From: an archaeon
GTDB taxonomy: Archaea > Undinarchaeota > CAZHTU01 > JBDRCC01
Assembly: GCA_043822065.1 (NCBI GenBank)
Contig: JBDRCC010000022.1
Coordinates: 14,189-78,188 of the forward strand
Length of the DNA stretch: 64,000 bases
Direction: 5' to 3'
Part shown: piece by piece, positions 1 to 64,000 of the stretch
Layout: the number at the start of each line of letters is the position of its first letter
Numbering within the stretch: the stretch's first letter is position 1
Made by a program: the position numbers and the translations under genes
The notes under the pieces: generated by a model
The model's database searches: none
What the model was told of the DNA's origin: nothing
The model's input: only the letters and a program-made list of their open reading frames with translations

Positions 1-1362
1 ATTGTGGACGGCGTGGAGCAGAGAAAAAAAGTACGGCTGAATTTCAGGACGCGGAAGAAGATACGGGCACGGAACGCCCCTGCGACCGTAAGCGAAGAGC
101 TCTGGGAGGCAGTTAAGGCGTCCCTCAAGGAAAAAGATGTCAAGATTGTCGTAAGGGGGGAAGAGGACCTGGCAGTGATGCCAGTGGTGATGCTCGCACC
201 AGAGGGGGCGCAAGTCGTTTATGGGCAGCCAAAAGAGGGCGTTGTGCTTCTGACGGTAACGGAGGAGCTGAAGGAGCGTGTCGCCAGCCTCTTCATTGAT
301 TACTACATCAAGCGCGGAAAGGAGTTTTTTGAACGCATACAAAAAAAGGACAAAGTCTTTGTAGTGCACCACACAGACGCCGACGGATGCACTTCCGGCG
401 CCCTCGTCCTGAAGAAGCTGGAGGAGATTGGCGTGACCAAGGTGGAAGCGGCATCTCCGCAGAACAGCCCGGTCATTGAGAAAGGCATACGGGACAGGAT
501 AAAGGAGTTCGCGCCGGACGCCCGGATTGTGGTTGACATGGGAAATGAGAACACGAAATACCTGAGAAAATTGTCAAGGCGGATAAAGGTCTGCGTCATA
601 GACCACCACAAGCTTTTCAGCCCTGATTTCGGAAGGACAGTCCTTGTGAACCCGCACCTTGCAAAGGCGCCGCTTTCCATGAACCCATCGGCAGCATATT
701 TTGTGCAGAAGTGCACGCAGGGGCCTGCGTGGCTTTCTGTTGTAGGCAGCATAGGGGACAAGGGGCTTGGCAAGATACGGGACATGGAACGGCAGGTAAG
801 GGAGGCTGACAACATAACCATCTCCGAGCTTGAGGAGTGCGGCATACTAGTGAACTCGGCTGAAGCTTACGAGAACGGCGGGGCGCAGATTGCGCTCAAG
901 GCGCTTCTTGAGTGCAAAAAGCCAAAGGACCTCCTTTACGGCTATAGGGAGAACACGGTCAAGCTCAGAAAGATGAAAGAAATGGTCCATGGATGCGTCC
1001 TGGACATAATAAAGAACCACAAAAAGAGCGCGAAGTTCTATAACGACGTGAAGCTGGTGGCCCTGGAAGTCGGGACACAGTACAGCATAAAGTCGAATGT
1101 CGCAGACTTCCTGCAGGACAAGCACCCGAAGTGGGTTGTTATGATATACCGGAAGGAAAACGGAAGGGTCAACCTCAGCGTCAGGACGCACACCAAGGTC
1201 GACCTTGCAAGCGCGCTTAAGGTTGCGCTTAAGGGGATAGGCAAGGGCGGCGGGCATGCACCGGCTGCCGGCGGCATGGTAAAGGCAAAGGACTTTGACA
1301 AGTTTATGGAGCGGTTCAAGGCGGAAGTGGGCAGGCGCCAGAAATTACTTATAAGGGGTTGA
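1..1362 (+). CDS. DUF359 (GTP-dependent dephospho-CoA kinase) domain fused to DHH/DHHA1 phosphoesterase; 5' truncated by window
   Basis: IVDG..R, NAPATVS, V.GEEDL and VVYGQP.EG motifs (DUF359), then HTDADG, VDMG, IDHH and GGGHAPAAGG (DHH/DHHA1). Confidence 0.8.
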   Translation: MVDGVEQRKKVRLNFRTRKKIRARNAPATVSEELWEAVKASLKEKDVKIVVRGEEDLAVMPVVMLAPEGAQVVYGQPKEGVVLLTVTEELKERVASLFIDYYIKRGKEFFERIQKKDKVFVVHHTDADGCTSGALVLKKLEEIGVTKVEAASPQNSPVIEKGIRDRIKEFAPDARIVVDMGNENTKYLRKLSRRIKVCVIDHHKLFSPDFGRTVLVNPHLAKAPLSMNPSAAYFVQKCTQGPAWLSVVGSIGDKGLGKIRDMERQVREADNITISELEECGILVNSAEAYENGGAQIALKALLECKKPKDLLYGYRENTVKLRKMKEMVHGCVLDIIKNHKKSAKFYNDVKLVALEVGTQYSIKSNVADFLQDKHPKWVVMIYRKENGRVNLSVRTHTKVDLASALKVALKGIGKGGGHAPAAGGMVKAKDFDKFMERFKAEVGRRQKLLIRG

Positions 1363-1377
1363 CTTTCCCTTACGCCG

Positions 1378-2085
1378 ATGAGGGTAAAGCTTATTTCGCA
1401 CACGCCAAATCCGGACATAGTATGTGCGGCGGCGGCTTACACAACGATAAAGGACAAGCCCCCAAGCGAGCTTTTCAAGGAGCTCATGAAGGACAAAAAA
1501 AGGGCTGAAAAAGTCCTCAGGAACGTCGTCGGGTACGGGCACCACTCAGTCATAGAGCACGCCTATTTCACGTTCAGCATCGAGGGCATCTCGAGGAGCT
1601 GCTCCCACCAGCTCGTGCGCCACAGGATGGCATCGTATTCCCAGCAGAGCCAGAGGTATGTCAAATTCGAGGAGATGAATTACGTCACGCCGAAGACCGT
1701 AAAGGGCGCGGTCAAGGCGAAATACGACAAAAAGATGGGAGAGATTGCTGACTTCTACCGCGAGATGCTTGACGCAGGGATACCTGCAGAGGACGCAAGG
1801 TTCGTATTTCCAAACGCAGCGCACACGAACATAGTCGTGACAATGAATGCAAGGTCGCTAATGAACTTCTTTGGCATAAGGTGCTGCTACAACGCGCAGT
1901 GGGAGATAAAGGGGCTCGCTGACAAAATGCTGGTTGAGGCCAGGAAGGTTGCCCCGGTAATATTCGAGAAAGCCGGGCCGCGCTGCCTGCATTACGGCTA
2001 CTGCCCCGAAGGGGCAAGGACTTGCGGCAGGATTACCGAGGTGAGGGGAGAATATGAAAGAGGCGCTAAGGGAAAAGGTAAGTGA
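1378..2085 (+). CDS. thyX: Flavin-dependent thymidylate synthase
   Basis: GHHSVIEH, SRSCSHQLVRHRMASYSQQSQRY and EDARFVFP motifs. Confidence 0.97.
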   Translation: MRVKLISHTPNPDIVCAAAAYTTIKDKPPSELFKELMKDKKRAEKVLRNVVGYGHHSVIEHAYFTFSIEGISRSCSHQLVRHRMASYSQQSQRYVKFEEMNYVTPKTVKGAVKAKYDKKMGEIADFYREMLDAGIPAEDARFVFPNAAHTNIVVTMNARSLMNFFGIRCCYNAQWEIKGLADKMLVEARKVAPVIFEKAGPRCLHYGYCPEGARTCGRITEVRGEYERGAKGKGK

Positions 2086-2605
2086 AAGCAACAGGGGCGC
2101 CAGTGACCTTGTAATGAAGAGCCTCAAGATTGCTGAGGCGGTAATGTGCCTTCCAGAGTACGAGGAGGCAGACATGATACTGTTTTATGTATCGCAGGGC
2201 GACGAGGTAAGGACGCACGGGCTGATTAAGGACTCGCTTTATATCGGCAAGGGGGTCGCCGTGCCAGTAAGCAACACCCAGACTGGCGAAATCGAGGTTT
2301 ATGAGATAAAGGACTTCTCCGAGCTTGTCCCAGGCGCCTACGGCATCCTTGAACCGGCGCCAAAGTTCAGGAGGCATATAGATAGCGCAGAGATAGACCT
2401 TGTAGTAGTCCCGGGCGTTGCCTTCGACGAAAACGGGAACCGGCTGGGGCGCGGCAAGGGCTATTACGACAAGTTCCTTGCAAAGCTCCCAAAGACGGTG
2501 CCAAGAATCGCCCTCGCTTACGAACACCAGATTGTGGGCGAGGTGCCTGCGGAAGGGCACGACGCCAAGGTGGACAAGATTATCACGGAAACGCGGGTTA
2601 TTTAG
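2054..2605 (+). CDS. 5-formyltetrahydrofolate cyclo-ligase
   Basis: YGILEP, IDLVVVPGVAFD..GNRLGRGKGYYD and HD..VDKIITE motifs. Confidence 0.95.
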   Translation: MKEALREKVSESNRGASDLVMKSLKIAEAVMCLPEYEEADMILFYVSQGDEVRTHGLIKDSLYIGKGVAVPVSNTQTGEIEVYEIKDFSELVPGAYGILEPAPKFRRHIDSAEIDLVVVPGVAFDENGNRLGRGKGYYDKFLAKLPKTVPRIALAYEHQIVGEVPAEGHDAKVDKIITETRVI

Positions 2606-2730
2606 GCGCCTTTTGCGTTTTTGCCTGGTTCGGGCATTTATCTGTTGCCTACCCAGGTCAATGGAGTACTTGACTCGTTGCAGAGGGAGTGGTTTTGCGT
2701 GAAAGAGTGAGTGAGGCATCCGATAATAGA

Positions 2731-2745
2731 AAAAATCATTTAAAG
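2731..2745 (+). promoter_or_regulatory. Putative BRE/TATA promoter of glyA-gcv operon
   Basis: AAAAATCATTTAAAG about 33 nt upstream of ATG 2778. Confidence 0.45.
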
Positions 2746-2777
2746 AGGTAACATATTAGTATCCGCAAGGGGTTTTG

Positions 2778-4031
2778 ATGGGAATCAGGGACAAGCTTCA
2801 GAAAGTAGACCAGCGAGTCTACGATTTGATTAAGAAAGAGGAGAAACGGCAGGAGTACGGGCTCGAGCTGATTCCCTCTGAGAATTATCCTTCCGTCGCT
2901 GTTATGGAGGCGGAAAAGAGCATTATGATGGACAAGTACGCTGAGGGCTACCCAGGCAAGAGGTATTACGGCGGGTGCGCAGTTATTGACGAGGTTGAGA
3001 GCCTGTGCATAGAAAGGGCGTGCAAGCTGATGAAAATGGACCACGCCAACGTCCAGAGCCAGACAGGGAGCATGGCGAACTTCCAGGTATTCCTTAGCAT
3101 GCTTAATTTCGGGGACACCTACCTGTCGATGGACCTGAGCCACGGGGGGCATTTGTCCCACGGGAGCCCGGTTAATTTCTCAGGCAAGTTCTACAATGTG
3201 ATTCCATATCACGTCAAGAGGGAAACTGGAAAAATTGATTACGAGGAGCTCGAGAGGCTGGCAAAGAAGCACAAGCCCAAGCTCATTCTGGCTGGGGCGT
3301 CGGCATATCCTGGAAAGTTCGATTTCAAGAGGTTCAGGGAGATTGCTGACCTGGTTGACGCCTGCCTGCTGGCTGACATTGCGCATTTCGCAGGGCTTAT
3401 AGTCTCCGGCGACCACCCGCACCCGGCGAAGCACTGCGATTTCATAACGAGCACGAGCCAGAAGACCTTGAGGGGCCCGAGGGGCGGGCTAATCTGGTGC
3501 AAAGGTGAGTATGCAAAGCAGATTGACAAGACAGTCTTCCCGATGACGCAGGGCGGACCGTACGAGCACGTGATTGCTGCGAAGGCTGTCTGCTTCAAGG
3601 AGGCGCTCACCTCGGCATTCAAGAAGTACGGGCACCAGATTGCGAAGAACGCCAAGGCGCTGTCCAGCGAGCTGATGAGGCTCGGCTGGAAGCTTTGCAT
3701 GGACGGAACGGAAAACCACCTTATGCTCATGAACATGATTGAGTACCCTGCAAAGGGCAAGGAAGTTCAGGAGCTGCTGGACTCTATCGGGCTGTGCGTG
3801 AACAAGCAGATGATACCTTTCGACCCGGAAAAGCCGTTCACCCCGAGCGGGGTGCGGCTTGGAACGCCCGCAGCTACGACAAGGGGAATGAGGGAGCGGG
3901 AGATGAAAAAGATTGCCGGCTTCATTGACAGGGCTATCAGGAACAGGGAAAACAAGAAAGAGATTTCCAAGATAAAAGGCGAGGTCAGGGGGCTTTGCAC
4001 TAAGTTCCCAATTTACAGGGTGCGAAAATGA
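2778..4031 (+). CDS. glyA: Serine hydroxymethyltransferase (bacterial/THF type)
   Basis: LELIPSENY, KYAEGYPGKRYYGG, GGHLSHG and KTLRGPRGG motifs. Confidence 0.97.
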   Translation: MGIRDKLQKVDQRVYDLIKKEEKRQEYGLELIPSENYPSVAVMEAEKSIMMDKYAEGYPGKRYYGGCAVIDEVESLCIERACKLMKMDHANVQSQTGSMANFQVFLSMLNFGDTYLSMDLSHGGHLSHGSPVNFSGKFYNVIPYHVKRETGKIDYEELERLAKKHKPKLILAGASAYPGKFDFKRFREIADLVDACLLADIAHFAGLIVSGDHPHPAKHCDFITSTSQKTLRGPRGGLIWCKGEYAKQIDKTVFPMTQGGPYEHVIAAKAVCFKEALTSAFKKYGHQIAKNAKALSSELMRLGWKLCMDGTENHLMLMNMIEYPAKGKEVQELLDSIGLCVNKQMIPFDPEKPFTPSGVRLGTPAATTRGMREREMKKIAGFIDRAIRNRENKKEISKIKGEVRGLCTKFPIYRVRK

Positions 4032-4324
4032 GGATTAAGAACGACTACAAAGTCGCAGGGGGGAAGCTCGTAAGGGTTGAAGGCGAATCAGCAGGAGAAA
4101 GGATACAGAGCATAAGGATAACTGGGGACTTTTTTATGTTCCCGGAAGATGGGATTGAGAAGATTGAGAATGGGCTTTCCGACTGCGCACTTGAGAAGGG
4201 CATGATAGCCAAGAAAACCGCTGATGTAATCGCTAAGAACAAGATACAAGTCCAGGGGTTCACGCCGGAGGACTTGGCGGAGGCAATCGTCGGCGGGGTT
4301 CAAAATGAAACGGCTTCACCTTGA
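4028..4324 (+). CDS. Lipoate-protein ligase C-terminal accessory subunit (LplB-like)
   Basis: KVAGGKLVRV...I.ITGDFFMFPEDGIEKIE.L motif; located in gcv operon. Confidence 0.85.
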   Translation: MRIKNDYKVAGGKLVRVEGESAGERIQSIRITGDFFMFPEDGIEKIENGLSDCALEKGMIAKKTADVIAKNKIQVQGFTPEDLAEAIVGGVQNETASP

Positions 4325-5426
4325 GGAATGGCACAACCAGCATGCAAGGATGGGTGAGTTCGCCGGCTGGCACACGCCGATATGGTATACGAGCATAAAT
4401 GACGAGCACATGACGGTTAGGGAAAAGGCAGGGGTGTTCGACATCTCGCACATGGGCGAATTCTATTTTGAGGGGAAGGACGCAGAGGCGTTTCTTGACA
4501 AAGTATGCGTAAGCGACATCGCAGGGCTGACGGCTGATGTTTCAAAGTACACATGCATACTGAACGACAACGGCGGCATAATGGACGAGGCAGTTATCTA
4601 CAGGATAGACGCGACCCACTTCAAGATGGTGTGCGACGCAGTCTGCTATGACAAGCTCAAGGGCTGGTTTGCAAAGGTCAGGGAAGGGATGGAGCTAAAT
4701 GTGATTGACAAGACGGAGGACCTTGTCCTTCTCGCGATACAGGGGCCGGACGCGTATTCAGTGTCTGACAAGATGGGGATTGCGGCGAGGGAGATGCCGA
4801 GGTTCGGGTTCAGGCATATAGCTTACAAAGGCAGGGAAGTCCTGCTATCAAATTCAGGGTACACTGGGGAGAATGGCTTCGAGCTGTTGTTTGATGATAA
4901 GAAGCCAGTACACCCTGACCCGAAGAAGGTCGGCGAGCCGACGTTTGCGCTTCAGGTATGGAATGACCTACTGTCGGCTGGCGCAAAGCCGGTCGGGCTT
5001 GGCTGCAGGGACAGCCTGAGGATTGAGTGCGGATTCACTTTGTACGAGCATGAGGACACTGAGGAAGTCAACCCCCTTGAGGTTAACTTCAACTGGATGA
5101 TAAAATGGGATAAGGATTTCATAGGCAAGGAAGCGCTGGTTAATGCGAAGGCTGCAGGAATAAAAAGGAAAATGAAGGGATTTGAGATGGCTGACCGCGC
5201 GATACCCAGGCAAGGGTATGATGTAATGCAGAATGGAAAAAAGGTCGGGGTTGTCACGAGCGGGACGATGCCGCCGACATCTGGGAAGGGCATAGGGCTC
5301 GGGCTTTTCGACTCGGCAGTCGAGGGGGACGTCGACATCATGATCCGTGGAAAGGAAACAAAAGCTAAAATAGTAAAGCCGCCTTTCTACGACAAGCAAA
5401 AGTACGGAATGAAACGAGAGGCTTAG
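4305..5426 (+). CDS. gcvT: Glycine cleavage aminomethyltransferase T
   Basis: FAGW, FDISHMG, LAIQGP, SGYTGENGFE and GLGCRDSLRIE motifs. Confidence 0.97.
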   Translation: MKRLHLEEWHNQHARMGEFAGWHTPIWYTSINDEHMTVREKAGVFDISHMGEFYFEGKDAEAFLDKVCVSDIAGLTADVSKYTCILNDNGGIMDEAVIYRIDATHFKMVCDAVCYDKLKGWFAKVREGMELNVIDKTEDLVLLAIQGPDAYSVSDKMGIAAREMPRFGFRHIAYKGREVLLSNSGYTGENGFELLFDDKKPVHPDPKKVGEPTFALQVWNDLLSAGAKPVGLGCRDSLRIECGFTLYEHEDTEEVNPLEVNFNWMIKWDKDFIGKEALVNAKAAGIKRKMKGFEMADRAIPRQGYDVMQNGKKVGVVTSGTMPPTSGKGIGLGLFDSAVEGDVDIMIRGKETKAKIVKPPFYDKQKYGMKREA

Positions 5427-5456
5427 AAAAGTATAATGGTCGGTAAGGAAAAGGTA

Positions 5457-5527
5457 TCGGAACCTACGAATCTGCAAGATTCGTACGAACGTACAAGCGA
5501 AGCTTGTAGTAAACGTAGTTTTTCTGA
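5457..5527. repeat. Palindromic double-hairpin element between gcvT and gcvH, flanked by a duplicated gcvT 3' end
   Basis: TACGAATCT-GCA-AGATTCGTA (5465-5485) and TACAAGC-GAA-GCTTGTA (5492-5508); TACGGAATGAAA at 5403 and 5529. Confidence 0.75.
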
Positions 5528-5554
5528 TTACGGAATGAAAAGGGAGGTTTAAGA

Positions 5555-5959
5555 ATGCAGGTAGGTGACTACAACATAAAGGAAGGTTTGTACTACCTTG
5601 ACTCGCACGAGTGGGTTGAGATTAAGGGGAATACTGCGACAATAGGCCTGAGCGACTACGCACAGAAGTCGCTTGGTGATGTTGCATACATCGACGTGCC
5701 GCAGGTTGGCAAGGAAGTGAGCCAGAAGGCTGAGCTTTGCGAAATTGAGTCGGTCAAGGCTGTTGACCATGTCTATTCGCCGCTGTCCGGAAAGGTTGTA
5801 GGGGCGAACAGCGAGCTAACGAATTCGCCGGATAAGATAAACAGCGACCCGTACGGTGCGTGGATTGTGAAGATTGAAATTAAGGACGAAAGCGAAAAGG
5901 CGAACCTGAAGGACGCCAACGCGTATGCTGAGTTCGTCAAGGGGCTTGCTGCAAAATAA
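5555..5959 (+). CDS. gcvH: Glycine cleavage H protein
   Basis: HEWV, GLSDYAQKSLGDV and ESVKAV (lipoyl-Lys) motifs, YSPLSG, DPYGAW. Confidence 0.97.
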   Translation: MQVGDYNIKEGLYYLDSHEWVEIKGNTATIGLSDYAQKSLGDVAYIDVPQVGKEVSQKAELCEIESVKAVDHVYSPLSGKVVGANSELTNSPDKINSDPYGAWIVKIEIKDESEKANLKDANAYAEFVKGLAAK

Positions 5960-5961
5960 TC

Positions 5962-7287
5962 ATGCGGTATATTCCAAACCTTTCAAGAAAGGACGAACTG
6001 CTGAAAGAGGCAGGGCTGAAAAGGGAGGACCTTTTCGGCGACGTCCCGAAGGACTGCAGGACGGCTGGGCTCAACCTCCCTGAGCCGCTGCCGGAGCTTG
6101 AGGTCAGGCGGAAGGTTATAGGGATTCTTTCCAAGAACAAAGTTCCGAGGGCAAGCTTCCTCGGCGGCGGGGTCAGGAACCACTTTGTGCCGGAGCACGT
6201 AAGGCATTTGGCAGGCAGGTCGGAGTTTTACACTGCGTACACGCCGTACCAGCCGGAGATTTCTCAGGGGATGCTCCAGACACTGTTCGAATACCAGTCA
6301 ATGGTTGCGGAGCTGACCGGGCTGGAAGCCGTCAACTCATCCATGTATGACTTTTCCACCGCACTTGCTGAGGCTGCATTGATGGCAAAGAGGGCGACCA
6401 GCAGGAGCGAATTCTTGGTTCCAAAGCTAATGTCGCCAAAGAGGAAGGCCGTGCTGAGGACGTACGTTCAGGGCGCAGGAATGAGCCTAATCGAAATTGA
6501 AGCCCAGAAGAATGGCCAGCTTGATTTGGAGGACCTGAAGAAAAAAGTCTCTGACAGGACGGCGGGCGTTTACGTTGAAAACCCGGCATACTTAGGGTAT
6601 TTTGAAGAGGGAGTTGAGGAAGTTTCTGATATAATCCACAAGGCAGGCGGTTTGTTTGTCGTGGGCGCAGACCTGATATCGCTCGGAATCGCAAAGGCGC
6701 CGGGGGACTACGGCGCAGACATAGTCATCGGAGAGGGGCAGCTGCTTGGGAACCCGCCCTCCTACGGCGGGCCGTACGTAGGCGCGTTCGCCGTCAGGGC
6801 AGACCAGGGCCTCGTGAGGAAAATGCCAGGCAGGATAATCGGGATGACGGAAGACGCGGACAAGAACCGCGGGTTCGTGATGACTCTCCAGACAAGGGAG
6901 CAGCACATAAGGCGGGAGAGCGCGACATCGAACATCTGCTCGAACGAGGCGCTGTGCGCGGTGACCGCGGCGATATACCTCGCCACGCTTGGGCGAAATG
7001 GGCTGAGAGAAGTTGCAGAGGCGTGCGCGAAGAATGCGAATTATGTTATGCGGGAGATTGGTAAGCTGGATGGGTTTGAGGCACCAGTGTATGATTCAAA
7101 GCACTTCTGCGAGTTCACAGTGAAGTGCCCCAAGGACGTTGACGGGATAAACCGCAAGCTGATGGAAAATGGGATTCATGGCGGGTCTAAGGTCGAGTTC
7201 CTAAAGGATACTGCACTGTACGCGGTGACCGAAGCCCACACGAAGAAGGACGTCGATGAGCTGCTGGAGGGGCTGAAGAATGTATAA
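5962..7287 (+). CDS. gcvPA: Glycine dehydrogenase subunit 1
   Basis: FYTAYTPYQPEISQG and TLQTREQHIRRE.ATSNICSN motifs. Confidence 0.97.
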   Translation: MRYIPNLSRKDELLKEAGLKREDLFGDVPKDCRTAGLNLPEPLPELEVRRKVIGILSKNKVPRASFLGGGVRNHFVPEHVRHLAGRSEFYTAYTPYQPEISQGMLQTLFEYQSMVAELTGLEAVNSSMYDFSTALAEAALMAKRATSRSEFLVPKLMSPKRKAVLRTYVQGAGMSLIEIEAQKNGQLDLEDLKKKVSDRTAGVYVENPAYLGYFEEGVEEVSDIIHKAGGLFVVGADLISLGIAKAPGDYGADIVIGEGQLLGNPPSYGGPYVGAFAVRADQGLVRKMPGRIIGMTEDADKNRGFVMTLQTREQHIRRESATSNICSNEALCAVTAAIYLATLGRNGLREVAEACAKNANYVMREIGKLDGFEAPVYDSKHFCEFTVKCPKDVDGINRKLMENGIHGGSKVEFLKDTALYAVTEAHTKKDVDELLEGLKNV

Positions 7288-8734
7288 GCAGGCACACGGC
7301 GACAGCAGGCTTATATTCGAGAAGTCGGACTCTTCGACAGGGTACTCCCTGCCAAAGCCATTCGGGACGGAATTTAGCATTCCCGAAAAGCTGAAGCGGA
7401 AGGAACTGAACCTCCCTGAGGTCAGCGAAGTCGAGGTCGTCAGGCATTACACTAATTTGTCCCAGCGGAACTTCGGGGTAGACAATGGGTTTTACCCGCT
7501 TGGGAGCTGCACCATGAAGTACAACCCGAAGATTAACGAGGCGATGGCTGGGCACGAGCTTGTTGTGGATATGCACCCGGAGCAACTGGAGGAAACTGCG
7601 CAGGGCTGCCTTGAGCTGGCGTATAATCTTGGCGAAGTCCTGAAAGAAGTAAGCGGAATGGACGCAGTAAGCCTCCAGCCGGCCGCCGGCGCGCACGGCG
7701 AGTATATAGGATGCATGATAATCCGCGCCTGCCACAAGGGCAAGGGGCAGGACAGGAATGAGATAATCGTCCCGGATTCGGCGCACGGGACAAATCCGGC
7801 GTCGGCGGCGATGGCTGGGTTCAAAGTGGTCCAGGTGCCTTCGCTTGAGGACGGGACAGTTGACATAGAAGCGCTGAAGGCGGCGGTGTCTGGCAGAACT
7901 GCCGGGCTCATGCTAACCAACCCGAACACCCTTGGAATATTCGAGCACAACATCAAAGAGATTGCGAGGATTGTGCACGGGGCGGGCGGGCTGTTGTATT
8001 ATGATGGGGCAAACTTAAACGCGATAATGGGCTTCTGCAAGCCAGGCGAGATGGGGTTTGACGTCATGCACATAAACCTGCACAAGACCTTTGCCACACC
8101 GCACGGCGGCGGCGGGCCTGGAAGCGGCCCGGTGCTTGTGAAAAAGGAACTGGCAAAATTCCTGCCAGTGCCAGTTGTTGAGAAAACGGGCAGCAAGTTC
8201 AGGCTGAATTATAACCTGCCGGAGTCGATTGGGCCTTCAAAGTCTTCGATAGGGAATTTTGGTGTGCTGGTCAAGGCGTACACTTACACGCTGACGATGG
8301 GGAAGATGCTCAAGGACGCCTCAGAGATTGCCGTCCTGAACTCGAACTACATGGCGCAGAAGCTGAAGCAGGACTATGAGATGCCGGGGAAGGAAATCCG
8401 AAAGCACGAGTTTGTGCTGTCAGCGGAGAAAATAAAAACCGAAACTGGCTGTTCGGCGCTGGACATCGGAAAACGGCTTTTGGACTACGGGCTGCATGCC
8501 CCGACGATTTATTTCCCCCTGATTGTCCACGAGGCGCTGATGATTGAGCCGACTGAGACGGAAGCCAAGGAAAATCTTGATAGGTATATTGACGCCCTGA
8601 AAAAAATAAAGGAAGAGGCGTACAAGAGCCCTGACCTTCTGCACGGGGCGCCGGCAAACACCTCGGTCAGGCGGCTGGATGTTACCAAGGCGATAAGGGA
8701 GCCTGTCCTCAGCTGGAAGATGGTTAAGAAGTAA
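7280..8734 (+). CDS. gcvPB: Glycine dehydrogenase subunit 2
   Basis: YPLGSCTMKYNP, SAHGTNPAS and NLHKTFATPHGGGGPG motifs. Confidence 0.97.
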   Translation: MYKQAHGDSRLIFEKSDSSTGYSLPKPFGTEFSIPEKLKRKELNLPEVSEVEVVRHYTNLSQRNFGVDNGFYPLGSCTMKYNPKINEAMAGHELVVDMHPEQLEETAQGCLELAYNLGEVLKEVSGMDAVSLQPAAGAHGEYIGCMIIRACHKGKGQDRNEIIVPDSAHGTNPASAAMAGFKVVQVPSLEDGTVDIEALKAAVSGRTAGLMLTNPNTLGIFEHNIKEIARIVHGAGGLLYYDGANLNAIMGFCKPGEMGFDVMHINLHKTFATPHGGGGPGSGPVLVKKELAKFLPVPVVEKTGSKFRLNYNLPESIGPSKSSIGNFGVLVKAYTYTLTMGKMLKDASEIAVLNSNYMAQKLKQDYEMPGKEIRKHEFVLSAEKIKTETGCSALDIGKRLLDYGLHAPTIYFPLIVHEALMIEPTETEAKENLDRYIDALKKIKEEAYKSPDLLHGAPANTSVRRLDVTKAIREPVLSWKMVKK

Positions 8735-8934
8735 GCTAGTATTGGAAATATATACCAAAAGGGTATAAATGATAAGATGCTTATCTTCTATGCTGCGGAA
8801 ATGGCGTATTGCGGCCGGCAACGTCTGCAATGGATCATGCACTGAAAATGTGCATGTGAACCGATTACAACTTGGGCACCTTTTCTGCAGCACTTTTTGC
8901 GTTTTTTAGAGGGTAGGTTAGGTGATGCTGGCAA

Positions 8935-9160
8935 AATTCTAATATTTTTAATTATTTTCAATATTGTAGATAATTAAAATAATGAGATTTTGGTACGCAT
9001 ATTTGAAAAAATCGGCGTTTTGCATATGTTTTTAGTTAATTTAACAGTATTATTGGCTATAAATAATTATTTTCATTATTGTAAATATTTAATTAGGATA
9101 GAATAAAAGTTTAATTAGTGTATTATTTTCAATATAGAAATGAATAAATTTAAAGAATCC
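8935..9160. repeat. AT-rich non-coding region with three imperfect direct repeats
   Basis: TAATTATTTTCAATATTGTAGATA (8949) vs TAATTATTTTCATTATTGTAAATA (9064); ATTATTTTCAATAT (9122). Confidence 0.75.
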
Positions 9161-9198
9161 TGCCAGAAAGCTATAAACTAAGCCGCAATTAGCTTTCT

Positions 9199-9888
9199 AT
9201 GATAAAAGCAGTTGCCTTCGACCTTGACAACACCCTGATTGACTTTGTCAGGTTCAAGGAGGAGACTGCAAAAGCCGCTGCAAATGCGCTCGTTGCCAAT
9301 GGCCTCGGTGCAAAGCCAAACGAGGTCAAGAAAAAGATTTGGGAAGTTTACGACAAACACGGAGTCGAGTACCAGAAGACATTTGCTACCCTCTTGGGCG
9401 ACCACTACAAGATTCGCGACCCTAACAAGTTCGAGAGGCTGCAGCAGGCTGCGATAAACGCATACCTCGCCCGCAAGCTTGAGGTGCTGCGGCCTTACCC
9501 CTCGGTCAAGCCGACCCTCCGGGCTCTTAGAAAAAAGGGCTGTCTGCTATGCATAGTCACCGACGCCCCGCGGAACAAGGCTTGGCAGCGGCTCCTGCTA
9601 TGCGGGCTCCAGGACAGCTTTGATTTCGTCATCACTAAGGACGACACGAACCGGGCAAAGCCAAGCACGCTTCCATTCAGAGCGCTCCTAAAAAAGACTG
9701 GGCTCATGCCGAAACAGGTCCTTTTCGTCGGCGACGACCCGAAGAAGGACATAATGGGGGCAAAGAAGGTCGGGATGCTGACTGCGCTTGCAGAGTACGG
9801 CTGGGTGCTCCACAGAAACAGCAGGATTAAGCCGGATTTTTATCTTAAAAGGCCATCCGGGATACTGCAAATCCTCAGACAAGCTTAA
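9199..9888 (+). CDS. HAD-superfamily hydrolase
   Basis: FDLDNTL, IVTD, KP and FVGDDPKKDIMGA motifs. Confidence 0.92.
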   Translation: MIKAVAFDLDNTLIDFVRFKEETAKAAANALVANGLGAKPNEVKKKIWEVYDKHGVEYQKTFATLLGDHYKIRDPNKFERLQQAAINAYLARKLEVLRPYPSVKPTLRALRKKGCLLCIVTDAPRNKAWQRLLLCGLQDSFDFVITKDDTNRAKPSTLPFRALLKKTGLMPKQVLFVGDDPKKDIMGAKKVGMLTALAEYGWVLHRNSRIKPDFYLKRPSGILQILRQA

Positions 9889-9924
9889 TAATATATAGTC
9901 GGAGGGATTTGTACTAATACTCCC

Positions 9925-12630
9925 ATGGTGCAACACCATAACTGGCACAGCATCGACATAGAGGATACTGCAAGGAGCCTCAGTGCGGACATCCGCGGGC
10001 TTGCGAGCGGGGACGCATCCCGCCGGCTTGGGGAGTACGGCAAAAACAAGCTCGAGGGCGGCAAGAGGATAACCACTGTCGAAATTTTCCTCCGCCAGTT
10101 CAAGAACTTCATAATATACGTCCTGATTGGTGCTGCAGCAATCTCGTACTACCTTGGCGAAATGCTTGATGTTTGGATAATAACCTTTGTAATATTCTTT
10201 GTTGCGTTCCTGGGGTTCTACCAGGAATTCCGCGCCGAGCGGTCAATGGAGTCCCTCAAGGAGCTTTCTGCTCCGCACGCGGTGGTCATGAGGGACGGCG
10301 TCAAGAAGGAGATTCTCGCTGAGGAAATAGTGCCAGGCGATGTCATCCTTCTCGAGGCGGGGCGCAGGATCCCAGCGGACGCCAGGATTATAGACGCCAC
10401 GGACCTCAAGTCTGATGAGTCAGCCCTCACTGGCGAATCAATACCGGTATTGAAGAAGGCTGGGACCCTGCCTCCGGACGTCCCGCTCGCAGAGAGGGAC
10501 AATATGGTCTTCGTCGGGACGCACATAGTCGACGGAATCGGCAGCGCCCTCGTTGTCTCCACTGGCATGCACACCGAGATAGGCAAGGTTGCGAAGATGA
10601 TTGAGCAGGTCGGGGAAATTGAGACGCCAATAAAGACCAAGCTGAACACGCTCGGAAAAAGGCTGACGATGATGGTACTTGCGGTCTGCGCTCTAGTAGT
10701 AGTTGTCCAGTATGCCAGAGGGGCAAGTTTGACCAGCACGATGGTTGTGGTCGCGGCGCTTGCAGTTTCAGGAATGCCAGAGAGCCTGCCTGCAGTGGTT
10801 ACGGTCACCTTAGCGTCCGGGGTCAAGCGGATGAGCAAGCACAATGCTATAATACGGGTACTCCCCACGGTCGAGACACTAGGCTCCGCCACGGTCATTT
10901 GCACTGACAAAACCGGCACGCTGACGCACGGCACCATGACCGTCAGGAAATTATTCGCAAACTCAGAGATGCTTGAACTCACAGGCAGGGGCTCGGAGCT
11001 GGAGGGGGACTTTTATCTCAAAGAAAAAGCCGTCGGCCCAAAGGGCGTTGAGTTCCTGCTCAAAGCGGCTGCCCTGTGCAACGACGCCTACTTGGAAGAG
11101 GAGAAAGAGCGCGAGTCAGAGGAGCTGATAGTCATCGGAGACCCAACAGAAGGAGCACTCCTCGTTGCGGCAGCAAAGGGGAAAATACTCCAGGAGCAGA
11201 TAAAGAAGGAATACCCTCGCATTGGCGAGGTCCCGTTTAACTCAGACCGGATGCGGATGACTACGGTGCACACCACTGAGAAAGAGAAAAAAATTGCGTT
11301 TACAAAGGGGGCACCTGAAAAAATCATAGACTTGTGCAACCGGATTTACCTCAGGGGAACGGTCACAAAGATGACTGATAAGCAGCGCAAGGAGCTGCAT
11401 GACGTCTACCGCAGGATGGGTGAGGACGCCCTGCGGGTGCTTGCAGTAAGCTACCGTGAGGTGCCTGACAAGGTTGAGGACTACACCGAGACGCTTGAAA
11501 CTGGCTTGGTGTTCATTGGCCTCATGGGGATGATAGACCCGCCCAGGGAAGAGGCAATCTCGGCGATAACCGCCTGCAAGACGGCTGGAATCAAGGTGAT
11601 AATGATAACTGGTGACAACAAGATAACTGCTGAGGCTATCGGAAAGGAGCTCGGGCTAACCCAAAAGGGCTCAAAAATCATCACCAGCGCGGAGCTTAAC
11701 AAGATGAGCGACGCCGAGTTCGATGTGATAGTAGAAGACGTCGCGATATATGCCAGAGCGTCCCCCTCTGACAAGCTCAGGATAGTATCCGCTCTCCAGA
11801 AGAAGGGGCATATTGTCGCAATGACTGGGGACGGTGTCAACGACGCGCCAGCGCTGAAGAAGGCGGACGTCGGCGTCGCCATGGGCAAGGGGGGGACTGA
11901 CGTCGCACGCGAGGCTGCGGACATGATACTGACAGACGACAACTTCGCGACAATAGTCAATGCCATAAGCGAAGGGAGGACTATTTTTGACAACATAAAG
12001 AAGTTTGTCTACTACATGCTCGCTGGCAACATCGCGGAGATAACAATAACTGCCACGGCATTGATTTTCGGTGCACCCTTCCTGCCATTCACCGCCCTGA
12101 TGATACTCTGGATAAACCTTGTCACCAGCGACTTCCCCGCGATGGGCTTGGGGCTGGAGCCGCCGGAGACTGCCATAATGAGCCGCCCCCCACGGAACCC
12201 GGACGAGAACGTCCCCTCTATGCGCCTGATACTGGGGCTTACCGAAGTCGGCTCGATAATTTGCATCGGCGTCATCCTGCTCTTTGTCATGAAGGTCGGC
12301 ATTTGGCAGATGCCGCTCGATAGGGCGAGGACTGTGGCCTTTGCGACCCTGATAGCATTCGAGCTGTTCCACGCATTCAACTCGCGCTCCCTGACGCAGT
12401 CGATATTCACCATGGGGCTTATGAGCAACAAGCCGCTCCTCGTAGGCGTAGCTGCGTCGGTGGCCACGAGCCTGTTTGTTATATACTACCCGCCGCTCCA
12501 GAGCATATTCGGCACGAGCGCGCTGACACTTTGGGACTGGGCAAGGGTTCTTGCGGTGGCATCAACGGTGCTGATTTTCGTCGAACTGAAAAAGCACTTC
12601 GGCAGGGAAGTAGAGTACCAGAAGGTCTAG
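9925..12630 (+). CDS. P-type cation-transporting ATPase (type IIA-like)
   Basis: TGES, PESL, DKTGTLT, KGAPE, MITGD and [11 protein letters not shown] motifs. Confidence 0.95.
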
Positions 12631-13031
12631 CTTCGTGAAGAGTCTGCGAGCTTCCGGAAGTAGACGACAAAGCCCCAGAGAAAGTCATAAAGGTATTTTG
12701 CCTGGTTTTCTGCAGAATTAATCTTCAGGACCGCCATTTTTATTGCCGGCTCCATCTGTGCGTAGGATATGTGGACGGAAAGCACCATGTCCCGCCCTTC
12801 CATAAAGGCAGGAGTCTTGGCATCAGGCTCGGCTGGGTACTTGTAGCAGCAAGACAGCCCGACGAGGGCGGAAAACAATATCTGGTGCCTGTACTTCTCG
12901 TTTCCGGAAATGAGCTTTGAAAGCCTGCCGAGCTTTTTCGGGTCGCAGAACAGGTGCCCGCCAGCCGCGGCTATCTGCACCTCCATAGTATGCGGAATTT
13001 CTATCAGGCTGCAAAACTCGGACTGGTTCAT
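12627..13031 (-). CDS. Hypothetical protein
   Basis: ATG directly after stop of upstream methyltransferase; convergent overlap with ATPase stop. Confidence 0.55.
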   Translation of the reverse strand: MNQSEFCSLIEIPHTMEVQIAAAGGHLFCDPKKLGRLSKLISGNEKYRHQILFSALVGLSCCYKYPAEPDAKTPAFMEGRDMVLSVHISYAQMEPAIKMAVLKINSAENQAKYLYDFLWGFVVYFRKLADSSRS

Positions 13032-13032
13032 T

Positions 13033-14121
13033 TTAGCCTTTTTTCACCCCGTACCAGACATGGTCTATCAGGAAGTCTTGAAGGTTCTGCGGCGGGGTGT
13101 ACCTCCAGATATCTGGAACGCCAAGCTTCGCAAAGAGCGCCTTGAGGGATTCCTCGTTTTTTATGGACGTCATGTCATCCCGCTCCCGGTCTGTGAACAT
13201 TATAAAGCCGCCGGGCTTAAGAACCCGCAGGATCTCCCTAATGGTCGCCTCCTGCGAAAAAACATATGGCAGGACTGAAATGGCGATGGCGCAGTCAAAG
13301 GTTTTGCCCTTGGCCGGGATTTTGTCAGGCTTAATCTGGGCGAAGGATACATTTTTTACACCATGCTTTTTTGCCATCATGCCAGCCACCCGAAGCATCG
13401 AGGGGCTTGGGTCGACGGCAAGTGTCTTCTCTGAAACCTCCTCCAAACAAAACAAAGTTGAGCCGTCTCCGGTCCCATAGTCGATGCTATGTTTGAAAAG
13501 AGCTTTCCCTTTCTTATACTCGAAGCCGGCAAGCCTAAGGCAGTCCACAAGGGCTACGGCAAAAGCGCAGGAAGAGTATTCCCTCGCCCAGGAGTAAACC
13601 ATGGAAGAGACTGCCCACTCTATCCGCTCCATCTTTGCCCAAAGCCGGGGAATGTCCCGCTTAAGGTACCTAAGAGTTGGCTTAGAGAAGAAGACGGGGT
13701 AGTACATTTTGGTGCCGAGGTTTTCCGGGCTGTCCTCTGCAACGAGGAAGAGGTGGCATCTATCGCCTTTCGTGGGGAACAGCAGGACATAGGTCAGCTT
13801 AAACTTGCCAGGGGAGAATACACGCGTTAGCGAATATTCAAGGCCAAACGGCAGGTAGGATGCAATATTGAGTGATTCGTTTTCGACCAGCTTGACCTCC
13901 TTCGCGGCAAGCCGCTTTGCGAGGTTAGAATACTTCTCAAAGCGCTTAGCTGGCACGTTGTCGACGGGGATTGGGAATTCGAGTATTAAGCCGAATGACG
14001 TGTAGTCGTTGTGCGCAGACAGTATCTTGCCGACCAGCTCCGCAGTAGGCTTTTTCATGACGTCGGATTCCTCGTGAAGCTGTTTTCGGAATATGCCCTC
14101 TGCCTGCTCCGGATGTATCAT
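13033..14121 (-). CDS. Class I SAM-dependent methyltransferase with unknown N-terminal domain
   Basis: IDYGTGDG, AVDPSPSML, FDCAIA and EILRVLKPGG in C-terminal half; TATA-like TTATATA upstream of ATG 14121. Confidence 0.8.
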   Translation of the reverse strand: MIHPEQAEGIFRKQLHEESDVMKKPTAELVGKILSAHNDYTSFGLILEFPIPVDNVPAKRFEKYSNLAKRLAAKEVKLVENESLNIASYLPFGLEYSLTRVFSPGKFKLTYVLLFPTKGDRCHLFLVAEDSPENLGTKMYYPVFFSKPTLRYLKRDIPRLWAKMERIEWAVSSMVYSWAREYSSCAFAVALVDCLRLAGFEYKKGKALFKHSIDYGTGDGSTLFCLEEVSEKTLAVDPSPSMLRVAGMMAKKHGVKNVSFAQIKPDKIPAKGKTFDCAIAISVLPYVFSQEATIREILRVLKPGGFIMFTDRERDDMTSIKNEESLKALFAKLGVPDIWRYTPPQNLQDFLIDHVWYGVKKG

Positions 14122-14233
14122 ATTAGACGTATTGCAATATGGATATATAAGCCTAACCAAACGGCTTAGTCCTTGCGCTCAGAAAATAGCGATAAAAAGT
14201 AAGGTTTAAGACAGGAATAGCCTTTTAGGTTGC

Positions 14234-15010
14234 ATGCCATTCCTAAAAAAGCTCGCGCTGTTCTTCATTGGAGGATTTTTAGGGCTGTTCCTGAGCCTGT
14301 TCATCCTTGGGCAGGCGATGGACAAGACAGTATTTAGCGCAGATTTTTATGACGCAGAGTTTGAGAAGTACGGGATGTATGATTTTATGCTCGAACAGAT
14401 GACGCCGCCGGATGCCAGCCAGGAGACGCTGGAGTCTTTTGAAAAGTATTATACTAAGGACTGGCTCCGAGGCCAGTTCAGCGGGAACCTCCAAAACATA
14501 TTTGCCTACCTCAAAGGCGAAAGCGATGAGCTGGTACTTGGCTACTCGCTCGTAGAGATAAAAGAAAGGATGTTAGAGGACAACCCGACCGCAGACTTGA
14601 GCGGCATCCCGGACAGGACTGAAAATGCAGCCCTCCCTAACCAGGAGCTTGTCGAGAGCTTTCGGGCAGTCTTCATTTTATTCTACCGGTTTTCTGGCCT
14701 TGCCCTGCCACTGGCGGGGGCGTGTATCGTCTTAGTATTTGCAGTCTCGCGTGACGCAGTATTTACTGCCAGAAGAGTGGGCAGGTCGGTCATGAATACT
14801 GGGCTTTCATTCGTGGTGCTTTATTATGCCAGCGCGTATCTGCCCAGCGGAGGAATGCCTGCTGCAGGAGGGCTCTCGCTTGAGGTTGTTGCACCCATTA
14901 TGGCGGACGCGCTCCTGCCATTTAGGGCGTACGGCTTCTGGTTTGCTGGCATTGGGGCGGTCGTGTACGCACTTGCCATAGCTGCGGGCAGGCATCGTGG
15001 CAATCAATAA
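14234..15010 (+). CDS. Hypothetical membrane protein
   Basis: N-terminal TM, acidic loop, about 3 C-terminal hydrophobic segments. Confidence 0.75.
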   Translation: MPFLKKLALFFIGGFLGLFLSLFILGQAMDKTVFSADFYDAEFEKYGMYDFMLEQMTPPDASQETLESFEKYYTKDWLRGQFSGNLQNIFAYLKGESDELVLGYSLVEIKERMLEDNPTADLSGIPDRTENAALPNQELVESFRAVFILFYRFSGLALPLAGACIVLVFAVSRDAVFTARRVGRSVMNTGLSFVVLYYASAYLPSGGMPAAGGLSLEVVAPIMADALLPFRAYGFWFAGIGAVVYALAIAAGRHRGNQ

Positions 15011-15048
15011 AGTTTATTAAAGCGAACAGGTAATAGGGGACTGGGGAT

Positions 15049-15738
15049 ATGTTCGGCAAAAAGAAATATTTGGACAACAAGCGGGACACTGTCTACTGCC
15101 CGATACGCGAAAGCATGTGCAGTATTGCCGAAATCTGCCCTGCGGCAGGCAAGGATGACGATTACCAGGGGCTTGCCCTCCTCATAGGTGTTGCGGAGGA
15201 CGAGACCTGGAGGCAGTTTGCAGAAATTATGCCTGACACCTATTTTGTGCTGGCTGAGCTTGATGGGGAATCGCTCGATACGCAGATTAAAAGAGCAAGA
15301 AAGGCTGGAATTGAAAACTTCGGCGTAAAGCAGGTTTCTGGAAGTGGGGTCCCGTTCAGCGACAAGATGTTCAAGCGCATTGAATCCCATTACGTGCTTA
15401 CTTCCCAAGGCAGCCGGGGAAAGGTTAGGTTTGCAAAACCTATCCTGGACGAGTATTTCCGCGTGCTAGACGACGATGGCGTGCTGCTGATATCTGGGGA
15501 ATTGAGGATAAAGGGCGGGGACGAGGAAGACTATGTAAAAGAGCTCCACGCATATCTGGAGGGAAAGAGGAAAGAGGGGTACACGGTCGGCATGCACACT
15601 ATGCCGCTCTCTGAGACTGGGACATACTACGGGCAGGTAAACATAACGTACTACATCTCAAAGGATAAGGCTGCCCTCAAGCGTGAACTCAACAGGGTCA
15701 AAAAAGTATACGGCCTGAAGGACGTTGAGCTAAAGTAG
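15049..15738 (+). CDS. Hypothetical protein (degenerate methyltransferase-like fold possible)
   Basis: Long ORF with host-like codon use; EYFRVLDDDGVLLI resembles the MTase C-terminal motif. Confidence 0.6.
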   Translation: MFGKKKYLDNKRDTVYCPIRESMCSIAEICPAAGKDDDYQGLALLIGVAEDETWRQFAEIMPDTYFVLAELDGESLDTQIKRARKAGIENFGVKQVSGSGVPFSDKMFKRIESHYVLTSQGSRGKVRFAKPILDEYFRVLDDDGVLLISGELRIKGGDEEDYVKELHAYLEGKRKEGYTVGMHTMPLSETGTYYGQVNITYYISKDKAALKRELNRVKKVYGLKDVELK

Positions 15739-15790
15739 AGTGGCAGTTGGGGGAGTAATTATTTATAGTTGGTTTTATTTCCAAGAAGCC

Positions 15791-15997
15791 ATGAAGCCAA
15801 AGCTGACAAGAGAGTCGAGCAATGAGGATTTCAGGCAAGACTACCTTTTATGGCGGAAGCAGCCGCTTGACGAGGAGCTTGCAAAATTTGAGAGCATATT
15901 AAAGGGCTGGGAGTCGAAACGGGCAGAAGCCGAAAAGGAGATTGCCTGGTACTCAAATCAAGCCAATATAATAAAAGAGGTCCTCGCCCAAAAGTAA
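15791..15997 (+). CDS. Small coiled-coil hypothetical protein
   Basis: ATG after TTTATA-like box; charged helical sequence. Confidence 0.55.
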   Translation: MKPKLTRESSNEDFRQDYLLWRKQPLDEELAKFESILKGWESKRAEAEKEIAWYSNQANIIKEVLAQK

Positions 15998-16000
15998 AGC

Positions 16001-16162
16001 TTATTTTGGGAGGGGGATTGGCGTGCCAGTGTCCTTGCCCTCTTTCTCTCTTCGCCTGCACATCTTACAGACGCCTTTCTTTTCAGATTCCTGGATCGTC
16101 TTCAGCGTCCACCAAGAGTCCATTGGAAGGCCGCAGTCCTTGCAGCGGGATATTTTTGCCAT
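16001..16162 (-). CDS. Small putative Zn-finger protein (53 aa), absent from ORF track
   Basis: Manual translation MAKISRCKDCGLPMDSWWTLKTIQESEKKGVCKMCRRREKEGKDTGTPIPLPK; two CxxC; follows lplA. Confidence 0.65.
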   Translation of the reverse strand: MAKISRCKDCGLPMDSWWTLKTIQESEKKGVCKMCRRREKEGKDTGTPIPLPK

Positions 16163-16177
16163 GAGCACAATAAGGAT

Positions 16178-16942
16178 TTATCTTTTATAAAGCCACTCGT
16201 CCGTGCCGTATTTTGTTTTCGCAAGCTCCTCTGCGAGCTCAAGCTCATAGTCAGTAAGGCCTGAGACCTTGAACTTGCCAAAGACCTTTTCGAAGCCCTT
16301 CGCCATCGCCTTTTCGACTTCCGCGCCGCCGACGTTTTTGCTTTTCCCAATCAGTTCGAGCTGCTGGTTTATGTTCGTAACCCTGTCCTTAATTGACTGG
16401 AGGATTTTGTCCGCCATCTTCGCCTTCGAGACGTTGAGGACTGAGAAAAGCAGGTCCATGTCTGTTCCGTACATCATGGTCCCGTGCTGGAGGACTGCGC
16501 CCCATTTCCGGGTCTGTGCCGAGCCAGAAATCTTCTTCCCGCCTGCGAGCACGTCGTTTATCGGCTTGAACTCCGCGGCGATTCCAAACTCCGCAAGAGC
16601 GTTGACAAGCCCCTGGCAGATTAGCTTGTAGGAGTCCTGGATGTTGCTGCTGACCGATTTTTCCGAGAGGATGACAGAATAGGTTATCTCGCCGTTGTAA
16701 TCGTGAAAAACCGCCCCTCCTCCAGTTATCCTCCGGACTGCGTCGACGCTAGACTTCAGCCGGTTTTCGTGGAATATCTCCTGCTCATAAGACTGGAAGT
16801 AGCCAAGGCTGACTGATGATGGGTTGAACTTGAAAAGCCTGAAAGTGTCCGGAACCTTGCCCTCGGACCTGGCACGGAGGATTGCTTCGTCGATTGCCAT
16901 TGACAACGCGGCGTTATCTTCGCGTAATGGAACCAGCCTCAT
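16178..16942 (-). CDS. lplA: Lipoate-protein ligase / octanoyltransferase catalytic domain
   Basis: MAIDEA, VRRITGGGAVFHD, NDV...KKISGSAQ and LQHGT motifs. Confidence 0.92.
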   Translation of the reverse strand: MRLVPLREDNAALSMAIDEAILRARSEGKVPDTFRLFKFNPSSVSLGYFQSYEQEIFHENRLKSSVDAVRRITGGGAVFHDYNGEITYSVILSEKSVSSNIQDSYKLICQGLVNALAEFGIAAEFKPINDVLAGGKKISGSAQTRKWGAVLQHGTMMYGTDMDLLFSVLNVSKAKMADKILQSIKDRVTNINQQLELIGKSKNVGGAEVEKAMAKGFEKVFGKFKVSGLTDYELELAEELAKTKYGTDEWLYKR

Positions 16943-17792
16943 TTTCCAATTTGAAATAAAACTCCGCAGCTTTATAGGAGCTTCGCACGAACGGTCCTGA
17001 CGCCACATACCTGAACCCTTTTTCAATGCCAACCCGCTCGTATTCCTCGAACTTGGAGGGGTGGACATACTCTGCGACTTCGGCGTTTTCCTTTGTCGGC
17101 TGGAGGTACTGCCCTATAGTCAGGAAATCTGTGCCTGCCGAGCGCAGGTCGTCCATCGCTTCCTCAACTTCGTCCTGGGTTTCGCCGACACCGACCATTA
17201 TGCCAGATTTTGTATATAAATTTGGATCGATTTCCTTAAGCTTTTTGAGAACTGCAAGTGACGTTCCGTATCCTGCGCGCCTGTCCCGCATTTTTGGAGC
17301 CAGCCTTGCAACGACTTCGATATTGTGGGCGACGACATTCGGCCGGGCGGAAGAAATCATAGTCAGGCGTTTTTCGTCGGCTCCAAAATCAGGGATGAGC
17401 GCTTCGACAGGTATGCCTGCCGCACGCACGGACTTGATGCAGCTTGCAAAGTGACCTGCGCCGGCGTCAGGAAGGTCGTCCCGGTCGACAGAAGTCAGGA
17501 CTGCGTACTTTAACCCCCATTTGGTTGCAACCTTCGCCAGGCTCGCAGGCTCTTTTGAGTTCAGCGGCTCGCCTTTGCTGCCTGTGCGTACTGAACAAAA
17601 GCTGCAGTGGCGGGTGCAAACGTGGCCCATGAGCATAAAGGTTGCAGTCCCAGAATCCCAGCAGGCGCCCTGGTTCGGGCAGCGCGCGCCCTGGCAGACA
17701 GTATAAAGCCCATGCTCGCTGAGGTCCCTGAGAATGCTGTTGTAATTGGGGCTGAATTTTGGGTGGACCCTGAGCCACTCTGGCTTTCTCAT
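16914..17792 (-). CDS. lipA: Lipoyl synthase
   Basis: RKPEWL, TVCQGARCPNQGAC, CTRHCSFC, TSVDRDDL and VRSSY motifs. Confidence 0.97.
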   Translation of the reverse strand: MRKPEWLRVHPKFSPNYNSILRDLSEHGLYTVCQGARCPNQGACWDSGTATFMLMGHVCTRHCSFCSVRTGSKGEPLNSKEPASLAKVATKWGLKYAVLTSVDRDDLPDAGAGHFASCIKSVRAAGIPVEALIPDFGADEKRLTMISSARPNVVAHNIEVVARLAPKMRDRRAGYGTSLAVLKKLKEIDPNLYTKSGIMVGVGETQDEVEEAMDDLRSAGTDFLTIGQYLQPTKENAEVAEYVHPSKFEEYERVGIEKGFRYVASGPFVRSSYKAAEFYFKLENEAGSITRR

Positions 17793-17842
17793 GTCGATAT
17801 TATGGGCGCAAAGCAATTAAAAGTTGTCGGATTAGCAGTAGC

Positions 17843-18964
17843 ATGCTCGCGGGGTTCATAGTAAATCCCATAGCCGGGATGGGTGGAAAAGTAGGCTTAA
17901 AAGGCACCGACGGCCAGGTCAGGAGGGCGCTAGAACTTGGGGCAAAAATGGTAGCGCCGGAGCACGCAAGGGAGTTTCTTGGCGCGCTGAAGAAGGACAT
18001 AGAATTTATCACCTGCCCTGGCGAAATGGGCGAGGATTACCTAAGGGGCTCGAGGTTCGGCTTTGAGGTTGCAGGCAAAAAAAAGCTCCAGCATGGCGAG
18101 GATGGCATGCCGAAAACGACTGCCGCAGACACTAAGAGGATGGCAAAAAGGATTCTCGAGGAAAAGCCGCACATAATCGTCTTTGTTGGCGGGGACGGGA
18201 CTGCAAGAGATGTATACTCGGCAGTCAAGGACAACATCCCCATTCTTGGAGTCCCTTCCGGTGTCAAGGTCTACTCCTCCGTCTTCGGAGGATCACCAGA
18301 TGAGTCAGCTGCGCTCTTAGATATGTTTGCGGACGGGGCAGTGCCTGCAAAAGCCTGCGAAGTCCTCGACATTGATGAAGCAAAATACAGAAAGGGCATT
18401 CTAGACACAAAGCTGGTGGGCTACGCAAAAGTGCCGTACTACGAGTCGCTGATACCTGGCGGCAAATCAGCGAGCACGATTTCAGAGGAGGAGGAGCACG
18501 AGGCGATTGCGAAGAGGATAGCTTACGAGATTGATGCGGGACTGTACCTGTTCGGGCCTGGGACGACGGTAGCCGAATGCTCGAAGATGCTCGGGCTAAA
18601 GCACACCCTCTTAGGGGTTGACATAGTGGAAGTCGACAGGCAGAGGAAACCGTGCGTGCTGAAGCTTGACGCAAACGAGAGGGACATTCTCGCGGAGATG
18701 AAAAGGCACGGGAACAGGGTGAAGGTAATCGTCTCCCCCATCGGAAAGCAGGGGTTCATCTTTGGCAGGGGGAACCAGCAGATTTCAGAAAACGTGCTGA
18801 AATACGTTTCCAAGGAGGACGTCCTGGTTGTCGCGACGCAGAACAAGCTGAACGAGGTCAAATTCTTGAGGGTCGACGTCAACCCAGAGATAAATTCAAG
18901 GTTCCAGGGATACATGAAGGTCATTGTCAGCTACAGTGACAGCAAAATACAAAAGGTAGTCTGA
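17843..18964 (+). CDS. ATP-NAD kinase / AcoX-like family protein
   Basis: VNPIAGMGGKVGLKGTDG, VGGDGTARD, PSGVKVYS and QGFIFGRGNQQIS motifs. Confidence 0.88.
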   Translation: MLAGFIVNPIAGMGGKVGLKGTDGQVRRALELGAKMVAPEHAREFLGALKKDIEFITCPGEMGEDYLRGSRFGFEVAGKKKLQHGEDGMPKTTAADTKRMAKRILEEKPHIIVFVGGDGTARDVYSAVKDNIPILGVPSGVKVYSSVFGGSPDESAALLDMFADGAVPAKACEVLDIDEAKYRKGILDTKLVGYAKVPYYESLIPGGKSASTISEEEEHEAIAKRIAYEIDAGLYLFGPGTTVAECSKMLGLKHTLLGVDIVEVDRQRKPCVLKLDANERDILAEMKRHGNRVKVIVSPIGKQGFIFGRGNQQISENVLKYVSKEDVLVVATQNKLNEVKFLRVDVNPEINSRFQGYMKVIVSYSDSKIQKVV

Positions 18965-18978
18965 CATCAGGATAAAAT

Positions 18979-20286
18979 ATGAAAGCCGTAGTAATCGGGG
19001 CTGGGGTTGCAGGGACGACTGCCGCGCTTGAACTTAAAAAGCTGGACCGGCGGTCAGAAGTGGTCCTGCTTGAAGCAACCAAATACCCGGAATACTCCCA
19101 CTGCGGAATGCCGTTTTCCCTTGAGGGCATGTTCCCGCCCGAGAGCCTTATCTCCCACCCGGCAGAGTTCTATAAACGTGCAGGGATAGACCTCCGGCTG
19201 AATGCAAAAGTCAAAAAAATAAAGCCGAAGGAGCGGAAAGTAATTCTTGAGGGCAAAGAAGAGGGTTATGACTACCTAATAATTGCCACTGGCGGAAAGG
19301 CGTTTGTCCCGCCAATTGAGGGAATTGACAAGGAAGGGGTAGCCGGCCTCAACGTAATGGACGAGCTCAAGGAGCTCTTGCGGCTTTCTAAGAAATCAAA
19401 GAGGGCGGTCGTCATAGGCGCCGGCCTCATCGGGCTTGAGACTGCAGTTGCGCTGGAGAGCCTTGGCATTGAAGTGACCGTCGTAGAGATGTTGAACCAG
19501 ATCATCCCGATAATCGACAAGGACATGGCAGAGTATGCCCAGCGCCACATGGAATCCAGAGGAGTAGAATTCAAGCTCGAGAAAAAAGTAGAGCGCATAC
19601 TCGGCAAGGGCAATGTTGAGGGCGTCATGGTTTCTGGGGAGAAAATTGGCTGTGACCTTGTCGTCCTTGCGACAGGCACGCTGGCGAACTCCGGCCTGGC
19701 GAAGGACGCAGGGCTTAAGGCTGGCCCGTTCGGAATAGAGGTTGACGAGTACCTGCGAACAAGCGATGAGAGGATATACGCCATCGGGGACAGTATCCAG
19801 GTAAAAGACTTTTTTTGCAGGAAGTCGTCGGCTGCGCGGCTGAGCAGCATTGCGCTTATCCAGGGAAGAGTCGCCGCGGCAAACATCGCCGGCAGAAAAA
19901 AGAGGTTCGACGGCGGGCTCAACTCCACTGTGACAAAGCTCTTCGACCTGGAAGTGGGGCGGGTTGGGCTTGATTCGAACCTGGCTGGATGCCTTGGGGT
20001 TGAGGTGCAGAGCTCAAAATTCAAGGGCGCATCCAGGATTGAGTATTACCCTGATAAAAAGGACGTGGTTGTAAAGATAATATTCGACAAAAGAGGGAAA
20101 GTGCTTGGGTTCCAGTCGGTCGGGCCGGACTCGTTTGGAAGGGTTGCGGCGCTGGCAATCGGCATACAAAAGGGTGTGACGCTTGAGGACCTGACAAAAG
20201 TGGAGTTCCCCTTCGCCCCGCCAATTTCGCCGGCAATCGAGCCTATCCACGTCGCCGCCGAGCTCGGGCTCAGGAGGCTGAAATGA
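18979..20286 (+). CDS. NADH oxidase / CoA-disulfide reductase family flavoprotein
   Basis: GAGVAG, single redox Cys in YSHCGMPF, GAGLIGLE, IYAIGD and FAPPIS motifs. Confidence 0.9.
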   Translation: MKAVVIGAGVAGTTAALELKKLDRRSEVVLLEATKYPEYSHCGMPFSLEGMFPPESLISHPAEFYKRAGIDLRLNAKVKKIKPKERKVILEGKEEGYDYLIIATGGKAFVPPIEGIDKEGVAGLNVMDELKELLRLSKKSKRAVVIGAGLIGLETAVALESLGIEVTVVEMLNQIIPIIDKDMAEYAQRHMESRGVEFKLEKKVERILGKGNVEGVMVSGEKIGCDLVVLATGTLANSGLAKDAGLKAGPFGIEVDEYLRTSDERIYAIGDSIQVKDFFCRKSSAARLSSIALIQGRVAAANIAGRKKRFDGGLNSTVTKLFDLEVGRVGLDSNLAGCLGVEVQSSKFKGASRIEYYPDKKDVVVKIIFDKRGKVLGFQSVGPDSFGRVAALAIGIQKGVTLEDLTKVEFPFAPPISPAIEPIHVAAELGLRRLK

Positions 20287-21128
20287 CTGCAAAGCTGATG
20301 GATGGGAAGGCGGCTGCGCAGGAGGTAGTCGACGCGCTGAAAAAGGAGGTATCCAGCTTCACTAAAAAGCCAGGGCTTGCGCTTATTCTCGTCGGAGACG
20401 ACCCGGCGTCGAAGATTTATACTGCCAGCAAGGAGAAGCGCTGTGCAGAGATAGGCATCAGGTCGGAGATGAACCGCCTGCCGGAGAAGACGAGCCAGAG
20501 GGAGCTCATTTCGCTGATTGAGAAGCTGAACAAAGACAACAGCATCCACGGGATAATCGTCCAGCTTCCCCTGCCAAAGCACCTTGACCCGGCCGAAGCT
20601 GCAGCCAAGATAAGCCAGGACAAGGATGTCGACGGGATTTCCCCTGCAAATATGGGGCGGCTTTTGAGGGGGGAAGACTGCCTTGTGCCGTGCACCCCGC
20701 AGGGCATAATGTACCTGCTGAAAAAGTATGGGGTTGAGATAAACGGCAAACGGGCGTCAATCGTCGGGAGGTCAAACATCGTAGGCAAACCGGTTTCAGT
20801 CCTTCTGCTCAACGAGCACGCAACAGTAACCATATGCCATTCGAGGACGGCAGACCTTTGCGCAGAGACAAAAAAGGCTGACATCCTCGTCGCCGCGGTT
20901 GGGAAAGCAAGGATGATTAAGGCAGACATGGTCAAGAAAGGGGCGGCAGTCATCGACGTCGGCATGAACCGGACCGCAGACGGCCTCGCGGGTGATGTGG
21001 ATTTTGACTCAGTGAGCAAAATCGCAGGCTGGATAACGCCAGTGCCGGGCGGGGTGGGCTTGATGACTGTTGCTATGCTCATGAAAAACACGGTTGAAGC
21101 CTACAAGAGGCTGGAGGGCTTGAAATGA
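20283..21128 (+). CDS. folD: Methylene-THF dehydrogenase/cyclohydrolase
   Basis: IVQLPLP, KDVDG, PCTPQG, GRSNIVGKP and TPVPGGVG motifs. Confidence 0.97.
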   Translation: MTAKLMDGKAAAQEVVDALKKEVSSFTKKPGLALILVGDDPASKIYTASKEKRCAEIGIRSEMNRLPEKTSQRELISLIEKLNKDNSIHGIIVQLPLPKHLDPAEAAAKISQDKDVDGISPANMGRLLRGEDCLVPCTPQGIMYLLKKYGVEINGKRASIVGRSNIVGKPVSVLLLNEHATVTICHSRTADLCAETKKADILVAAVGKARMIKADMVKKGAAVIDVGMNRTADGLAGDVDFDSVSKIAGWITPVPGGVGLMTVAMLMKNTVEAYKRLEGLK

Positions 21129-21739
21129 CAAACATTGCAGTTCTTGTTTCCGGCCGCGGCTCAAACCTGCAGGCGCTGATTGACCGGGCTGAGTCGGGAT
21201 ACATCCCTGGCAAAATCACAGTCGTCATTTCCAACAAGAAAGATGCCTACGGGCTCGAGAGGGCGCGAAAGCATGGAATCCCAGCGGAGTATGTCCATAT
21301 GGAACCAGGCGAAGCGCGCGAGGAATATGACAAAAAAATAATTACGGTTCTTGAAAAATACAAGGTGGACCTCGTGTGCCTCGCAGGCTACATGTTCATT
21401 GTCAGCCCGCAATTCGTCAAGAGATACAAGTACTGCATGATGAATGTCCACCCGGCTTTGCTTCCGGCATTTGCAGGCGGGACGCACGCCCAGAAAGAGG
21501 CGATTGACTGGGGCGTCAAGGTCGCAGGATGCACGGTCCATTTCGTCACAGACGAGGTTGACGGAGGGCCGATAATAGTCCAAAAGACGGTCCCTGTGCT
21601 TGAGAACGATAATATTGAAACGATCTCAAGAAGGATTCTCAGGCAGGAGCACAGGGCGTATTCGGAAGCAGTCAGGCTCTTCTGCGAGGGGAGACTCAAA
21701 GTGGAGGGCAGAAAAGTGAAGGTGCTCCCTGAGAAATGA
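21125..21739 (+). CDS. purN: Phosphoribosylglycinamide formyltransferase
   Basis: SGRGSNLQA, LAGYM, NVHPALLP and GCTVHFV..EVDGGPII motifs. Confidence 0.97.
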   Translation: MTNIAVLVSGRGSNLQALIDRAESGYIPGKITVVISNKKDAYGLERARKHGIPAEYVHMEPGEAREEYDKKIITVLEKYKVDLVCLAGYMFIVSPQFVKRYKYCMMNVHPALLPAFAGGTHAQKEAIDWGVKVAGCTVHFVTDEVDGGPIIVQKTVPVLENDNIETISRRILRQEHRAYSEAVRLFCEGRLKVEGRKVKVLPEK

Positions 21740-21767
21740 TTTAAAATGGAGGGGGATTAGTTTGGCT

Positions 21768-22493
21768 ATGAAACCTAAGATGTTAGACGCTCTAAAGCTG
21801 GAGCCGGCGGAAAAGCTGACTGTACTGATTGGGCTTTTTATTGCATCGCTTGTTGCTGCAAACCTCCTTGGAAACAAGATAAGCGTCCTTGCCGGGATAA
21901 GCGTCTCAGTCGGCATATTCGCGTACCCGATAACGTTCCTTATTGCGAACATATTCGGGGAAGTTGACGGGCCAAGAATCCCCAGAATGCTTGTTGTAAG
22001 CGGCATCGTCTCGATAATTGCAGTTTTGGTGCTCACGTCAGTCTCGATTGCCCTGCCGCCAGCGGCGCGGTTCACCTACAACGACGCATACGTGCAGGTG
22101 TTTTCCTCGACCCGCAGGATAATGGTCGGGAGCCTCGTAGCATTTGCATTCGCGCAGATGCTCAACATCCGGCTCTTCGACGCGCTCAAGGGGCGCCTAT
22201 CCGGCAAGCATGCATGGCTTAGGTACAACGCAGCAGTCACAACGAGCCAGTTTTTCGACACTGCAGTATTCTACTTCATTGCGTTCTACAAATTGACGCC
22301 AACGTTCACGGGGCCATTCGTTATTTCACTCATATTCCCCTACTGGTTCATGAAGTGCGCCTTCTCGCTCCTCAGCACGCCGGTTTTCTACGGCGGCGTG
22401 AAATGGTTCAAGAAAGGCGCAAAGCCAGGGCTTCCGCCCATGGCAATCCCAGTTTCGGCGCCTCAGCCTGCGGCCCACAGGAAAAAAAGGTAA
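21768..22493 (+). CDS. YhhQ/VUT family (preQ0/preQ1 precursor) transporter
   Basis: ANLLGNK, YPITFLIANIFGEV.G, GSL.AF..AQ and WLR......SQFFDT motifs; multiple TMs. Confidence 0.85.
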   Translation: MKPKMLDALKLEPAEKLTVLIGLFIASLVAANLLGNKISVLAGISVSVGIFAYPITFLIANIFGEVDGPRIPRMLVVSGIVSIIAVLVLTSVSIALPPAARFTYNDAYVQVFSSTRRIMVGSLVAFAFAQMLNIRLFDALKGRLSGKHAWLRYNAAVTTSQFFDTAVFYFIAFYKLTPTFTGPFVISLIFPYWFMKCAFSLLSTPVFYGGVKWFKKGAKPGLPPMAIPVSAPQPAAHRKKR

Positions 22494-22829
22494 TCAGCCG
22501 AGGAGCTTTTCAATCCGCGCTGCGAACTCAGGGCACCCATGGACATTGTTGCGGAGGCTCCCGACTGCGCGGCGGTACTGGGCTACCGTTCCCAGGAGGA
22601 GGACATCCGTCTGCTTGACTTTGCAGGTCACAGTCCCGGCTGCGACTGCAGCGTCTCCGCCGGCAGAAAGCATTGTCTGCTTCAATATGTTTGCGGACCC
22701 AGCTGGAACTTTTTCAATCAGAATAAGCCGGAATTTTGCCTTTGGGAGCATTATTTCAATGCCCTCCCTCTGGCTTCCGAGGTCCCGCATCGCCTTTTCA
22801 GCATCGATTTCAGGTATCCGCCTGTCCAT
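22494..22829 (-). CDS. Stand-alone domain resembling the N-terminal extension of some dihydropteroate synthases
   Basis: ANILKQTMLSAGGDAAV...TDVLLLGT pattern; immediately downstream of folC. Confidence 0.65.
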   Translation of the reverse strand: MDRRIPEIDAEKAMRDLGSQREGIEIMLPKAKFRLILIEKVPAGSANILKQTMLSAGGDAAVAAGTVTCKVKQTDVLLLGTVAQYRRAVGSLRNNVHGCPEFAARIEKLLG

Positions 22830-22849
22830 GCTCTGAGAACCCCTGCTGC

Positions 22850-24097
22850 TTATTTAGGAGTTTCGAAGGAAACCACTTTACGCCACCTCTGCCGCGCCTC
22901 GCCGGCAAGGAAAATTGAGCCGGTTATTACAACTATTGAATCTGAATCTGCCTCCTTGAGGGCAGAGTCGACTGCCTTGCTGAGCGGTGTGCGTATTGCA
23001 AAGTTTCCGCTTGCGTAACTAACCATTTTTTCTGGGTCTGCAGACCTCGGCTTCGAATATTTGGTCAAGATTATTTTTGAGGCGGATTTGGATATCCGTC
23101 CGAGCATGGCGCGTATGTCCTTGTCCTTTGATGCACCAAAGACAAATATTTTTCTTTTTCTGATTGAGTCGAGTGTGCTGCAGAGCGCGTCTACGCCGGC
23201 AGGGTTGTGGTCGGCGGACAGAATGACAATCGGGCGTGTTTGCATGACCTCGAACCGCCCCGGCCAAAAGGAGTTAGAAATTCCTCTGACAATATGCTCC
23301 TGTTTTATTCCAAGCACCTCTGCTGCAGAAACTGCAACCGCTGCATTTTTCCTCTGGAAGCCGCCAAGCATCTTTGTCTCGAGGCTGTAGCCGTTTATCC
23401 TGAAAGCCTGGCGTTTGAAGTCTGAAGAGATTGGAGCTATCCCGCGGCTCGACGCCCGGATTAGCCTGCAGTTCTTCACCTTGCACACGTTGGAAAGGTA
23501 CTGGACGACCTCCTGCTTGTCAGAGCCGGTAACGAGCACCTTGCCCTGCCGGATTATGCCTGCCTTCTCCTTTGCTATTTCTAGAACCGTGCTGCCAAGT
23601 ACCTTCGTGTGGTCTAAGTCGACGTTAGTTATTATCGACAGCTCAGGCTCTGCGACATTGGTCGCATCATATCTTCCGCCAAGACCAACTTCTATAACAG
23701 CGTAATCAACGTTCTTTTCTAAGAAGTACAGAAAAGCCGCGGCAGTTAAGACTTCAAAGTGGGTTGCGCCGTATTTTTCCTGAAGCGGCCTGATTCTCGA
23801 AATGAGCCGCGCAAGGTCCCGCCCGGGTATCTTAGTTTTGTCAACGAGGATGCGCTCGCGGTCGTCACTCAGAGGAGGGGAGGTGTATGTCCCCACCTTT
23901 AGTCCGGATTCCAAGAGGATAGAGCTTAGCATCATCGAGACTGAACCCTTGCCGTTTGTGCCGCCAACTATCACGGTCTTGCATTTGAGCTGGGGGCTGC
24001 CAAGCTCCGCGCATATTTGTCGGATTCGCCCGAGCCCGAGGTGGGAGCCGAACTGCTCAAGCCCCTCAAGGTATGCTTTAGTCTCAGCGAGATTCAT
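22850..24097 (-). CDS. folC: Folylpolyglutamate synthase / dihydrofolate synthase
   Basis: GTNGKGS, YTSP, EVGLGGRYDATN, DH...LG and WPGRFE motifs. Confidence 0.95.
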   Translation of the reverse strand: MNLAETKAYLEGLEQFGSHLGLGRIRQICAELGSPQLKCKTVIVGGTNGKGSVSMMLSSILLESGLKVGTYTSPPLSDDRERILVDKTKIPGRDLARLISRIRPLQEKYGATHFEVLTAAAFLYFLEKNVDYAVIEVGLGGRYDATNVAEPELSIITNVDLDHTKVLGSTVLEIAKEKAGIIRQGKVLVTGSDKQEVVQYLSNVCKVKNCRLIRASSRGIAPISSDFKRQAFRINGYSLETKMLGGFQRKNAAVAVSAAEVLGIKQEHIVRGISNSFWPGRFEVMQTRPIVILSADHNPAGVDALCSTLDSIRKRKIFVFGASKDKDIRAMLGRISKSASKIILTKYSKPRSADPEKMVSYASGNFAIRTPLSKAVDSALKEADSDSIVVITGSIFLAGEARQRWRKVVSFETPK

Positions 24098-24205
24098 TAA
24101 AACCCCAAAATCAAGCCTCCGAACGCCCCGCGATTTAAATTAGTTGCCTTTTTCAAAAAAGAAACATTTATATCCAGTTCTGCAAATATCTTAGTGGTGG
24201 TGCAC

Positions 24206-24430
24206 ATGACGGAAGTATCGTGCCCAGATTGTCAAAACAAAATTAAGATAGACAAAGAACTGTCTGAAGAGCCAACGGACATCTCCTGCCCAGAGTGCCT
24301 TTCAGACCTTAGGGTTACCAAGAACGGAGACGACGTTACCGTCCGCTCGATAGAGGAGGCTGAGCTCCTCGGCGTAGTAAAGAAAGACGAAAGCAAGTAC
24401 TCAGATTCTGCGTTCGGCCAGTATGACTAA
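24206..24430 (+). CDS. LysW-like zinc-ribbon small protein
   Basis: CPDC..CPEC.S.L.V pattern, acidic tail; GGTGGTG SD before ATG 24206. Confidence 0.65.
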   Translation: MTEVSCPDCQNKIKIDKELSEEPTDISCPECLSDLRVTKNGDDVTVRSIEEAELLGVVKKDESKYSDSAFGQYD

Positions 24431-25359
24431 ATCCCGTGCTTGAATGCGCGTATGCCTGTGAATGCAAGGGCTATGCCCTTCAGGTCTGCGGCTTTTATGA
24501 CTTCCTCGTCCCGCTTAGAGCCACCCGGCTCGATTGCCGCAGTCACCCCGATTTTTGCGGCTTCGCCGATGCTGTCTGCAAACGGGAAGAACCCGTCTGA
24601 CGCGAGGACTGGGTGTTTTACGCCTTTTTCCTTGGCTTTCTGGATTGTTATCCTGACTGAGTCCACGCGGTTCGGCTGTCCGGTGCCTATTCCGACAGTC
24701 ACCTGATCCTTTGCCAGGACGATGCCGTTCGACTTGACGTGTTTGACCACTTTCCAGGCAAAGAGCAGGTCCTCGAACTGGGCCGCGGTCGGCTTTTTTG
24801 CCGTGACTATTTTCAGCCCAGCCTTTGTGACTTTTTTCGTATCGTGCTGCTGGACAAGGTAGAATTTCCCAACCTTGACAACGTCAGGCTGCCTGAAGTC
24901 AAGAAGAGAAGTCTTTACGACCCGGAGGTCGGGCTTCGTCCGGAGGACTTTGAGCGCGTCTGGCGAGTAGGATGGGGCTATGATGACTTCTTTGAAGGAT
25001 TTCACAATCTCTTTTGCGGTCTTTTGGTCAACCTGCCGGTTTGCCGCGACAATGCCGCCGAATGCAGAGATGGGATCCGCCTCAAGGGCGCGCTTGTATG
25101 CGGTTGATATGTCCTTCGCAACAGCAACCCCGCATGGCAGCTGGTGCTTTATTATTGCAACAGCCGGCTTGGAGAATTCATAGACGAGCTCCTCGGCACA
25201 GGCTGCGTCGAAGATGTTGTTGTAGGAGAGCTCCTTGCCCTGGTACTGCTTTATTTTGCCGCCGGAGGAATAGACTGCAGCAGGCTGGTGCGGGTTCTCG
25301 CCGTAGCGTGGAGTCATGACTTTTTTCAGCTTCAGCTTGAATTCGCGCGGAAATGCCAT
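24427..25359 (-). CDS. purH: AICAR formyltransferase (PurH C-terminal domain only)
   Basis: RYGENPHQ, GKELSYNN, SAFGGIVA, KHVKSN and ASDGFFPFAD motifs; IMP cyclohydrolase domain absent. Confidence 0.92.
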   Translation of the reverse strand: MAFPREFKLKLKKVMTPRYGENPHQPAAVYSSGGKIKQYQGKELSYNNIFDAACAEELVYEFSKPAVAIIKHQLPCGVAVAKDISTAYKRALEADPISAFGGIVAANRQVDQKTAKEIVKSFKEVIIAPSYSPDALKVLRTKPDLRVVKTSLLDFRQPDVVKVGKFYLVQQHDTKKVTKAGLKIVTAKKPTAAQFEDLLFAWKVVKHVKSNGIVLAKDQVTVGIGTGQPNRVDSVRITIQKAKEKGVKHPVLASDGFFPFADSIGEAAKIGVTAAIEPGGSKRDEEVIKAADLKGIALAFTGIRAFKHGI

Positions 25360-25469
25360 GGATAAACATACGTAGGGGGCGTTAAATAGATTTTCGGGCA
25401 AGCATAAATTTTTTAAATAGGGAGTTCATTCATACACAATCTTGGTTTTTAGGGATGTGGGCACAATAG

Positions 25470-26858
25470 ATGGGTAAAGACCTTCCGTCGAAGTACATAA
25501 AGCCCAGGTGGCCGTTTCTCCAGTGCGACAAGAGGGGCTACATGGTCATCGATGGAGTCCCCATACGCGACATCATAAAAAAGCACGGCACGCCAATTTA
25601 CGTAATGGTCGAGAGCGAGATACGGCGCAGGATGCAGATGTTCAAGCACGGAATTCCTTACCCGAAGGTAAAGATACAGTACGCAAGCAAGTGCAACTCC
25701 AACCTTGAGATACTGAGGATAGCAAAGGAGGAGGGGCTTGAGCAGGACGCGAGCAGCACTGGCGAGATAATCCTTGGGCTTATGGCCGGGTTCAAGCCGG
25801 AGCAGATAAACTACACTAACCTGTACAAGACGGAGCAGGATGTCCTTTTTGCTGCGAAAATAGGCGTCAATTCAGTTTCTGCAGACTCGGTAGAGGAGCT
25901 TCGGATGATTGCAAAGGTCTGCAAGAGCATAAAGCACCACATAAAAATCGCACTGCGGATAAACCCGATGATTGACGTCGGGAGCTACACATCGCGGAAG
26001 CTGAAGTACGGCATTCCGCACCACTACGCCAAGAGGGCGATAGACTTTGTGAAAAAAAGCCCGTACATGCAGCTTGTCGGCCTGCACTTCCACGGAGGAT
26101 ACATCTCCAACCCAAAGATTTACGAGGAGGCGGCGAAAAAGCTGCTCAACCTGGCAAAGTACTGTGAAAGCATAGGTGTAAAGCTGAAGTTCATAGACCT
26201 TGGCGGGGGGTTCCCGATAAAGCACACGAACCGGGAAGTATTCACAGTGCAGGACTTCGGGCCAAAGTTTGCGGAGTTCTTCAGGAAGCAGCTAGAGGTG
26301 ATGGGGCTGCCGATGTACACGCTCATCTTCGAGCCGGGAAAGGCGATTGTAGGGAACGCAGGAATCGGGCTTACGACTGTTGTGAGCAGCAAGAGGGTCT
26401 CGCGGAGGAATTTCCTTGTGGTAGACGCGTCAACTTACGCCTTCGTCCCGGACCCGCTGATATGCGACTGGTATTATGAAATACTGCCTGCAAGCGACCT
26501 GAAGCGGAGGAGGTCGACGGTCTATGACATAGGCGGCAGCACATGCGACGCATGGGACATAATAGGGACTAACAGGTGGCTGCCCACGATGTCTGCAGGG
26601 GAAAACCTCGCGATAATGGACTGCGGCGCGTACAGCTCGGTCCTTGCATCGAATTTCAACACGCTGAAGAAGGCGTCAATGGTCATGGTATGGAAGGATG
26701 GGACGTTCAGCCTGATACGGAGGCGGGACAGGTACTCTGAGATGTTTGCGCCTGAGCTTGACGTCCTGCGCGAGCCTAAGCCCAAGGAGCTGAAGAGCCT
26801 CTACAACACATACCGCGTAGATATACAAAAATTCTGGGGAAACAAGAAGAAAAAATGA
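25470..26858 (+). CDS. Fold-type III PLP amino-acid decarboxylase (LysA/ODC/ADC family)
   Basis: YASKCNSN, DASS.GE, IDLGGGF, FEPG, GSTCD and GAYS...SNFN motifs. Confidence 0.9.
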   Translation: MGKDLPSKYIKPRWPFLQCDKRGYMVIDGVPIRDIIKKHGTPIYVMVESEIRRRMQMFKHGIPYPKVKIQYASKCNSNLEILRIAKEEGLEQDASSTGEIILGLMAGFKPEQINYTNLYKTEQDVLFAAKIGVNSVSADSVEELRMIAKVCKSIKHHIKIALRINPMIDVGSYTSRKLKYGIPHHYAKRAIDFVKKSPYMQLVGLHFHGGYISNPKIYEEAAKKLLNLAKYCESIGVKLKFIDLGGGFPIKHTNREVFTVQDFGPKFAEFFRKQLEVMGLPMYTLIFEPGKAIVGNAGIGLTTVVSSKRVSRRNFLVVDASTYAFVPDPLICDWYYEILPASDLKRRRSTVYDIGGSTCDAWDIIGTNRWLPTMSAGENLAIMDCGAYSSVLASNFNTLKKASMVMVWKDGTFSLIRRRDRYSEMFAPELDVLREPKPKELKSLYNTYRVDIQKFWGNKKKK

Positions 26859-27727
26859 CCTATCTGCCGCGCTATAATTTTGGGATGCTGCCGGAGGAGT
26901 ACTCCAACTACAAGGACTCGCGAGTGGTCATACTGCCGGTGCCGTACGGCGCTACTGTTTCTTACATGGCGGGAACGCACTTGGGGCCGGACGCCGTAAT
27001 AAAGGCTTCCCAGAACATGGAGTTGTATGACCGGAAACTTGGCAGCATTTTCGAATGCGGGATACACACCCTCCCCAGCCTTGAGCCAGTCATCGACCCG
27101 GAGGAGATGGTAAACCAGGTTGAGGTGGCGTGCACTGAGCACCTTAAGAAGGGAAAATTCGTCGCCATGATTGGCGGGGAGCACTCGCTTACAACCGGAG
27201 CCGTTCGGGCGGCAAAAACAGAATACAGAGATTTGTCAGTACTCCAGCTTGACGCGCACGCAGACCTGCGGGAGGAGTACGAGGGCACAAAGTACAACCA
27301 CGCCTGCGTCATGAACTGCGTCTCTGAAATATGCGATTTTGCAGGCGTCGGGATACGAAGCCTTTCGGAAGAGGAAGGCGAGCTTATCAAAGCCAAAGGC
27401 TGCAAGGAGTATTACGCTGAGGACATTGCAAAGAGGGCTGGCGCAATGGACAACGCGATAGAAAGCCTCTCGAACGATGTCTACGTCACAATCGACCTCG
27501 ACGCGTTCGACCCGTCAATAATGCCGGCTGTCGGCACGCCTGAGCCTGGCGGGCTCGGCTGGTACCAAACTCTGGACTTCCTCGAAAAAGTTTTTAAGAA
27601 AAAAAACGTTGTGGGGTTCGACATCGTAGAGCTTTGCCCGATTCCAGGAATCATCTTCCCAGATTTCACAGCGGCAAAGCTGGTTTACAAGCTCATAGGA
27701 TTCAAGGCAAGGGAGGGGTTCAAGTGA
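26855..27727 (+). CDS. speB: Agmatinase
   Basis: GGEHS, DAHADLR and DLDAFDPS..PAVGTPEPGG motifs. Confidence 0.93.
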   Translation: MTYLPRYNFGMLPEEYSNYKDSRVVILPVPYGATVSYMAGTHLGPDAVIKASQNMELYDRKLGSIFECGIHTLPSLEPVIDPEEMVNQVEVACTEHLKKGKFVAMIGGEHSLTTGAVRAAKTEYRDLSVLQLDAHADLREEYEGTKYNHACVMNCVSEICDFAGVGIRSLSEEEGELIKAKGCKEYYAEDIAKRAGAMDNAIESLSNDVYVTIDLDAFDPSIMPAVGTPEPGGLGWYQTLDFLEKVFKKKNVVGFDIVELCPIPGIIFPDFTAAKLVYKLIGFKAREGFK

Positions 27728-28296
27728 TAGCGAGAAAAAAGAAGCCAGAGGAGACTCCTTGGTGGAGGAAGTACACGGCAGCACATGTCAGCGGAGACGT
27801 GCCCGTTCTCAGGGAGGGGGCGAAAGACAGGGAAGAGGAGAGATACGAAATGGCGGAATTTGACCCGTTCAAGGATATGGAAGGCATATTCAAGGCGTTC
27901 TTAGGCACCGAGCCGCTCAAGCTCAAGATGAGCATGCGGCCCCGCCTGCTGAAGATGGAGGGCGGAAGTTTTAGGGAGCCGGTAGCCAAGCTCAAGGATA
28001 CTGGAAAGGAGATTGCTGCTGCAATTGAGCTTCCTGGCTGCAGGAAAGAGGATATAAACGTCAAGATAGAAAACGACAGCCTGATTGTGGATGCCATGAT
28101 GCAGAAAAAGTCTGAGAAGCGCGGCGAAGGCTTTGCAAGCCTTTCGACAAGCTATAACGGCTTCAGGCGCGTTATAGCCCTGCCGGTGCCAGTTGAGCGG
28201 GAAGGCACGAGGGCGAAGTACGAGAACGGCATACTCACTGTGATAATGCGGAAGCGGAAAGGGGGCGCCGGGCCGAGCGACGTTGAGGTGGAATGA
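27724..28296 (+). CDS. Hsp20/alpha-crystallin small heat-shock protein
   Basis: ELPGCRKEDI, F.R.I.LP and AKYENGILTV motifs; GTG overlaps speB stop (start uncertain). Confidence 0.9.
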   Translation: MIARKKKPEETPWWRKYTAAHVSGDVPVLREGAKDREEERYEMAEFDPFKDMEGIFKAFLGTEPLKLKMSMRPRLLKMEGGSFREPVAKLKDTGKEIAAAIELPGCRKEDINVKIENDSLIVDAMMQKKSEKRGEGFASLSTSYNGFRRVIALPVPVEREGTRAKYENGILTVIMRKRKGGAGPSDVEVE

Positions 28297-28457
28297 ACCC
28301 AGCATACATAATCTCGTTGCTGATAAACGCCGGCTTGATTTATGTCGGCTACCAGACCTACCTCGGAGCGATGAGCCCGGCCTACGCAGGCGGTGTACTC
28401 GTCACGATAGGGGTGCTGGCGCTTATTGCCTCGGTACTAAAGCTTTTAACAGGGTAG
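28293..28457 (+). CDS. Small two-TM membrane protein (54 aa), absent from ORF track
   Basis: Manual translation MNPAYIISLLINAGLIYVGYQTYLGAMSPAYAGGVLVTIGVLALIASVLKLLTG; ATGA overlap with hsp20; GAGGTG SD. Confidence 0.65.
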   Translation: MNPAYIISLLINAGLIYVGYQTYLGAMSPAYAGGVLVTIGVLALIASVLKLLTG

Positions 28458-28497
28458 TCATCAAAAACTTTAAAAGAGGTTTGCCCGTTATAGCAAG

Positions 28498-29457
28498 ATG
28501 ACAGGTAGGAGATTCATCACAAAGGCGGATTTCCAGCTATTTCTAAGCAAGCTATTGAAGGGGCACAAGGTCATCGCTCCTGCCAAGAACGGGAGCGGGC
28601 ACGTATACAAGCAGATTTCTGAAGCAAAGGAGGCTGACTTTGAATTTCAGAACACAATGTATTCCCCAAAGGAGTTCTTCTACCCACACAAAGAAACGCT
28701 GTTTGACTTCAACGGGGCCGTCAGCGTGCCAAACATAACGGAAAAGCGCGCGATAGTCGGGATAAGGCCGTGCGACATGAACGCCCTTTTGGTGCTCGAC
28801 AAGATTTTCATGGAAGACTATTACTACAGGACGCGGCGCGAGAACACAGTATACCTCGCGTTCAACTGCACTGAGGCGTGCGAGAACTGCTTCTGCTGCT
28901 ACGATAATTTCCACTTACTGAGGGAGGGCTCATACGACCTTGCATTTACGCCAGCTGAAGGCGGATATGTTGTCGAAATCGGTTCGAAAAAGGGCGAAAA
29001 GCTGATTGACGCAAAACTGTTCCGGGACACTGACAAAAAGCCCATCCGAAATCTGGTCTGCAAAACCCATCTTTCAAAGGACCAGATAAGCAAGATGCGA
29101 GCTAACGCCAGCCATGCCGTATGGAAGGAGAACGCAAAGAAGTGCCTAAGCTGCACCGCGTGCACAGTCTCCTGCCCGACCTGCCTCTGCTTTGACATAG
29201 AGGACATCCCAAACATCGAGCTAAACGGCGGAAAGCGCATCCGCAGGAACTCGTCATGCCAGCTAAAGGACTTTACAAGGGTCGCAGGCAACTTCCATTT
29301 CAGGGAATCGCGGGAGGGCAGGCTCAAACACAGGGTATACCACAAGTGGGTCTACCACCCGGACCAGTACGGAGAATTCCTCTGCGTCGGCTGCGGAAGG
29401 TGCATCACCAACTGCCCGACGGGCATAAGCATGGTGGAGATGGTGAACAAGCTATGA
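28498..29457 (+). CDS. hydB: Group 3b sulfhydrogenase beta subunit (4Fe-4S)
   Basis: GIRPCD, CLSCTACTVSCPTCLC and CVGCGRCITNCP motifs. Confidence 0.9.
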   Translation: MTGRRFITKADFQLFLSKLLKGHKVIAPAKNGSGHVYKQISEAKEADFEFQNTMYSPKEFFYPHKETLFDFNGAVSVPNITEKRAIVGIRPCDMNALLVLDKIFMEDYYYRTRRENTVYLAFNCTEACENCFCCYDNFHLLREGSYDLAFTPAEGGYVVEIGSKKGEKLIDAKLFRDTDKKPIRNLVCKTHLSKDQISKMRANASHAVWKENAKKCLSCTACTVSCPTCLCFDIEDIPNIELNGGKRIRRNSSCQLKDFTRVAGNFHFRESREGRLKHRVYHKWVYHPDQYGEFLCVGCGRCITNCPTGISMVEMVNKL

Positions 29458-30314
29458 AAAAGGCAACAAGGAAAAGAAAAAGCAACAATGCAGTGTCCAC
29501 GATTGGAAAGATTAATGGCTCTTGCGCTGACAATGACTTGGTCCCGAGGAAGCACAGGCTCGTAAAAATCGTTCCGCTTTCTCCGGATACGACGCTGTTC
29601 AGGATAGACTGCGGCATGAGCCACATGCCCGGGCAGTTTGTCCAGGCTTCCGTCCTTGGGGTTGGCGAAGCCCCAGTATCAATATCATCCTGGTCTGACA
29701 AGTACCTCGACCTTTCAGTCAGGCGGGTCGGAAATGTCACTGGTGCAATGCACCACATGAAGGTCGGCCACGCGATAGGCATAAGGGGGCCGTTCGGGAA
29801 TGGATTCCCGATGAAAGAGCTTGAGGGGAAAAATCTTATACTCCTTGGTGGCGGGTGCGGAGTCGCGCCGATGAGGGGCGTTGTAGAGTACCTTGCAAAG
29901 AACCGGAAGAAATACGGGGAAGTTGACCTGCTATTCGGCTTCAGGAGCTATGATGACATACTTTTCAAGAAGGAAGGGCCTAAATGGAAAAAGAGCTTCA
30001 ATGTTTACCTCACGCTCGACAGGGGCTCAACGGCAGGAGTGTGCTCGGAGGGGACTGTTGTCGACCTGCTTTCCACAGTAAAGCCCTCGAACAAAAACGC
30101 CGCAGTAATGATTTGCGGCCCGCACGTCATGATGAAGTATTCGGTCCTGAAGCTGAAGGAGCTCGGGTTCAAGGAGGAGCAGATTTATGTCTCGCTTGAG
30201 CGGCTGATGCAGTGCGGAAACGGCAGGTGCGGCCACTGCATGGTCGGCGGGAAGTACGTCTGCAAGGACGGGCCGGTGTTCAGGTTCGACGAGGCAAAGC
30301 TGTTAGAGGACTAG
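29454..30314 (+). CDS. hydG: Group 3b sulfhydrogenase gamma subunit (FAD/NAD, 2Fe-2S)
   Basis: PGQF, GPFGNGF, GGGCGVAP, CGP and ERLMQCGNGRCGHC...VCKDGPVF motifs. Confidence 0.9.
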   Translation: MKKATRKRKSNNAVSTIGKINGSCADNDLVPRKHRLVKIVPLSPDTTLFRIDCGMSHMPGQFVQASVLGVGEAPVSISSWSDKYLDLSVRRVGNVTGAMHHMKVGHAIGIRGPFGNGFPMKELEGKNLILLGGGCGVAPMRGVVEYLAKNRKKYGEVDLLFGFRSYDDILFKKEGPKWKKSFNVYLTLDRGSTAGVCSEGTVVDLLSTVKPSNKNAAVMICGPHVMMKYSVLKLKELGFKEEQIYVSLERLMQCGNGRCGHCMVGGKYVCKDGPVFRFDEAKLLED

Positions 30315-31088
30315 ATGTACAACATAAACAAGAGGCTAAAGGTCGGGTTCTTCGGTCTTACCAGCTGTGCTGGGTGCCACCTTAGCTTTGTGTTCATAGA
30401 GGACGAGCTTCTGAAGTTCTTTGAAGCGCTTGACATACAGCACTTCAGGATGATAGGCAAGAAAAAGCTTAAGGGGAAGTTCGACCTGGCATTTGTTGAG
30501 GGCGCGGTTGTGAGCAAAGAGGATTTACAAACAGTCCTTGACGTCAGAAAAAGGTCGAAAAAGGTTGTAGCTCTCGGCACATGCGCAACGTATGGCGGCG
30601 TGCCGGCAATAAAGAACTACGGGCACAGCGAAGAGGCACACGTCCATGACAAGAACAATCTAGAGGTCGGGGTTTACGGCATCGGGCATTACATCGATGT
30701 AGACTACTACCTCAGGGGCTGCCCACCAGAGTCGTCGGAGATTGTCAAAGTGACCAAGGAGCTCCTCGTTGGGCAGGATATAAGGCGAAACGTTGACTTC
30801 CCGGTCTGTAAGGAATGCAGGGAGCGCGGAAACGAATGCCTGCTCCAAAAGGGGCAGTACTGCATGGGCCCGATAACGTATGGGGGCTGCCACGCAAGGT
30901 GCCCGAGCGTCGGGGTGCAGTGCCTTGGGTGCAGGGGGCCGCTTGAGGACAGCAACATCGAGGCCGCCATGGAGCTTTACGAGAAAAACGGCTACACAAA
31001 GGACGACGTCAAGAGGATGTTCATCAAGTTCGCATCAACTTCGAGGATATACTGGACTGACGAGGTGAAAAAATGGCTCGAGAAATAA
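30315..31088 (+). CDS. hydD: Group 3b [NiFe] hydrogenase small subunit
   Basis: TSCAGC, VEG, GTCATYGG, GCPP, VCKEC and C.GCRGP motifs. Confidence 0.92.
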   Translation: MYNINKRLKVGFFGLTSCAGCHLSFVFIEDELLKFFEALDIQHFRMIGKKKLKGKFDLAFVEGAVVSKEDLQTVLDVRKRSKKVVALGTCATYGGVPAIKNYGHSEEAHVHDKNNLEVGVYGIGHYIDVDYYLRGCPPESSEIVKVTKELLVGQDIRRNVDFPVCKECRERGNECLLQKGQYCMGPITYGGCHARCPSVGVQCLGCRGPLEDSNIEAAMELYEKNGYTKDDVKRMFIKFASTSRIYWTDEVKKWLEK

Positions 31089-32356
31089 CCCTTGACCACA
31101 TAGCAAAGATAGAGGGGCACGCCACACTCAAGGTAAAGATTGAGAAGAACGAGATTAAGGAAGTCAACCTAAACGTTACAGAGGGCAGCAGGTATTTCGA
31201 GAAGATACTCAAGGGGCGGAAATACGACGAGGCGCCCTACTTAACGACGAGGATATGCGGGATATGCTCATGCATACACAACGTCGGCTCCCTAAAAGCA
31301 GTGGAGAACGCGTTCGGCGTCCAGGTAACAGAGCAAACTGCGCTCATGCGCGAGAGAGTGATATCTGGAGAGCGTATACGGAGCCATGCCGCCCACCTTT
31401 ACATGTTTGTGCTCCCAGAGTACCTCGGCTTCGAGTCGGCAGTAGATCTTGCAAGCGAAAAGAAGGAGACCGTCCTCAAGGCTCTGGAGCTCGTAAAGCT
31501 CGGGAACAACATCATAGAGACGTTTGCAGGGCGGTCGATGCACCCGATTTCGACAATACTCGGCGGGTTTTCGCACTATCCTGAGCGGAAGCAGCTGGAC
31601 GACCTTCTTGACAGGCTCAAGGCGAGCAGGAAATTCGCAGAGGACACTGCCAAGCTCTTCAAGGGCATTAAGGTTCCGAAGTTTGAGAGGGAAACGCAGT
31701 ACTTCTGCCTCGACGACAAGAAGACCTATCCAACTGCACACGGCGAGATAAGCTGCATAGGAAAGATGTGCGTCCCGACGATGACGTTTGCCACGCATGC
31801 TAAGCAGTACTTCGTCCCGTACTCGACCGCCAAACACGTCACGGTTGAAGGGGAGAGCTACTACGTCGGCTCGCTCGCGAGGATTAACAACTGCAGGCAG
31901 TACCTTAGGCCGCGGGCAAGGAAAATGCTCAACGGCATCAAGTTCCCGAACTACAACCCGTACATGAACAACTTCTGCCAGGCTGTCGAAACTGTCCACC
32001 ACGTAGAGAACATGATTGACTTCCTGGAGAACTATGAAATAAAGGAGGAAAAGCTGGTGAAGGTAGTTCCGAAGGCAAGCAGGGGCATATCCGCAGTCGA
32101 GGCGCCAAGGGGGCTTTTGTTCCATGACTACACGTTTGATGCGAACGGGATAATCACTCACGCAGACATAATAACCCCGACAAGCCAGAACCTCAAGAAC
32201 ATTGAGGACGACCTAAAGGTTCTTCTGCCGCAGATACTAAGCAAAGGCAAGGAAGAGGTTGTCCGCGACATCAAAAAGCTAATCCGCGCCTACGACCCGT
32301 GCATCAGCTGCTCGACGCACTTTTTGACGATTGAGGGGCTTGACGGCGCGTTCTAG
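31073..32356 (+). CDS. hydA: Group 3b [NiFe] hydrogenase large subunit
   Basis: KIEGH, L1 RICGICSCIH, EAPRG and L2 DPCISCSTH motifs, plus short cleavable tail. Confidence 0.95.
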   Translation: MAREITLDHIAKIEGHATLKVKIEKNEIKEVNLNVTEGSRYFEKILKGRKYDEAPYLTTRICGICSCIHNVGSLKAVENAFGVQVTEQTALMRERVISGERIRSHAAHLYMFVLPEYLGFESAVDLASEKKETVLKALELVKLGNNIIETFAGRSMHPISTILGGFSHYPERKQLDDLLDRLKASRKFAEDTAKLFKGIKVPKFERETQYFCLDDKKTYPTAHGEISCIGKMCVPTMTFATHAKQYFVPYSTAKHVTVEGESYYVGSLARINNCRQYLRPRARKMLNGIKFPNYNPYMNNFCQAVETVHHVENMIDFLENYEIKEEKLVKVVPKASRGISAVEAPRGLLFHDYTFDANGIITHADIITPTSQNLKNIEDDLKVLLPQILSKGKEEVVRDIKKLIRAYDPCISCSTHFLTIEGLDGAF

Positions 32357-32394
32357 GAAGAAGGTTTATATTTGCCAAAGGCTAGTTGATTAGT

Positions 32395-33633
32395 ATGGAT
32401 AAGGGCGAACCGTCCTACTGGAGGGTCAGCGAGAGGATAAGCAGCGGCAGGGAGATGCTCAAGGAGGTCGCCATAGATGGGTACAACGACACCTTTGCGT
32501 TTATCCTCCCCATGCACTTTTCTGCGGCGATATACCAACTCACGAGCGCGACTTCCCAGCTCATGAGCATTCTTGACCCGCGGTCCGATTTTTTCAAGAC
32601 AACGAAGGACTCGTTCCAGAAGGCAGAAGGAAGGTATGTGGTATCGCAGTCACTTGGCAAGGGCATGCAGGGGCTGGAAACGCTCTACTGGGAAAGGGTA
32701 AACATCCGGGCTTACCTCGCAGAGGCGGAGCAGATACTCTCTGCAGAGCTCCTTGACATGGAAAGCGAGGAAGGGGAGGTTGAGAGCCTGGAGGGCATCC
32801 TCCGCAAGTTCCGGTCGTTCCCGGACGACCTGGAGCATATGCTAAGGGCGCTTAAAACTATAGGCAGGGATAGCGACGGCGCGGTAAGGGTTAAGGAGGA
32901 TGTTGAAGAGACGAAGGCGCTCGTCGAGGAGGCGAAAGCCATGCGAAAGCGCCTTGCCGATTTCTCAAAGGAGCAGGGGGAGGAGATTCGCCTGAAGAAA
33001 AATGAAGTTGCGAAAGAGCCTGCAAAGAAGAGGGTCGAGGTGCTGATAGCAGCGTTCCAGCAGCAGGCGGTTATGTTTGAGCTGTTTACCTGCCTCTGCG
33101 AGGTTCTGAATGGCTTTTTCACTGCAAACAGCGGAAAGAAGTCAAAATCTGAAAATAAGATTGAGGGATTCCATAAGAAGGCAGTCCGGATTGCAGAGGA
33201 CATACTGAAAAAAAGCAGGGAGGACCTACAAAAGGACCAGGAAGCAAGTGTGCACCTTGTACTCAAAAAGCAGGCAGAAATCGTGGAGGAAATGGTTGAG
33301 CCGCTGTTCGAGACCGCGGAGGAGCTCAACGCGCTTGCCGAGAGCTACAACTGGCAGAGGGTGCCGCCAAGGGACGAAAAAGAGGAAATGAAGTTCCGCG
33401 ATGAATCCGTCAAGGAGATTAAAAAGCATCTCGATGCGATGGAAAAACTCAAAGAGAAGGTCAGCAAGCCGAAAGGCGATGACGAGTGGGCCCGCATGCA
33501 CAGGAGATACAAGGCCCTGAGGGACATGTTCTGGGAGCTGACGTTCATAGTCTCCGCATTCTCGGACAAGTACAAGCCCCGTGAAAAGCCGCCGGACACT
33601 AGCCCGCTCAGAATGTTCCGGAAAGGAGCTTAA
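32395..33633 (+). CDS. Hypothetical helical/coiled-coil protein
   Basis: Long Glu/Lys-rich ORF with host-like codons; TTTATA upstream. Confidence 0.75.
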   Translation: MDKGEPSYWRVSERISSGREMLKEVAIDGYNDTFAFILPMHFSAAIYQLTSATSQLMSILDPRSDFFKTTKDSFQKAEGRYVVSQSLGKGMQGLETLYWERVNIRAYLAEAEQILSAELLDMESEEGEVESLEGILRKFRSFPDDLEHMLRALKTIGRDSDGAVRVKEDVEETKALVEEAKAMRKRLADFSKEQGEEIRLKKNEVAKEPAKKRVEVLIAAFQQQAVMFELFTCLCEVLNGFFTANSGKKSKSENKIEGFHKKAVRIAEDILKKSREDLQKDQEASVHLVLKKQAEIVEEMVEPLFETAEELNALAESYNWQRVPPRDEKEEMKFRDESVKEIKKHLDAMEKLKEKVSKPKGDDEWARMHRRYKALRDMFWELTFIVSAFSDKYKPREKPPDTSPLRMFRKGA

Positions 33634-33973
33634 GCAGGTCGTTTTTTATTTTCTTCTTGTCTCCGGACTGGGGTATGCCGATTATCTTGATATCCCTGAG
33701 TTTTCCAGCCTTATCGAGAACCTGCAAGTAAAATGAAAGGTCGAAGTCGTGGACGGTCGAGCTTGACGGCTTTTTTAGCTCGGCTACGGAAACCTCGCGG
33801 ACCGTGTCAATGCCGGCAACCACATCCACGATTACAAAGCCCTCCTCCAAGTCAGAGTACTTCAGCACATCCTCCGGCGAGTCGCACATGACGGCGCCAG
33901 GGACGCCGGCAAGAAGCTCCTTGGCAAGGGAGTCTTCGGGGACGAATTCGTTGCCAAAGGCGAGTATTTTCAT
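33608..33973 (-). CDS. Hydrogenase maturation protease-like protein
   Basis: AFGNEF..ED, IVD and STVHDF motifs; near hydA. Confidence 0.75.
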   Translation of the reverse strand: MKILAFGNEFVPEDSLAKELLAGVPGAVMCDSPEDVLKYSDLEEGFVIVDVVAGIDTVREVSVAELKKPSSSTVHDFDLSFYLQVLDKAGKLRDIKIIGIPQSGDKKKIKNDLLKLLSGTF

Positions 33974-34070
33974 AATCTCAAAAAAAGGTCATAACTATTT
34001 AAATATTGTTAATTCAGCTTAATGGCATACAAATACGATAGACGTATATACTCTTCAGGATTTCTCATGA

Positions 34071-34469
34071 TTGATGGTTAATAAAAGAGCCGCCGCCGGA
34101 TTAAGCCTTTTAATTGCAGTGCTTGTTGCCATATCCGGATGCATAGATATAGGAAAACCAGATATGCCTAAGGAGCCAAAATTCATGCCTGATGCTGCGT
34201 TTAATGTTTCATGCGAAGCTGATTCGGACTGCACAATGGCTGGAGAACGGTTTTCTAAGGACCATTGCTGCGCAGGTTGCGGGCCCATTCCGGTAAATGT
34301 AAAGGCGGCTGAGATTAGAGAAAACTGGATATCAGATAATTGCGGGCCCATATACCATACCGCTTATTATTGCCCAGTGTATGAGTGTGTCCAGGTGGGG
34401 GTGCCAGGGGCAGCAATCAAAAAACTTATCTGCAAAGACAATTCTTGCACATTAGAAGAGACAGTTTAG
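34071..34469 (+). CDS. Cys-rich secreted/lipoprotein-like hypothetical
   Basis: Signal peptide ending ISGC; CEADSDC, CCAGC and further Cys. Confidence 0.7.
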   Translation: MMVNKRAAAGLSLLIAVLVAISGCIDIGKPDMPKEPKFMPDAAFNVSCEADSDCTMAGERFSKDHCCAGCGPIPVNVKAAEIRENWISDNCGPIYHTAYYCPVYECVQVGVPGAAIKKLICKDNSCTLEETV

Positions 34470-34506
34470 ACGGTGCATTCTTTAAAGAATCAAAGAAAGA
34501 GGTATA

Positions 34507-34579
34507 TAGCCCCGGGTGGGTTCGAACCACCGTCTCAGGCTCCAAAGGCCTAAATGCTTGACCACTACACCACGGGGCT
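34507..34579 (-). tRNA. tRNA-Gln(UUG)
   Basis: AGCCCCG acceptor stem, TAGTGGTCAA D-loop, CT-TTG-GA anticodon loop, GGTTCGAA T-loop; A1-U72; no encoded CCA. Confidence 0.95.
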
Positions 34580-34604
34580 ATGAGAAGTTATAGAGTTAGG
34601 GGGT

Positions 34605-35096
34605 TTAAAGAGGTTTCTTTTTGGTGGGCTGCAGGAGCTTCTTGTAGATATACATCCTGTGTTTGTATCCCTGGCCTTCTTTGAGTTTCCCTCTTTTGTA
34701 GAGCCTGAACCCCATTGCGCGGTAGAAAGCACGCGTTTTTGCATAAGGCTCATACTCGGGCGTACATTCACCAACAGTTTCTACGGTGACATATTCAACG
34801 CCTGCCTTTCTCAGTTCTCCTTCCAGCCTTTTGAAAAGCCGCTCACCTATGCCCTTCCCATGCATCGAGGAATGGACGCCTATCCACTCGAGCTCTGCCC
34901 CGCCACCCTTCGTGCGTATTGTAATGAATCCAACAAGCCTCTTGCCGCTTACGGCAACGAATGTCTTCTGAAAGCGGACGTCTAACGGAATGTTCAGGAG
35001 GGCATCCTTGTCAAACCAGTCGGGATGGAGGCTTTTGACTATCAGTTTTATCCCCTCTATATCAGCTGGTCTGTATTGCCGGATTTGTATTTTCAT
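34605..35096 (-). CDS. GNAT acetyltransferase
   Basis: IGVH..MHGKGIG and AFYRAMGF motifs; ATG overlaps HD gene stop. Confidence 0.88.
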   Translation of the reverse strand: MKIQIRQYRPADIEGIKLIVKSLHPDWFDKDALLNIPLDVRFQKTFVAVSGKRLVGFITIRTKGGGAELEWIGVHSSMHGKGIGERLFKRLEGELRKAGVEYVTVETVGECTPEYEPYAKTRAFYRAMGFRLYKRGKLKEGQGYKHRMYIYKKLLQPTKKKPL

Positions 35097-36277
35097 TTTA
35101 GGTTCAGGACTTTCCTCGCAGCCTCCCCGACTTGCTTTGTATTCTCCTTCGGGCAGAAGACCATTGCTTCCCAGTAGTCCCATTGCGCCTCTTCGAGGGT
35201 CCGTATTGAAGTCGACGCCTCGGACGCCTTGATTAGTTTTCCAGCTGACTTGACTGAAAGGTCCATGTCCCGCTGGCTGTAGAGCGGCTCAGGTATGTCG
35301 AGGATTGCATAGCCATCGATTATGCCTGCGGCCTCGCAGATTTCGCGCTCAAGCTTCGCTATCTCCTTCGGCTGTGCGCTTAAGCTGAGCAGGTATTCAG
35401 TAAGCAGAGGGCCTGCCTGCCGCTTGTTCACCTGGAAAGCTCGCTTGAAGAGATTCCTTGCCTCGACCCTGCGGAATATCTCTTTCGGGTAGCCGGCAGA
35501 GCCGCGAAGGGCTGAGGTTACCGTGATGTCGTCCATCAGGTAAAGGTCCGTGGGGCGTATGTGCCCGTCGAGAATCGCACGCTCTAAGGCGCGGACGAAC
35601 ATTGACTCGGCTATCCTATTTGTGTGGTGCTCGTAGACCGAAGAATACATGAGGAACCTTGCGCGGAGGAGGGACTCTGCAGCCTGGACCCCGCCGGTCA
35701 GGACAAGCTTCCCGCGATGGAGCTTGATGGTCGAAAGCAGGCGTTCAAGGTCGATTACCCCGTAGGCTGCGCCGGTGTAGTATGAGTCCCTGACGAGATA
35801 GTCCATCCGGTCAACGTCCAGCTCGCCGTGGAGCAGCTCGGAATATTTTTCGCCCCCAGATATTAATCCAACTACCTTTTTTGGAGCAATCCCGCCTGCA
35901 GATAGTATCCCTTTAAGCTCCGACTTGAGTATCAGCTCCCTTGCTATCTCCTCGTGCCCTTTTTTCAGGAACCTTCGCATCATTCGCTCGCTTGTGTGCG
36001 AAAAGGGGCCGTGGCCGATGTCGTGGAGAAGCGCCGCCGCGCGGAGAAGCCTTATGCTTGAAGCTGGAAGCCGCAGGTTCCGTGCAAGCTTTCCGGCGAG
36101 GTGGCAAACTCCAAGGGAGTGCTCGAAACGGGTGTGGTTTGCGCCCGGGTAAACAAGATAAGCAAGGCCAAGCTGGCGGATATTCCTCAGCCGCTGGACG
36201 TAAGGCGAGTCGATGAGCTGGACTTCAAGCTTTGTCAGGGCAATGTTTCCATGTATTGCGTCCCTGATGTCGTGCAT
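35093..36277 (-). CDS. HD-domain dNTP triphosphohydrolase (SAMHD1-like)
   Basis: QRLRNIRQLG, HTRFEHSLG, LLHDIGHGPFSH and DVDRMDYL motifs. Confidence 0.92.
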   Translation of the reverse strand: MHDIRDAIHGNIALTKLEVQLIDSPYVQRLRNIRQLGLAYLVYPGANHTRFEHSLGVCHLAGKLARNLRLPASSIRLLRAAALLHDIGHGPFSHTSERMMRRFLKKGHEEIARELILKSELKGILSAGGIAPKKVVGLISGGEKYSELLHGELDVDRMDYLVRDSYYTGAAYGVIDLERLLSTIKLHRGKLVLTGGVQAAESLLRARFLMYSSVYEHHTNRIAESMFVRALERAILDGHIRPTDLYLMDDITVTSALRGSAGYPKEIFRRVEARNLFKRAFQVNKRQAGPLLTEYLLSLSAQPKEIAKLEREICEAAGIIDGYAILDIPEPLYSQRDMDLSVKSAGKLIKASEASTSIRTLEEAQWDYWEAMVFCPKENTKQVGEAARKVLNLK

Positions 36278-36311
36278 GGATTTTTTAAGGAGTGCGCCAT
36301 TAATAAAGGGT

Positions 36312-37205
36312 ATGCTGGTGCCGGAGTGGTATTCGAAAAGGTGCATGGAATTGGTGCCTGACGCAGAGGAATACCTCAGGTCACTTGAAAAGCCATTGCC
36401 CCAAAGCATAAGGGCCACCGCAAGGATATCTCCTGAGGCGCTCAAAGGCAGGATGGAGGCGAAGGGATTCATCCTAGAGGCAGTTCCGCACCTTGAACGG
36501 GCATTCATAGTCAGGAAAGCCCCTTTCAGCCTCGGCTCGACGCCAGAGTATCTGCTAGGCTATTATTACATACAGTCCATCGCACCCCAGATGCCTGTCG
36601 GGGCCATGCCACGGGGAAAAATCGGGATAGACCTTTGTGCAGCACCCGGCGGGAAGAGTGTCCAGCTTTCTGAAAAGGTTGACGTGCTAATCTCTATAGA
36701 CATTGACAGCACGCGGATTAAGTCGCTCAGGTCAAACCTCGCACGCTGTGGGGTTGAGAATGCGATACTTCTCAGGATGGACGGGAACAAAATTTCGGAG
36801 CTGGGGATAACCGCAGACCGCATTCTTGTCGACGCCCCCTGCTCTGGAGAGGGGGTAATACGCTCGCACCCGGAAAGGCTAAGCACCCTCCAGGAAGGCG
36901 ATTTCGCAAAGTACGGCGAGCGCCAGAAGGAGCTCCTTAAGTCGGCGGCGGCTGTACTTGAGAAGGGCGGAACGCTCGTATATTCTGTCTGCTCGCTCAG
37001 TCCTGAGGAATGCGAGATGATTGCCGAGTACGCAATAACCGAGCTTGGCCTGAAAATCGTTGGCACGGAAACCAGCTTTGGCGAGAAGGGGATGACTGAG
37101 GCATTTGGCAAAAAGCTGAACACTGAAGTTGAAAAAGCAGTCAGGGTCTGGCCGCACAAAAGCGATACGGAGGGATTTTTCATTGCAAAGTTCAATAAGG
37201 TTTGA
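36312..37205 (+). CDS. RsmB/NOP2 family RNA m5C methyltransferase
   Basis: DLCAAPGGK, DAPCSGEG, VYSVCS and TEGFFIA motifs. Confidence 0.93.
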   Translation: MLVPEWYSKRCMELVPDAEEYLRSLEKPLPQSIRATARISPEALKGRMEAKGFILEAVPHLERAFIVRKAPFSLGSTPEYLLGYYYIQSIAPQMPVGAMPRGKIGIDLCAAPGGKSVQLSEKVDVLISIDIDSTRIKSLRSNLARCGVENAILLRMDGNKISELGITADRILVDAPCSGEGVIRSHPERLSTLQEGDFAKYGERQKELLKSAAAVLEKGGTLVYSVCSLSPEECEMIAEYAITELGLKIVGTETSFGEKGMTEAFGKKLNTEVEKAVRVWPHKSDTEGFFIAKFNKV

Positions 37206-37653
37206 GGAGGCAACTGAGGATGAGGAAAAGTGGCTGCGCGAGCAGCTAAGGATGAAGCACTTCGGGACTTTGTTTCTTGAAGGCAAGAAGATAATTATCG
37301 CGAAGGGCAGGTGGAATGAGATTTATGCCGTAGACGAGAAGCTTTATGCAGTCTACAAGAGGATGAGGCGGCAGCCGTATTCGCTCGGCCTGCAAATAGG
37401 CGAGGGCAAGCGGGAGCTGAAGCCTGCGCTGCCGATTGCCAAGTACTGCAGGAACAAGATGAGCATAAGAAGCAGCCAGGAGAACCACATAACGTACGGC
37501 GGCGACCCCGCCCAAGAGGTCAAAGGCGTGCTTGACGGGGACTTTGTTGTCATGGTAAATGGCAGGGATGAGCCGCTCGGGTATGGAAAAGTCCAGCGCA
37601 ACAGAGTCAAGAACATAAAGGATATCGGCTGGTATCTGAGAGAAGGGGGGTAA
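37183..37653 (+). CDS. Nip7/PUA-like ribosome biogenesis protein
   Basis: PYSLG..IG, TYG.D and KNIKDIGWYLR motifs; follows NOP2 homolog; start uncertain. Confidence 0.7.
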   Translation: MQSSIRFEEATEDEEKWLREQLRMKHFGTLFLEGKKIIIAKGRWNEIYAVDEKLYAVYKRMRRQPYSLGLQIGEGKRELKPALPIAKYCRNKMSIRSSQENHITYGGDPAQEVKGVLDGDFVVMVNGRDEPLGYGKVQRNRVKNIKDIGWYLREGG

Positions 37654-37654
37654 A

Positions 37655-37894
37655 TTAAACCTTGATTGTAGTGTGAAGCCGTACAACTTTTACGCCAGAC
37701 ATTTTTTCTAATCTTTCACAGATTTGTGTAATCTCTTTTGGGGAATCAGCGCCAATCTTCAGTATCCAATCATATTCGCCAAAGAGGGGGTGGTATTCGA
37801 GTATGCCAAGCTCTTTGGACCTGTCATCAAGTTGTTTTTTAACAGCCATGCGTTTGCCGTCCTCTGCAGTAATAAAAAGGAATGCCAGCGCCAT
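37655..37894 (-). CDS. Lrp/AsnC ligand-binding (RAM) domain-only protein
   Basis: AFLFI, LFGEYDWILKI and GV..V pattern; no HTH. Confidence 0.8.
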   Translation of the reverse strand: MALAFLFITAEDGKRMAVKKQLDDRSKELGILEYHPLFGEYDWILKIGADSPKEITQICERLEKMSGVKVVRLHTTIKV

Positions 37895-37953
37895 GGAGGA
37901 TTATTGTAAAGACTATTATTAAATGTTTTCTATGAAAAACCATTAAATGGCAG

Positions 37954-38196
37954 CTAACGCTCTTTGCCAGTCAGGAGCTTTACTTCCAAAACGCCGCCTA
38001 AGCCGCGAACTTTTTCATATACCTTGCCGAGGTCAGCTATGGTTTGAGTTTCTACCTGCAGGAGAAAATCGTGTACTCCAGTAAGGGGGTATATCCGTAC
38101 TATCCCTAATTTGCTAGACATCCCGTCTAACCGCTTGTACACCGCATGGTTGCTGAGCTGGTTTTCTGTTTCGACTAACAGGAACGAGGTTATCAT
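37954..38196 (-). CDS. Lrp/AsnC ligand-binding (RAM) domain-only protein
   Basis: SFLLV, LTGVHDFLLQV and GGV pattern; paralog of neighbour. Confidence 0.8.
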   Translation of the reverse strand: MITSFLLVETENQLSNHAVYKRLDGMSSKLGIVRIYPLTGVHDFLLQVETQTIADLGKVYEKVRGLGGVLEVKLLTGKER

Positions 38197-38273
38197 ATAT
38201 TAGGATTCTCAGAATAAGTATTAAATGCGTTCTATAGAAAAACCATTTAAAGGGCGGCGGTTAATTACTGCGC

Positions 38274-38981
38274 ATGGCAGACAAAGTACAGAAAGGGGAT
38301 TTTGTAAAAATAGATTATGTCGGCAGGATAAAGGCGACGAACAGGATTTTCGACCTGACCGATGAGGCTCTCGCCAAGAAGGAGAACATTTACGACAAAG
38401 AGCAGGAGTACAAGCCTAAGACGGTTGTTGTTGGTGCGCGTCACATAATCCACGGGCTTGACGAAAAGATTGACGGGCTGGAGATTGGGAAAAAGGTGAC
38501 TATAGACGTCGCCCCATCTAACGGCTTTGGCTCGCGAAACCCTGAGTTCATCAAAGTGTTTCCGGTGAACCGGTTCAAGGACCAGAAGGTCCCTCTGGTG
38601 CCTGGCGCCCCGGTGCAGATTGGCGGCATACCGGGCACCATCTCGTCTGTCTCCGGCGGAAGGGTCAGGGTTGACTTCAACCACCCGCTCGCAGGCAGGG
38701 AGCTAGCTTATGAGATAACGGTCGTAGGGAAAATCACCGACAAAAAGGAAAAGGTAAACGGCCTGCTTGACCTGCATTACGGCGCTGGCAATTTTGGGAT
38801 AAATTTCGAGGGGAAAAACCTTGAGATAACTATTCCAGACGATGTTAAGCAGGAGTGGATGCGGGCGAAGAGTTCCGTAATAAGCGACGCGCTTGAGTAC
38901 CTTGGGGTAGAAAAAGTAAGGCTAATTGAGGAGTTCCAGAGGAGAAAGGAGCCCTCGAAAAAAGAGAGCCAGAAGAAGTAG
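38274..38981 (+). CDS. FKBP-type peptidyl-prolyl isomerase (SlyD-like, archaeal long form)
   Basis: GDFVKIDY.GR and VRVDFNHPLAG..L.Y motifs. Confidence 0.92.
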   Translation: MADKVQKGDFVKIDYVGRIKATNRIFDLTDEALAKKENIYDKEQEYKPKTVVVGARHIIHGLDEKIDGLEIGKKVTIDVAPSNGFGSRNPEFIKVFPVNRFKDQKVPLVPGAPVQIGGIPGTISSVSGGRVRVDFNHPLAGRELAYEITVVGKITDKKEKVNGLLDLHYGAGNFGINFEGKNLEITIPDDVKQEWMRAKSSVISDALEYLGVEKVRLIEEFQRRKEPSKKESQKK

Positions 38982-39086
38982 ATTTGCCTCCCAAAAGAAA
39001 AGCATAAAAGGAAGGAAACCCTTAAATATGTGGCAAATCTAAGAAGTTTGCTATTTACGATTGCCTACTGTTAGGGAGGAATTAAA

Positions 39087-40211
39087 GTGGAAACCATAAT
39101 CAAAACAGCCGTGAAGAAAAGTGAAGGGCCAACGCCGATAAAAGTCGCGAGGGGCTCTTCGAGGGAAGACAAGAGTCTTGAAGACCTTTTGATGAGCCAC
39201 CGGACAAGAATAAGGGTAATCGGCGCTGGCGGTGCCGGAAACAACACCCTTTCCCGGCTTATGGAAGTTGGAATAAAGGGCACGGAAGCCATTGCGGTCA
39301 ACACAGACGCGCAGGACCTTCTCTACACACGCGCTGACAAGAAGATTCTCATTGGAAAGGAGACCACTGAAGGCCTCGGCGCAGGCTCTGACCCTAAAGT
39401 TGGAGAAGCTGCCGCGAAGGAGACTGAGAGTGAAATAAAGGCTGCACTTGCCGGCTCGGACATGGTATTCCTCACATGCGGTCTCGGCGGGGGAACTGGC
39501 ACAGGTGCAATCCCGGTAATTGCTGAAATCGCAAAGAAATCTGGCGCACTCACCATAGCAGTAGTAACACTCCCATTCACAGTAGAAGGCATGATGCGGT
39601 GGGAAAACGCCAGGAACGGCCTCGAGAGGCTGCGCAAGGTAGCGGACACGGTGATTCTGATACCAAACGACAAGCTGCTTGAGCTCGTGCCGGAGCTTCC
39701 GCTGAACGCGGCGTTCAAGGTCGCGGACGAAATACTCGTCAACGCCGTAAAGGGCATTGCTGAGCTCGTCACGGAGGAGGGCCTCGTCAACCTCGACTTC
39801 GCCGACATAAAGGCGATAATGAAGGACGGCGGGACTGCAATGATAGGGCTCGGAGAGTCCGACACCGAGAACAGGGCAATTGACTCTGTCGAGAAGGCAC
39901 TGCTCAACCCGCTGCTCGATGTTGACATCAACGGCGCGAAGGGCGCCCTGATAAACATAACGGGCGGAGCTGATATGTCGCTAAAAGACGCGAGAATTGT
40001 CATGGAGACAATCTCAGAGAAGCTCGACCCGGCCGCAAGGGTAATATGGGGCGCAAGAATCGACAAGGAGCTCCAGAACCTGATGCGTGTAATGCTGATT
40101 GTTACCGGCCTCAGGCCCCAGGCGCAGATTATTCCTGGCGGCATGCCGATTTCAATAGGGGAGAAGAGAACAGCAATGGAGGAAGAATACGGAATAGATT
40201 TCGTAGTCTAG
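39087..40211 (+). CDS. ftsZ: Cell division protein FtsZ
   Basis: GAGGAGNN, NTDAQDL, GLGGGTGTG and NLDFAD motifs. Confidence 0.98.
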   Translation: METIIKTAVKKSEGPTPIKVARGSSREDKSLEDLLMSHRTRIRVIGAGGAGNNTLSRLMEVGIKGTEAIAVNTDAQDLLYTRADKKILIGKETTEGLGAGSDPKVGEAAAKETESEIKAALAGSDMVFLTCGLGGGTGTGAIPVIAEIAKKSGALTIAVVTLPFTVEGMMRWENARNGLERLRKVADTVILIPNDKLLELVPELPLNAAFKVADEILVNAVKGIAELVTEEGLVNLDFADIKAIMKDGGTAMIGLGESDTENRAIDSVEKALLNPLLDVDINGAKGALINITGGADMSLKDARIVMETISEKLDPAARVIWGARIDKELQNLMRVMLIVTGLRPQAQIIPGGMPISIGEKRTAMEEEYGIDFVV

Positions 40212-40215
40212 CCCC

Positions 40216-40383
40216 ATGCCCCTGAAAGAATATCTTGACTACAAGGAATACAAGAGGGTATTGCAGATAACGCGCAAGCCTGACATGAATGAGTCAAAGA
40301 TAATCATAAAGGCGACGAGCGTGGGGATGATGGTAATCGGGGCAATCGGCTTCGTCATTGCTATTATTGCTACAGTACTATGA
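40216..40383 (+). CDS. secE: Protein translocase SecE/Sec61-gamma
   Basis: Manual translation: KEYKRVLQITRKP...GMMVIGAIGFVI; ftsZ-secE-spt5 synteny. Confidence 0.92.
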   Translation: MPLKEYLDYKEYKRVLQITRKPDMNESKIIIKATSVGMMVIGAIGFVIAIIATVL

Positions 40384-41135
40384 GTGAACAGGAAAACCAG
40401 GATAACTCGGCGGCAGGCGGAACTGTCGCAGAAGAGACTGAAGAGAAGTTCGAGGCTAATGTCAAGAAGGTCAACAAGGAGATTGAAGAGGTCACCGAAG
40501 AGCTTGAGGAGATGAGCCAGCAAGTCGAAAAGCTTGAGCTCCCGAAGTTAAAGGAATCGGAGACGCTGTGGGACGTCAAAAAAGCTGAAGTGCCCCCTGC
40601 GCCGAAGGGCGCACAGGACGAGGAGCCGGAACCGGCCAAGGAAGCCCCGACGGACAGCCGCCTTTACGCTATAAGGACTACGGTCGGCAAGGAAGGCACA
40701 GTAGCCGACTTCATAAGCAACAGGGTAAAACAGGAAAAGCTTGTAGTCAGGTCAGTCATAGCCCCTGCCGCGCTCAAGGGATACGTAATACTCGAGTCCC
40801 CTGACAAGGGCGAAGTGAGCAAGGCGGTCCTGAACATACAGCACGTACGCGGCCTTATTGCGGGCGAGGTCCAGTTCGACGAAATAATCCACTACCTTGA
40901 GGCGAAAGCGGCCAAGGAGATACCTGAAAAGGCGCTTGTCGAGCTCATAAGCGGCCCGTTCAAGGGCGAAAAGGCAAAGGTTGTTAGGGTCGACAAGTCA
41001 AAGGACTCGATAACTGTCGAGCTCATAGAGGCGACAGTCCCAATACCGCTGACTGTAAAAATGGACGCAGTAAGGGTCCTTGCTGCGAGCACTGACGTTC
41101 TTGAAGATAAGAAGCTGATAGCGCAGGAGGAATAG
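40380..41135 (+). CDS. spt5: Transcription elongation factor Spt5 with acidic N-terminal extension
   Basis: YAIRTTVGKE, LKGYVILE and VELISGPFKGEKAKV (KOW) motifs. Confidence 0.93.
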   Translation: MSEQENQDNSAAGGTVAEETEEKFEANVKKVNKEIEEVTEELEEMSQQVEKLELPKLKESETLWDVKKAEVPPAPKGAQDEEPEPAKEAPTDSRLYAIRTTVGKEGTVADFISNRVKQEKLVVRSVIAPAALKGYVILESPDKGEVSKAVLNIQHVRGLIAGEVQFDEIIHYLEAKAAKEIPEKALVELISGPFKGEKAKVVRVDKSKDSITVELIEATVPIPLTVKMDAVRVLAASTDVLEDKKLIAQEE

Positions 41136-41615
41136 ATGAAGAAACAGACAGTCGATGTTATGGTTGAGGGCGGCAAGGCATCCGCCGGAGCCACGATGGG
41201 CTCTGCCCTCGGGCCGCTTGGGGTTAACATCGGGCAGATAATCGCAAAGATAAACGAGAAGACCAAGGAATTTTCCGGGATGAAGGTCCCCGTAAAGATA
41301 ATAGTCGACCCAAAGACGAAGGAGTTCGACATAGAGGTCGGAACGCCGCCAACGTCTGCGCTCATAACAAAGGAGCTTAACATCCAGAAGGGCGCCGGAG
41401 ACCAGAAGATGATAGTCGGCAACCTGAAGTTCGAAAGCGCGGTAAAGATAGCCAAAATGAAGGGCGATTCGCTCTCGGGCAAAACTCTCGCTAAGAAGGT
41501 CAAAGAGATAATAGGGACCTGCAAGAGCATGGGCGTCACAGTCGAAGGCAAAGACCCAACGCAGGTGCAGCATGAGATTGATTCCGGCGACTACAATTCA
41601 AAGCTCTCTGCCTGA
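41136..41615 (+). CDS. rpl11: 50S ribosomal protein L11
   Basis: [23 protein letters not shown] and GTCKSMGV motifs. Confidence 0.97.
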
Positions 41616-41657
41616 GAAATATTTATAAACACCATTTCCCACAGTCTTATAGGGAAT

Positions 41658-42197
41658 ATGCACTGGCACAGGGAATTCGCAATCGGGCTGTATTTTATCG
41701 GAGTAATGGTAGGCATAGCCGGGGGCTTTCTCCTGTGGGGCAATGACTCCGTGCAGGCAATGGAGTACAAGGTTGCCCCGCTGGCAGTATTGCCGGAGTA
41801 CGCACTCCAGGCAGAGGACCAGCCAGCAGGCGAGGCTTTTGAGAAGTCGTGGTCATATTACATGCCGGAAAAAACCAAGTGCCATAACAACGGTGATGGG
41901 ACGTCAAGGTGCGACGTTTACTTCAGCATAGAAAGCAAGCGGCTTTACTCCCAGGACACCTCAGAGTGCTGCAACAGCATGTACCCGACCATAAAGACTG
42001 GCGACGGCGTCCTGATGGTTGACGCCGCTGGGCAGGAGCTGCGGGCTGGCATGATAGTCGTCCACGACGGCATCCGCCACAGGATTATTTCGATAGACGG
42101 GGATATGGTAACGACCAAAGGGGACAATAATGACTACCCTGACGAGCCAGTCCACATCTCCCAAATAGAAGCAATAGTCGTCGGCATCCTCGAGTAA
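41658..42197 (+). CDS. S26 signal-peptidase-like protein
   Basis: N-terminal TM; NSMYPT..GD, HRII and TKGDNN motifs. Confidence 0.8.
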   Translation: MHWHREFAIGLYFIGVMVGIAGGFLLWGNDSVQAMEYKVAPLAVLPEYALQAEDQPAGEAFEKSWSYYMPEKTKCHNNGDGTSRCDVYFSIESKRLYSQDTSECCNSMYPTIKTGDGVLMVDAAGQELRAGMIVVHDGIRHRIISIDGDMVTTKGDNNDYPDEPVHISQIEAIVVGILE

Positions 42198-42249
42198 AAG
42201 AAACCAGCGGATAGAAAATTGTTTTAAGCTTCTTGACATTCAGTTCAGC

Positions 42250-43011
42250 GTGGAGATTGAGATAGACCTGAAAAAGTCGGCATTCGAAAACGCCGCCGAC
42301 TATTTTGAGCGGGGAAAAAAGCTGAAAAAAAAGCTCGAGGGCGCGACGGAGGCGCTGAGGAACGCAAAGTTCCAGCACGCTGACGCCTCGAAGGAGCTCA
42401 AAAAGGAGAAAGAGAAGAAGAAAAAAAGGAAATGGTACGACGCGTTCAGGCACTTTTTCACCTCAGAGGGCATGCTAGTGGTTGCAGGCAAAGACGCGCG
42501 CTCGAACGAGGAGCTTGTCAAAAAGCATCTTGAAAAGGGCGACATTGTTTTCCATGCAGACATAATAGGCGCGGCATTCGCAGTAATAAAGGCCCAAGGG
42601 AAAGCCGCTGGCGACGCCAGCCTTGAAGAGGCAGCACAGTTTGCGGCGTCATACTCGCGCGCCTGGCTGCGGGGGCTCGGCGCGATGGACGTCTACTGGG
42701 TAACGCCAGAGCAGGTGACGAAGCACGCCCCATCCGGGGAGTACCTCGGGAGGGGGGCATTCATGATTGAGGGAAAAAAGAACTATTTCCATGACGTAGA
42801 GCTTGCACTGTCATTCGGCGAAAGGGATGGGGCGCTTGTATGGGGACCAGATAAAACGGTCAGGAGGGTCTGCGAAAGGGCAGTGACTGTAAAGCCAGGG
42901 GATGTGCCTGCAAAAGAGCTTGCCGCAGGAATCAAGAAGCAGGTGGGGGTTGGCGAGGCAGGGGAAATTGAGAGGCTCATACCATACGGAAAAGGCAGTT
43001 TTAGGCGGTAA
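42250..43011 (+). CDS. NFACT RNA-binding (DUF814) domain protein, short Rqc2-like
   Basis: ENA..YF, KWYDAFR.F.TS, GKDA.SNE, FHADI.GA and SGEYL..GAFMI.G motifs. Confidence 0.88.
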   Translation: MEIEIDLKKSAFENAADYFERGKKLKKKLEGATEALRNAKFQHADASKELKKEKEKKKKRKWYDAFRHFFTSEGMLVVAGKDARSNEELVKKHLEKGDIVFHADIIGAAFAVIKAQGKAAGDASLEEAAQFAASYSRAWLRGLGAMDVYWVTPEQVTKHAPSGEYLGRGAFMIEGKKNYFHDVELALSFGERDGALVWGPDKTVRRVCERAVTVKPGDVPAKELAAGIKKQVGVGEAGEIERLIPYGKGSFRR

Positions 43012-43060
43012 AGAGGCATTCTCGATATTTATAAAAAGAATTTTCACTAACTCCTAAAGC

Positions 43061-43870
43061 ATGGATAAGCCCGAACTCAGGGAGAGCAGGAACCAGCTCC
43101 TGGATGAGAAAAGGAAGCTCATAGAGGAAACCAGGTCCATTTCAGACCAGATGAATGCGCTCAGGGAGGAGGCTGCCAAGCTGAAGAAGGAGAGGGACGA
43201 GCTGAACGCCCTCGTAAAGGACAGCAAGACAGAACGCGAACTGGCGAACAAGAAGATGAAGAGCATCGGCATGCCGAATGTCGATTTTGGGGTTTACAGG
43301 GGGCTTGACGGGACTGAGGCGCTGAAGAAAGAGCTGGAGGGCCTTGAATGGACCTACCAGACAAGCTCGCTTACGCCTGAAAAGGACAAGAAGATGGCTA
43401 AGAAGATTACAGAGCTCCAGGAGCTCCTGAAAATTGCGCAGGAGAGGGACTCCAAGAGAAAAGAGGTTAGGGAGAAAATGGGGACAAGCGAAAACGTGAG
43501 GAAGGAGCAGAAGGCGTTCCATATGAGTGTTCTAAGGTATGCAGAGGAATCTGAAAAGCGCCACAAGAAGCTGATGGAAAACTACCGGAAGCTTGACGAG
43601 CTCAAAAAGAGGAAAGGGGAGATAAGCAACAGCCTGGACGGGCTGAAGGGAAAAGTAGACGGCATAAACGACCAGCTGCTGAGCAGGGAGGAGAAGGAAG
43701 CCATTGAAAGGCGCAAAGAAGCCAATAGAAAGATGCAGGACGAGGTCAGGATCATAGCTGAGAAATACAAGCACGTAAAGATGAAGCTTGACAATGGTGG
43801 GATACTCACCAAGGACGACTTTCTGATACTCCAGAGGTACGAGCAGCATAATGAACAAAAAGAGGCTTGA
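43061..43870 (+). CDS. Archaeal coiled-coil protein (COG1340-like)
   Basis: RDELNA.VK, LEW.YQTS.LT...DK and G..LT.DD pattern. Confidence 0.75.
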   Translation: MDKPELRESRNQLLDEKRKLIEETRSISDQMNALREEAAKLKKERDELNALVKDSKTERELANKKMKSIGMPNVDFGVYRGLDGTEALKKELEGLEWTYQTSSLTPEKDKKMAKKITELQELLKIAQERDSKRKEVREKMGTSENVRKEQKAFHMSVLRYAEESEKRHKKLMENYRKLDELKKRKGEISNSLDGLKGKVDGINDQLLSREEKEAIERRKEANRKMQDEVRIIAEKYKHVKMKLDNGGILTKDDFLILQRYEQHNEQKEA

Positions 43871-44951
43871 GCAGACGCTCATAGACCTTATAAGAATACA
43901 GAGCACCAGCGGCAATGAGGGTGCGATAGCAGATTATGTCGTCCATGAATTCTCAAAGATAGGCTACAGGGCATCAATTGACAAAGAGGGCAATGTTTAC
44001 GCGGAGGCGGGCCGCGGAAAAAAGAGCCTGATGTTTAACGCGCATTTGGATACTGTCCCGCCCCACCCGGGGATGAAAAGGCCATATGAGCCTGCGAAGC
44101 GCGGCAGGAGGGTATACGGGCTGGGCGCGACGGACTGCAAGGCAGGGATTGCCTGCATAATCGAGCTTGCCAGAAGCATTCCTCCGGAGGGAAAGCTAAA
44201 GTTCCTTTTCACGGTCAGGGAGGAGTCATCGGCATCCGGTCGGCCGAGAGGGAGCATATCCGCCTCAAAAAAGCACATGGCAGACTTCTGCATAGTTGCG
44301 GAGCCCACATACAAGGAGAAAGTCCCGCAGGTCGCCGCCGGCGCCAGGGGGCGGACTCTTCTGAAAATAGACGTCAAGGGCAAGAGCAGCCACTCGTCCA
44401 GGCCGGAGGACGGCGTAAACGCCATAGAGGAGGCGATGAAGCTTTTCAAGAAGCTTGAAAAAGTGTATCTCAACAAAAGGAGATACCACGACGTGATCCT
44501 CCACGAAACGCTTTCCGTAGTTAACATGGAAGTAAAGAGCACTGCGAACAACGTAATCCCGGACAACTGCAGGATTACCGTCGACTACAGGACTTTGCCA
44601 GGGAGGAAAGACGCACTTAAGGTCATTAAAAGGCTAATAAGCGAGGCGGGGGTCAAGGCAAAGCCGCACGTCGTATTCAGCTCCCCTGGATACGTGCTGA
44701 TGAATGAAATAAAGCCGCTTGGGCAGCTAAGGAGCGCCCTGCATGATGAGTTTGGAGGGGCGCCGGTTACCAGCATAGCGTTGGGAAAGGCGGATGCCGA
44801 GTACTTCCACCGTGCAGGCACGAAAACGGTAATATGCGGACCTGGCATCAGCAGGCTGTGCCATTCTGCGGACGAATATGCGCGAGTGGACTTGATGGCT
44901 AAGTGGACAACCGCAGTCGAGAGTTTTGTCAAAAATTATTTCAACGGATAG
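43851..44951 (+). CDS. M20 family peptidase/deacylase (ArgE/DapE/LysK-like)
   Basis: NAHLDTV, GLGATDCK, EE, AEP, HSS.P..GVNAI and H..DEY motifs. Confidence 0.9.
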   Translation: MNKKRLEQTLIDLIRIQSTSGNEGAIADYVVHEFSKIGYRASIDKEGNVYAEAGRGKKSLMFNAHLDTVPPHPGMKRPYEPAKRGRRVYGLGATDCKAGIACIIELARSIPPEGKLKFLFTVREESSASGRPRGSISASKKHMADFCIVAEPTYKEKVPQVAAGARGRTLLKIDVKGKSSHSSRPEDGVNAIEEAMKLFKKLEKVYLNKRRYHDVILHETLSVVNMEVKSTANNVIPDNCRITVDYRTLPGRKDALKVIKRLISEAGVKAKPHVVFSSPGYVLMNEIKPLGQLRSALHDEFGGAPVTSIALGKADAEYFHRAGTKTVICGPGISRLCHSADEYARVDLMAKWTTAVESFVKNYFNG

Positions 44952-44966
44952 GAGTTAAAAAGCGCG

Positions 44967-45962
44967 ATGAAAGTAAAAAGGACGTCGGTGATAAGGCGGA
45001 TTGCGAGAGGTGACCTTGACGAGGTGAGGCGCGTGAGGCGCAAGCCGACGAGCGGCGACGTCGTGAAAGTCAACGTATCCAAGATTGGCTTCTGCAAGCA
45101 CTTTGAGAATGTGCATGGGAGGCTCGGGATGTTTTTCAGGAACAACGAGCTCTACTGCGCGATGGGGACGAGGTACGCAACGGCAGAGTACGAGGCAATA
45201 GTCCCTGGCAAGACGCCCAAGACCCTTGACCTCCTGAATGCGGGAGGCGTCTGCGGAAAAGTCATAGGCAGGAACGTGATGGTGTCCGAGCCTACGAAGC
45301 TTGAGTTTGAGGGCTATGTAGTCAAGGGGAGCCATGTGGTGAATATCGCAGACTATGCGCTGCCAGTCCTGAAAAAGAAAAAAATTCCAACCATATTTGT
45401 AGTCGGCAGCGATATGGACTCTGGAAAAACAACGACCGCAGGCACGATAATCAGCTCCCTGGTTGACGGCGGGTTCAGGGTAAATGGCGGCAAGGTTACC
45501 GGAGTTGCCAGGGTGAGGGACATCTACTCGATGAAGGACGCAGGCGCCTCAAAGATAGCGGACATAATAGACGCAGGACGGAGCTCGACCTACCTCCTGA
45601 ATATCGACGAGCTCATGGACACGTTCTGGAGGATACACACCAACCTGGCGAAGGACGACCCGGATTACATTGTTCTGGAGATTGCAGACGGCATATTTGA
45701 GAAGGAAAACGAGATGCTGCTGAAGAACGAGGACCTCCGCAGGATGATAAGCAAGCTAGTTTTTGCAGCAGGGGATGCCATAGGCGCACAGGGAGGGGTA
45801 AGGTACCTGAACGAGCACTACAGGCTCAATGTAGACGCAGTCTCAGGCATATTCTCAAACTCGGCGCTTTCAAAGAGGGAGCTTGGCAGGAAGATAAGCG
45901 TCCCGATATTCAGCAACCTCCCTGAAGAAGAGGAGGGAGTAGTCGAGTTGCTGACCAAATAG
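44967..45962 (+). CDS. DUF1611-like P-loop protein
   Basis: VVGSDMDSGKTT, KVTG...RD, DAG..STY and LEIADG motifs. Confidence 0.7.
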   Translation: MKVKRTSVIRRIARGDLDEVRRVRRKPTSGDVVKVNVSKIGFCKHFENVHGRLGMFFRNNELYCAMGTRYATAEYEAIVPGKTPKTLDLLNAGGVCGKVIGRNVMVSEPTKLEFEGYVVKGSHVVNIADYALPVLKKKKIPTIFVVGSDMDSGKTTTAGTIISSLVDGGFRVNGGKVTGVARVRDIYSMKDAGASKIADIIDAGRSSTYLLNIDELMDTFWRIHTNLAKDDPDYIVLEIADGIFEKENEMLLKNEDLRRMISKLVFAAGDAIGAQGGVRYLNEHYRLNVDAVSGIFSNSALSKRELGRKISVPIFSNLPEEEEGVVELLTK

Positions 45963-46014
45963 CGGCAAGGTGCTCTTTGGCTAAATTTATATAGCCGCCG
46001 GAAAAGAGGTTATT

Positions 46015-49000
46015 GTGGAGATAGAAGACTTATTGAAAACCCACCCAGGGCTTGAGAAGGTGGTAGGCATACTCAGGCAGAGCGGGGTCCAGAAGCTTTA
46101 TCCGCCCCAGGCCGAGTGCTTCAGTAAAAAAGTCCTGGACGGAAAAAACCTTGTCCTTTCTATTCCGACGGCATCCGGGAAAACCCTTGTCGCGGAGATA
46201 GTCATGATGCAGCACGTCCTCGCAGGCAAGAAGGCAGTATACCTCGTGCCCCTGCGGGCGCTCGCCTCTGAGAAGTACCAGGAGTTCAGGGAAAAATACT
46301 CTGGGCTCTGCAGGGTGGGCATGTCGAGCGGGGATTACGACAGGGTGGATGCGGGGCTTGGCGCCTGCGACATAATCATCCTGACGATAGAGAAAATGGA
46401 TTCGCTCATGCGGCACGACGTAAACTGGCTAAGCAAGATAGGCGTGGTCGTCGTCGACGAGATACACCTGCTTGACTCGCCGGACAGGGGACCGACCCTT
46501 GAGATGGTGATAACAAAGCTGAGGAAGTACAAGCCCTCAATCCTTGCCCTTTCTGCGACAATAGAGAACAGCGACGAGCTGGCGCAGTGGCTTGGCGCGG
46601 AGCTCGTTGAGAGCGACTTCAGGCCGGTCAGGCTTTCGAGGGGGGTTTTCCTGGACGGAAAGGTGAGCTTTGACATAAAGGAGGACATTGAGCTGAATGA
46701 TGAGGGCGACATTTCGCTTGTCCTTGCAAAGGACACTGTCTTGCAGGGGGGGCAGTCCCTTGTATTTGTAAACAGCAGGCGCTCGGCTGAGGCGGAAGCA
46801 GAAAAAATCTCAAAGTCAATGTACTCGCTTTTGGGGGAAAAGGAGCGGAAGCTCCTTGCAAAGGCCGCAGAGGATGTGCTTGGGGCGCTTGAAACCCCTA
46901 CCAAGCAGTGCAAGAGGCTTGCGAACTGCATACGGGGAGGCGCGGCGTTCCACCACGCAGGGCTGCACCTGAAACAGAGGGCTGTCGTGGAATCCTCATT
47001 CAAGGCCAACCTGATAAAAGTGGTTTCGGCGACGCCGACCCTTGCGGCCGGGGTAAACCTGCCAGCAAAGAGAGTGGTAATAAGGGATTATAAAAGGTAT
47101 ACTTCGTATGGGCTTGAACCGATTCCTGTTTTAGAGATCCATCAGATGTGCCTACCTTACACTGAAAAGATTTTGCTTGGTGATGGGTCGGAGGAGGAGA
47201 TTGGACGGCTAGTAGAAGATAAAAAAAGGATAGGCGTTCTTAGTTATAACCAAGAATCTGATTCGATAGAGCCAAAGAAAATAGAGAGATTTTATAAAAG
47301 CAAGTCGAGGCATTTCGTCGATATCGAGGTCTCTATAGGACATAAACTGAGGCTTACGCCAGACCATCCGGTTTTAGTATTCAACAACGGTAAAAAAACT
47401 TGGAAACGGGCTTGCAAACTGAAAAAAATGGACATGGTGCTTTGTCAGAATACTACACGCCGCCGCATGAAAAGCATACCTTACTTCTATGAATTCCTTA
47501 ACAAAGACAGGTCGTATTTGGTTGGAAGAGGCGAGCTAATAAAGGATGCAAGGGAGAGGCTGAGATGTACGGAAAAGGAACTTGCTAAGAGTATCGGAGC
47601 TAGTTATAGATCGATGTGGCACTACAAAACAAATAGAAAAGCCATGCCAGCGAAAATTGCATTGGAATTATGCAAGATTCTGGAGTTGGATGGCGCTGGG
47701 ATTACAAAAGTCTTTTCTAAAGTGAAAACTGCATATGGAAACACTATTAAACTCCCTCCAAAGATTTCTGAGGATTATCTGTGGTTGTGCGGCCTTATAG
47801 CAACAGACGGGAATCTTCAAGAGGCTTATGACCGATGTGGTTCGAGGTACTGTAAGATACGTATTTTCAACAATAACCGAAAAATAATCAACAGGGCTAC
47901 GTCTATATTGCGAGAATTCAATTTAGAGCCATGCTGTAGAAAGGTCGGAGATAAGTGTCACGCCATTGAGGTAGGTGCAACGCTGCTTGCAGATATCATT
48001 TCTATAAATTTTGGCATACCCTATGGAAACAAAACGGCTATTGTTAGGGTGCCAGATATAGTAAAATCGATGCCCCCGGCATATATTGGCTCATATCTCG
48101 CAGGTGTTTTCGATGGTGACGGCAATTACTTTGAACTTAAAAAGAGTGGTGTAGTAAAGGGCAGGCGAGTGCTATTTTCTACAGGGAGCAAACAGTTTGC
48201 AGATGGAATTCAAAAACTTTTGACACGGATAGGTATAACCAGCACAGTTAGAAAGGAGCGTGGCGGAAAAACATTTGGGATACGGGGAAAACTGGTAACC
48301 TTTCCAAGAGCAAATTACACCATCAGCTTCTGCAAGAAAGAGTATATCAATAGATTCCATAGATTCGTCAGACCTGTGAAATGTTCAATACCGGCTGTCA
48401 GGTATAGCGACTACCACAATATAAACAAGTTCTTTGACAGACCTGCTGAATACTCTTCCGTTCCAATAAAGAGGATTAGGCGAGTAGAGCTAAAGGATCC
48501 GGTGACTGCGTATAACTTGGGAGTAAAAGATAACAACAATTACATAGCGTCTAACATACTGGTACACAACTGCGGCCGTGCCGGAAGGCCGAAGTATGAC
48601 AGTGACGGGGAGGCCGTCCTGATAGCCAAAAGCCTTCCTGAGTACGAGCAGCTCTGGGAGCATTACATAGAGGGGCGGCCGGAGCCGATATCCTCGAAGC
48701 TTGGCGTCGAGCCGATACTAAGGACGCACATCCTTGGCATAATATCCCAGGGGCCGCTGACGCGGGAAAGCCTGGACAAGATGTTTGAGAGCACGTTCTA
48801 CGCATTCCAGTACGGAGATGTCTCCGCACTAGAGGAAATAATAAGCAGGGTTTTGGACTCCCTCTTTTCCTGGGGATTCCTAGAAGAGGAAGACCTGAAG
48901 TTCAGGTGCACCCGCCTTGGGAAGCGGGTGGCTGAGCTCTATATCGACCCGCTGACGGCATACGAATTCATCCGGCTTTTCGAGACTGAGATGGAGGAGA

Positions 49001-49542
49001 TGGTCCTCCTCACAATGATTTCCGATACGTCGGAAATGGGGATGCTTCCGGGCGTAAGGAGCGCTGAGGAGCCGTTCCTGTACGAGGAGTTCGAAAAGTA
49101 CAGCCTTGACGAGGACAAGATACGGGCGTTCAAGAACGCGCTTGTGTTCAGGGACTGGATGGATGAAAAGACTGAGGACGACATACTCGAGAGGCATAAC
49201 GTCGCGCCAGGGATACTCAAGGTCAGGCTGGACATTGCAGACTGGCTCCTCTACTCCTGCGTAGAGATAAACGCAATCCTCAAGAGGAATGAGGCGGCAA
49301 AGATGGTCCGCAGGCTCCGCACGCGCCTCAGCTACGGAGTGAAGGAGGAGCTGTCCCTGCTCGTAAGGGTCCGCGGAATAGGCCGCGTCAGGGCAAGGCG
49401 GCTGTTTAGCGCTGGCATAAAAAAGCCGTCTGACCTGAACAGCAGAAACTGCACAAAAGTGTCAAACCTTCTTGGAAAAAAGACTGCGGAGAAGATATAC
49501 TCTGACTTAAGAGCAAAAATCAGCAAGCGCGGAGTTCAGTAG
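46015..49542 (+). CDS. hel308: Ski2-like helicase Hel308/Hjm containing an intein
   Basis: PTASGKT, DEIH, SAT, FHHAGL, TPTLAAGVNLPA, QM|CGRAGRP and RGIGRVRAR motifs. Confidence 0.93.
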   Translation: MEIEDLLKTHPGLEKVVGILRQSGVQKLYPPQAECFSKKVLDGKNLVLSIPTASGKTLVAEIVMMQHVLAGKKAVYLVPLRALASEKYQEFREKYSGLCRVGMSSGDYDRVDAGLGACDIIILTIEKMDSLMRHDVNWLSKIGVVVVDEIHLLDSPDRGPTLEMVITKLRKYKPSILALSATIENSDELAQWLGAELVESDFRPVRLSRGVFLDGKVSFDIKEDIELNDEGDISLVLAKDTVLQGGQSLVFVNSRRSAEAEAEKISKSMYSLLGEKERKLLAKAAEDVLGALETPTKQCKRLANCIRGGAAFHHAGLHLKQRAVVESSFKANLIKVVSATPTLAAGVNLPAKRVVIRDYKRYTSYGLEPIPVLEIHQMCLPYTEKILLGDGSEEEIGRLVEDKKRIGVLSYNQESDSIEPKKIERFYKSKSRHFVDIEVSIGHKLRLTPDHPVLVFNNGKKTWKRACKLKKMDMVLCQNTTRRRMKSIPYFYEFLNKDRSYLVGRGELIKDARERLRCTEKELAKSIGASYRSMWHYKTNRKAMPAKIALELCKILELDGAGITKVFSKVKTAYGNTIKLPPKISEDYLWLCGLIATDGNLQEAYDRCGSRYCKIRIFNNNRKIINRATSILREFNLEPCCRKVGDKCHAIEVGATLLADIISINFGIPYGNKTAIVRVPDIVKSMPPAYIGSYLAGVFDGDGNYFELKKSGVVKGRRVLFSTGSKQFADGIQKLLTRIGITSTVRKERGGKTFGIRGKLVTFPRANYTISFCKKEYINRFHRFVRPVKCSIPAVRYSDYHNINKFFDRPAEYSSVPIKRIRRVELKDPVTAYNLGVKDNNNYIASNILVHNCGRAGRPKYDSDGEAVLIAKSLPEYEQLWEHYIEGRPEPISSKLGVEPILRTHILGIISQGPLTRESLDKMFESTFYAFQYGDVSALEEIISRVLDSLFSWGFLEEEDLKFRCTRLGKRVAELYIDPLTAYEFIRLFETEMEEMVLLTMISDTSEMGMLPGVRSAEEPFLYEEFEKYSLDEDKIRAFKNALVFRDWMDEKTEDDILERHNVAPGILKVRLDIADWLLYSCVEINAILKRNEAAKMVRRLRTRLSYGVKEELSLLVRVRGIGRVRARRLFSAGIKKPSDLNSRNCTKVSNLLGKKTAEKIYSDLRAKISKRGVQ
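47149..48570 (+). mobile_element. Intein (474 aa) with LAGLIDADG homing endonuclease and HTH insert
   Basis: Begins CLPY after EIHQM; block B LTPDHP; LCGLIATDG and YLAGVFDGDG; ends ILVHN followed by C; AT-richer codons. Confidence 0.95.
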
Positions 49543-49994
49543 GTTATCGACCTTGTGTTGCGCTGGTACCTTGACGGCTCAGGATGCGCATCAAGCTCTT
49601 CTTCTACCCCGCTTTTCTCGCGGTAGGGCGCTATGGGATCGTACTCGGATTTTCCCTTCTTTCGGTCAATCCTTACTGCAGGAGGAGTAACAACCATGAG
49701 GTCCTCGCTAAGGCCGACTATGTCGCCGCCTATTGCATAAGTGGTCTTCTGGACGCGCCTTAGTGCGCGCCTGAGCTCGACCTTGTCTGAAGCGAACTGC
49801 GACTTAAGCTTCATTATGACGATGCTTTTCTTGTCGCGAAGGGAGTCAAGAACCTTGTCGACGTCAGTGAATTGCTCGAGTGTAATTACGCGCAGAGTGT
49901 ACTCGTAAGGCCCGGATGGGTGCTCCCAGTCAAGCTCTACAAGCTCCCTGCCCTGTGAAATATCCGCCCTGCTCTTCCCAAAGATAGATACCAT
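49536..49994 (-). CDS. sepF: Cell division protein SepF
   Basis: D...V.D.LR...IVI, L.R..........GGDI.G and VVTP..V.I motifs. Confidence 0.85.
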   Translation of the reverse strand: MVSIFGKSRADISQGRELVELDWEHPSGPYEYTLRVITLEQFTDVDKVLDSLRDKKSIVIMKLKSQFASDKVELRRALRRVQKTTYAIGGDIVGLSEDLMVVTPPAVRIDRKKGKSEYDPIAPYREKSGVEEELDAHPEPSRYQRNTRSITY

Positions 49995-50039
49995 GTGAAT
50001 CACTCTGAATATGCCATTACCATATAAATACTTTTGCCT

Positions 50040-50396
50040 TTAAATCGACTCGATTCTGCCCAAGACGTCCCATAAAACTGTCCTGCCGTGGAGGGGGATA
50101 TTTGGGTCCTCGACAATCTCCTCAACCCTCGAAAGCGCGTGGTTTTTCCTGACGTTGAGGTCGGGCTCGGACTGGTCGGTGATCATGGCTTTGACGTCAG
50201 TTATCGCGACCTTGACGTTTCTTGGAAGCGCAGGGTCCGAGAGGACATTCGAGAGGAAGTCCAGCAGGTCAGAAACGGTGCCTGCATATTCCCCAAGCTC
50301 GAAGCCCCCGCCCTGCTCATGGACAGTCTCCGCTATGGGATTGTCAACGTCTATAAGCTCGCAAGGCTCATTCTTTGCGTGGTTTGTCTTTTGCAT
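50040..50396 (-). CDS. UPF0147 family protein
   Basis: D..LPRNVK and EEI.EDPN.PLHGRT.LW......ESI motifs. Confidence 0.85.
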   Translation of the reverse strand: MQKTNHAKNEPCELIDVDNPIAETVHEQGGGFELGEYAGTVSDLLDFLSNVLSDPALPRNVKVAITDVKAMITDQSEPDLNVRKNHALSRVEEIVEDPNIPLHGRTVLWDVLGRIESI

Positions 50397-51342
50397 TTTT
50401 TATCTGCTCGGATATAAGCTTCACTGCGAGCTCTATAGCATCAGGAAGCTTGCCGACATCGGGGCCGTTCGCCCCCGCGGCAGCGTCGTGGCCTGAGCCG
50501 GCGCCGCCGAGAAGCTCGCCCAGCCTCGGCATAATTTGCTGACCCAGATTAACTTTTGTTTGCTTAATAAAGTTTGCGCGGGCGCGGGCGCTTATTCTCG
50601 CTTCGGATGCAGCACAGCCGACCACTGCCGCATCTGCACCGGACGCAACAAGCGCCCTAGCAACTGAGGCCTCGAAGGAGCCGACTTCGGAAGTCACCAA
50701 AAGGAAGCCGCCGACGCGGTGTATCTGGCACCTCTGCCCCCCTTTTAGCCTTGCAATGCGCTCGGATTCTGACATCGGGGCGGAGAGCAGCTCCAGTATT
50801 TCACCATAGTTTAGTTTGTGCTCGTTCAGGAGCTTTGCAATGGTTGAGAATGCCTTGTTGTCAGCAACCTTTAGGAAGGCGGAATCGAAGATTATCCCTA
50901 CAAGGACAAGCTCTGCCATCTGCTTTGTCAGGGGAATTGAAAATCCTGAGTGGATTACGCTCGTGGTTGAGACTGCATTGCGGTCAACAAATTTCTTTCC
51001 GCTTATCCCGCCTGCCTGGTGGTGGTCTATGATGACGACTTCCGATCCTGCCAAGTCGACTCCAGGGAGCTGGTTTGGGGTTGCCGTGTCGACCAGGACA
51101 ACGAGGTCGTATGAGCGGATGTCGAATTCCGTGAGCGGCTTAATTTTTGAGTATGGGAGAATGCTTCTCGCCTGGAGCGACACGCCACCGGGGAAGGCCA
51201 TATCGACAGACGTTAAGCCCAGCTTCGCGAGGTATTGCGAGAGAAGTATGGTGCTGGCGACGGCATCAACGTCCGCATTGTGGTGAGTGAGTATTAGCAG
51301 CCGCTTTCCCTTCTTTCCCGTGAAAAATTCCTGGATTTTCAT
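50368..51342 (-). CDS. DHH family phosphoesterase
   Basis: HHNADVDA, VDT, IDHH and GGAGSGHDAAAG motifs; usual position downstream of prefoldin. Confidence 0.9.
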   Translation of the reverse strand: MKIQEFFTGKKGKRLLILTHHNADVDAVASTILLSQYLAKLGLTSVDMAFPGGVSLQARSILPYSKIKPLTEFDIRSYDLVVLVDTATPNQLPGVDLAGSEVVIIDHHQAGGISGKKFVDRNAVSTTSVIHSGFSIPLTKQMAELVLVGIIFDSAFLKVADNKAFSTIAKLLNEHKLNYGEILELLSAPMSESERIARLKGGQRCQIHRVGGFLLVTSEVGSFEASVARALVASGADAAVVGCAASEARISARARANFIKQTKVNLGQQIMPRLGELLGGAGSGHDAAAGANGPDVGKLPDAIELAVKLISEQIKNAKDKPRKE

Positions 51343-51387
51343 TTTCGTAAGGTTTAAATACTTAGATTACCACTAAATAGTAGTAAC

Positions 51388-51894
51388 ATGGCGCACATAG
51401 TTGGCTATATGGACATCCTGTCCCATTACCAGTGGGGAACGTTTGAGCCATTTTCATTTATGTCGATTTCCTCTACGGCCCAGCTTGGCGAAATAGCCAA
51501 ATTCGGAGCCATTGCGGGGGTTTTCAACCTTGTTGTCATCCAAGTCATACTCGGCTTGCTGATGACGAGGAGGGTCATAAAGCTTGGAGGCCTCTCAATG
51601 TTCATGAGCCCGCACACGCCGTTTGAGGCGCTGGTCAAGGCCCCATTGCTTGAGGAGACAGTATACCGGCTGTTGGGGATGATTGCAGTTGTAGCCTTTA
51701 CCGGCTCGCTTGGTTGGGCAATTTTGCTCACATCGGTCGCTTTCGGGCTCGGCCACCTTTACCAGGGGCCGCTTGCCGCGCTAGCTTCGGTTGTTGCGGG
51801 GGCAGTATTCGCAGTGACATTCCTCGCAGGAGGGCTTGTCGCCGCGGTTGTCGCCCACTCAGTCGTCAACCTGATAGTTTTCCTGTCTTACTGA
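51388..51894 (+). CDS. CPBP/Abi family intramembrane metalloprotease
   Basis: APLLEETVYR, FGLGH and AHSVVN motifs. Confidence 0.88.
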   Translation: MAHIVGYMDILSHYQWGTFEPFSFMSISSTAQLGEIAKFGAIAGVFNLVVIQVILGLLMTRRVIKLGGLSMFMSPHTPFEALVKAPLLEETVYRLLGMIAVVAFTGSLGWAILLTSVAFGLGHLYQGPLAALASVVAGAVFAVTFLAGGLVAAVVAHSVVNLIVFLSY

Positions 51895-52235
51895 CTGCCC
51901 TTGGCTCTCAGCTTTGACTCCAGGGTTTTCTGAAGGTCGGTGAGCTTTGTCTTGAGCTGGCTCTCCTGCTTGGTAAGGGATTTCATCCTTACGTCAAGAG
52001 TTTCCTTATCAGCCTCTAAGTCAGTCTTAAGGCGGGAAAGGTCTGCCTTGACCAAAATCCTGCCAACTGCCTTGTAGACGTCAGTATCAGCCTTGGAAGT
52101 CCTGAGCTCCTCAATTGCATTTTCAGTTTCCTTAATCCGCATGTTGGTCTGGAGCTTCTGGGTAGACACCATCTGGAGCTGCTGCTGCGCAACCTGGAAG
52201 CCGCGGAGTTCGCTCTGAAGTTTTTCGTCGGACAC
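51888..52235 (-). CDS. pfdB: Prefoldin beta subunit
   Basis: QQQLQ and VYKAVGRILVK motifs; coiled coils; synteny. Confidence 0.93.
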   Translation of the reverse strand: MSDEKLQSELRGFQVAQQQLQMVSTQKLQTNMRIKETENAIEELRTSKADTDVYKAVGRILVKADLSRLKTDLEADKETLDVRMKSLTKQESQLKTKLTDLQKTLESKLRAKGSQ

Positions 52236-52462
52236 TATTTTTCACCTCCCGTGAATTTTGTAGACATTTGCAGGAATGACAGGTATGAGTTGACGGATGC
52301 TTTCAGGCTCGAAAGGTCCGCTGCCTCGAGAGTAACGACGAGGCGCTTTCCGTCAGATTTCACGTCCTCCTTAACCCGCTTCGAGCGCTTTACAGTGTCA
52401 GGCTTAAGGCTTTTGGCTATTAGGCTTGGGTCTGAAAGCTCGAATATTATCTTTGCCTTCAT
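52235..52462 (-). CDS. pcc1: KEOPS complex subunit Pcc1
   Basis: SL.PD and L.A.DLSSLKASVNSYL motifs; synteny. Confidence 0.85.
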   Translation of the reverse strand: MKAKIIFELSDPSLIAKSLKPDTVKRSKRVKEDVKSDGKRLVVTLEAADLSSLKASVNSYLSFLQMSTKFTGGEK

Positions 52463-52593
52463 CTAGCTGAAACTTTCTTCGCAAGGGGAAGACGCTTCTT
52501 GTAAAGAACGTGGTATCCGCAGTAGGGGCACCGTATCCGCTGGCTCATGTCTATTTTTTCAAGAGCCCGCCCGCAGCCTCCGCAGTCATACAT
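52459..52593 (-). CDS. rpo12: RNA polymerase subunit P (Rpo12), absent from ORF track
   Basis: Manual translation [44 protein letters not shown]. Confidence 0.92.
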
Positions 52594-52837
52594 TGCCCTT
52601 CACCTCAGTTATCGCGAGCTCCCTCGCAACAGTAGGAACATAAGTGCCTCCGGCAAACTTCTTGCCGCACTTTGAGCACTCCCAAATGGCAGTTGATGTC
52701 CTGCTTACGCGCTTAAAGCTGCAGAAGGGGCAGACATGCTTCTGTTTCTGGACGGCTTCAATCTCGGCTACCCTGCGCCGGACACTTGCACCGTACCTGG
52801 GGCCAAACCTGCCTGCACTTTTCACTTTTTTAGTCAT
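52586..52837 (-). CDS. rpl37ae: 50S ribosomal protein L37Ae
   Basis: [13 protein letters not shown] and [12 protein letters not shown] motifs. Confidence 0.97.
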
Positions 52838-52874
52838 ATTCCTTCCCTTTGTCCTTCTGGCTTATAAAGTTTCT

Positions 52875-52898
52875 GCCGGGGCGGCAAGCCGCCCTGGC
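52875..52898 (-). terminator. GC-rich hairpin after rrp42 (terminator/processing site)
   Basis: GCCAGGGCGG-CTTG-CCGCCCCGGC on minus strand, followed by AAACTTTATAA promoter-like box. Confidence 0.45.
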
Positions 52899-52901
52899 GA
52901 G

Positions 52902-53699
52902 CTACTTTATTTTGAGGAGCTTTCTAACCTGCTTGCCCCGCTCAACGCTGTAGTCGATTGCCTTTGCAATCTCTTCCTGCGTAAAGGAGCCGGCCAGGCC
53001 CTTCTGCATTGCGCAGATTGCCCCGTCGGCCCTTGTGGTCACGGTAATCCTGCAGTCCATGCCCTGTTCCTCAGCCCTTGTGGAGTCGAGAACCAGCTTG
53101 TCACCGACTTTTATGACGGTGCATGGCACTGGGTGGTCCTTCAGAGGGAGCGGCTTTGAGTCCTCGCCAACCTCGACCTTGTCGCCGACTACCTTTGCGG
53201 ACTTGACCTTCGCGTTCATAAGCGCAGCAAGTGCTGCGATTCCAGCGGCATCAATCAGGCTTCCGTCTGAGTCTAAAACCCACAAGTCTACATAGACCAT
53301 CCAGACGTGCTTGCCGGACTCTATGACCAGCTTGCTCATGTCGATAGCCTTGGACTCGCGGATTCCGCGGTCAACCACCCTTGAGAGCTCGATTGACTCG
53401 TCGCTCGGCCTTCCGCCTTCGAACTCGGGGTCTGCCAGGGGCAGGAACTCCGAATTAACGGAAAGCGCGCCCTCGTCCGGAGTGTCCGGGTAGGGTGTGC
53501 CAAGCTCAATCTGGACGCCAGCCATAACTGTGGTCTTGCCCATCTTGACTAATGCAGAGCCGGAGGGCTTATCCAGTATAGGTGCCTGGAGTTCAATCAC
53601 CCGGAACTCATCTGCCTTTCGCCCGTCCATCCTGAGGTTGTCATTCAGCAGGCGGAGAACGTTCTCGCGCATTATTGGCGCTAATAGGTCGGTCGTCAT
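52902..53699 (-). CDS. rrp42: Exosome complex component Rrp42
   Basis: R.DGR..DEFR, PYPDTPDEG, ELSRVVDRGIRES and D.DG.LIDA motifs. Confidence 0.95.
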   Translation of the reverse strand: MTTDLLAPIMRENVLRLLNDNLRMDGRKADEFRVIELQAPILDKPSGSALVKMGKTTVMAGVQIELGTPYPDTPDEGALSVNSEFLPLADPEFEGGRPSDESIELSRVVDRGIRESKAIDMSKLVIESGKHVWMVYVDLWVLDSDGSLIDAAGIAALAALMNAKVKSAKVVGDKVEVGEDSKPLPLKDHPVPCTVIKVGDKLVLDSTRAEEQGMDCRITVTTRADGAICAMQKGLAGSFTQEEIAKAIDYSVERGKQVRKLLKIK

Positions 53700-54439
53700 T
53701 TTTGCACCTCCTCGGTTGCTATCTTTTCCTTGACGTACTTGTCCTTGAGCGCCTTGACTTGCATCTTGTAGATTGTGTCTACACCAGACCAAGCCAGGTC
53801 CATTGCTTTCCCAAACTCGTCTTTGGTCAGGTGGCCGTCAAGCTGCATCAAGGTTATTTTCCTTGACCTTGGAAGCATTGCAACTGGGAAGTCTGTCTCC
53901 CCTTCGGTGTCTTCCTTGCCTGCGACGTCGAGGACGAGCTGTCCGTCGACCTTCCCGACTGCGACCGATGTTACAAGGTCGCGCATGGGTATGCCTGCGT
54001 CTGCGAGCGCGACGGATGCGGCGTTTATTCCGGCAACCCTCGTGCTTGCGTCTGCCTGCAGAACCTCAATGGTCAGCTCAACCATCGTCTTTGGGTACTC
54101 CCTAAGGAAAAGGGCTGGTGTAAGGGCGTTGGCGGTCACCATAGATATCTCCGTGGAGCGCCTTGATGGCCCCGGCCTTATCCTCTCCTCAGTTGAGAAC
54201 GCTGCCATCCTGTACCTGCAGTTCAGAATCCCTGTCAATGGGTCCTGCTTGTGCTTGGGATGGAATTCCATCGGACCGAAAACTCCGGCTATTACCTTCG
54301 TTTTGCCCATTTCTATGTAGCAGGAGCCGTCGGCGTGGGCTAAGACTCCGGCTTCAATCTTCATTGGCCGGATTTCATTTAGCTTCCTTCCGTCGAGCCT
54401 CTTGCCGTTGGTTATTAGTGCGAGTTTCTTTTCGCTCAT
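53696..54439 (-). CDS. rrp41: Exosome complex exonuclease Rrp41
   Basis: RLDGR...E.RP, ADGSCY, PSRRSTEIS and ALADAGIPM.DL motifs. Confidence 0.96.
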   Translation of the reverse strand: MSEKKLALITNGKRLDGRKLNEIRPMKIEAGVLAHADGSCYIEMGKTKVIAGVFGPMEFHPKHKQDPLTGILNCRYRMAAFSTEERIRPGPSRRSTEISMVTANALTPALFLREYPKTMVELTIEVLQADASTRVAGINAASVALADAGIPMRDLVTSVAVGKVDGQLVLDVAGKEDTEGETDFPVAMLPRSRKITLMQLDGHLTKDEFGKAMDLAWSGVDTIYKMQVKALKDKYVKEKIATEEVQK

Positions 54440-55317
54440 TTTTTCGCCTCCTTTGCCTTTGCTGGCTTTGCCTTGGAGGCAGCCGCCTTAGGCTTTACTG
54501 GCACTGGCCTCAGAACCTTCTTTTCAGCAGGCTCTTCTGGAAGGTCTTCCGCACCAGATGGTTTCGGTGGCTTGGCCATCTCAACCGGTGGGGCTTCGAC
54601 CGCCTTCTGGGCCGCCTGAACTGCCTGTACCACTGACTTCGGCACGTTCTTCTCTAGAAACGTCTTTATCCTGTCAGTGAGGCCGGATATGTGTGCCTCG
54701 CTGTCTATTTTCATTATTGCCTGGACTACGATGTTCTCAGTCTCAGGCGGCGCACGCACCCAGACGCGCCCGTTCTGCCCAACAAGTATGTCGCTGTTGG
54801 TGTATGACTTTATCATAGTCACCATGGTACCGTTCTTGCCTATCAGGCGAGGAACCTTGGTCGAGCTTATTTCGACAATCCTTCCGCCGTAGAGCTTCCT
54901 GAGGCCGCGCGACCTCATGCTGACGCCAATCTGCTTGGACTTTGTCACATTCATTACTTGGCAGAAGATGACATCTCCAACGTCGTAGTACCTCGTCAGC
55001 TCCTCGCCCTTCTCTATGAAGGAGGAAGAACCGGAGCTAAGCGGCAGTGTCGCCTCATACGGCGAATTTATGTTGACTATCCAGGACGAAAGCATTGTGT
55101 CCTGAATTATGCCAATTATATAGTCGTTCGTCTGCGGCATGTACCTGCCAGCCAGGGGGATTAGCTTCACGAAGTTTCCCCTGACTTCTATCAGACCGAG
55201 GCGGGAGGCGTATAAGCCTGGGCCGTCGCGGTATATTCCTGTTCCAGCCAGGTAATCTGACCCCTCGGCAACAATTTCGCCCGGGGTTACCAGCTGTTTG
55301 TCTTCAACTTTCAACAT
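54436..55317 (-). CDS. rrp4: Exosome RNA-binding protein Rrp4
   Basis: V.PGE, IPLAGRY.P, KVPRLIGK.G.M, GQNGRVW and AHISGLTDRI motifs. Confidence 0.95.
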   Translation of the reverse strand: MLKVEDKQLVTPGEIVAEGSDYLAGTGIYRDGPGLYASRLGLIEVRGNFVKLIPLAGRYMPQTNDYIIGIIQDTMLSSWIVNINSPYEATLPLSSGSSSFIEKGEELTRYYDVGDVIFCQVMNVTKSKQIGVSMRSRGLRKLYGGRIVEISSTKVPRLIGKNGTMVTMIKSYTNSDILVGQNGRVWVRAPPETENIVVQAIMKIDSEAHISGLTDRIKTFLEKNVPKSVVQAVQAAQKAVEAPPVEMAKPPKPSGAEDLPEEPAEKKVLRPVPVKPKAAASKAKPAKAKEAKK

Positions 55318-55423
55318 TTTATCACTTCTCCTTTTTGAGTGAATATCATTCTCACTGTTTTTTCTGCCGGCGCTTTTCCTTTTAAAGGAAAATGCCGCAT
55401 CACGTCTTTTTGAACTGTGATCG

Positions 55424-56116
55424 TTATAGCCTCTGCAGTATCTGGGACTCGAGCTCGCCCTTGCACACTGCGTTGAGCTCGCGGAAGAGGTCGTCCTGTA
55501 TCCCAGCCGGGATGGTTATCACGGCGGAATAGCTCCCGTCCGAGAGCCAGTCCTCGCGCTCCGGCTTGTGCTTCTTGACATGGGCGTATGCCTTGCCGGT
55601 GTACGCAGCCGGGATTTTTATTGCGAGCGTTATTGACTCGAACTTTATCGGGGCGAGGGGCTTCAGCTTGTTGAGTATGTCCGCGACCTGGTCCTCAACC
55701 TTCTTGAACGGGTCTATGCTGATCCTCGCCTCTTCGAACAGTATCTCTATCCTCTGCGGGGTGTAGGGCGTGTTTGCCTGCGGGTTTATCGCGTTCCGCA
55801 CTATCAGGTCTATCGCCTTTTTCCGCTTCACCTCTGACATCCGCTTCTTCTGCTCAGTGGTGAGGTGAAGCTCACCCTTCTTCAGGATGACCTTTACGAT
55901 CTCGTTGTGGTCGGTGGTCCCGAAGGCAGTTGTGAGCTTTGAAGTGGACGACTTCTCGCCCTTCCTTGCGTCGAAGAACACCTCGTCTGCCGCAAGGACA
56001 TCCTCATAGGCGCCGGTCTCCCTGAACTTCTGGGCCGCATCCGGGTCGACGAAGACCTCGAAGTGCTCGCCGTGTGAGTCTATCTTGGCTATTACTGCCT
56101 TGTCAATGGATATCAT
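55424..56116 (-). CDS. Ribosome maturation factor SBDS/Sdo1
   Basis: GEHFEVFVDP, AFGT.D and GELHLTTEQ motifs. Confidence 0.95.
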   Translation of the reverse strand: MISIDKAVIAKIDSHGEHFEVFVDPDAAQKFRETGAYEDVLAADEVFFDARKGEKSSTSKLTTAFGTTDHNEIVKVILKKGELHLTTEQKKRMSEVKRKKAIDLIVRNAINPQANTPYTPQRIEILFEEARISIDPFKKVEDQVADILNKLKPLAPIKFESITLAIKIPAAYTGKAYAHVKKHKPEREDWLSDGSYSAVITIPAGIQDDLFRELNAVCKGELESQILQRL

Positions 56117-56868
56117 TTCTTCTTCAGCTTTTCGAGAACTCTGTCAATCTCTCTCTGGACTTGTGTGTCAGAAAGAGAGATGTATCTCCTCGATTTCTTG
56201 TCTACGATTGAGATTTCTATGCTGTCAGAGTTGAACTTCTCCTCGGAGCCCTTGTAGAGCGCCTCGAGCGCGAGGTCGACTGCGTCCGCCTTCGACATGT
56301 TCGAGTCGTAGCTCTTCCGGAGTATCTCCTTTATCTTCTCGCTGTTCTCACCGATTGCCGTAGCCTTGTACTCCCAGTAGGACCCCGACGGGTCGGTCTC
56401 GTACAAGCGTGTCACACCGTCTGCGTTTACCCCTGCGAGCAGGAGCGCGACGCCGAACGGCCTCAGGCCCCCGACCTGGGTGTAAAGCTGCATATAGTCA
56501 GTGAGCTTTTTGCACATGTTCTCTGCGCTTATCGGCTCGCCATACGTGAGCCTGTGGCTCTGCGAGTCAACGCGCGCCTTGTCTACGAGCCGCCTTCCGT
56601 CTGCAACGAGCCCGGATGTTGCGGCGCCTGCGTGCTCATCAATCTGGTAAATCTTCGCCACGGAGTTTGCAATCATCAGCGGGTCGGTAATGTTCTTGTC
56701 TACCGCGAGGATTACGCCGTCCCTGTAGCTTATCCCGAGGGAGATTGTGCCCTTCTTCACGGCTTCCCGCGCGTATTCAACCTGGTACAGCCTGCCCTGC
56801 GGGCTGAAAACTGTAATAGCGCGGTCATAACCGGCCATTTGAGGTCCCATGTCTTCAAAATTTGGCAT
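56113..56868 (-). CDS. psmA: Proteasome alpha subunit
   Basis: YDRAITVFSPQGRLYQVEYA, SGLVADGR, RPFGVALL and TDPSG motifs. Confidence 0.98.
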   Translation of the reverse strand: MPNFEDMGPQMAGYDRAITVFSPQGRLYQVEYAREAVKKGTISLGISYRDGVILAVDKNITDPLMIANSVAKIYQIDEHAGAATSGLVADGRRLVDKARVDSQSHRLTYGEPISAENMCKKLTDYMQLYTQVGGLRPFGVALLLAGVNADGVTRLYETDPSGSYWEYKATAIGENSEKIKEILRKSYDSNMSKADAVDLALEALYKGSEEKFNSDSIEISIVDKKSRRYISLSDTQVQREIDRVLEKLKKK

Positions 56869-56871
56869 TTT

Positions 56872-57210
56872 TCACCACCATTTTTTCTTCGCTTTTTTTA
56901 TAGTACCTGACACGCCCATTGAACTGAACCTTGCCGGCTTGCCGTTCACTGTTGAGGCAAGGGCAAGCAGGGCTTTTGCCTGGTCCTTTTGATCATGATT
57001 TATTTTCAGGATTCCTTTTTGCTTGTTCTCATCAAAATCTGTAAGCCAGAATCCCAGTCCGGCAAAACCTATTTCTCCTAAAGCCTTTATTCCTGTACTT
57101 GCAAGCGATTTATATACCTCCTCCTTCTTAAACGTTTCCTCGCCGGCAACTTCGAATACAACGTACCTCTGCCGCTTCTTCAGGGTCGGCGGAAGCCTCT
57201 TGACTTTCAT
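56872..57210 (-). CDS. RNase P protein Pop5/Rpp14
   Basis: LPPTLK..QRYVVF and GVSGTIKK motifs. Confidence 0.92.
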   Translation of the reverse strand: MKVKRLPPTLKKRQRYVVFEVAGEETFKKEEVYKSLASTGIKALGEIGFAGLGFWLTDFDENKQKGILKINHDQKDQAKALLALASTVNGKPARFSSMGVSGTIKKAKKKWW

Positions 57211-57779
57211 CCTGAATCGCTCACCCCTTTGGCAATCCGCTTCTTCTTTCCGCGTATCTTTTTCAGGAGCTCGGCCGGATTTTTCGAAACCGCTGCGCTT
57301 GCCTCCTCCTCAGTCATCCCAAGGACTGCCAGGAGGCACTCGATGTCACGGGGGGACCGGAGCTGGTACCTGTTTTCAGGGCGGGTGCTGACGATTATCC
57401 TGTTTTTGCACCGCCTTGCAATCCGGAGAGCCTTCTCAAAGCAGCTGGCGGCCCGAACCCCAGTTTTGGAAAATATTACTGAATGCAAATCGAACTCTAC
57501 GAAGTCAGCTGACTTTCCGATTACGGTGTCGTACACGAGCCGCTCAAAATCCAGGCAGAGGACGTCCGCAGGGCAGCTCCGTGCGAGCTTTGCGTCGTGC
57601 GAAAGGTAGAGCGTGTAGTCTGCTTTGGCGCTTTTTGCCCGATCCCTCAGGACGCGCTCGTCTTTTGCATCTATCAGGGCGCCCCTGAGCCCGGAATCTG
57701 CGCCGATTACCCCGATGTCAGAATAGCCAAGCCGCTTAGCCTCATCCCTCAGGTCTGCTTTCACGTGGAAGTCAATCAT
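57207..57779 (-). CDS. RNase P protein Rpp30
   Basis: D.H, A.RLGY, LRSPRD and GM..EEA..A.S.NP motifs; synteny. Confidence 0.85.
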   Translation of the reverse strand: MIDFHVKADLRDEAKRLGYSDIGVIGADSGLRGALIDAKDERVLRDRAKSAKADYTLYLSHDAKLARSCPADVLCLDFERLVYDTVIGKSADFVEFDLHSVIFSKTGVRAASCFEKALRIARRCKNRIIVSTRPENRYQLRSPRDIECLLAVLGMTEEEASAAVSKNPAELLKKIRGKKKRIAKGVSDSG

Positions 57780-58042
57780 ATTATTCTAGTGCTTTGGTGA
57801 GTTAAAGAGAACGCGACGACGAAAAAGAACCCGAGCATCGCCATTTGGAGGGATAGCGGCCTTGAGTTGCCGAGGGTGTTCTCCGTCGAGCAGGTGCTTA
57901 TGCCGCCTAACTTGGCGCGCACGGCTGAGAAGTAGCTCTCGCAGCAGAGCTTCTGGTCACAGCCGTCAACGAAGCCCATAATGCCCAGCCCCAGGAGTAG
58001 GAGCGAAATAAGGAGTGATGCCGTGAATGTGCTTGCGTCCAT
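57776..58042 (-). CDS. Hypothetical small membrane protein
   Basis: Two hydrophobic segments around a Cys-containing loop; stop overlaps rpp30 start. Confidence 0.55.
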   Translation of the reverse strand: MDASTFTASLLISLLLLGLGIMGFVDGCDQKLCCESYFSAVRAKLGGISTCSTENTLGNSRPLSLQMAMLGFFFVVAFSLTHQSTRII

Positions 58043-58118
58043 GTTATCTTAGAGTGTCTCCCCTATGATTCCAAAAAGCAGCAGGAGTATTTAATTATTC
58101 TCAGGAGAGCCCCAGAAG

Positions 58119-58325
58119 CTACTCGGAGTCCGACTCAGATTCGGCTTCGGAGCCAGAATCTGGCTCAGGCTTGTCCTTGCCAGGCGCTTCGCGCTTGCCC
58201 TTTAAGGGGTCTGTTTCCTCATCCTCGGGCGACTCGTCGTCCTTTTTTTCCAAGTCGAATTCCTCGGCGTAGTCGCCGTAGTCGATGTTAGACTCATCCT
58301 CTGGATAGTCTGTCTCTTGCGCCAT
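58119..58325 (-). CDS. Highly acidic small hypothetical protein
   Basis: D/E-rich 68 aa ORF; GGAAAT-TTTTATATA promoter-like box upstream. Confidence 0.6.
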   Translation of the reverse strand: MAQETDYPEDESNIDYGDYAEEFDLEKKDDESPEDEETDPLKGKREAPGKDKPEPDSGSEAESESDSE

Positions 58326-58444
58326 GCTATCCCACTATATAGAAGGGCTATATAAAAATTTCCATTGAGATGGGTATATGTGCGTATATGTCAGTCACCG
58401 GACAGACTTCACCGTGCCAGTATTGCCATCTAATCCGAGACGGG

Positions 58445-58996
58445 CTACTTGCCCCGGTTCTTGTTCGCGGCAAGTGAAGGCCGCATTTTCTCTGCGCCCT
58501 TGCCCTTGTTACGCAGACCGCGGGATTTCTTGCCTGCAGAGGTCAAGCCCCTGAAGACGCGGTTCTTGTGCTGCGGCTCTGCAATCCAGGCGAGGTTCTT
58601 GTCGCCTTTTATCGCAGGGTGGTCTGGGTCAATCAGGATTACCTCGAAATATGCTGACTTCCCGTCCTCAGCAAGATAATACGAGTTCAGGACCTCAAGG
58701 TTCAGGTACCTCCTCTGGACCCGCTCCTCAGCAATCCACTGGAGGGACTTCTTAGGTGAATACCGGTTTATGCCCGCGTGTGTGGGCCGTCTTCCGCCAG
58801 CAGGCCTCGGCCTTGTCCTTCCGCCGCGCTTTACCCGCGCGCGGACAATGACGAAGCCCTGCTTCGCCTTGTATCCAACGGACCTCGCCCTGTCGAGCCG
58901 TGTGGGCCTCTCGACGCGGACTATCGCGTCGGATTTCCTCCACGCGATAAGGCTTGGCTTGTCTTCAGTCAGTTTCAGGTATTTGTAGAATGACAT
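58445..58996 (-). CDS. rpl15e: 50S ribosomal protein L15e
   Basis: [26 protein letters not shown] and FRGLTSAG motifs; GGAGG SD before ATG 58996. Confidence 0.98.
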
Positions 58997-59008
58997 CTTA
59001 TCCTCCAT

Positions 59009-59055
59009 ATCCGTTCAGGGCCAAATGGCACCCACATCCTCGGACAAGTGGCAAG
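59009..59055 (-). ncRNA. Putative eL15 ribosomal-protein leader RNA
   Basis: GGATGTGGGT-GCCATTTGGC-CCTGAACGG just upstream of SD; resembles the euryarchaeal eL15 leader as recalled. Confidence 0.6.
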
Positions 59056-59071
59056 TATTAGGCGGCGCCCA

Positions 59072-59083
59072 TTATAAAGTTTT
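59072..59083 (-). promoter_or_regulatory. Putative BRE/TATA promoter of rpl15e
   Basis: AAAACTTTATAA; same box found upstream of rpl37ae (52861-52873). Confidence 0.55.
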
Positions 59084-59173
59084 TGCAGGGGCTTTGCACG
59101 CATCGAGTTGCGTGGAGATATAGACAAAATATATAAATGGTCGAATAAATGATATTCGCACAGGGGTAAAATT

Positions 59174-59473
59174 ATGCCAGGAAATAAGACAGCTGGACCT
59201 AGGTATAGGTCGCGAAACATAATGAAGAAGCCGGTCAGGGAAAAGGGGCTTCCGCCGATAGGGCGCTTTATGGAAAAGTATGAGGTCGGGGATAGGGTCG
59301 TTATAAAGGTGGAGCCGGCAGTTCCGGAGGGAATGCCATTTATCAAGTTCAACGGCAAGTGTGGAAAAGTAATCGAGAAGCGCGGCAGGGCGTACGTTGT
59401 AAGCTTCAAGGACAAGGACAAGCGCAAGTCCGCGATATGCACCCCGGTCCACATGAGGAGGTTCAAGGAATAA
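59174..59473 (+). CDS. rpl21e: 50S ribosomal protein L21e
   Basis: GDRV.I..EP.V..GMP...FNG..G.V...RGRAY and PVH motifs. Confidence 0.96.
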   Translation: MPGNKTAGPRYRSRNIMKKPVREKGLPPIGRFMEKYEVGDRVVIKVEPAVPEGMPFIKFNGKCGKVIEKRGRAYVVSFKDKDKRKSAICTPVHMRRFKE

Positions 59474-59808
59474 TGGTAATGAAAATACTGAAGGAGGAGC
59501 CGGTAAGCCTTGCGGAAGTCAAGGAGCTCCTCGACGGCCAAAAGGTGAAAAAGGACGAGGAAGCGACCTACGAGCAGAAGCAGACAATCGAGTACGTAAA
59601 GGAGTTCTCCAAATTCAAGCCGGCAAAGGTAAAGACCGCAATCGAGTCGCTAATTGCCCTTGGGATTAACCGGAAGGAGGCAGTAAAGATATTGGACATT
59701 GCCCCCCAGGAGCCGAAAGAGATGAAGCTCATATTCTCGAAAGTTCATTATTCGATAAGCGAAGACACCACGAACAAAGTTTTGGAGATTGTCAGAAGCT
59801 TGGAGTGA
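59473..59808 (+). CDS. rpo4: RNA polymerase subunit F (Rpo4)
   Basis: EVKELL, YEQ...IEY..EFSK and AVKILDI.P motifs; synteny. Confidence 0.92.
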   Translation: MVMKILKEEPVSLAEVKELLDGQKVKKDEEATYEQKQTIEYVKEFSKFKPAKVKTAIESLIALGINRKEAVKILDIAPQEPKEMKLIFSKVHYSISEDTTNKVLEIVRSLE

Positions 59809-60467
59809 GTTCTATGGAGAAAATCGAAGAGAACGTCATTGTTCTGGACTATTTGCCTGAAGGAAGGGGCGGCAGGCCGCCGTTCCGGAGGGAGCCGCTG
59901 GCTATAGTCATGGGGATGAACTACTTCACCCTGCTCGAGGTCGTAACTAAGAAAGATGATGCAGGGAACTACATCAAGCTGAATATGAACGAGCATGCTT
60001 ACATTGGCAAGGGCGAGAGGAACAAGATACACTTCATAAAAAGGAGGATATCCTTCGACGAGCTGACGGCAGTCGCCCAGTCTGAAGTGGAGGTTGCCGT
60101 AAGGGATATCGTAAAGGAGCAGGAGAAGCGGTTTGTCGACTTCTTCAACAAGTCCCAGCCGCTGACGACAAGGCAGCACCAGCTGGAGCTTCTACCGAAG
60201 ATTGGCAAGAAGCTGATGTGGGAGCTCCTCGCTGAGAGGGGCAAAAAGCCTTTCGAGGGCTTTGCCGACATAAAGGCGCGGGTGAAGAACATGCCTGATC
60301 CGTCGGAGATAATAATCGAAAAGATAATGGAAGAGATAAGGGGGCTAAGCAAGTATTTCATATTCTCGGCAAACCCGCCGCAGAAGGATGAGCAGGAAGG
60401 CTTCGGCCAGCACAACGACAGGGGCGGCTACAGAAGGGGACCGCCGAGGCGCAGACCACCGGCTTAG
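59805..60467 (+). CDS. DUF655 putative RNA-binding protein
   Basis: VLDYLP.G, FTLLEV, FVDFFN..QP.TTR.H.LELLP.IGKK motifs. Confidence 0.92.
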   Translation: MSSMEKIEENVIVLDYLPEGRGGRPPFRREPLAIVMGMNYFTLLEVVTKKDDAGNYIKLNMNEHAYIGKGERNKIHFIKRRISFDELTAVAQSEVEVAVRDIVKEQEKRFVDFFNKSQPLTTRQHQLELLPKIGKKLMWELLAERGKKPFEGFADIKARVKNMPDPSEIIIEKIMEEIRGLSKYFIFSANPPQKDEQEGFGQHNDRGGYRRGPPRRRPPA

Positions 60468-61247
60468 ATGAGCATTCTCCAGGAAATAAGAAAATACGGA
60501 CTTCGGCTCGGACAGGACAAAGTGTTCCTTATTGATGAAAACTTTCTTGACAAGGAGGTCGGCTACGCCCAGATAACTAAAGGCGACACCGTCCTTGAAA
60601 TCGGCTGCGGAATTGGCAACCTGACGGAGCGGCTTGTTGAAAAGGCAGGAAAGGTGATAGCTGTCGAGAAGGATGCAAACCTCGCCAAAATCTGCAGGGT
60701 GCGGGTGCAGGCTAAGAATCTTGAGGTTATCACTGGCGACGCCCTGAAAATTGCGCTGCCAAGGTTCGACAGGGCAGTCTCAAATCTGCCGTACAGCATC
60801 TCGGCGCCCATAACGTTCCGGCTCCTTGAGCAGGATTTCAAAACTGCAGTCCTCGTTTACCAGAAGGAGTTCGGCGACAAGATGGTGGCGCAGCCAGGGG
60901 ACTCGAATTATGGCAGGCTCAGTGTTATGGTGCAGGCAAAGGCTGATGTCGAGCTCCTCGACGCGATACCAAAAACTTGTTTTACCCCGGTGCCGAAGGT
61001 AGATTCTAGAATAATACGGCTGACGCCAAGGCGCCGCGACCTGCCGGATAATTTTGCAGACGTCGTCAGGGCGCTGTTCCAGCACAGGCGGAAGCTTTGC
61101 AAAAACGCGCTGTCAGATTCCGCACATGAGCTGAAGGGATTCGACGCCAAAAAAAGTGCGAAGGATGTCTGCCCGCAAAAAAATGTGTTCAAACTGTCCA
61201 TTGAGGAGATAGTCCAGCTCTGCAAAAAAATGCAGGCACATCATTAA
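60468..61247 (+). CDS. rsmA: 16S rRNA dimethyladenosine transferase KsgA
   Basis: VLEIGCGIG.LT, SNLPY.IS, YGRLSV and P.PKVDS motifs. Confidence 0.95.
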   Translation: MSILQEIRKYGLRLGQDKVFLIDENFLDKEVGYAQITKGDTVLEIGCGIGNLTERLVEKAGKVIAVEKDANLAKICRVRVQAKNLEVITGDALKIALPRFDRAVSNLPYSISAPITFRLLEQDFKTAVLVYQKEFGDKMVAQPGDSNYGRLSVMVQAKADVELLDAIPKTCFTPVPKVDSRIIRLTPRRRDLPDNFADVVRALFQHRRKLCKNALSDSAHELKGFDAKKSAKDVCPQKNVFKLSIEEIVQLCKKMQAHH

Positions 61248-61272
61248 TAAATGCGTAATCCTTTACTTAGCC

Positions 61273-63930
61273 ATGGAAAGCAACTGGTACAAGGTGCCTC
61301 ACCGGGAAGTCCTGAAGCTTCTTAACACCAGCGAGAGGGGGCTTAGCAGCGAAGAGGTAAAAAAGCGGCTTTTTGAGCACGGCCACAATGAGCTCCCGAA
61401 GCCGTCAAAGAAGACAATCTTTGAGCATCTGGTTGAGCAGTTCAAGAACACGCTTATAGTTATACTGATAATAGCGACCATAGTTTCCGCCCTCCTCGGG
61501 GAGATTCTTGATGCGGCAGTTATAATGATAATAGTCCTGCTGAACGCAGTGATGGGGCTTGTCCAGGAATTCAAAGCGGAAAAGGCGCTAGAGGCGCTTG
61601 AAAAGATGGGTGCGCCGCATGCCATTGTCCTTAGGGACGGCAGCGAGGAGCGTGTTGAGGTTAGGGAGCTTGTTCCAGGCGATATTCTGCTTCTTGAAGT
61701 CGGGAACCGGATTCCTGCAGATGCCAGGCTTATTGAGAGCATTAACTTGAAGGTCGACGAATCTGCATTGACAGGGGAAAGCGCCCCGGTCTCGAAGAGG
61801 ATTGAGCCGCTTTCAGAGGAAAAGCCGCTCGCAGAGAGGTCGAGCATGCTTTACATGAACACCCTCGTCACCTATGGGCGGGCTAAGGCAGTCATTGTCG
61901 AGACGGGCAAGAGGACAGAGGTGGGCAAGATTGCAACCCTCATAGAGCAAAGCGAAGAGGTAAAGACCCCGCTCCAGGAGAAGCTTGCAGTCTTCGGCAA
62001 GAAGCTCGGCATGTTCATACTCGTAGTCTGCGCCGTTGTCGCAGTGGGCGGCGTCCTGCGCGACCATATGCTTTGGATGGATGCCTTCCTCGTGGGCGTA
62101 AGCCTGGCTGTTGCTGCCATACCCGAAGGGCTGCCCGCAGTCGTGACCATTGTCCTAGCAATCGGGCTGCAAAAGATGGCTACTAAAAATGCTGTCGTCA
62201 GAAAGCTCCAGGCAGTTGAGAGCCTCGGAAGCGCGGACGTCATATGCTCAGACAAGACTGGGACGATAACAAAGAACCAGATGACTGTTACAGAGGTCTG
62301 GACGGACAGGAGGGTTGCAATCAGCGGAGAGGGCTACAGCCCAGTTGGGAAGTTCTCCATAAACGGAAAAGAGGTAACCCCTGCCAAGGACGGGCACTTG
62401 TCCCTCCTCCTTAAGACTGGGATGCTGTGCAACAATGCCCACCTCAGGCACGGCGCGCAATGGGAGGTCGTTGGTGACCCGACTGAAGGGAGCCTTGTCG
62501 TCGCCGGGAAAAAGGCCGGGCTGAATGAGGAGACGCTCAGAAGGGATAACAAGTTTGTGGATGAGATACCGTTTGACTCGAACCGGAAGATGATGAGTTC
62601 CATATACCGCGCTGGCGGGAAGGAAACTGCGTATGTCAAAGGCGCCCAGGAAGTGATAATCAGGCTCTGCACAAAGAAGTACAAAAACGGCAAGGTCGTG
62701 AAGATGGGCGAGAGGGACAGGCAGTCCCTGCTCAAGCAGAATTCTGAGATGGGCTCACGGGCCCTGCGCGTGCTGGCGCTTGCCTATCGCGACGTATCAA
62801 AGCCCTTCACTAGCGAGAATGTCGAGAAGGACTTAGTATACTTAGGGATGGCTGGCATGATAGACCCGCCAAGGGAGGAAGCCATTGCCGCGATAAGGGA
62901 GTGCAACATAGCAGGCATACGGGTAGTGATGATAACTGGTGACAACCTCATAACCGCGACGGCGATAGCGAAGCAGGTCGGGCTTCCGGTCAAGAGGGTC
63001 CTCACGGGGATGGAGCTTGAGAAGATGTCGCTCCAGGAGTTTGAGGGGATTGTTGAAGAGGTATCCGTCTACGCCAGGGTCTCGCCGGAGCACAAGGTGA
63101 AGATTCTTGAGGCACTGAAGGACAAGGGGCACATAGTCGCCATGACCGGCGACGGGATAAACGACGCCCCCGCCCTGAAGAGGGCTGATATAGGCGTTGC
63201 GATGGGCATCTCCGGCACGGACGTCGCACAGGGCGCCGCAGACATGATTCTGCTCGACGACAACTTTGCCTCCATCGTGAACGCGGTAGAGGAGGGCAGG
63301 GGGATATACGACAACATAATGAAGTTCATAAAATACCTGATATCGACCAACACCGGTGAGGTGCTGACGGTCTTTTTCGGGATGATGCTCAAGTTCCCCT
63401 TGGTTGTCCTGCCGCTCCAGCTTCTTTGGATAAACCTGCTGACTGACGGGCTCCCGGCAGTTGCCCTTGGCTTCGAGCCTAAGGACAAGGATATAATGAC
63501 GAGGAAGCCGAGGAAGCCGGACGATCCGATATTCGGCAGGGAGCTCATAACAACCGCAGCCCTAGTCGGCAGCATAATGTGCATCCTTGCGCTGTTCACG
63601 TTCTGGTGGTATGGCTTTGGCATTAAGGCGCAGACCATGGCGTTCACCCTCCTGGCTGTGCTCCAGCTGTTCAACGCCCAGAACTGCAGGAGCGAGAAGT
63701 CGCTGTTCTCAATAGGCCTGCTTAGGAACAGGAAGCTGATATGGGCAATACTTGTCTCGTTCGCCCTACAGCTCGCAGTTGTCTACCTCCCACCGCTCCA
63801 GGTGGCCTTCCACACGACAGCCCTCAGCCTTATGGAATGGGGCTGGATATTCCTGATGGCGTCCACGGTAATCGCCGCCATGGAAATCAAAAAGATGCTC
63901 GCTAGGAAAGCCGGCTCAGGCGCTCAGTAG
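61273..63930 (+). CDS. P-type Ca2+-transporting ATPase (type IIA)
   Basis: TGES, AAIPEGLP, DKTGT, GDGINDAPAL and WINLLTDGLPA motifs. Confidence 0.95.
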   Translation: MESNWYKVPHREVLKLLNTSERGLSSEEVKKRLFEHGHNELPKPSKKTIFEHLVEQFKNTLIVILIIATIVSALLGEILDAAVIMIIVLLNAVMGLVQEFKAEKALEALEKMGAPHAIVLRDGSEERVEVRELVPGDILLLEVGNRIPADARLIESINLKVDESALTGESAPVSKRIEPLSEEKPLAERSSMLYMNTLVTYGRAKAVIVETGKRTEVGKIATLIEQSEEVKTPLQEKLAVFGKKLGMFILVVCAVVAVGGVLRDHMLWMDAFLVGVSLAVAAIPEGLPAVVTIVLAIGLQKMATKNAVVRKLQAVESLGSADVICSDKTGTITKNQMTVTEVWTDRRVAISGEGYSPVGKFSINGKEVTPAKDGHLSLLLKTGMLCNNAHLRHGAQWEVVGDPTEGSLVVAGKKAGLNEETLRRDNKFVDEIPFDSNRKMMSSIYRAGGKETAYVKGAQEVIIRLCTKKYKNGKVVKMGERDRQSLLKQNSEMGSRALRVLALAYRDVSKPFTSENVEKDLVYLGMAGMIDPPREEAIAAIRECNIAGIRVVMITGDNLITATAIAKQVGLPVKRVLTGMELEKMSLQEFEGIVEEVSVYARVSPEHKVKILEALKDKGHIVAMTGDGINDAPALKRADIGVAMGISGTDVAQGAADMILLDDNFASIVNAVEEGRGIYDNIMKFIKYLISTNTGEVLTVFFGMMLKFPLVVLPLQLLWINLLTDGLPAVALGFEPKDKDIMTRKPRKPDDPIFGRELITTAALVGSIMCILALFTFWWYGFGIKAQTMAFTLLAVLQLFNAQNCRSEKSLFSIGLLRNRKLIWAILVSFALQLAVVYLPPLQVAFHTTALSLMEWGWIFLMASTVIAAMEIKKMLARKAGSGAQ

Positions 63931-64000
63931 GGTCAACAGAAGGTTTCTCGTGCCCGGGGCAATGCCCAGCGTGAATATTGCAAAATAAAGCAGGCTCCGC
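63916..64000 (-). CDS. 3' end of a probable membrane protein gene running off the window
   Basis: Open minus frame RSLLYFAIFTLGIAPGTRNLLLTLLSA* convergent with the ATPase. Confidence 0.35.
   Translation of the reverse strand, partial: RSLLYFAIFTLGIAPGTRNLLLTLLSA

Follow-up and report, generated by a model that had tools for sequence, protein, structure and literature searches.

How a small archaeal genome comes to hold its folate, glycine-cleavage and lipoylation genes within 24 kb, and whether the less familiar genes lodged among them take part in the same chemistry, is the question raised by the locus described here. We examined it in a 64,000-nt stretch of DNA (the window) from a genome of 1.03 Mb (1,027 kb) that is 82% complete, in 22 contigs, and whose nearest named homologs belong to the Undinarchaeota (DPANN). 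Genes were called with Pfam and NCBIfam models (scores are in bits, against the curated cut-off), and pathway steps were drawn from the established enzymology of the families. The fifteen genes that the first-pass annotation had named within about 24 kb are all present as intact open frames, each matching its family, but they are split into two co-directional blocks (1378-8734 and 16178-25401) with about 7.4 kb of other genes between:

1378..2085, + strand, thyX, flavin-dependent thymidylate synthase (PF02511 231; TIGR02170 192 against 87.9), with the RHRxxS motif as RHRMAS at residues 81-86
2054..2605, + strand, 5-formyltetrahydrofolate cyclo-ligase, 5-FCL (TIGR02727 154.5 against 84.9)
2775..4031, + strand, glyA, serine hydroxymethyltransferase (PF00464 494; NF000586 561.8 against 335)
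4028..4324, + strand, lplB, small subunit of a split lipoate-protein ligase (NF053749 68.6 against 65)
4305..5426, + strand, gcvT, aminomethyltransferase (TIGR00528 292.1 against 235.85)
5555..5959, + strand, gcvH, lipoyl carrier protein (TIGR00527 130.4 against 115.85), with the lipoyl-lysine within ESVKA, residues 65-69
5962..7287, + strand, gcvPA, P-protein subunit 1 (NF001696 555.8 against 364)
7280..8734, + strand, gcvPB, P-protein subunit 2 (NF003346 727.4 against 441)
16178..17068, - strand, lplA, catalytic subunit of the split lipoate-protein ligase (PF21948, LplA-B_cat, 175.8 against 27; NF053750 256.3, under its cut-off of 480); the true start is probably Met43, near 16942
16914..17816, - strand, lipA, lipoyl synthase (TIGR00510 336.7 against 310.25), with both cluster motifs (CX4CX5C at 41-52, CX3CX2C at 67-74); the true start is probably the ATG near 17793
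20283..21128, + strand, folD, methylene-THF dehydrogenase / methenyl-THF cyclohydrolase (PF00763, PF02882; NF010783 351.3 against 333)
21125..21739, + strand, purN, GAR formyltransferase (TIGR00639 242.6 against 150.1)
21762..22493, + strand, yhhQ, YhhQ/Vut_1 (COG1738) membrane transporter with five hydrophobic segments (PF02592 122.6; TIGR00697 127.4 against 50.95)
22850..24097, - strand, folC, folylpolyglutamate synthase (TIGR01499 336 against 162.65)
24427..25401, - strand, purH, AICAR formyltransferase domain only (PF01808 308.7; NF002049 402.4 against 402); the match spans model positions 199-510 only, without the IMP cyclohydrolase domain

The genes from thyX to gcvPB run in one direction as a single array whose gaps never exceed 170 nt; within it, lplB-gcvT-gcvH-gcvPA-gcvPB stands immediately behind glyA, and the glyA stop and the start of lplB share 4 nt. 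In the second block, lipA-lplA stands immediately in front of folD, together with two genes, divergent from lipA, that the first reading had left unnamed:

17843..18964, + strand, AcoX-type NAD-kinase-like protein of 373 aa with a GGDGT motif (PF01513, PF20143; no NCBIfam match)
18979..20286, + strand, CoADR/Nox-type single-cysteine flavoprotein disulfide reductase (PF07992, PF00070, PF02852)

The spacer of about 50 nt between lipA and the NAD-kinase-like gene has one AT-rich box, and this gene, the CoADR-like gene, folD, purN and yhhQ are co-directional, with successive gaps or overlaps of 14, -4, -4 and 22 nt; the flavoprotein gene is thus translationally coupled to folD, and purN overlaps folD, by 4 nt in each case. 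A frame at 22539-23018, which overlaps folC and matches no family, probably does not represent a gene. A group-3-type [NiFe] hydrogenase is encoded next to the cluster, at 28498-32356. A tblastn search of the whole genome with every protein of the window returned no second copies of the folate, glycine-cleavage or lipoylation genes, so that all of these single-copy members fall within 24 kb of the 1,027 kb, which is not chance.

The gene content amounts to a coherent tetrahydrofolate network, as had been proposed, leading from glycine and serine to methylene- and formyl-THF for dTMP and purines. GlyA and the glycine cleavage system would load C1 units onto THF as methylene-THF, from which ThyX would make dTMP while returning THF rather than dihydrofolate, so that DHFR would not be needed; FolD would oxidise methylene-THF to the formyl-THF on which PurN and the AICARFT-type PurH depend, the purine ring would be closed by PurO, encoded elsewhere, and 5-FCL would recover 5-formyl-THF. 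The cluster has, as was also claimed, its own genes for lipoylation and polyglutamylation: LplA/LplB and LipA would lipoylate GcvH (the sole GCV_H match genome-wide and the sole lipoyl protein found in the host), and FolC would trap imported folate by polyglutamylation. The contrast that had been drawn with formate-dependent routes is likewise upheld, since in the host genome Fhs scores at best 17.8 bits (cut-off 27) and the PurP-type DUF1297 has no matches.

The network is nevertheless not the self-contained module that had been supposed. Model searches of five genomes (one of them 98% complete) gave no FolP, HPPK (FolK), DHFR or MTHFR in any of the five and no Lpd above cut-off in any of them, although the missing part of the 82%-complete host could hold Lpd, FolP, FolK, DHFR, Fhs or TGT (discussed below), and the Pfam models used would miss archaeal non-orthologous DHFR or pterin enzymes. 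The best Lpd-like frame in the host is the CoADR-like flavoprotein of the window itself. Among fhs, folA, folP, purO and lpd, which the first-pass annotation had proposed to look for in the rest of the genome, purO was found, on another contig (G000:C21:42591-43142) that also carries PurD, and the other four were not. The organism looks like a folate scavenger without a recognisable L-protein; folate appears not to be made by the organism and its uptake to be needed.

The reactions of glycine cleavage are reversible, and the same genes could in principle act as a glycine synthase (the reductive glycine route) and build glycine and serine out of CO2, ammonia and methylene-THF instead of supplying folate with C1 units, all the more as the organism appears anaerobic and the neighbouring hydrogenase could supply reductant. 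We regard this reversal as improbable: with formate-THF ligase below cut-off and MTHFR not found, serine and glycine are the only visible C1 entries to folate, and PurN, PurH and ThyX consume C1, while glyA and the gcv genes are coupled in one array.

How much of this arrangement is inherited can be seen from stretches of 5-20 kb fetched around folD in 12 phylum and 8 other small archaeal genomes. Such genes had been taken to be usually scattered, and this is not borne out for the folate core, as further folate genes lie near folD in 10 of the 12 phylum loci and in 6 of the 8 others; the core clustered in relatives consists of 5-FCL, glyA and folD with purH, purN, folC, thyX or yhhQ (5-FCL adjoins glyA-folD in 4 of 12 phylum loci). 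None of the 20 loci has a gcv, lipA, lplA, NADK-like or CoADR-like gene at folD. Across the 17 genomes of the phylum set, GcvPB and the NADK-like gene occur in one (the same genome), GcvH above cut-off in two, and the CoADR-like gene in two, the second copy being just 32% identical. Conserved linkage therefore extends to the folate core and not to the whole supercluster, and the genes for glycine cleavage and lipoylation are its lineage-specific part. Since two genomes of the same order (72-79% complete, 190-200 contigs) yielded no folD, gcvPB, purH or Vut_1, vertical conservation near the host genome cannot be shown.

We consider it likely that in this region a folate-utilisation neighbourhood conserved across this small-genome, Undinarchaeota-like (DPANN) phylum has undergone a genuine, lineage-specific expansion. 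To an ancestral core common to relatives (5-FCL, glyA, folD, purH, purN, folC, yhhQ and thyX), the lineage would have added lplB-gcvT-gcvH-gcvPA-gcvPB behind glyA, and lipA-lplA with the NADK-like/CoADR-like pair before folD. Blocks found in one of 17 phylum genomes, with Thermococcales-like nearest outside relatives, might also be foreign DNA that faulty assembly or binning has attached to a contig of Undinarchaeota. The nearest homologs of GcvPB are Undinarchaeota (84%), followed by Thermococcus, Theionarchaea and Methanomicrobia MAGs; the nearest non-Undinarchaeota homologs of GcvPB (63-65%), of the CoADR-like protein (44-46%) and of the NADK-like protein include Thermococcales, and the last shares a 7-row clade with its Thermococcales kin (support 89). 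We hold such an artefact to be very improbable, however: the blocks are embedded among genes syntenic with relatives (glyA, HAD, P-ATPase, folD), the 78-kb contig bears archaeal housekeeping genes, G+C is steady across the window (0.48-0.57), estimated contamination is 0.05%, and a separate Undinarchaeota record contains both GcvPB (84% identical) and the kinase-like protein (74% identical).

The spacer between the two blocks (9199-15997) holds a methyltransferase, four unnamed frames and two genes with a longer history beside folD:

9199..9888, + strand, HAD-family phosphatase (PF00702; TIGR02253 144.7, under its cut-off of 169.75)
9925..12630, + strand, P-type cation ATPase (Pfam, NCBIfam)

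Copies of the HAD phosphatase, 58-59% identical, lie between glyA and folD in two genomes (G005 and G012), so it is an ancestral neighbour of the folate genes and a candidate passenger; the ATPase, which has a 45% identical paralog at 61273-63930 and a homolog no more than 10 kb from folD in 5 of the 12 phylum loci, is a syntenic neighbour probably outside the pathway. Both would be passengers of the ancestral core. That two genes with no obvious folate link are conserved neighbours means that synteny alone is no proof of function here, which lends weight to a plainer account: ordinary packing in a reduced genome, without new pathway members, where the three odd genes are hitch-hikers with textbook roles (an additional NAD kinase; an NADH oxidase/CoA-disulfide reductase for redox defence; a preQ0/purine-base transporter). 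We judge packing alone rather unlikely, for reasons that differ from gene to gene. The suggestion that co-located genes may be pathway members, the most productive part of the first interpretation, left these three as candidates, and not the unnamed frames of the spacer.

For the kinase-like protein, the textbook job has in its favour the Pfam assignment to NAD_kinase and the match of its N-terminal half to NADK, DgkB and SphK structures (Z 10-11). Yet a canonical 280-aa NADK frame exists elsewhere in the genome (at C20), the 373-aa protein being an extra paralog, and over 151 archaeal genomes the NADK-like gene tracks gcvPB (both in 21, NADK-like only in 8, gcvPB only in 5, neither in 117; Fisher p = 8e-15 by genomes and 7.6e-5 by families, values that overstate the association because kin are non-independent). 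Of 160 loci with an NADK-like homolog, 52 have a glycine-cleavage gene nearby (27 of 80 from genomes, 25 of 80 from metagenomes); gcvH is directly upstream in seven loci, and one (L175) has the full set, lplA, NADK-like, gcvH gcvT and gcvPA gcvPB. Most of the linked loci combine the gene with a divergent pair of GcvPA/PB-like genes and with short-chain dehydrogenases but have no gcvT or gcvH, and this pairing may belong to a different pathway; the copy in the window, 9 kb from gcvPB, falls in a clade without it. We give about even chances to a functional link between this protein and the glycine-cleavage or lipoyl system, which it would serve as an accessory.

The flavoprotein is below both cut-offs, TIGR03385 (325.7 against 578.8) and TIGR01350 (144 against 408.8), and its Cys42 aligns with the CoADR cysteine. 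Its closest named homologs are commonly labelled NADH oxidase, and CoADR-like homologs occur in 50 of 151 genomes (E <= 1e-60) regardless of GcvPB, many of them lacking it, as packing would have it; in Thermococcus-like genomes roughly 1 Mb separates the closest copies from the gcv genes. Against packing stands its 4-nt overlap with folD. That it substitutes for the missing L-protein by reoxidising dihydrolipoyl-GcvH, a role for which position alone speaks, is possible though doubtful.

Characterised members of the Vut_1/YhhQ family carry preQ0/preQ1, and the protein encoded here scores above the cut-off of the model for queuosine-precursor transporters, as the packing account would predict. 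No TGT-family enzyme (tRNA-guanine transglycosylase) able to use preQ0 was found in any of five genomes, however, against 14 of 14 controls, and QueC-like matches are weak and N-terminal only. Of the 17 phylum genomes, 8 have FolC and AICARFT, and Vut_1 occurs in 7 of these 8 and in no other; in 5 of the 7 its gene is no more than 2.4 kb from folC (directly adjoining in 4). It is found only with FolC and is absent from purine-auxotrophic families, a distribution contrary to that expected of a purine importer. In six genomes of the phylum (families f7 and f8), 5-FCL-glyA-folD occurs with neither Vut_1 nor FolC, so that Vut_1 cannot be the sole folate entry of the phylum. We tentatively propose it as a candidate importer of folate (or folinate), a role somewhat short of even odds. 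For an organism that appears to scavenge its folate, the three poorly understood genes lodged in this cluster are thus testable candidates for the missing parts of the pathway.

All the genes that the first-pass annotation had assigned to a tetrahydrofolate one-carbon and glycine-cleavage cluster were recovered as intact frames when the window was scanned against Pfam and NCBIfam. They lie in two blocks, separated by a spacer of other genes.

Genes of the two blocks (window positions, strand, identity)
1378-2085, + strand, thyX (block A)
2054-2605, + strand, 5-FCL (block A)
2775-4031, + strand, glyA (block A)
4028-4324, + strand, lplB (block A)
4305-5426, + strand, gcvT (block A)
5555-5959, + strand, gcvH (block A)
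5962-7287, + strand, gcvPA (block A)
7280-8734, + strand, gcvPB (block A)
16178-17068, - strand, lplA, after lipA (block B)
16914-17816, - strand, lipA (block B)
17843-18964, + strand, NAD-kinase-like gene, diverging from lipA/lplA (block B)
18979-20286, + strand, CoADR/Nox-like flavoprotein (block B)
20283-21128, + strand, folD (block B)
21125-21739, + strand, purN (block B)
21762-22493, + strand, yhhQ/Vut_1 (block B)
22850-24097, - strand, folC, after purH (block B)
24427-25401, - strand, purH, converging on the + strand genes (block B)

All the block A genes share the + strand; several of them overlap, and no gap exceeds 170 nt. In block B, 4-nt overlaps join the flavoprotein gene to folD (to which it is translationally coupled) and folD to purN. 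The catalytic signatures are intact (the ThyX RHRxxS motif, the GcvH lipoyl-lysine, both LipA cluster motifs and the single Cys42 of the flavoprotein), and a further frame overlapping folC (22539-23018) is probably spurious. No RNA family, riboswitches included, was detected in positions 1-30000 of the window (Rfam scan, E <= 0.1). The spacer of about 50 nt that separates the probable start of lipA from the ATG of the kinase-like gene (17794-17842) holds a single AT-rich box, AATTAAAAG, at 17817-17825, which could be a shared element of these two divergent genes. Upstream of thyX, a frame open at the window start (1-1362, + strand; the portion further upstream is beyond the window) has its stop 15 nt ahead of thyX and encodes an unusual fusion of a GTP-dependent dephospho-CoA kinase domain (DUF359, residues 2-97) with a DHH/DHHA1 phosphoesterase (RecJ/NrnA-like).

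In the spacer between the blocks, four frames that match no family accompany genes for a HAD phosphatase, a P-type ATPase and a methyltransferase. The suggestion that unknown co-located genes may be new pathway members is not supported for the four frames (12627-13031, 14234-15010, 15049-15738 and 15740-15997) or for the methyltransferase: the latter has only a generic methyltransferase domain, and none has a homolog near folD in the 20 loci compared. The candidates are instead the kinase-like gene, the flavoprotein and Vut_1. The HAD phosphatase (9199-9888, + strand) matches best, among specific models, those of the phosphoglycolate phosphatase and PpaX types, all under cut-off; it adjoins glyA and the gcv genes in the window, and in two relatives (G005 and G012, loci L088 and L091) copies 58-59% identical lie between glyA and folD. 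According to the available part of PMC11032457, 2-phosphoglycolate removal yields glycine in Thermococcus, and the enzyme could be a 2-phosphoglycolate phosphatase supplying the glycine cleavage system (GCS) and folate module.

The conservation of this arrangement was addressed by searching the surroundings of 20 folD copies (at most 20 kb per locus) with all the window proteins, folD being present in 12 of the 16 other genomes of the phylum sample (17 species genomes, including the window's own genome, G000) and in 8 of the 24 further archaeal genomes sampled. The linkage of the folate core is preserved, with further folate genes near folD in 10 of the 12 phylum loci: 5-FCL-glyA-folD in four, glyA-folD-purH-P-ATPase (or looser forms with the HAD gene) in five and purN-folC-yhhQ...folD...thyX in one. 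Likewise, glyA-folD, folD-purN, folD-5-FCL or folD-folC pairs occur in 6 of the 8 other archaeal loci. Linkage to the gcv, lipA, lplA/B, kinase-like and flavoprotein genes was found in none of the 20. The window thus shares with the folate neighbourhoods of Undinarchaeota and other small archaea the same genes, their order and tight glyA-folD or folD-purN junctions, but differs from its relatives in having about 16 kb between glyA and folD. Because the phylum folD loci keep them, we consider the folate core to be an inherited neighbourhood, with the HAD and P-ATPase genes as old neighbours; to judge from the gene orders, this lineage has added the glycine-cleavage and lipoylation blocks to it, at the very glyA-folD junction that is tight in relatives. 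Hence, of the unusual supercluster initially proposed, the folate core is already conserved in the phylum, and it is the glycine-cleavage addition that is particular to this lineage.

Gene content across the 17 phylum genomes points the same way: GcvPB and the kinase-like gene each occur in one, the flavoprotein in two (the second copy being 32% identical), and GcvH and LipA pass their cut-offs in two and seven, respectively. In four relatives (contigs G004:C21, G013:C25, G015:C7 and G007:C31) LipA lies 2-4 kb from frames that weakly match lipoyl domains and measure 417-444 aa (99 aa in G013), and no Lpd over cut-off was found in G004, despite its LipA; lipoylation of an E2-like protein, likewise without a recognisable E3, may occur in other Undinarchaeota. 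Outside Undinarchaeota, the nearest homologs of GcvPB (63-65% identity) are from Thermococcus, Theionarchaea and Methanomicrobia-labelled MAGs, those of the flavoprotein (44-46%) are Thermococcales 'NADH oxidase' proteins, and the kinase-like protein groups with two Thermococcus loci in a clade of 7 rows (FastTree, support 89). These affinities would fit either an acquisition from Thermococcales-like lineages or a common origin with them. The main text of the Undinarchaeota paper mentions purine three times, and folate, glycine and lipo- nowhere; the text of its supplements gave no match (the Supplementary Discussion possibly falling outside this scope), and the sole literature match joining DPANN, glycine cleavage and folate concerns Asgard archaea.

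The glycine-cleavage and lipoylation enzymes are well supported by curated models (scores in bits against cut-off). The P-protein is formed by GcvPA (NF001696, 555.8 vs 364) and GcvPB (NF003346, 727.4 vs 441), and the T-protein (TIGR00528, 292.1 vs 235.85) and H-protein (TIGR00527, 130.4 vs 115.85, with the ESVKA lipoyl-lysine motif at 65-69) accompany it. Both a split LplA/LplB ligase and LipA are present: LplB scores 68.6 vs 65, the LplA-B_cat match 175.8 vs 27 (LplA being under the cut-off of the NCBIfam exception model NF053750, 256 vs 480), and LipA 336.7 vs 310.25, with both CX3CX2C and CX4CX5C. PurH cannot be read as a bifunctional AICARFT/IMPCH, since its 324-aa frame matches only positions 199-510 of NF002049 and 64-311 of PF01808 and has no N-terminal IMP cyclohydrolase (MGS-like) domain; the PurH frames of five to six relatives are 508-535 aa long. 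PurO was found on contig C21 of the host genome, 5 kb from PurD, and PurP-type DUF1297 gave no match in that genome and two matches each in G004 and G005. Purine synthesis is therefore folate-dependent, given PurN, a short AICARFT-type PurH and PurO, with no PurP-type DUF1297.

The module had been described as self-contained, and this part of the pathway reading is not supported, although the reading is sound for the known enzymes. In the host genome (82% complete) tblastn of the window proteins found no paralogs of the folate, glycine-cleavage or lipoylation genes, and the sole Fhs match scored 17.8 bits vs a cut-off of 27. FolP (PF00809), HPPK/FolK (PF01288), DHFR (PF00186) and MTHFR were each found in none of five genomes (the host, two of the same order and two more, of which one is 98% complete), with models that would miss non-orthologous archaeal substitutes. 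In the same five, nothing exceeded the Lpd cut-off (TIGR01350, 408.8 bits), the best host match being the window flavoprotein itself (138.9). Folate appears to be scavenged, not made, by the host, as far as an 82% complete genome tells, and ThyX would spare the cell the need of DHFR.

How folate might enter the cell leads to Vut_1, a multi-pass membrane protein that, like the queuosine-precursor transporter YhhQ of E. coli (COG1738, QPTR), passes the family model TIGR00697. It differs from YhhQ in its conserved pairing with folC. FolC and AICARFT each occur in the same 8 of the 17 phylum genomes; Vut_1 is over cut-off in seven genomes, all among these eight, and in none of the other nine. Vut_1 and FolC are 148 to 874 nt apart in G000, G004, G009 and G011 and 2.4 kb apart in G005, and they lie on different contigs in G012 and G013. 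A second difference from YhhQ is that the TGT family (PF01702), to our knowledge the only known user of imported preQ0/preQ1, was found in none of five genomes (G000, G004, G005, G011 and G008, four of them with Vut_1 and one 98% complete; controls 14/14), which argues against salvage of queuosine or archaeosine precursors by Vut_1. Nor is there a real QueC, only short N-terminal matches, and archaeosine in tRNA may be lacking altogether in these five archaea. Import of other purines is a second explanation, since the COG1738 family is heterogeneous and may carry them according to the part of PMC5372724 available to us (which has no mention of folC); a purine importer would nevertheless be expected in the purine-auxotrophic families f7 and f8 of the phylum, and Vut_1 was not found there. 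A folate importer working with FolC would fit both the pairing and the absent folate synthesis. We know of no archaeal folate transporter. The f7 and f8 genomes carry 5-FCL-glyA-folD without Vut_1 or FolC, and therefore another folate entry route must be assumed there.

The NAD-kinase-like protein has the PF01513 and PF20143 domains (74.2 vs 25.5 and 50.4 vs 23.7) and a GGDGT motif, with no NCBIfam model at E <= 1e-5 and no PDB sequence match; a separate 280-aa NADK-type frame lies on contig C20. The family is large and widespread (8000 scored matches, mostly 'ATP-NAD kinase family protein'), and its nearest ESM Atlas clusters are automatically named 'ATP-NAD/AcoX kinase'. In its AlphaFold model (alignment A1, mean pLDDT 89.4) only residues 1-212 are predicted to align to DgkB, NADK and sphingosine kinase (Z 9-11 over 122-137 residues), and the C-terminal 160 residues (213-373) have no clear structural match (weak Foldseek hits, TM about 0.2).

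Among 80 species-genome loci of the kinase-like family (at least 50% query coverage, E <= 1e-8), gcvPA-gcvPB-like genes were found in 25 and gcvH or gcvT in 2 more; a GCS gene was also found in 25 of 80 metagenome loci among the matches listed (at least 40% coverage); many of the latter span just 1.6-5 kb. The best identity to our protein among these listed metagenome matches is 47%; closer homologs are known at 52%, on contigs of up to 118 kb, and for both the kinase-like protein and the flavoprotein the Undinarchaeota homologs are on 6,445-bp contigs. Two contexts recur. In the first (39 of 159 loci among the matches listed, within 4 kb), the partner is a GcvPA/PB-like pair that diverges from that of the window (35-45% identity) and exceeds the NCBIfam cut-offs at lower scores (PB about 555-573 vs 727), flanked by short-chain dehydrogenases (SDR, in 19 of the first 80 loci) and without gcvT and gcvH. 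The window shares the kinase-like family with this module, but has a canonical P-protein, no such SDR and a kinase-like copy from a clade without that pairing. In the second (11 of the 159 listed loci), the partners are canonical GCS genes: locus L175 reads lplA, kinase-like, gcvH gcvT, gcvPA gcvPB (PB 56% identical), L127 has gcvT-gcvH-kinase-like, gcvH is directly upstream in L002, L112, L120, L141, L146, L162 and L172, and in genome G032 a 59%-identical gcvPB ends 24 nt ahead of the kinase-like gene. The first 80 loci additionally contain class I/II aminotransferases in 11 and a PALP-family protein in 9, so that most of the recurrent partners of the family are PLP enzymes (GcvP, aminotransferases, PALP). 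The PALP-family gene (about 464 aa, PLP-dependent) lies within about 4.5 kb in L009, L022, L031, L032, L049, L055, L066, L070 and L080, ending 34-42 nt upstream of the kinase-like gene in four of these nine.

The association also holds across genomes. Of 151 archaeal genomes, 29 have the kinase-like gene and 26 have GcvPB, with both in 21, the kinase-like gene only in 8, GcvPB only in 5 and neither in 117 (odds ratio 61, Fisher p = 8e-15); the corresponding family-level table is 7/5/4/62 (p = 7.6e-5), relatedness inflating the p-values at both levels. We consider the association between the kinase-like gene and glycine cleavage solid. A link to LipS was discarded, as the radical-SAM gene directly upstream in a Thermococcus locus has just a weak viperin-like match (37 bits) and does not register as a lipoyl synthase. 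A close known parallel is AcoX of the bacterial acetoin dehydrogenase operons (acoXABC), which likewise belongs to the NAD-kinase-like family and lies beside a lipoyl-dependent multienzyme system, except that here the partner is glycine cleavage; the two are likened by family and context. As late as 2022, acoX, which opens the acoXABC operon, was still 'a protein of unknown function' according to the available part of PMC10107126. The lipoate assembly paper PMC10332631 has no mention of a kinase in its main text, and no literature was found pairing LipS1/LipS2 with NAD kinase or tying COG3199 NAD kinase to glycine cleavage.

The neighbouring flavoprotein has the FAD, NAD(P) and dimerisation domains of the pyridine-nucleotide disulfide oxidoreductases, and no other full-length Lpd-like frame was found in the host genome (82% complete). 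It is not a canonical Lpd: TIGR01350 gives 144.1 vs 408.8, and its first 70 residues contain one Cys (Cys42, in SHCG) and no CxxxxC. Cys42 corresponds to the single redox cysteine of the CoADR/Nox/Npx group and aligns with that of a Thermococcus CoADR (34% identity), which passes the CoADR equivalog model TIGR03385 at 589, while the flavoprotein is under its cut-off (325.7 vs 578.8). Its phyletic pattern is uninformative because it is too broad, homologs occurring in 50 of the 151 genomes regardless of GcvPB and away from the gcv genes in Thermococcus-like genomes, which speaks against a role as the L-protein.

The T. kodakarensis GCS (T-protein TK2035, P-protein TK1380/TK1379, H-protein TK0150) has, like ours, a two-subunit P-protein (GcvPB 63-65% identical), a split LplA/LplB ligase, GcvH as apparently the sole lipoyl protein and no identified L-protein, and the AcoX-type gene is present in 7 of 7 Thermococcus-like genomes sampled. 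According to the available part of PMC11032457, Thermococcus has several genes with limited L-protein homology, the L-protein being still unassigned; on that account the L-protein gap is real in the best-studied relative as well. The differences are that GcvPB and the kinase-like gene are about 50 kb apart in those genomes and share one neighbourhood with folate enzymes here, that sulfur insertion relies on classical LipA here and, in the portion of the literature available to us, on LipS1/LipS2 there, and that the present host has a roughly 1-Mb DPANN-type genome.

That genome (1,026,769 bases, 22 contigs, 82% complete, 0.05% contamination) is probably from an Undinarchaeota archaeon, a placement based on the names of the closest homologs, those of three window proteins being named 'Candidatus Undinarchaeota archaeon' (74%, 84% and 47% identity). 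The remainder of the window encodes archaeal housekeeping proteins: the exosome, a proteasome alpha subunit, L15e, Spt5, FtsZ together with SepF, and an archaeal helicase of the Hel308 type. The helicase gene (46015-49542, + strand, 1175 aa) is split by an intein that carries a LAGLIDADG homing-endonuclease domain. At 25470-27727 (+ strand) lies an Orn/DAP/Arg-decarboxylase-fold enzyme (LysA model, 310 vs 297.9), followed with a 4-nt overlap by an agmatinase, a pair that looks like a polyamine (putrescine) route and not lysine synthesis. Four genes at 28498-32356 (+ strand) specify a cytoplasmic [NiFe] hydrogenase of the group-3 type, with sulfhydrogenase-like beta and gamma subunits alongside the small and large ones, in a DPANN-type genome of about 1 Mb.

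A single reading would join the three candidates, although we rate it unlikely to be right as a whole. In it, AcoX-type kinase-like proteins would be so far unrecognised working partners of lipoyl-dependent enzyme systems, serving glycine cleavage in archaea and in a wide range of anaerobic bacteria and, in proteobacteria, acetoin dehydrogenase. Here the kinase-like protein and the adjacent single-cysteine flavoprotein would together close the redox cycle of GcvH in place of the L-protein, none being identified in anaerobic archaea, and the YhhQ-family transporter, in the same operon as both, would import folate and be the first archaeal folate importer. The value of the region lies in these three specific, testable candidates (the kinase-like gene, the flavoprotein and Vut_1), three poorly understood proteins placed in a context that gives each of them a specific and cheap test; the kinase-like gene is directly testable, since T. 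kodakarensis has both orthologs and genetics. DPANN archaea are usually portrayed as poor in biosynthetic capacity. Here, the folate-dependent path that leads from serine and glycine to dTMP and purines is kept complete without apparent folate synthesis, which would make reduced folate a concrete dependency of this organism on a partner or on its environment.

Follow-up and report, generated by a model that had tools for sequence, protein, structure and literature searches.

The single-cysteine flavoprotein P0001, encoded in an archaeal operon with two genes of one-carbon metabolism, is here put forward as an NAD(H):lipoyl-GcvH oxidoreductase that would serve as a non-orthologous L protein and close the glycine cleavage cycle, a reading that draws on sequence comparison and structural modelling and that we hold to be evenly balanced between right and wrong. 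Glycine cleavage requires re-oxidation of its lipoyl arm. In the mechanism that we propose, P protein would put the aminomethyl group on lipoyl-H and T protein would hand the C1 unit to THF, whereupon P0001, a predicted homodimeric FAD enzyme with the lipoyl arm of GcvH as its putative substrate, would use Cys42 and FAD to re-oxidise dihydrolipoyl-H with NAD+ (the presumed direction of the reaction), thereby standing in for the two-cysteine Lpd. The resulting CH2-THF would be consumed by the co-transcribed FolD and PurN, as well as by the nearby ThyX, GlyA and PurH.

A glycine cleavage gene set and the missing Lpd

The window, by which we mean the whole 64,000-nucleotide stretch of DNA analysed, belongs to an Undinarchaeota-like MAG of 1,026,769 bases in 22 contigs that is 82.35% complete; about 18% of the genome is unassembled, and gene absences hold for the other 82% only. 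A first-pass annotation, made from the sequence of the window alone, had listed T, H, P1, P2, LipA and LplA/B, and family matches bear out this set. On the forward strand lie lplB, which encodes the small C-terminal lipoate-protein ligase subunit (4028..4288; PF10437, 34.1-34.5 bits, cut-off 24), gcvT for the T protein (4305..5426; NF001567, 387.5 bits, cut-off 300), gcvH for the H protein with lipoyl-lysine K68 in an ESVKA motif (5555..5959; PF01597, 133 bits), and gcvPA and gcvPB for subunits 1 and 2 of the P protein (5962..7287; NF001696, 555.8 bits, cut-off 364; and 7280..8734; NF003346, 727.4 bits, cut-off 441). The same strand carries thyX, an FAD-dependent thymidylate synthase and CH2-THF consumer (1378..2085; TIGR02170, 192.4 bits, cut-off 87.9), and the serine hydroxymethyltransferase gene glyA (2775..4031; NF000586, 561.8 bits, cut-off 335). 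On the reverse strand are found lplA, the lipoate-protein ligase large subunit (16178..17068; PF21948, 175.8 bits; NF053750, 256 bits, below its cut-off), where the family match starts near residue 40 of the ORF, and the lipoyl synthase gene lipA (16914..17816; TIGR00510, 336.7 bits, cut-off 310.25), for which the sequence indicates the ATG at 17792 (MRKPEWL) as the likely true start, giving a 50-bp spacer to the operon described next. The window's only GcvH, placed within gcvT-H-PA-PB, is also the only lipoyl protein detected in an assembly-wide search. Such a gene set would explain the supply of C1 units to purine and thymidylate synthesis in a reduced 1-Mb genome.

Divergent from lipA runs the operon AcoX-like gene, flavoprotein, folD, purN, and ORF coordinates confirm both this order and the earlier observation that stops and starts overlap from the flavoprotein onward. 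All four genes are on the forward strand: the first encodes an AcoX-like NAD-kinase-family protein (P0002, 17843..18964; PF01513, 74.2 bits; PF20143, 50.4 bits), and 14 nt separate its stop from the ATG of the single-cysteine FAD/NAD(H) disulfide oxidoreductase (P0001, 18979..20286; Pyr_redox_2, Pyr_redox and Pyr_redox_dim). The start of folD, the CH2-THF dehydrogenase/cyclohydrolase gene (20283..21128; NF010783, 351.3 bits, cut-off 333), overlaps the flavoprotein stop in an ATGA, as does that of purN, the GAR formyltransferase gene (21125..21739; TIGR00639, 242.6 bits, cut-off 150.1), with the stop of folD.

The glycine cleavage parts T, H (with its lipoyl lysine), PA and PB are all found, and a canonical L protein was not found in the 82%-complete genome. 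The first-pass annotation had seen no ORF with the Lpd motif, which holds beyond the window: C[LVIA][NH]xGC[IVTM]P is absent from all six frames of the assembly, and in the whole-genome HMM search for Lpd that it had suggested, the best TIGR01350 match is P0001 itself, with 138.9 of the 408.8 bits that the cut-off demands. Pyr_redox_2 has four matches in the assembly: P0001, a GltD/NfnB-like protein that also carries Fer4_20, a geranylgeranyl reductase and an amine-oxidase-like protein; thioredoxin reductase was not found in the 82%-complete assembly, and P0001 is the only disulfide-reductase-type flavoprotein found there.

Family assignment of the flavoprotein

P0001 is 435 residues long, matches PF07992, PF00070 and PF02852 at 200.5, 93.1 and 53.8 bits, and features GxGxxG folds for FAD (GAGVAG, residues 7-12) and NAD(P)H (GAGLIG, residues 147-152) followed by a C-terminal dimerisation domain. 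Its single redox cysteine, Cys42, lies in the motif EYSHCGMPF and is shared by all 109 aligned relatives, and CxxxxC is absent; by these sequence features P0001 is assigned to the single-cysteine (group 3) pyridine-nucleotide disulfide oxidoreductases, the class of CoADR, NOX, NPX and Npsr. It carries Ser272 where 102 of the 109 relatives carry Cys, and Phe412 where relatives carry Tyr. A Glu at the end of the second β-strand of the NAD fold goes with NAD preference; Glu170 holds this position in P0001, which would accordingly favour NAD. Lpd and P0001 are members of one FAD/NAD disulfide-oxidoreductase superfamily and are alike in the substrate and cycle role proposed here, but Lpd has a CxxxxC redox disulfide where P0001 has one Cys in a different motif, and P0001 is no Lpd orthologue.

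None of the equivalog names that were tried fits P0001. Its best NCBIfam match, CoA-disulfide reductase, reaches 325.7 bits, under the cut-off of 578.8 (TIGR03385), and the second model of that name, NF007123, gives 289 against 458 bits; the H2O-forming NADH oxidase model (NF046103) gives 184.6 against 600 bits, and that of Lpd (TIGR01350) 138.9-144.1 against 408.8 bits, in an alignment confined to model positions 118-439 and without the N-terminal CxxxxC.

Among solved structures, those closest to P0001 are A. fulgidus NoxA-3/Npsr (6pfz), B. anthracis CoADR-RHD (3icr) and P. horikoshii CoADR (PhCoADR; 4fx9, 3kd9), all of which align with it over the full length (E 1e-64 to 6e-76) and have the same dimerisation domain and the same folds for FAD and NAD(P)H, with Cys42 aligned to the single redox Cys48 of PhCoADR. 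P0001 differs from them in that PhCoADR channel residues Y65, Y66 and H367 are replaced by S59, H60 and E355, in having no rhodanese domain, and in scoring under all CoADR and NOX equivalog cut-offs. Linkage to gcvH and lipoate genes is a feature of the P0001 clade for which we found no report on the PhCoADR, Npsr and CoADR-RHD enzymes, and the words lipoamide, lipoic and lipoyl were not found in the literature searched on the single-cysteine class.

The same kinship favours a first alternative, in which P0001 is a housekeeping NAD(P)H oxidase or CoA-disulfide/persulfide reductase acting in redox balance or in oxygen/sulfur detoxification, its placement with folD and purN is incidental, and dihydrolipoyl-H is re-oxidised by an Lpd encoded in the unassembled 18% or by another route. 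CoA-disulfide reductase and NADH oxidase are the best family models, the nearest structures are those just named, and relatives of P0001 are entered in databases as 'NADH oxidase'; moreover, the genome is 82% complete, and the sole such enzyme found may have to cover general thiol redox. We nevertheless consider this explanation unlikely, as P0001 stays far under every equivalog cut-off, as no Lpd over cut-off turns up in 16 further genomes of the phylum and just one of five other GcvPB+ relatives has one that is over or near it, and as recurrent adjacency to gcvH, lipA and lplA, documented below, would be unexpected of such an enzyme; among CoADR-RHD and other clades it is seen in one of 50 tree rows.

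Gene neighbourhoods, phylogeny and predicted docking

The flavoprotein is a credible L-protein replacement because its relatives in other archaea adjoin gcvH. Among 80 metagenomic loci, 23 have gcvH within 1.3 kb of a P0001 homologue (36-41% identical to P0001), upstream and on the same strand in 22 of the 23 and often with gaps of 0-5 nt. The lipoyl lysine (K68 position) is invariant in all 18 aligned GcvH sequences, 14 of which are flavoprotein-adjacent, and five arrangements in all place gcvH, lipA, lplA or gcvPA beside members of the P0001 clade.

A tree of 109 sequences places P0001 together with P0003 (Undinarchaeota), P0034 and the NoxA-2 proteins of Thermococcales (SH-aLRT 99), the latter, such as P0032 of Pyrococcus abyssi, being its nearest named relatives at 44-46% identity. 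This group is nested in a 59-row superclade (support 92) that includes a gcvH-linked clade, with gcvH adjacent in 20 of the 26 rows whose context is readable, as well as a small clade showing the arrangements flavoprotein-lipA-x-lplA (L159) and flavoprotein-gcvPA (L195). Across the 50 rows outside the superclade, the sole gcvH neighbour belongs to the long-branch L027 (31% identity), found in a gcvH-x-flavoprotein-lplA cluster. From these comparisons of sequences and gene order, the recurrent linkage to gcvH, lipA, lplA and gcvPA partly supports a lipoyl-GcvH role for P0001.

The complex model of P0001 with GcvH that the first-pass annotation had called for was run with the P0001 dimer and the GcvH of the window and scored 0.66 (0.64, 0.66 and 0.67 in the individual runs) against 0.00 for the best control, with runs agreeing in at least 92% of contacts and a partner pLDDT of at least 89. 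In calibration, that mark was attained by 58 of the 80 complexes with a solved structure and by 2 of the 110 pairs that were mismatched. These counts apply here only approximately, and the supplied alignment lies outside the calibration. GcvH residues 67-71, including K68, contact residues 60-68 of one subunit and residues 347-355 and 418-432 of the other in the model. When P0001 is aligned to 4fx9, its H60, P61 and E355 fall on the P. horikoshii CoADR channel residues Y66, P67 and H367. The model suggests that the lipoyl-lysine loop of GcvH docks at the mouth of the substrate channel of the P0001 dimer, enzyme-carrier docking being a weak kind of evidence.

Distribution among archaeal genomes

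All 61 Thermococcales genomes sampled have GcvPB and none has Lpd over cut-off; Lpd-like genes (E<=1e-60) are present in 12, and 49 of the 61 have P, T and H genes but no Lpd-like gene. A NoxA-2 orthologue (79-100% identical) is present in 60 of 60 Thermococcaceae, that is, in 60 of the 61 Thermococcales, where other paralogues are equally universal and where the orthologue has no lipoyl-related or gcv neighbours. Thermococcales use LipS1/LipS2, unlike the window with its LipA, according to the available text of one report (PMC9585515), and the available text of a 2024 paper left the T. kodakarensis L protein unassigned (PMC11032457). In the window's own phylum, 16 other genomes have neither GcvPB nor an AcoX-like gene, and only G002 among them has a flavoprotein homologue, 32% identical. 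In a second Undinarchaeota record, a single contig of 6.4 kb carries both the AcoX-like gene and the flavoprotein gene as a pair, and the GcvPB of the window has an 84%-identical counterpart from Undinarchaeota.

Of 23 Bathyarchaeia genomes whose orthologue shares 60% identity or more with P0070, 21 have gcvH within 500 bp of the flavoprotein (hand tally), 15 have no GcvPB at E<=1e-80, and 14 have an Lpd or Lpd-like gene; in 13 of the 15 GcvPB-less genomes, the only GcvH found sits within 500 bp of the flavoprotein. Since a P protein is often missing where the pair occurs, and Lpd-like genes often accompany it, its role would extend beyond glycine cleavage and does not simply complement that of Lpd, and the general job of the clade may be that of a lipoyl-GcvH redox partner rather than strictly that of a glycine-cleavage L protein.

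This pattern supports a second alternative, a free-standing NAD(P)H-driven lipoyl relay in which GcvH and the flavoprotein serve peroxiredoxin-type, Hdr-type or other disulfide acceptors and glycine cleavage is at most moonlighting in the window's organism. The GcvPB-less Bathyarchaeia would fit such a relay, as would genome G031, with gcvH-x-flavoprotein-lplA and GcvPB absent, and locus L123, where an HdrD-like CCG/4Fe-4S protein follows the gcvH-flavoprotein pair. A published proposal, in the part of the text available, likewise casts GcvH as a disulfide carrier for Hdr-type complexes in Culexarchaeia (PMC9723716). However, the window's only GcvH lies inside gcvT-H-PA-PB and its flavoprotein is co-transcribed with the C1-using folD and purN, while no downstream acceptor was found and the conserved neighbours of the Bathyarchaeia pair are GAPDH and PGK, and we regard the relay as improbable here.

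One archaeal genome, G037 (99% complete, with gcvH-PA-PB), has no Lpd and no P0001 homologue at E<=1e-30, its only two Pyr_redox_2 proteins being one of 326 aa, the size of a thioredoxin reductase, and one of 407 aa; with gcv genes but neither enzyme, it implies that other solutions exist. A thioredoxin-type route of dihydrolipoyl-H re-oxidation reportedly operates in Eubacterium acidaminophilum. The first-pass annotation had offered as its second option that the flavoprotein is the NADH sink of the system. In a third alternative built on this, the flavoprotein would only recycle NAD(P)H from glycine cleavage and FolD, and dihydrolipoyl-H would be re-oxidised by an unrelated system, for instance a thioredoxin-type one or the NfnB/GltD-like flavoprotein on contig C1. 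G037 and a GltD/NfnB-like pair in G000 lend it some support, but it is very improbable given that the assembly yielded no thioredoxin reductase and that a sink leaves the translational coupling to gcvH in relatives unexplained.

The phylogenetic profile across gcv+/lpd- genomes, also suggested at the outset, is divided: 60 of 61 Thermococcales keep the orthologue, but Bathyarchaeia often have Lpd-like genes and G037 has neither enzyme. The idea of a non-orthologous L protein, likewise raised in the first-pass annotation, retains the neighbourhoods, the docking and the status of P0001 as the only candidate in the assembly in its favour, against which stand the Bathyarchaeia pairs without a P protein and, again, G037. 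Somewhat more tentatively than the role of P0001 itself, we propose that the single-cysteine CoADR/NOX-type clade may be the dihydrolipoyl dehydrogenase long missing from anaerobic archaea (Thermococcales, Bathyarchaeia, Undinarchaeota and others) and may pair with GcvH as an NAD(H)-lipoyl redox module of two genes, which would complete glycine cleavage in the presence of P and T proteins and act as an independent lipoyl disulfide relay in their absence. A named L-protein candidate makes the gap in Thermococcales directly testable in a genetically tractable organism. If the proposal is true, many database entries labelled 'NADH oxidase' or 'FAD-dependent oxidoreductase' need a new label, and if the gcvH-flavoprotein pair works without P protein, it would represent a new lipoyl-protein redox system in archaeal thiol biology.

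The AcoX-like protein

For P0002, the earlier label of AcoX-like kinase is correct as a family call: Pfam matches comprise the N and C domains of NAD_kinase as well as DAGK_cat, and the GGDGT motif is retained. A search of NCBIfam returned zero matches, hence none to the NadK equivalog, and a separate canonical NadK-type ORF lies on contig C20 of the same assembly; the best fold matches, DgkB and NADK, have a TM of 0.3 or lower. The NAD-kinase/DAGK-type signature is common to P0002 and the AcoX of acoXABC acetoin dehydrogenase operons (Cupriavidus necator, Pseudomonas putida), a protein whose function is described as unknown in the available text of one source (PMC10107126), and database clusters containing P0002 relatives are named 'ATP-NAD/AcoX kinase'. 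The likeness lies in family signature and cluster names, and in both cases the gene neighbours a lipoyl-dependent enzyme system. P0002 homologues in other archaea adjoin gcv, tdh, kbl and other PLP-enzyme genes, not acoABC as the bacterial AcoX does, and the AcoX-like gene associates with genes of glycine and threonine breakdown.

A glycine cleavage gene set in an assembly without a detectable canonical L protein

Assembly G000, the Undinarchaeota-like MAG that contains the window at C22:14189-78188, comprises 1,026,769 bases in 22 contigs at a completeness of 82.35%; several window proteins have their closest named homologues in 'Candidatus Undinarchaeota', and the same-phylum relatives sampled have genomes of 0.6-1.1 Mb. 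A compact one-carbon module at window positions 1378-8734 carries thyX, glyA, lplB, gcvT, gcvH, gcvPA and gcvPB, and lplA and lipA lie farther along the window on the minus strand, so that the inventory of the first-pass annotation (T, H, P1, P2, LipA and LplA/B) is fully borne out. The same holds for the operon described there as divergent from lipA, which consists of an AcoX-like NAD-kinase-family gene (17843-18964, encoding P0002), the single-cysteine flavoprotein gene (18979-20286, encoding P0001), folD (20283-21128) and purN (21125-21739), with 14 nt between the AcoX-like stop and the flavoprotein start and ATGA overlaps at the starts of both folD and purN. The lipA start is most likely the ATG at 17792 (MRKPEWL), with which an A/T-rich 50-bp spacer extends up to the AcoX-like ATG.

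Elsewhere in the window, a 452-aa ORF cut by the window edge (4-1362) matches GTP-dependent dephospho-CoA kinase in its residues 20-97 and, starting at residue 108, archaeal RecJ-type nucleases, and may represent either a fusion or two adjoining genes. The stretch 13033-15738 holds a 375-aa methyltransferase-like ORF on the minus strand with a weak ArsM-type match, as well as two plus-strand ORFs (14234-15010 and 15049-15738) for which no Pfam or NCBIfam match was found.

A search of the assembly with the Lpd (dihydrolipoyl dehydrogenase) model TIGR01350, whose cut-off is 408.8 bits, returned three matches, the highest being P0001 itself at 138.9 bits, and a six-frame scan found no Lpd redox-site motif. 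Together these confirm that a canonical Lpd is missing from the assembly, with 18% of the genome unassembled. The four Pyr_redox_2 matches in the assembly are P0001, a GltD/NfnB-like Fe-S flavoprotein with its partner, a geranylgeranyl reductase and an amine-oxidase-like protein, and the sole lipoyl protein found is GcvH. Across 41 genomes (G000 and 40 relatives) Lpd exceeds the cut-off only in G036 and comes near it in G028 (404.7 bits); in the phylum's 16 other genomes no Lpd over the cut-off was found.

P0001 belongs to the single-cysteine branch of the disulfide oxidoreductases

P0001 has the domain make-up of pyridine-nucleotide disulfide oxidoreductases, with FAD and NAD(P)H folds and a dimerisation domain. 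Its one redox cysteine, Cys42, lies within the motif YSHCGMP; this residue aligns with Cys48 of the CoA-disulfide reductase (CoADR) of Pyrococcus horikoshii and is invariant in 109/109 relatives. Its scores fall far under every curated cut-off (325.7 vs 578.8 bits for CoADR, 184.6 vs 600 for NADH oxidase (NOX) and 144.1 vs 408.8 for Lpd), and the nearest solved structures are A. fulgidus NoxA-3/Npsr, B. anthracis CoADR-RHD and P. horikoshii CoADR. By these sequence criteria P0001 is a member of the single-cysteine branch that lies outside every characterised subfamily and is not an Lpd orthologue. That it is simply a generic NOX or CoADR, with an Lpd encoded in the unassembled part of the genome, we consider unlikely; the unassembled fraction leaves room for such a gene, but the scores place P0001 well short of both families. 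P0001 also carries Ser272 where 102 of the 109 relatives have Cys (GDC motif), and Phe412 at a position that is Tyr in 90% or more of the 22 homologues in alignment A1 (YAPP motif).

Gene neighbourhoods tie the flavoprotein clade to GcvH and lipoate genes

The proposal that P0001 is a partner of lipoyl-GcvH draws support from gene order. Scanning JGI metagenomic contigs with A1 yielded 80 loci, at which neighbours were identified by tblastn with the window's own proteins as queries. In 23 of these, gcvH lies within 1.3 kb of the flavoprotein gene, upstream and on the same strand in 22; one further locus reads flavoprotein-lipA-x-lplA (L159) and another flavoprotein-gcvPA (L195). The gcvH stop and the flavoprotein start are separated by 0-7 nt in five of eight examples inspected, and the lipoyl lysine is invariant in all 18 aligned GcvH sequences, 14 of them flavoprotein-adjacent. 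At L159 (positions 159-5829) the order is Fe-S protein, 440-aa radical-SAM protein, flavoprotein, lipA, a 279-aa ORF without family and lplA; of these, the radical-SAM and 279-aa ORFs are possible participants in lipoate assembly.

We computed a quick IQ-TREE phylogeny from 109 sequences, of which 88 come from loci whose ORF spans 380 aa or more (loci where the ORF was shorter or missing were omitted) and 21 are database proteins. It groups P0001 with P0003 from Undinarchaeota, the homologue P0034 and the Thermococcales 'NoxA-2' group (SH-aLRT 99), within a 59-row superclade (support 92) that comprises three other clades. The first of these, from Bathyarchaeia/Nitrososphaerota, adjoins gcvH in 20 of the 26 rows with readable upstream context; the second contains L159, L195 and the locus L161, and the third is an Asgard/560-aa clade. 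Among the other 50 rows the sole gcvH neighbour occurs at the long-branch locus L027 (31% identity; G031:C2:126707-130954), where gcvH, a 122-aa ORF, the flavoprotein gene and lplA form a cluster. In all, five types of arrangement tie the superclade, along with one distant relative, to gcvH, lipA, lplA or gcvPA: gcvH upstream of the flavoprotein gene; gcvH downstream of it or convergent with it; the orders flavoprotein-lipA-lplA or flavoprotein-gcvPA; lipA divergent from the AcoX-like-flavoprotein pair, in Undinarchaeota; and gcvH-x-flavoprotein-lplA. We state these counts without a p-value because the relatives are not independent. A seeming 576-aa GcvH-flavoprotein fusion at locus L134 proved to be an artefact of ORF picking, the two matches lying in different frames, and the PF01597 domain is absent among the 120 flavoprotein homologues listed.

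Another Undinarchaeota record also contains the AcoX-like/flavoprotein pair (P0003/P0122, on one 6,445-bp contig). Neither GcvPB nor the AcoX-like gene was found in the 16 other genomes of the phylum, where a flavoprotein occurs in G002 only, at 32% identity; outside the phylum, Thermococcales are among the closest relatives for both GcvPB and the flavoprotein. This distribution, taken with the outside relatives, hints that the module was acquired together.

A modelled complex places the lipoyl loop at the channel mouth

Using alignment A1 for P0001 (two copies of residues 1-432) and alignment A3 for the GcvH of the window, we modelled their complex, which scores 0.66 (runs of 0.64, 0.66 and 0.67) vs 0.00 for the best of three controls, with contacts agreeing at 92% or more between runs and a partner pLDDT of 89 or higher; 58/80 solved complexes and 2/110 mismatched pairs attained that mark in calibration, counts that hold only roughly for this job. 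GcvH residues 67-71, including the lipoyl-lysine K68, contact one P0001 subunit at residues 60-68 and the other at 347-355 and 418-432. S59, H60, P61 and E355 of P0001 align with Y65, Y66, P67 and H367 of P. horikoshii CoADR (structure 4fx9), whose replacement widened the substrate channel according to PMC6026696. As H60, P61 and E355 are among the modelled GcvH contacts, the lipoyl loop lies, in the model, where the channel to Cys42 opens. Interface residues display mild clade-specific trends alone (e.g. E355, E428 and R432), which we do not count as evidence. The pairing with GcvH that the first-pass annotation proposed to model is in this way supported, rather than shown, as a candidate interaction.

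A candidate L protein in a clade whose common denominator is GcvH

In the mechanism that we propose, P0001 would act as an NAD(H):lipoyl-GcvH oxidoreductase. As glycine is cleaved, a mixed disulfide would arise between dihydrolipoyl-H and Cys42, the second lipoyl thiol would then resolve it, and electrons would pass via FAD to NAD+. The reaction would amount to CoADR chemistry on a tethered dithiol. That P0001 is the L protein of this genome we put at roughly even chances, judging from sequence context and model, and what points to this role is the single GcvH located inside gcvT-H-PA-PB together with a flavoprotein gene that is probably co-transcribed with folD and purN. We are somewhat more confident that P0001 acts on lipoyl-GcvH in some direction.

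Data from Thermococcales are consistent with an L-protein role, without discriminating. Across 61 genomes, each at least 90% complete, GcvPB is present in 61 and Lpd over the cut-off in none, with an Lpd-like protein (E<=1e-60) in 12. Of the Thermococcaceae, 60/60 encode a NoxA-2 orthologue that shares 79-100% identity with P0032 (from Pyrococcus abyssi), and a second paralogue is equally universal in Thermococcales. No lipoyl-related neighbours of the orthologue were found in the Thermococcales loci examined. For T. kodakarensis, a 2024 study describes several genes whose homology to the L protein is limited, and reports phenotypes for disruption of the H-protein gene TK0150 (PMC11032457).

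Bathyarchaeia bear on the alternative that the flavoprotein serves a lipoyl relay independent of glycine cleavage. An orthologue at least 60% identical to the reference P0070 occurs in 23 of 101 genomes sampled, and by hand comparison of coordinates gcvH lies within 500 bp of it in at least 21, a lower bound among the matches listed (150 of 198); variants include convergent genes (G105), gcvH downstream (G111) and gcvH 5 kb off (G126). By hand tally, eight of the 23 have GcvPB and the other 15 gave no match to it at E<=1e-80; 14 of the 23 carry an Lpd or an Lpd-like gene (E<=1e-60). Among the 64 GcvPB-positive genomes, 21 have no Lpd-like gene, and 12 of the 21 encode a relative at least 48% identical. 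In 13 of the 15 GcvPB-less genomes the only GcvH among the matches listed lies within 500 bp of the flavoprotein (G114, G144, G138, G076, G081, G117, G129, G096, G065, G091, G059, G123 and G120 keep the tight pair), and genome G031 has its gcvH-flavoprotein-lplA cluster without detectable GcvPB. The common denominator of the clade is therefore GcvH, not the P protein, and the bathyarchaeial pair looks like a lipoyl-protein module outside glycine cleavage. For the window, such a relay is favoured by these P-less pairs; with its GcvH set among the gcv genes, we regard it as rather improbable here. The idea of the flavoprotein as L protein or lipoyl-H partner accordingly fares unevenly, being backed by linkage to gcvH, lipA, lplA and gcvPA and by the complex model, but countered as a general L-protein assignment by bathyarchaeial pairs that lack GcvPB or coexist with Lpd-like genes. 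Bacterial-type GAPDH and PGK genes often follow the pair in Bathyarchaeia, and at locus L123 it is followed by a gene for an HdrD-like protein. A wider redox role for GcvH and the flavoprotein would fit this last neighbour and the suggestion, in PMC9723716, that GcvH may be a disulfide carrier for Hdr-type complexes.

No thioredoxin reductase was found in the assembly at its completeness of 82.35%, and re-oxidation of dihydrolipoyl-H there by another route strikes us as very improbable. The archaeal genome G037 (99% complete, 1.2 Mb; sites C1:297548-300689 and C1:387454-388305) has gcvH-gcvPA-gcvPB, and searches of it for Lpd, for a NOX/CoADR homologue and for an AcoX-like gene found none; its Pyr_redox_2 proteins are two only, of 326 aa (thioredoxin-reductase size) and 407 aa. 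Archaea thus dispense with Lpd in more than one way, and G037 may use a different L-protein substitute. We found no paper assigning a NOX/CoADR-type enzyme as L protein or GcvH partner in the openly searchable literature; P0001 would be a candidate case in which another branch of Lpd's flavoenzyme superfamily has been recruited to serve the lipoyl carrier.

The AcoX-like protein keeps company with glycine and threonine breakdown genes

P0002 has the N and C domains of NAD kinases and a GGDGT motif, with no NCBIfam match. Roles as the cell's only NAD kinase and as a substitute for Lpd are both rejected, the first since a separate canonical NadK-type ORF lies on contig C20, the second since P0002 has no flavin fold and AcoX-like genes co-occur with Lpd in G028, G042 and G043. 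Its structure model (pLDDT 89.3, pTM 0.57) has only weak PDB matches (GT-B glycosyltransferases, DgkB and NADK; TM <=0.3), and a protein atlas search returned its own family only. PMC10107126 describes bacterial AcoX as of unknown function, and no paper on COG3199 was found in the openly searchable literature.

In the 41-genome sample the AcoX-like gene is present in five of six GcvPB-positive genomes, and among the GcvPB-negative ones fragments occur in G033 only. In G032 and G034 it comes directly after gcvPB; in G028 and at locus L038 its predecessor is gcvH. At 80 named loci a GcvPA/PB-type pair (35-51% identical to the window's subunits) adjoins it in 19, gcvH in two, with a NOX-like gene nearby in one and Lpd within 5 kb in one. 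Further recurrent neighbours are threonine dehydrogenase (tdh), Kbl-type glycine C-acetyltransferase, HisC/CobD-like and TrpB-like PLP enzymes and SDRs. In archaea and bacteria alike, the AcoX-like gene repeatedly accompanies genes for the breakdown of glycine and threonine (L029, L030, L031, L038, L041 and L065-L116).
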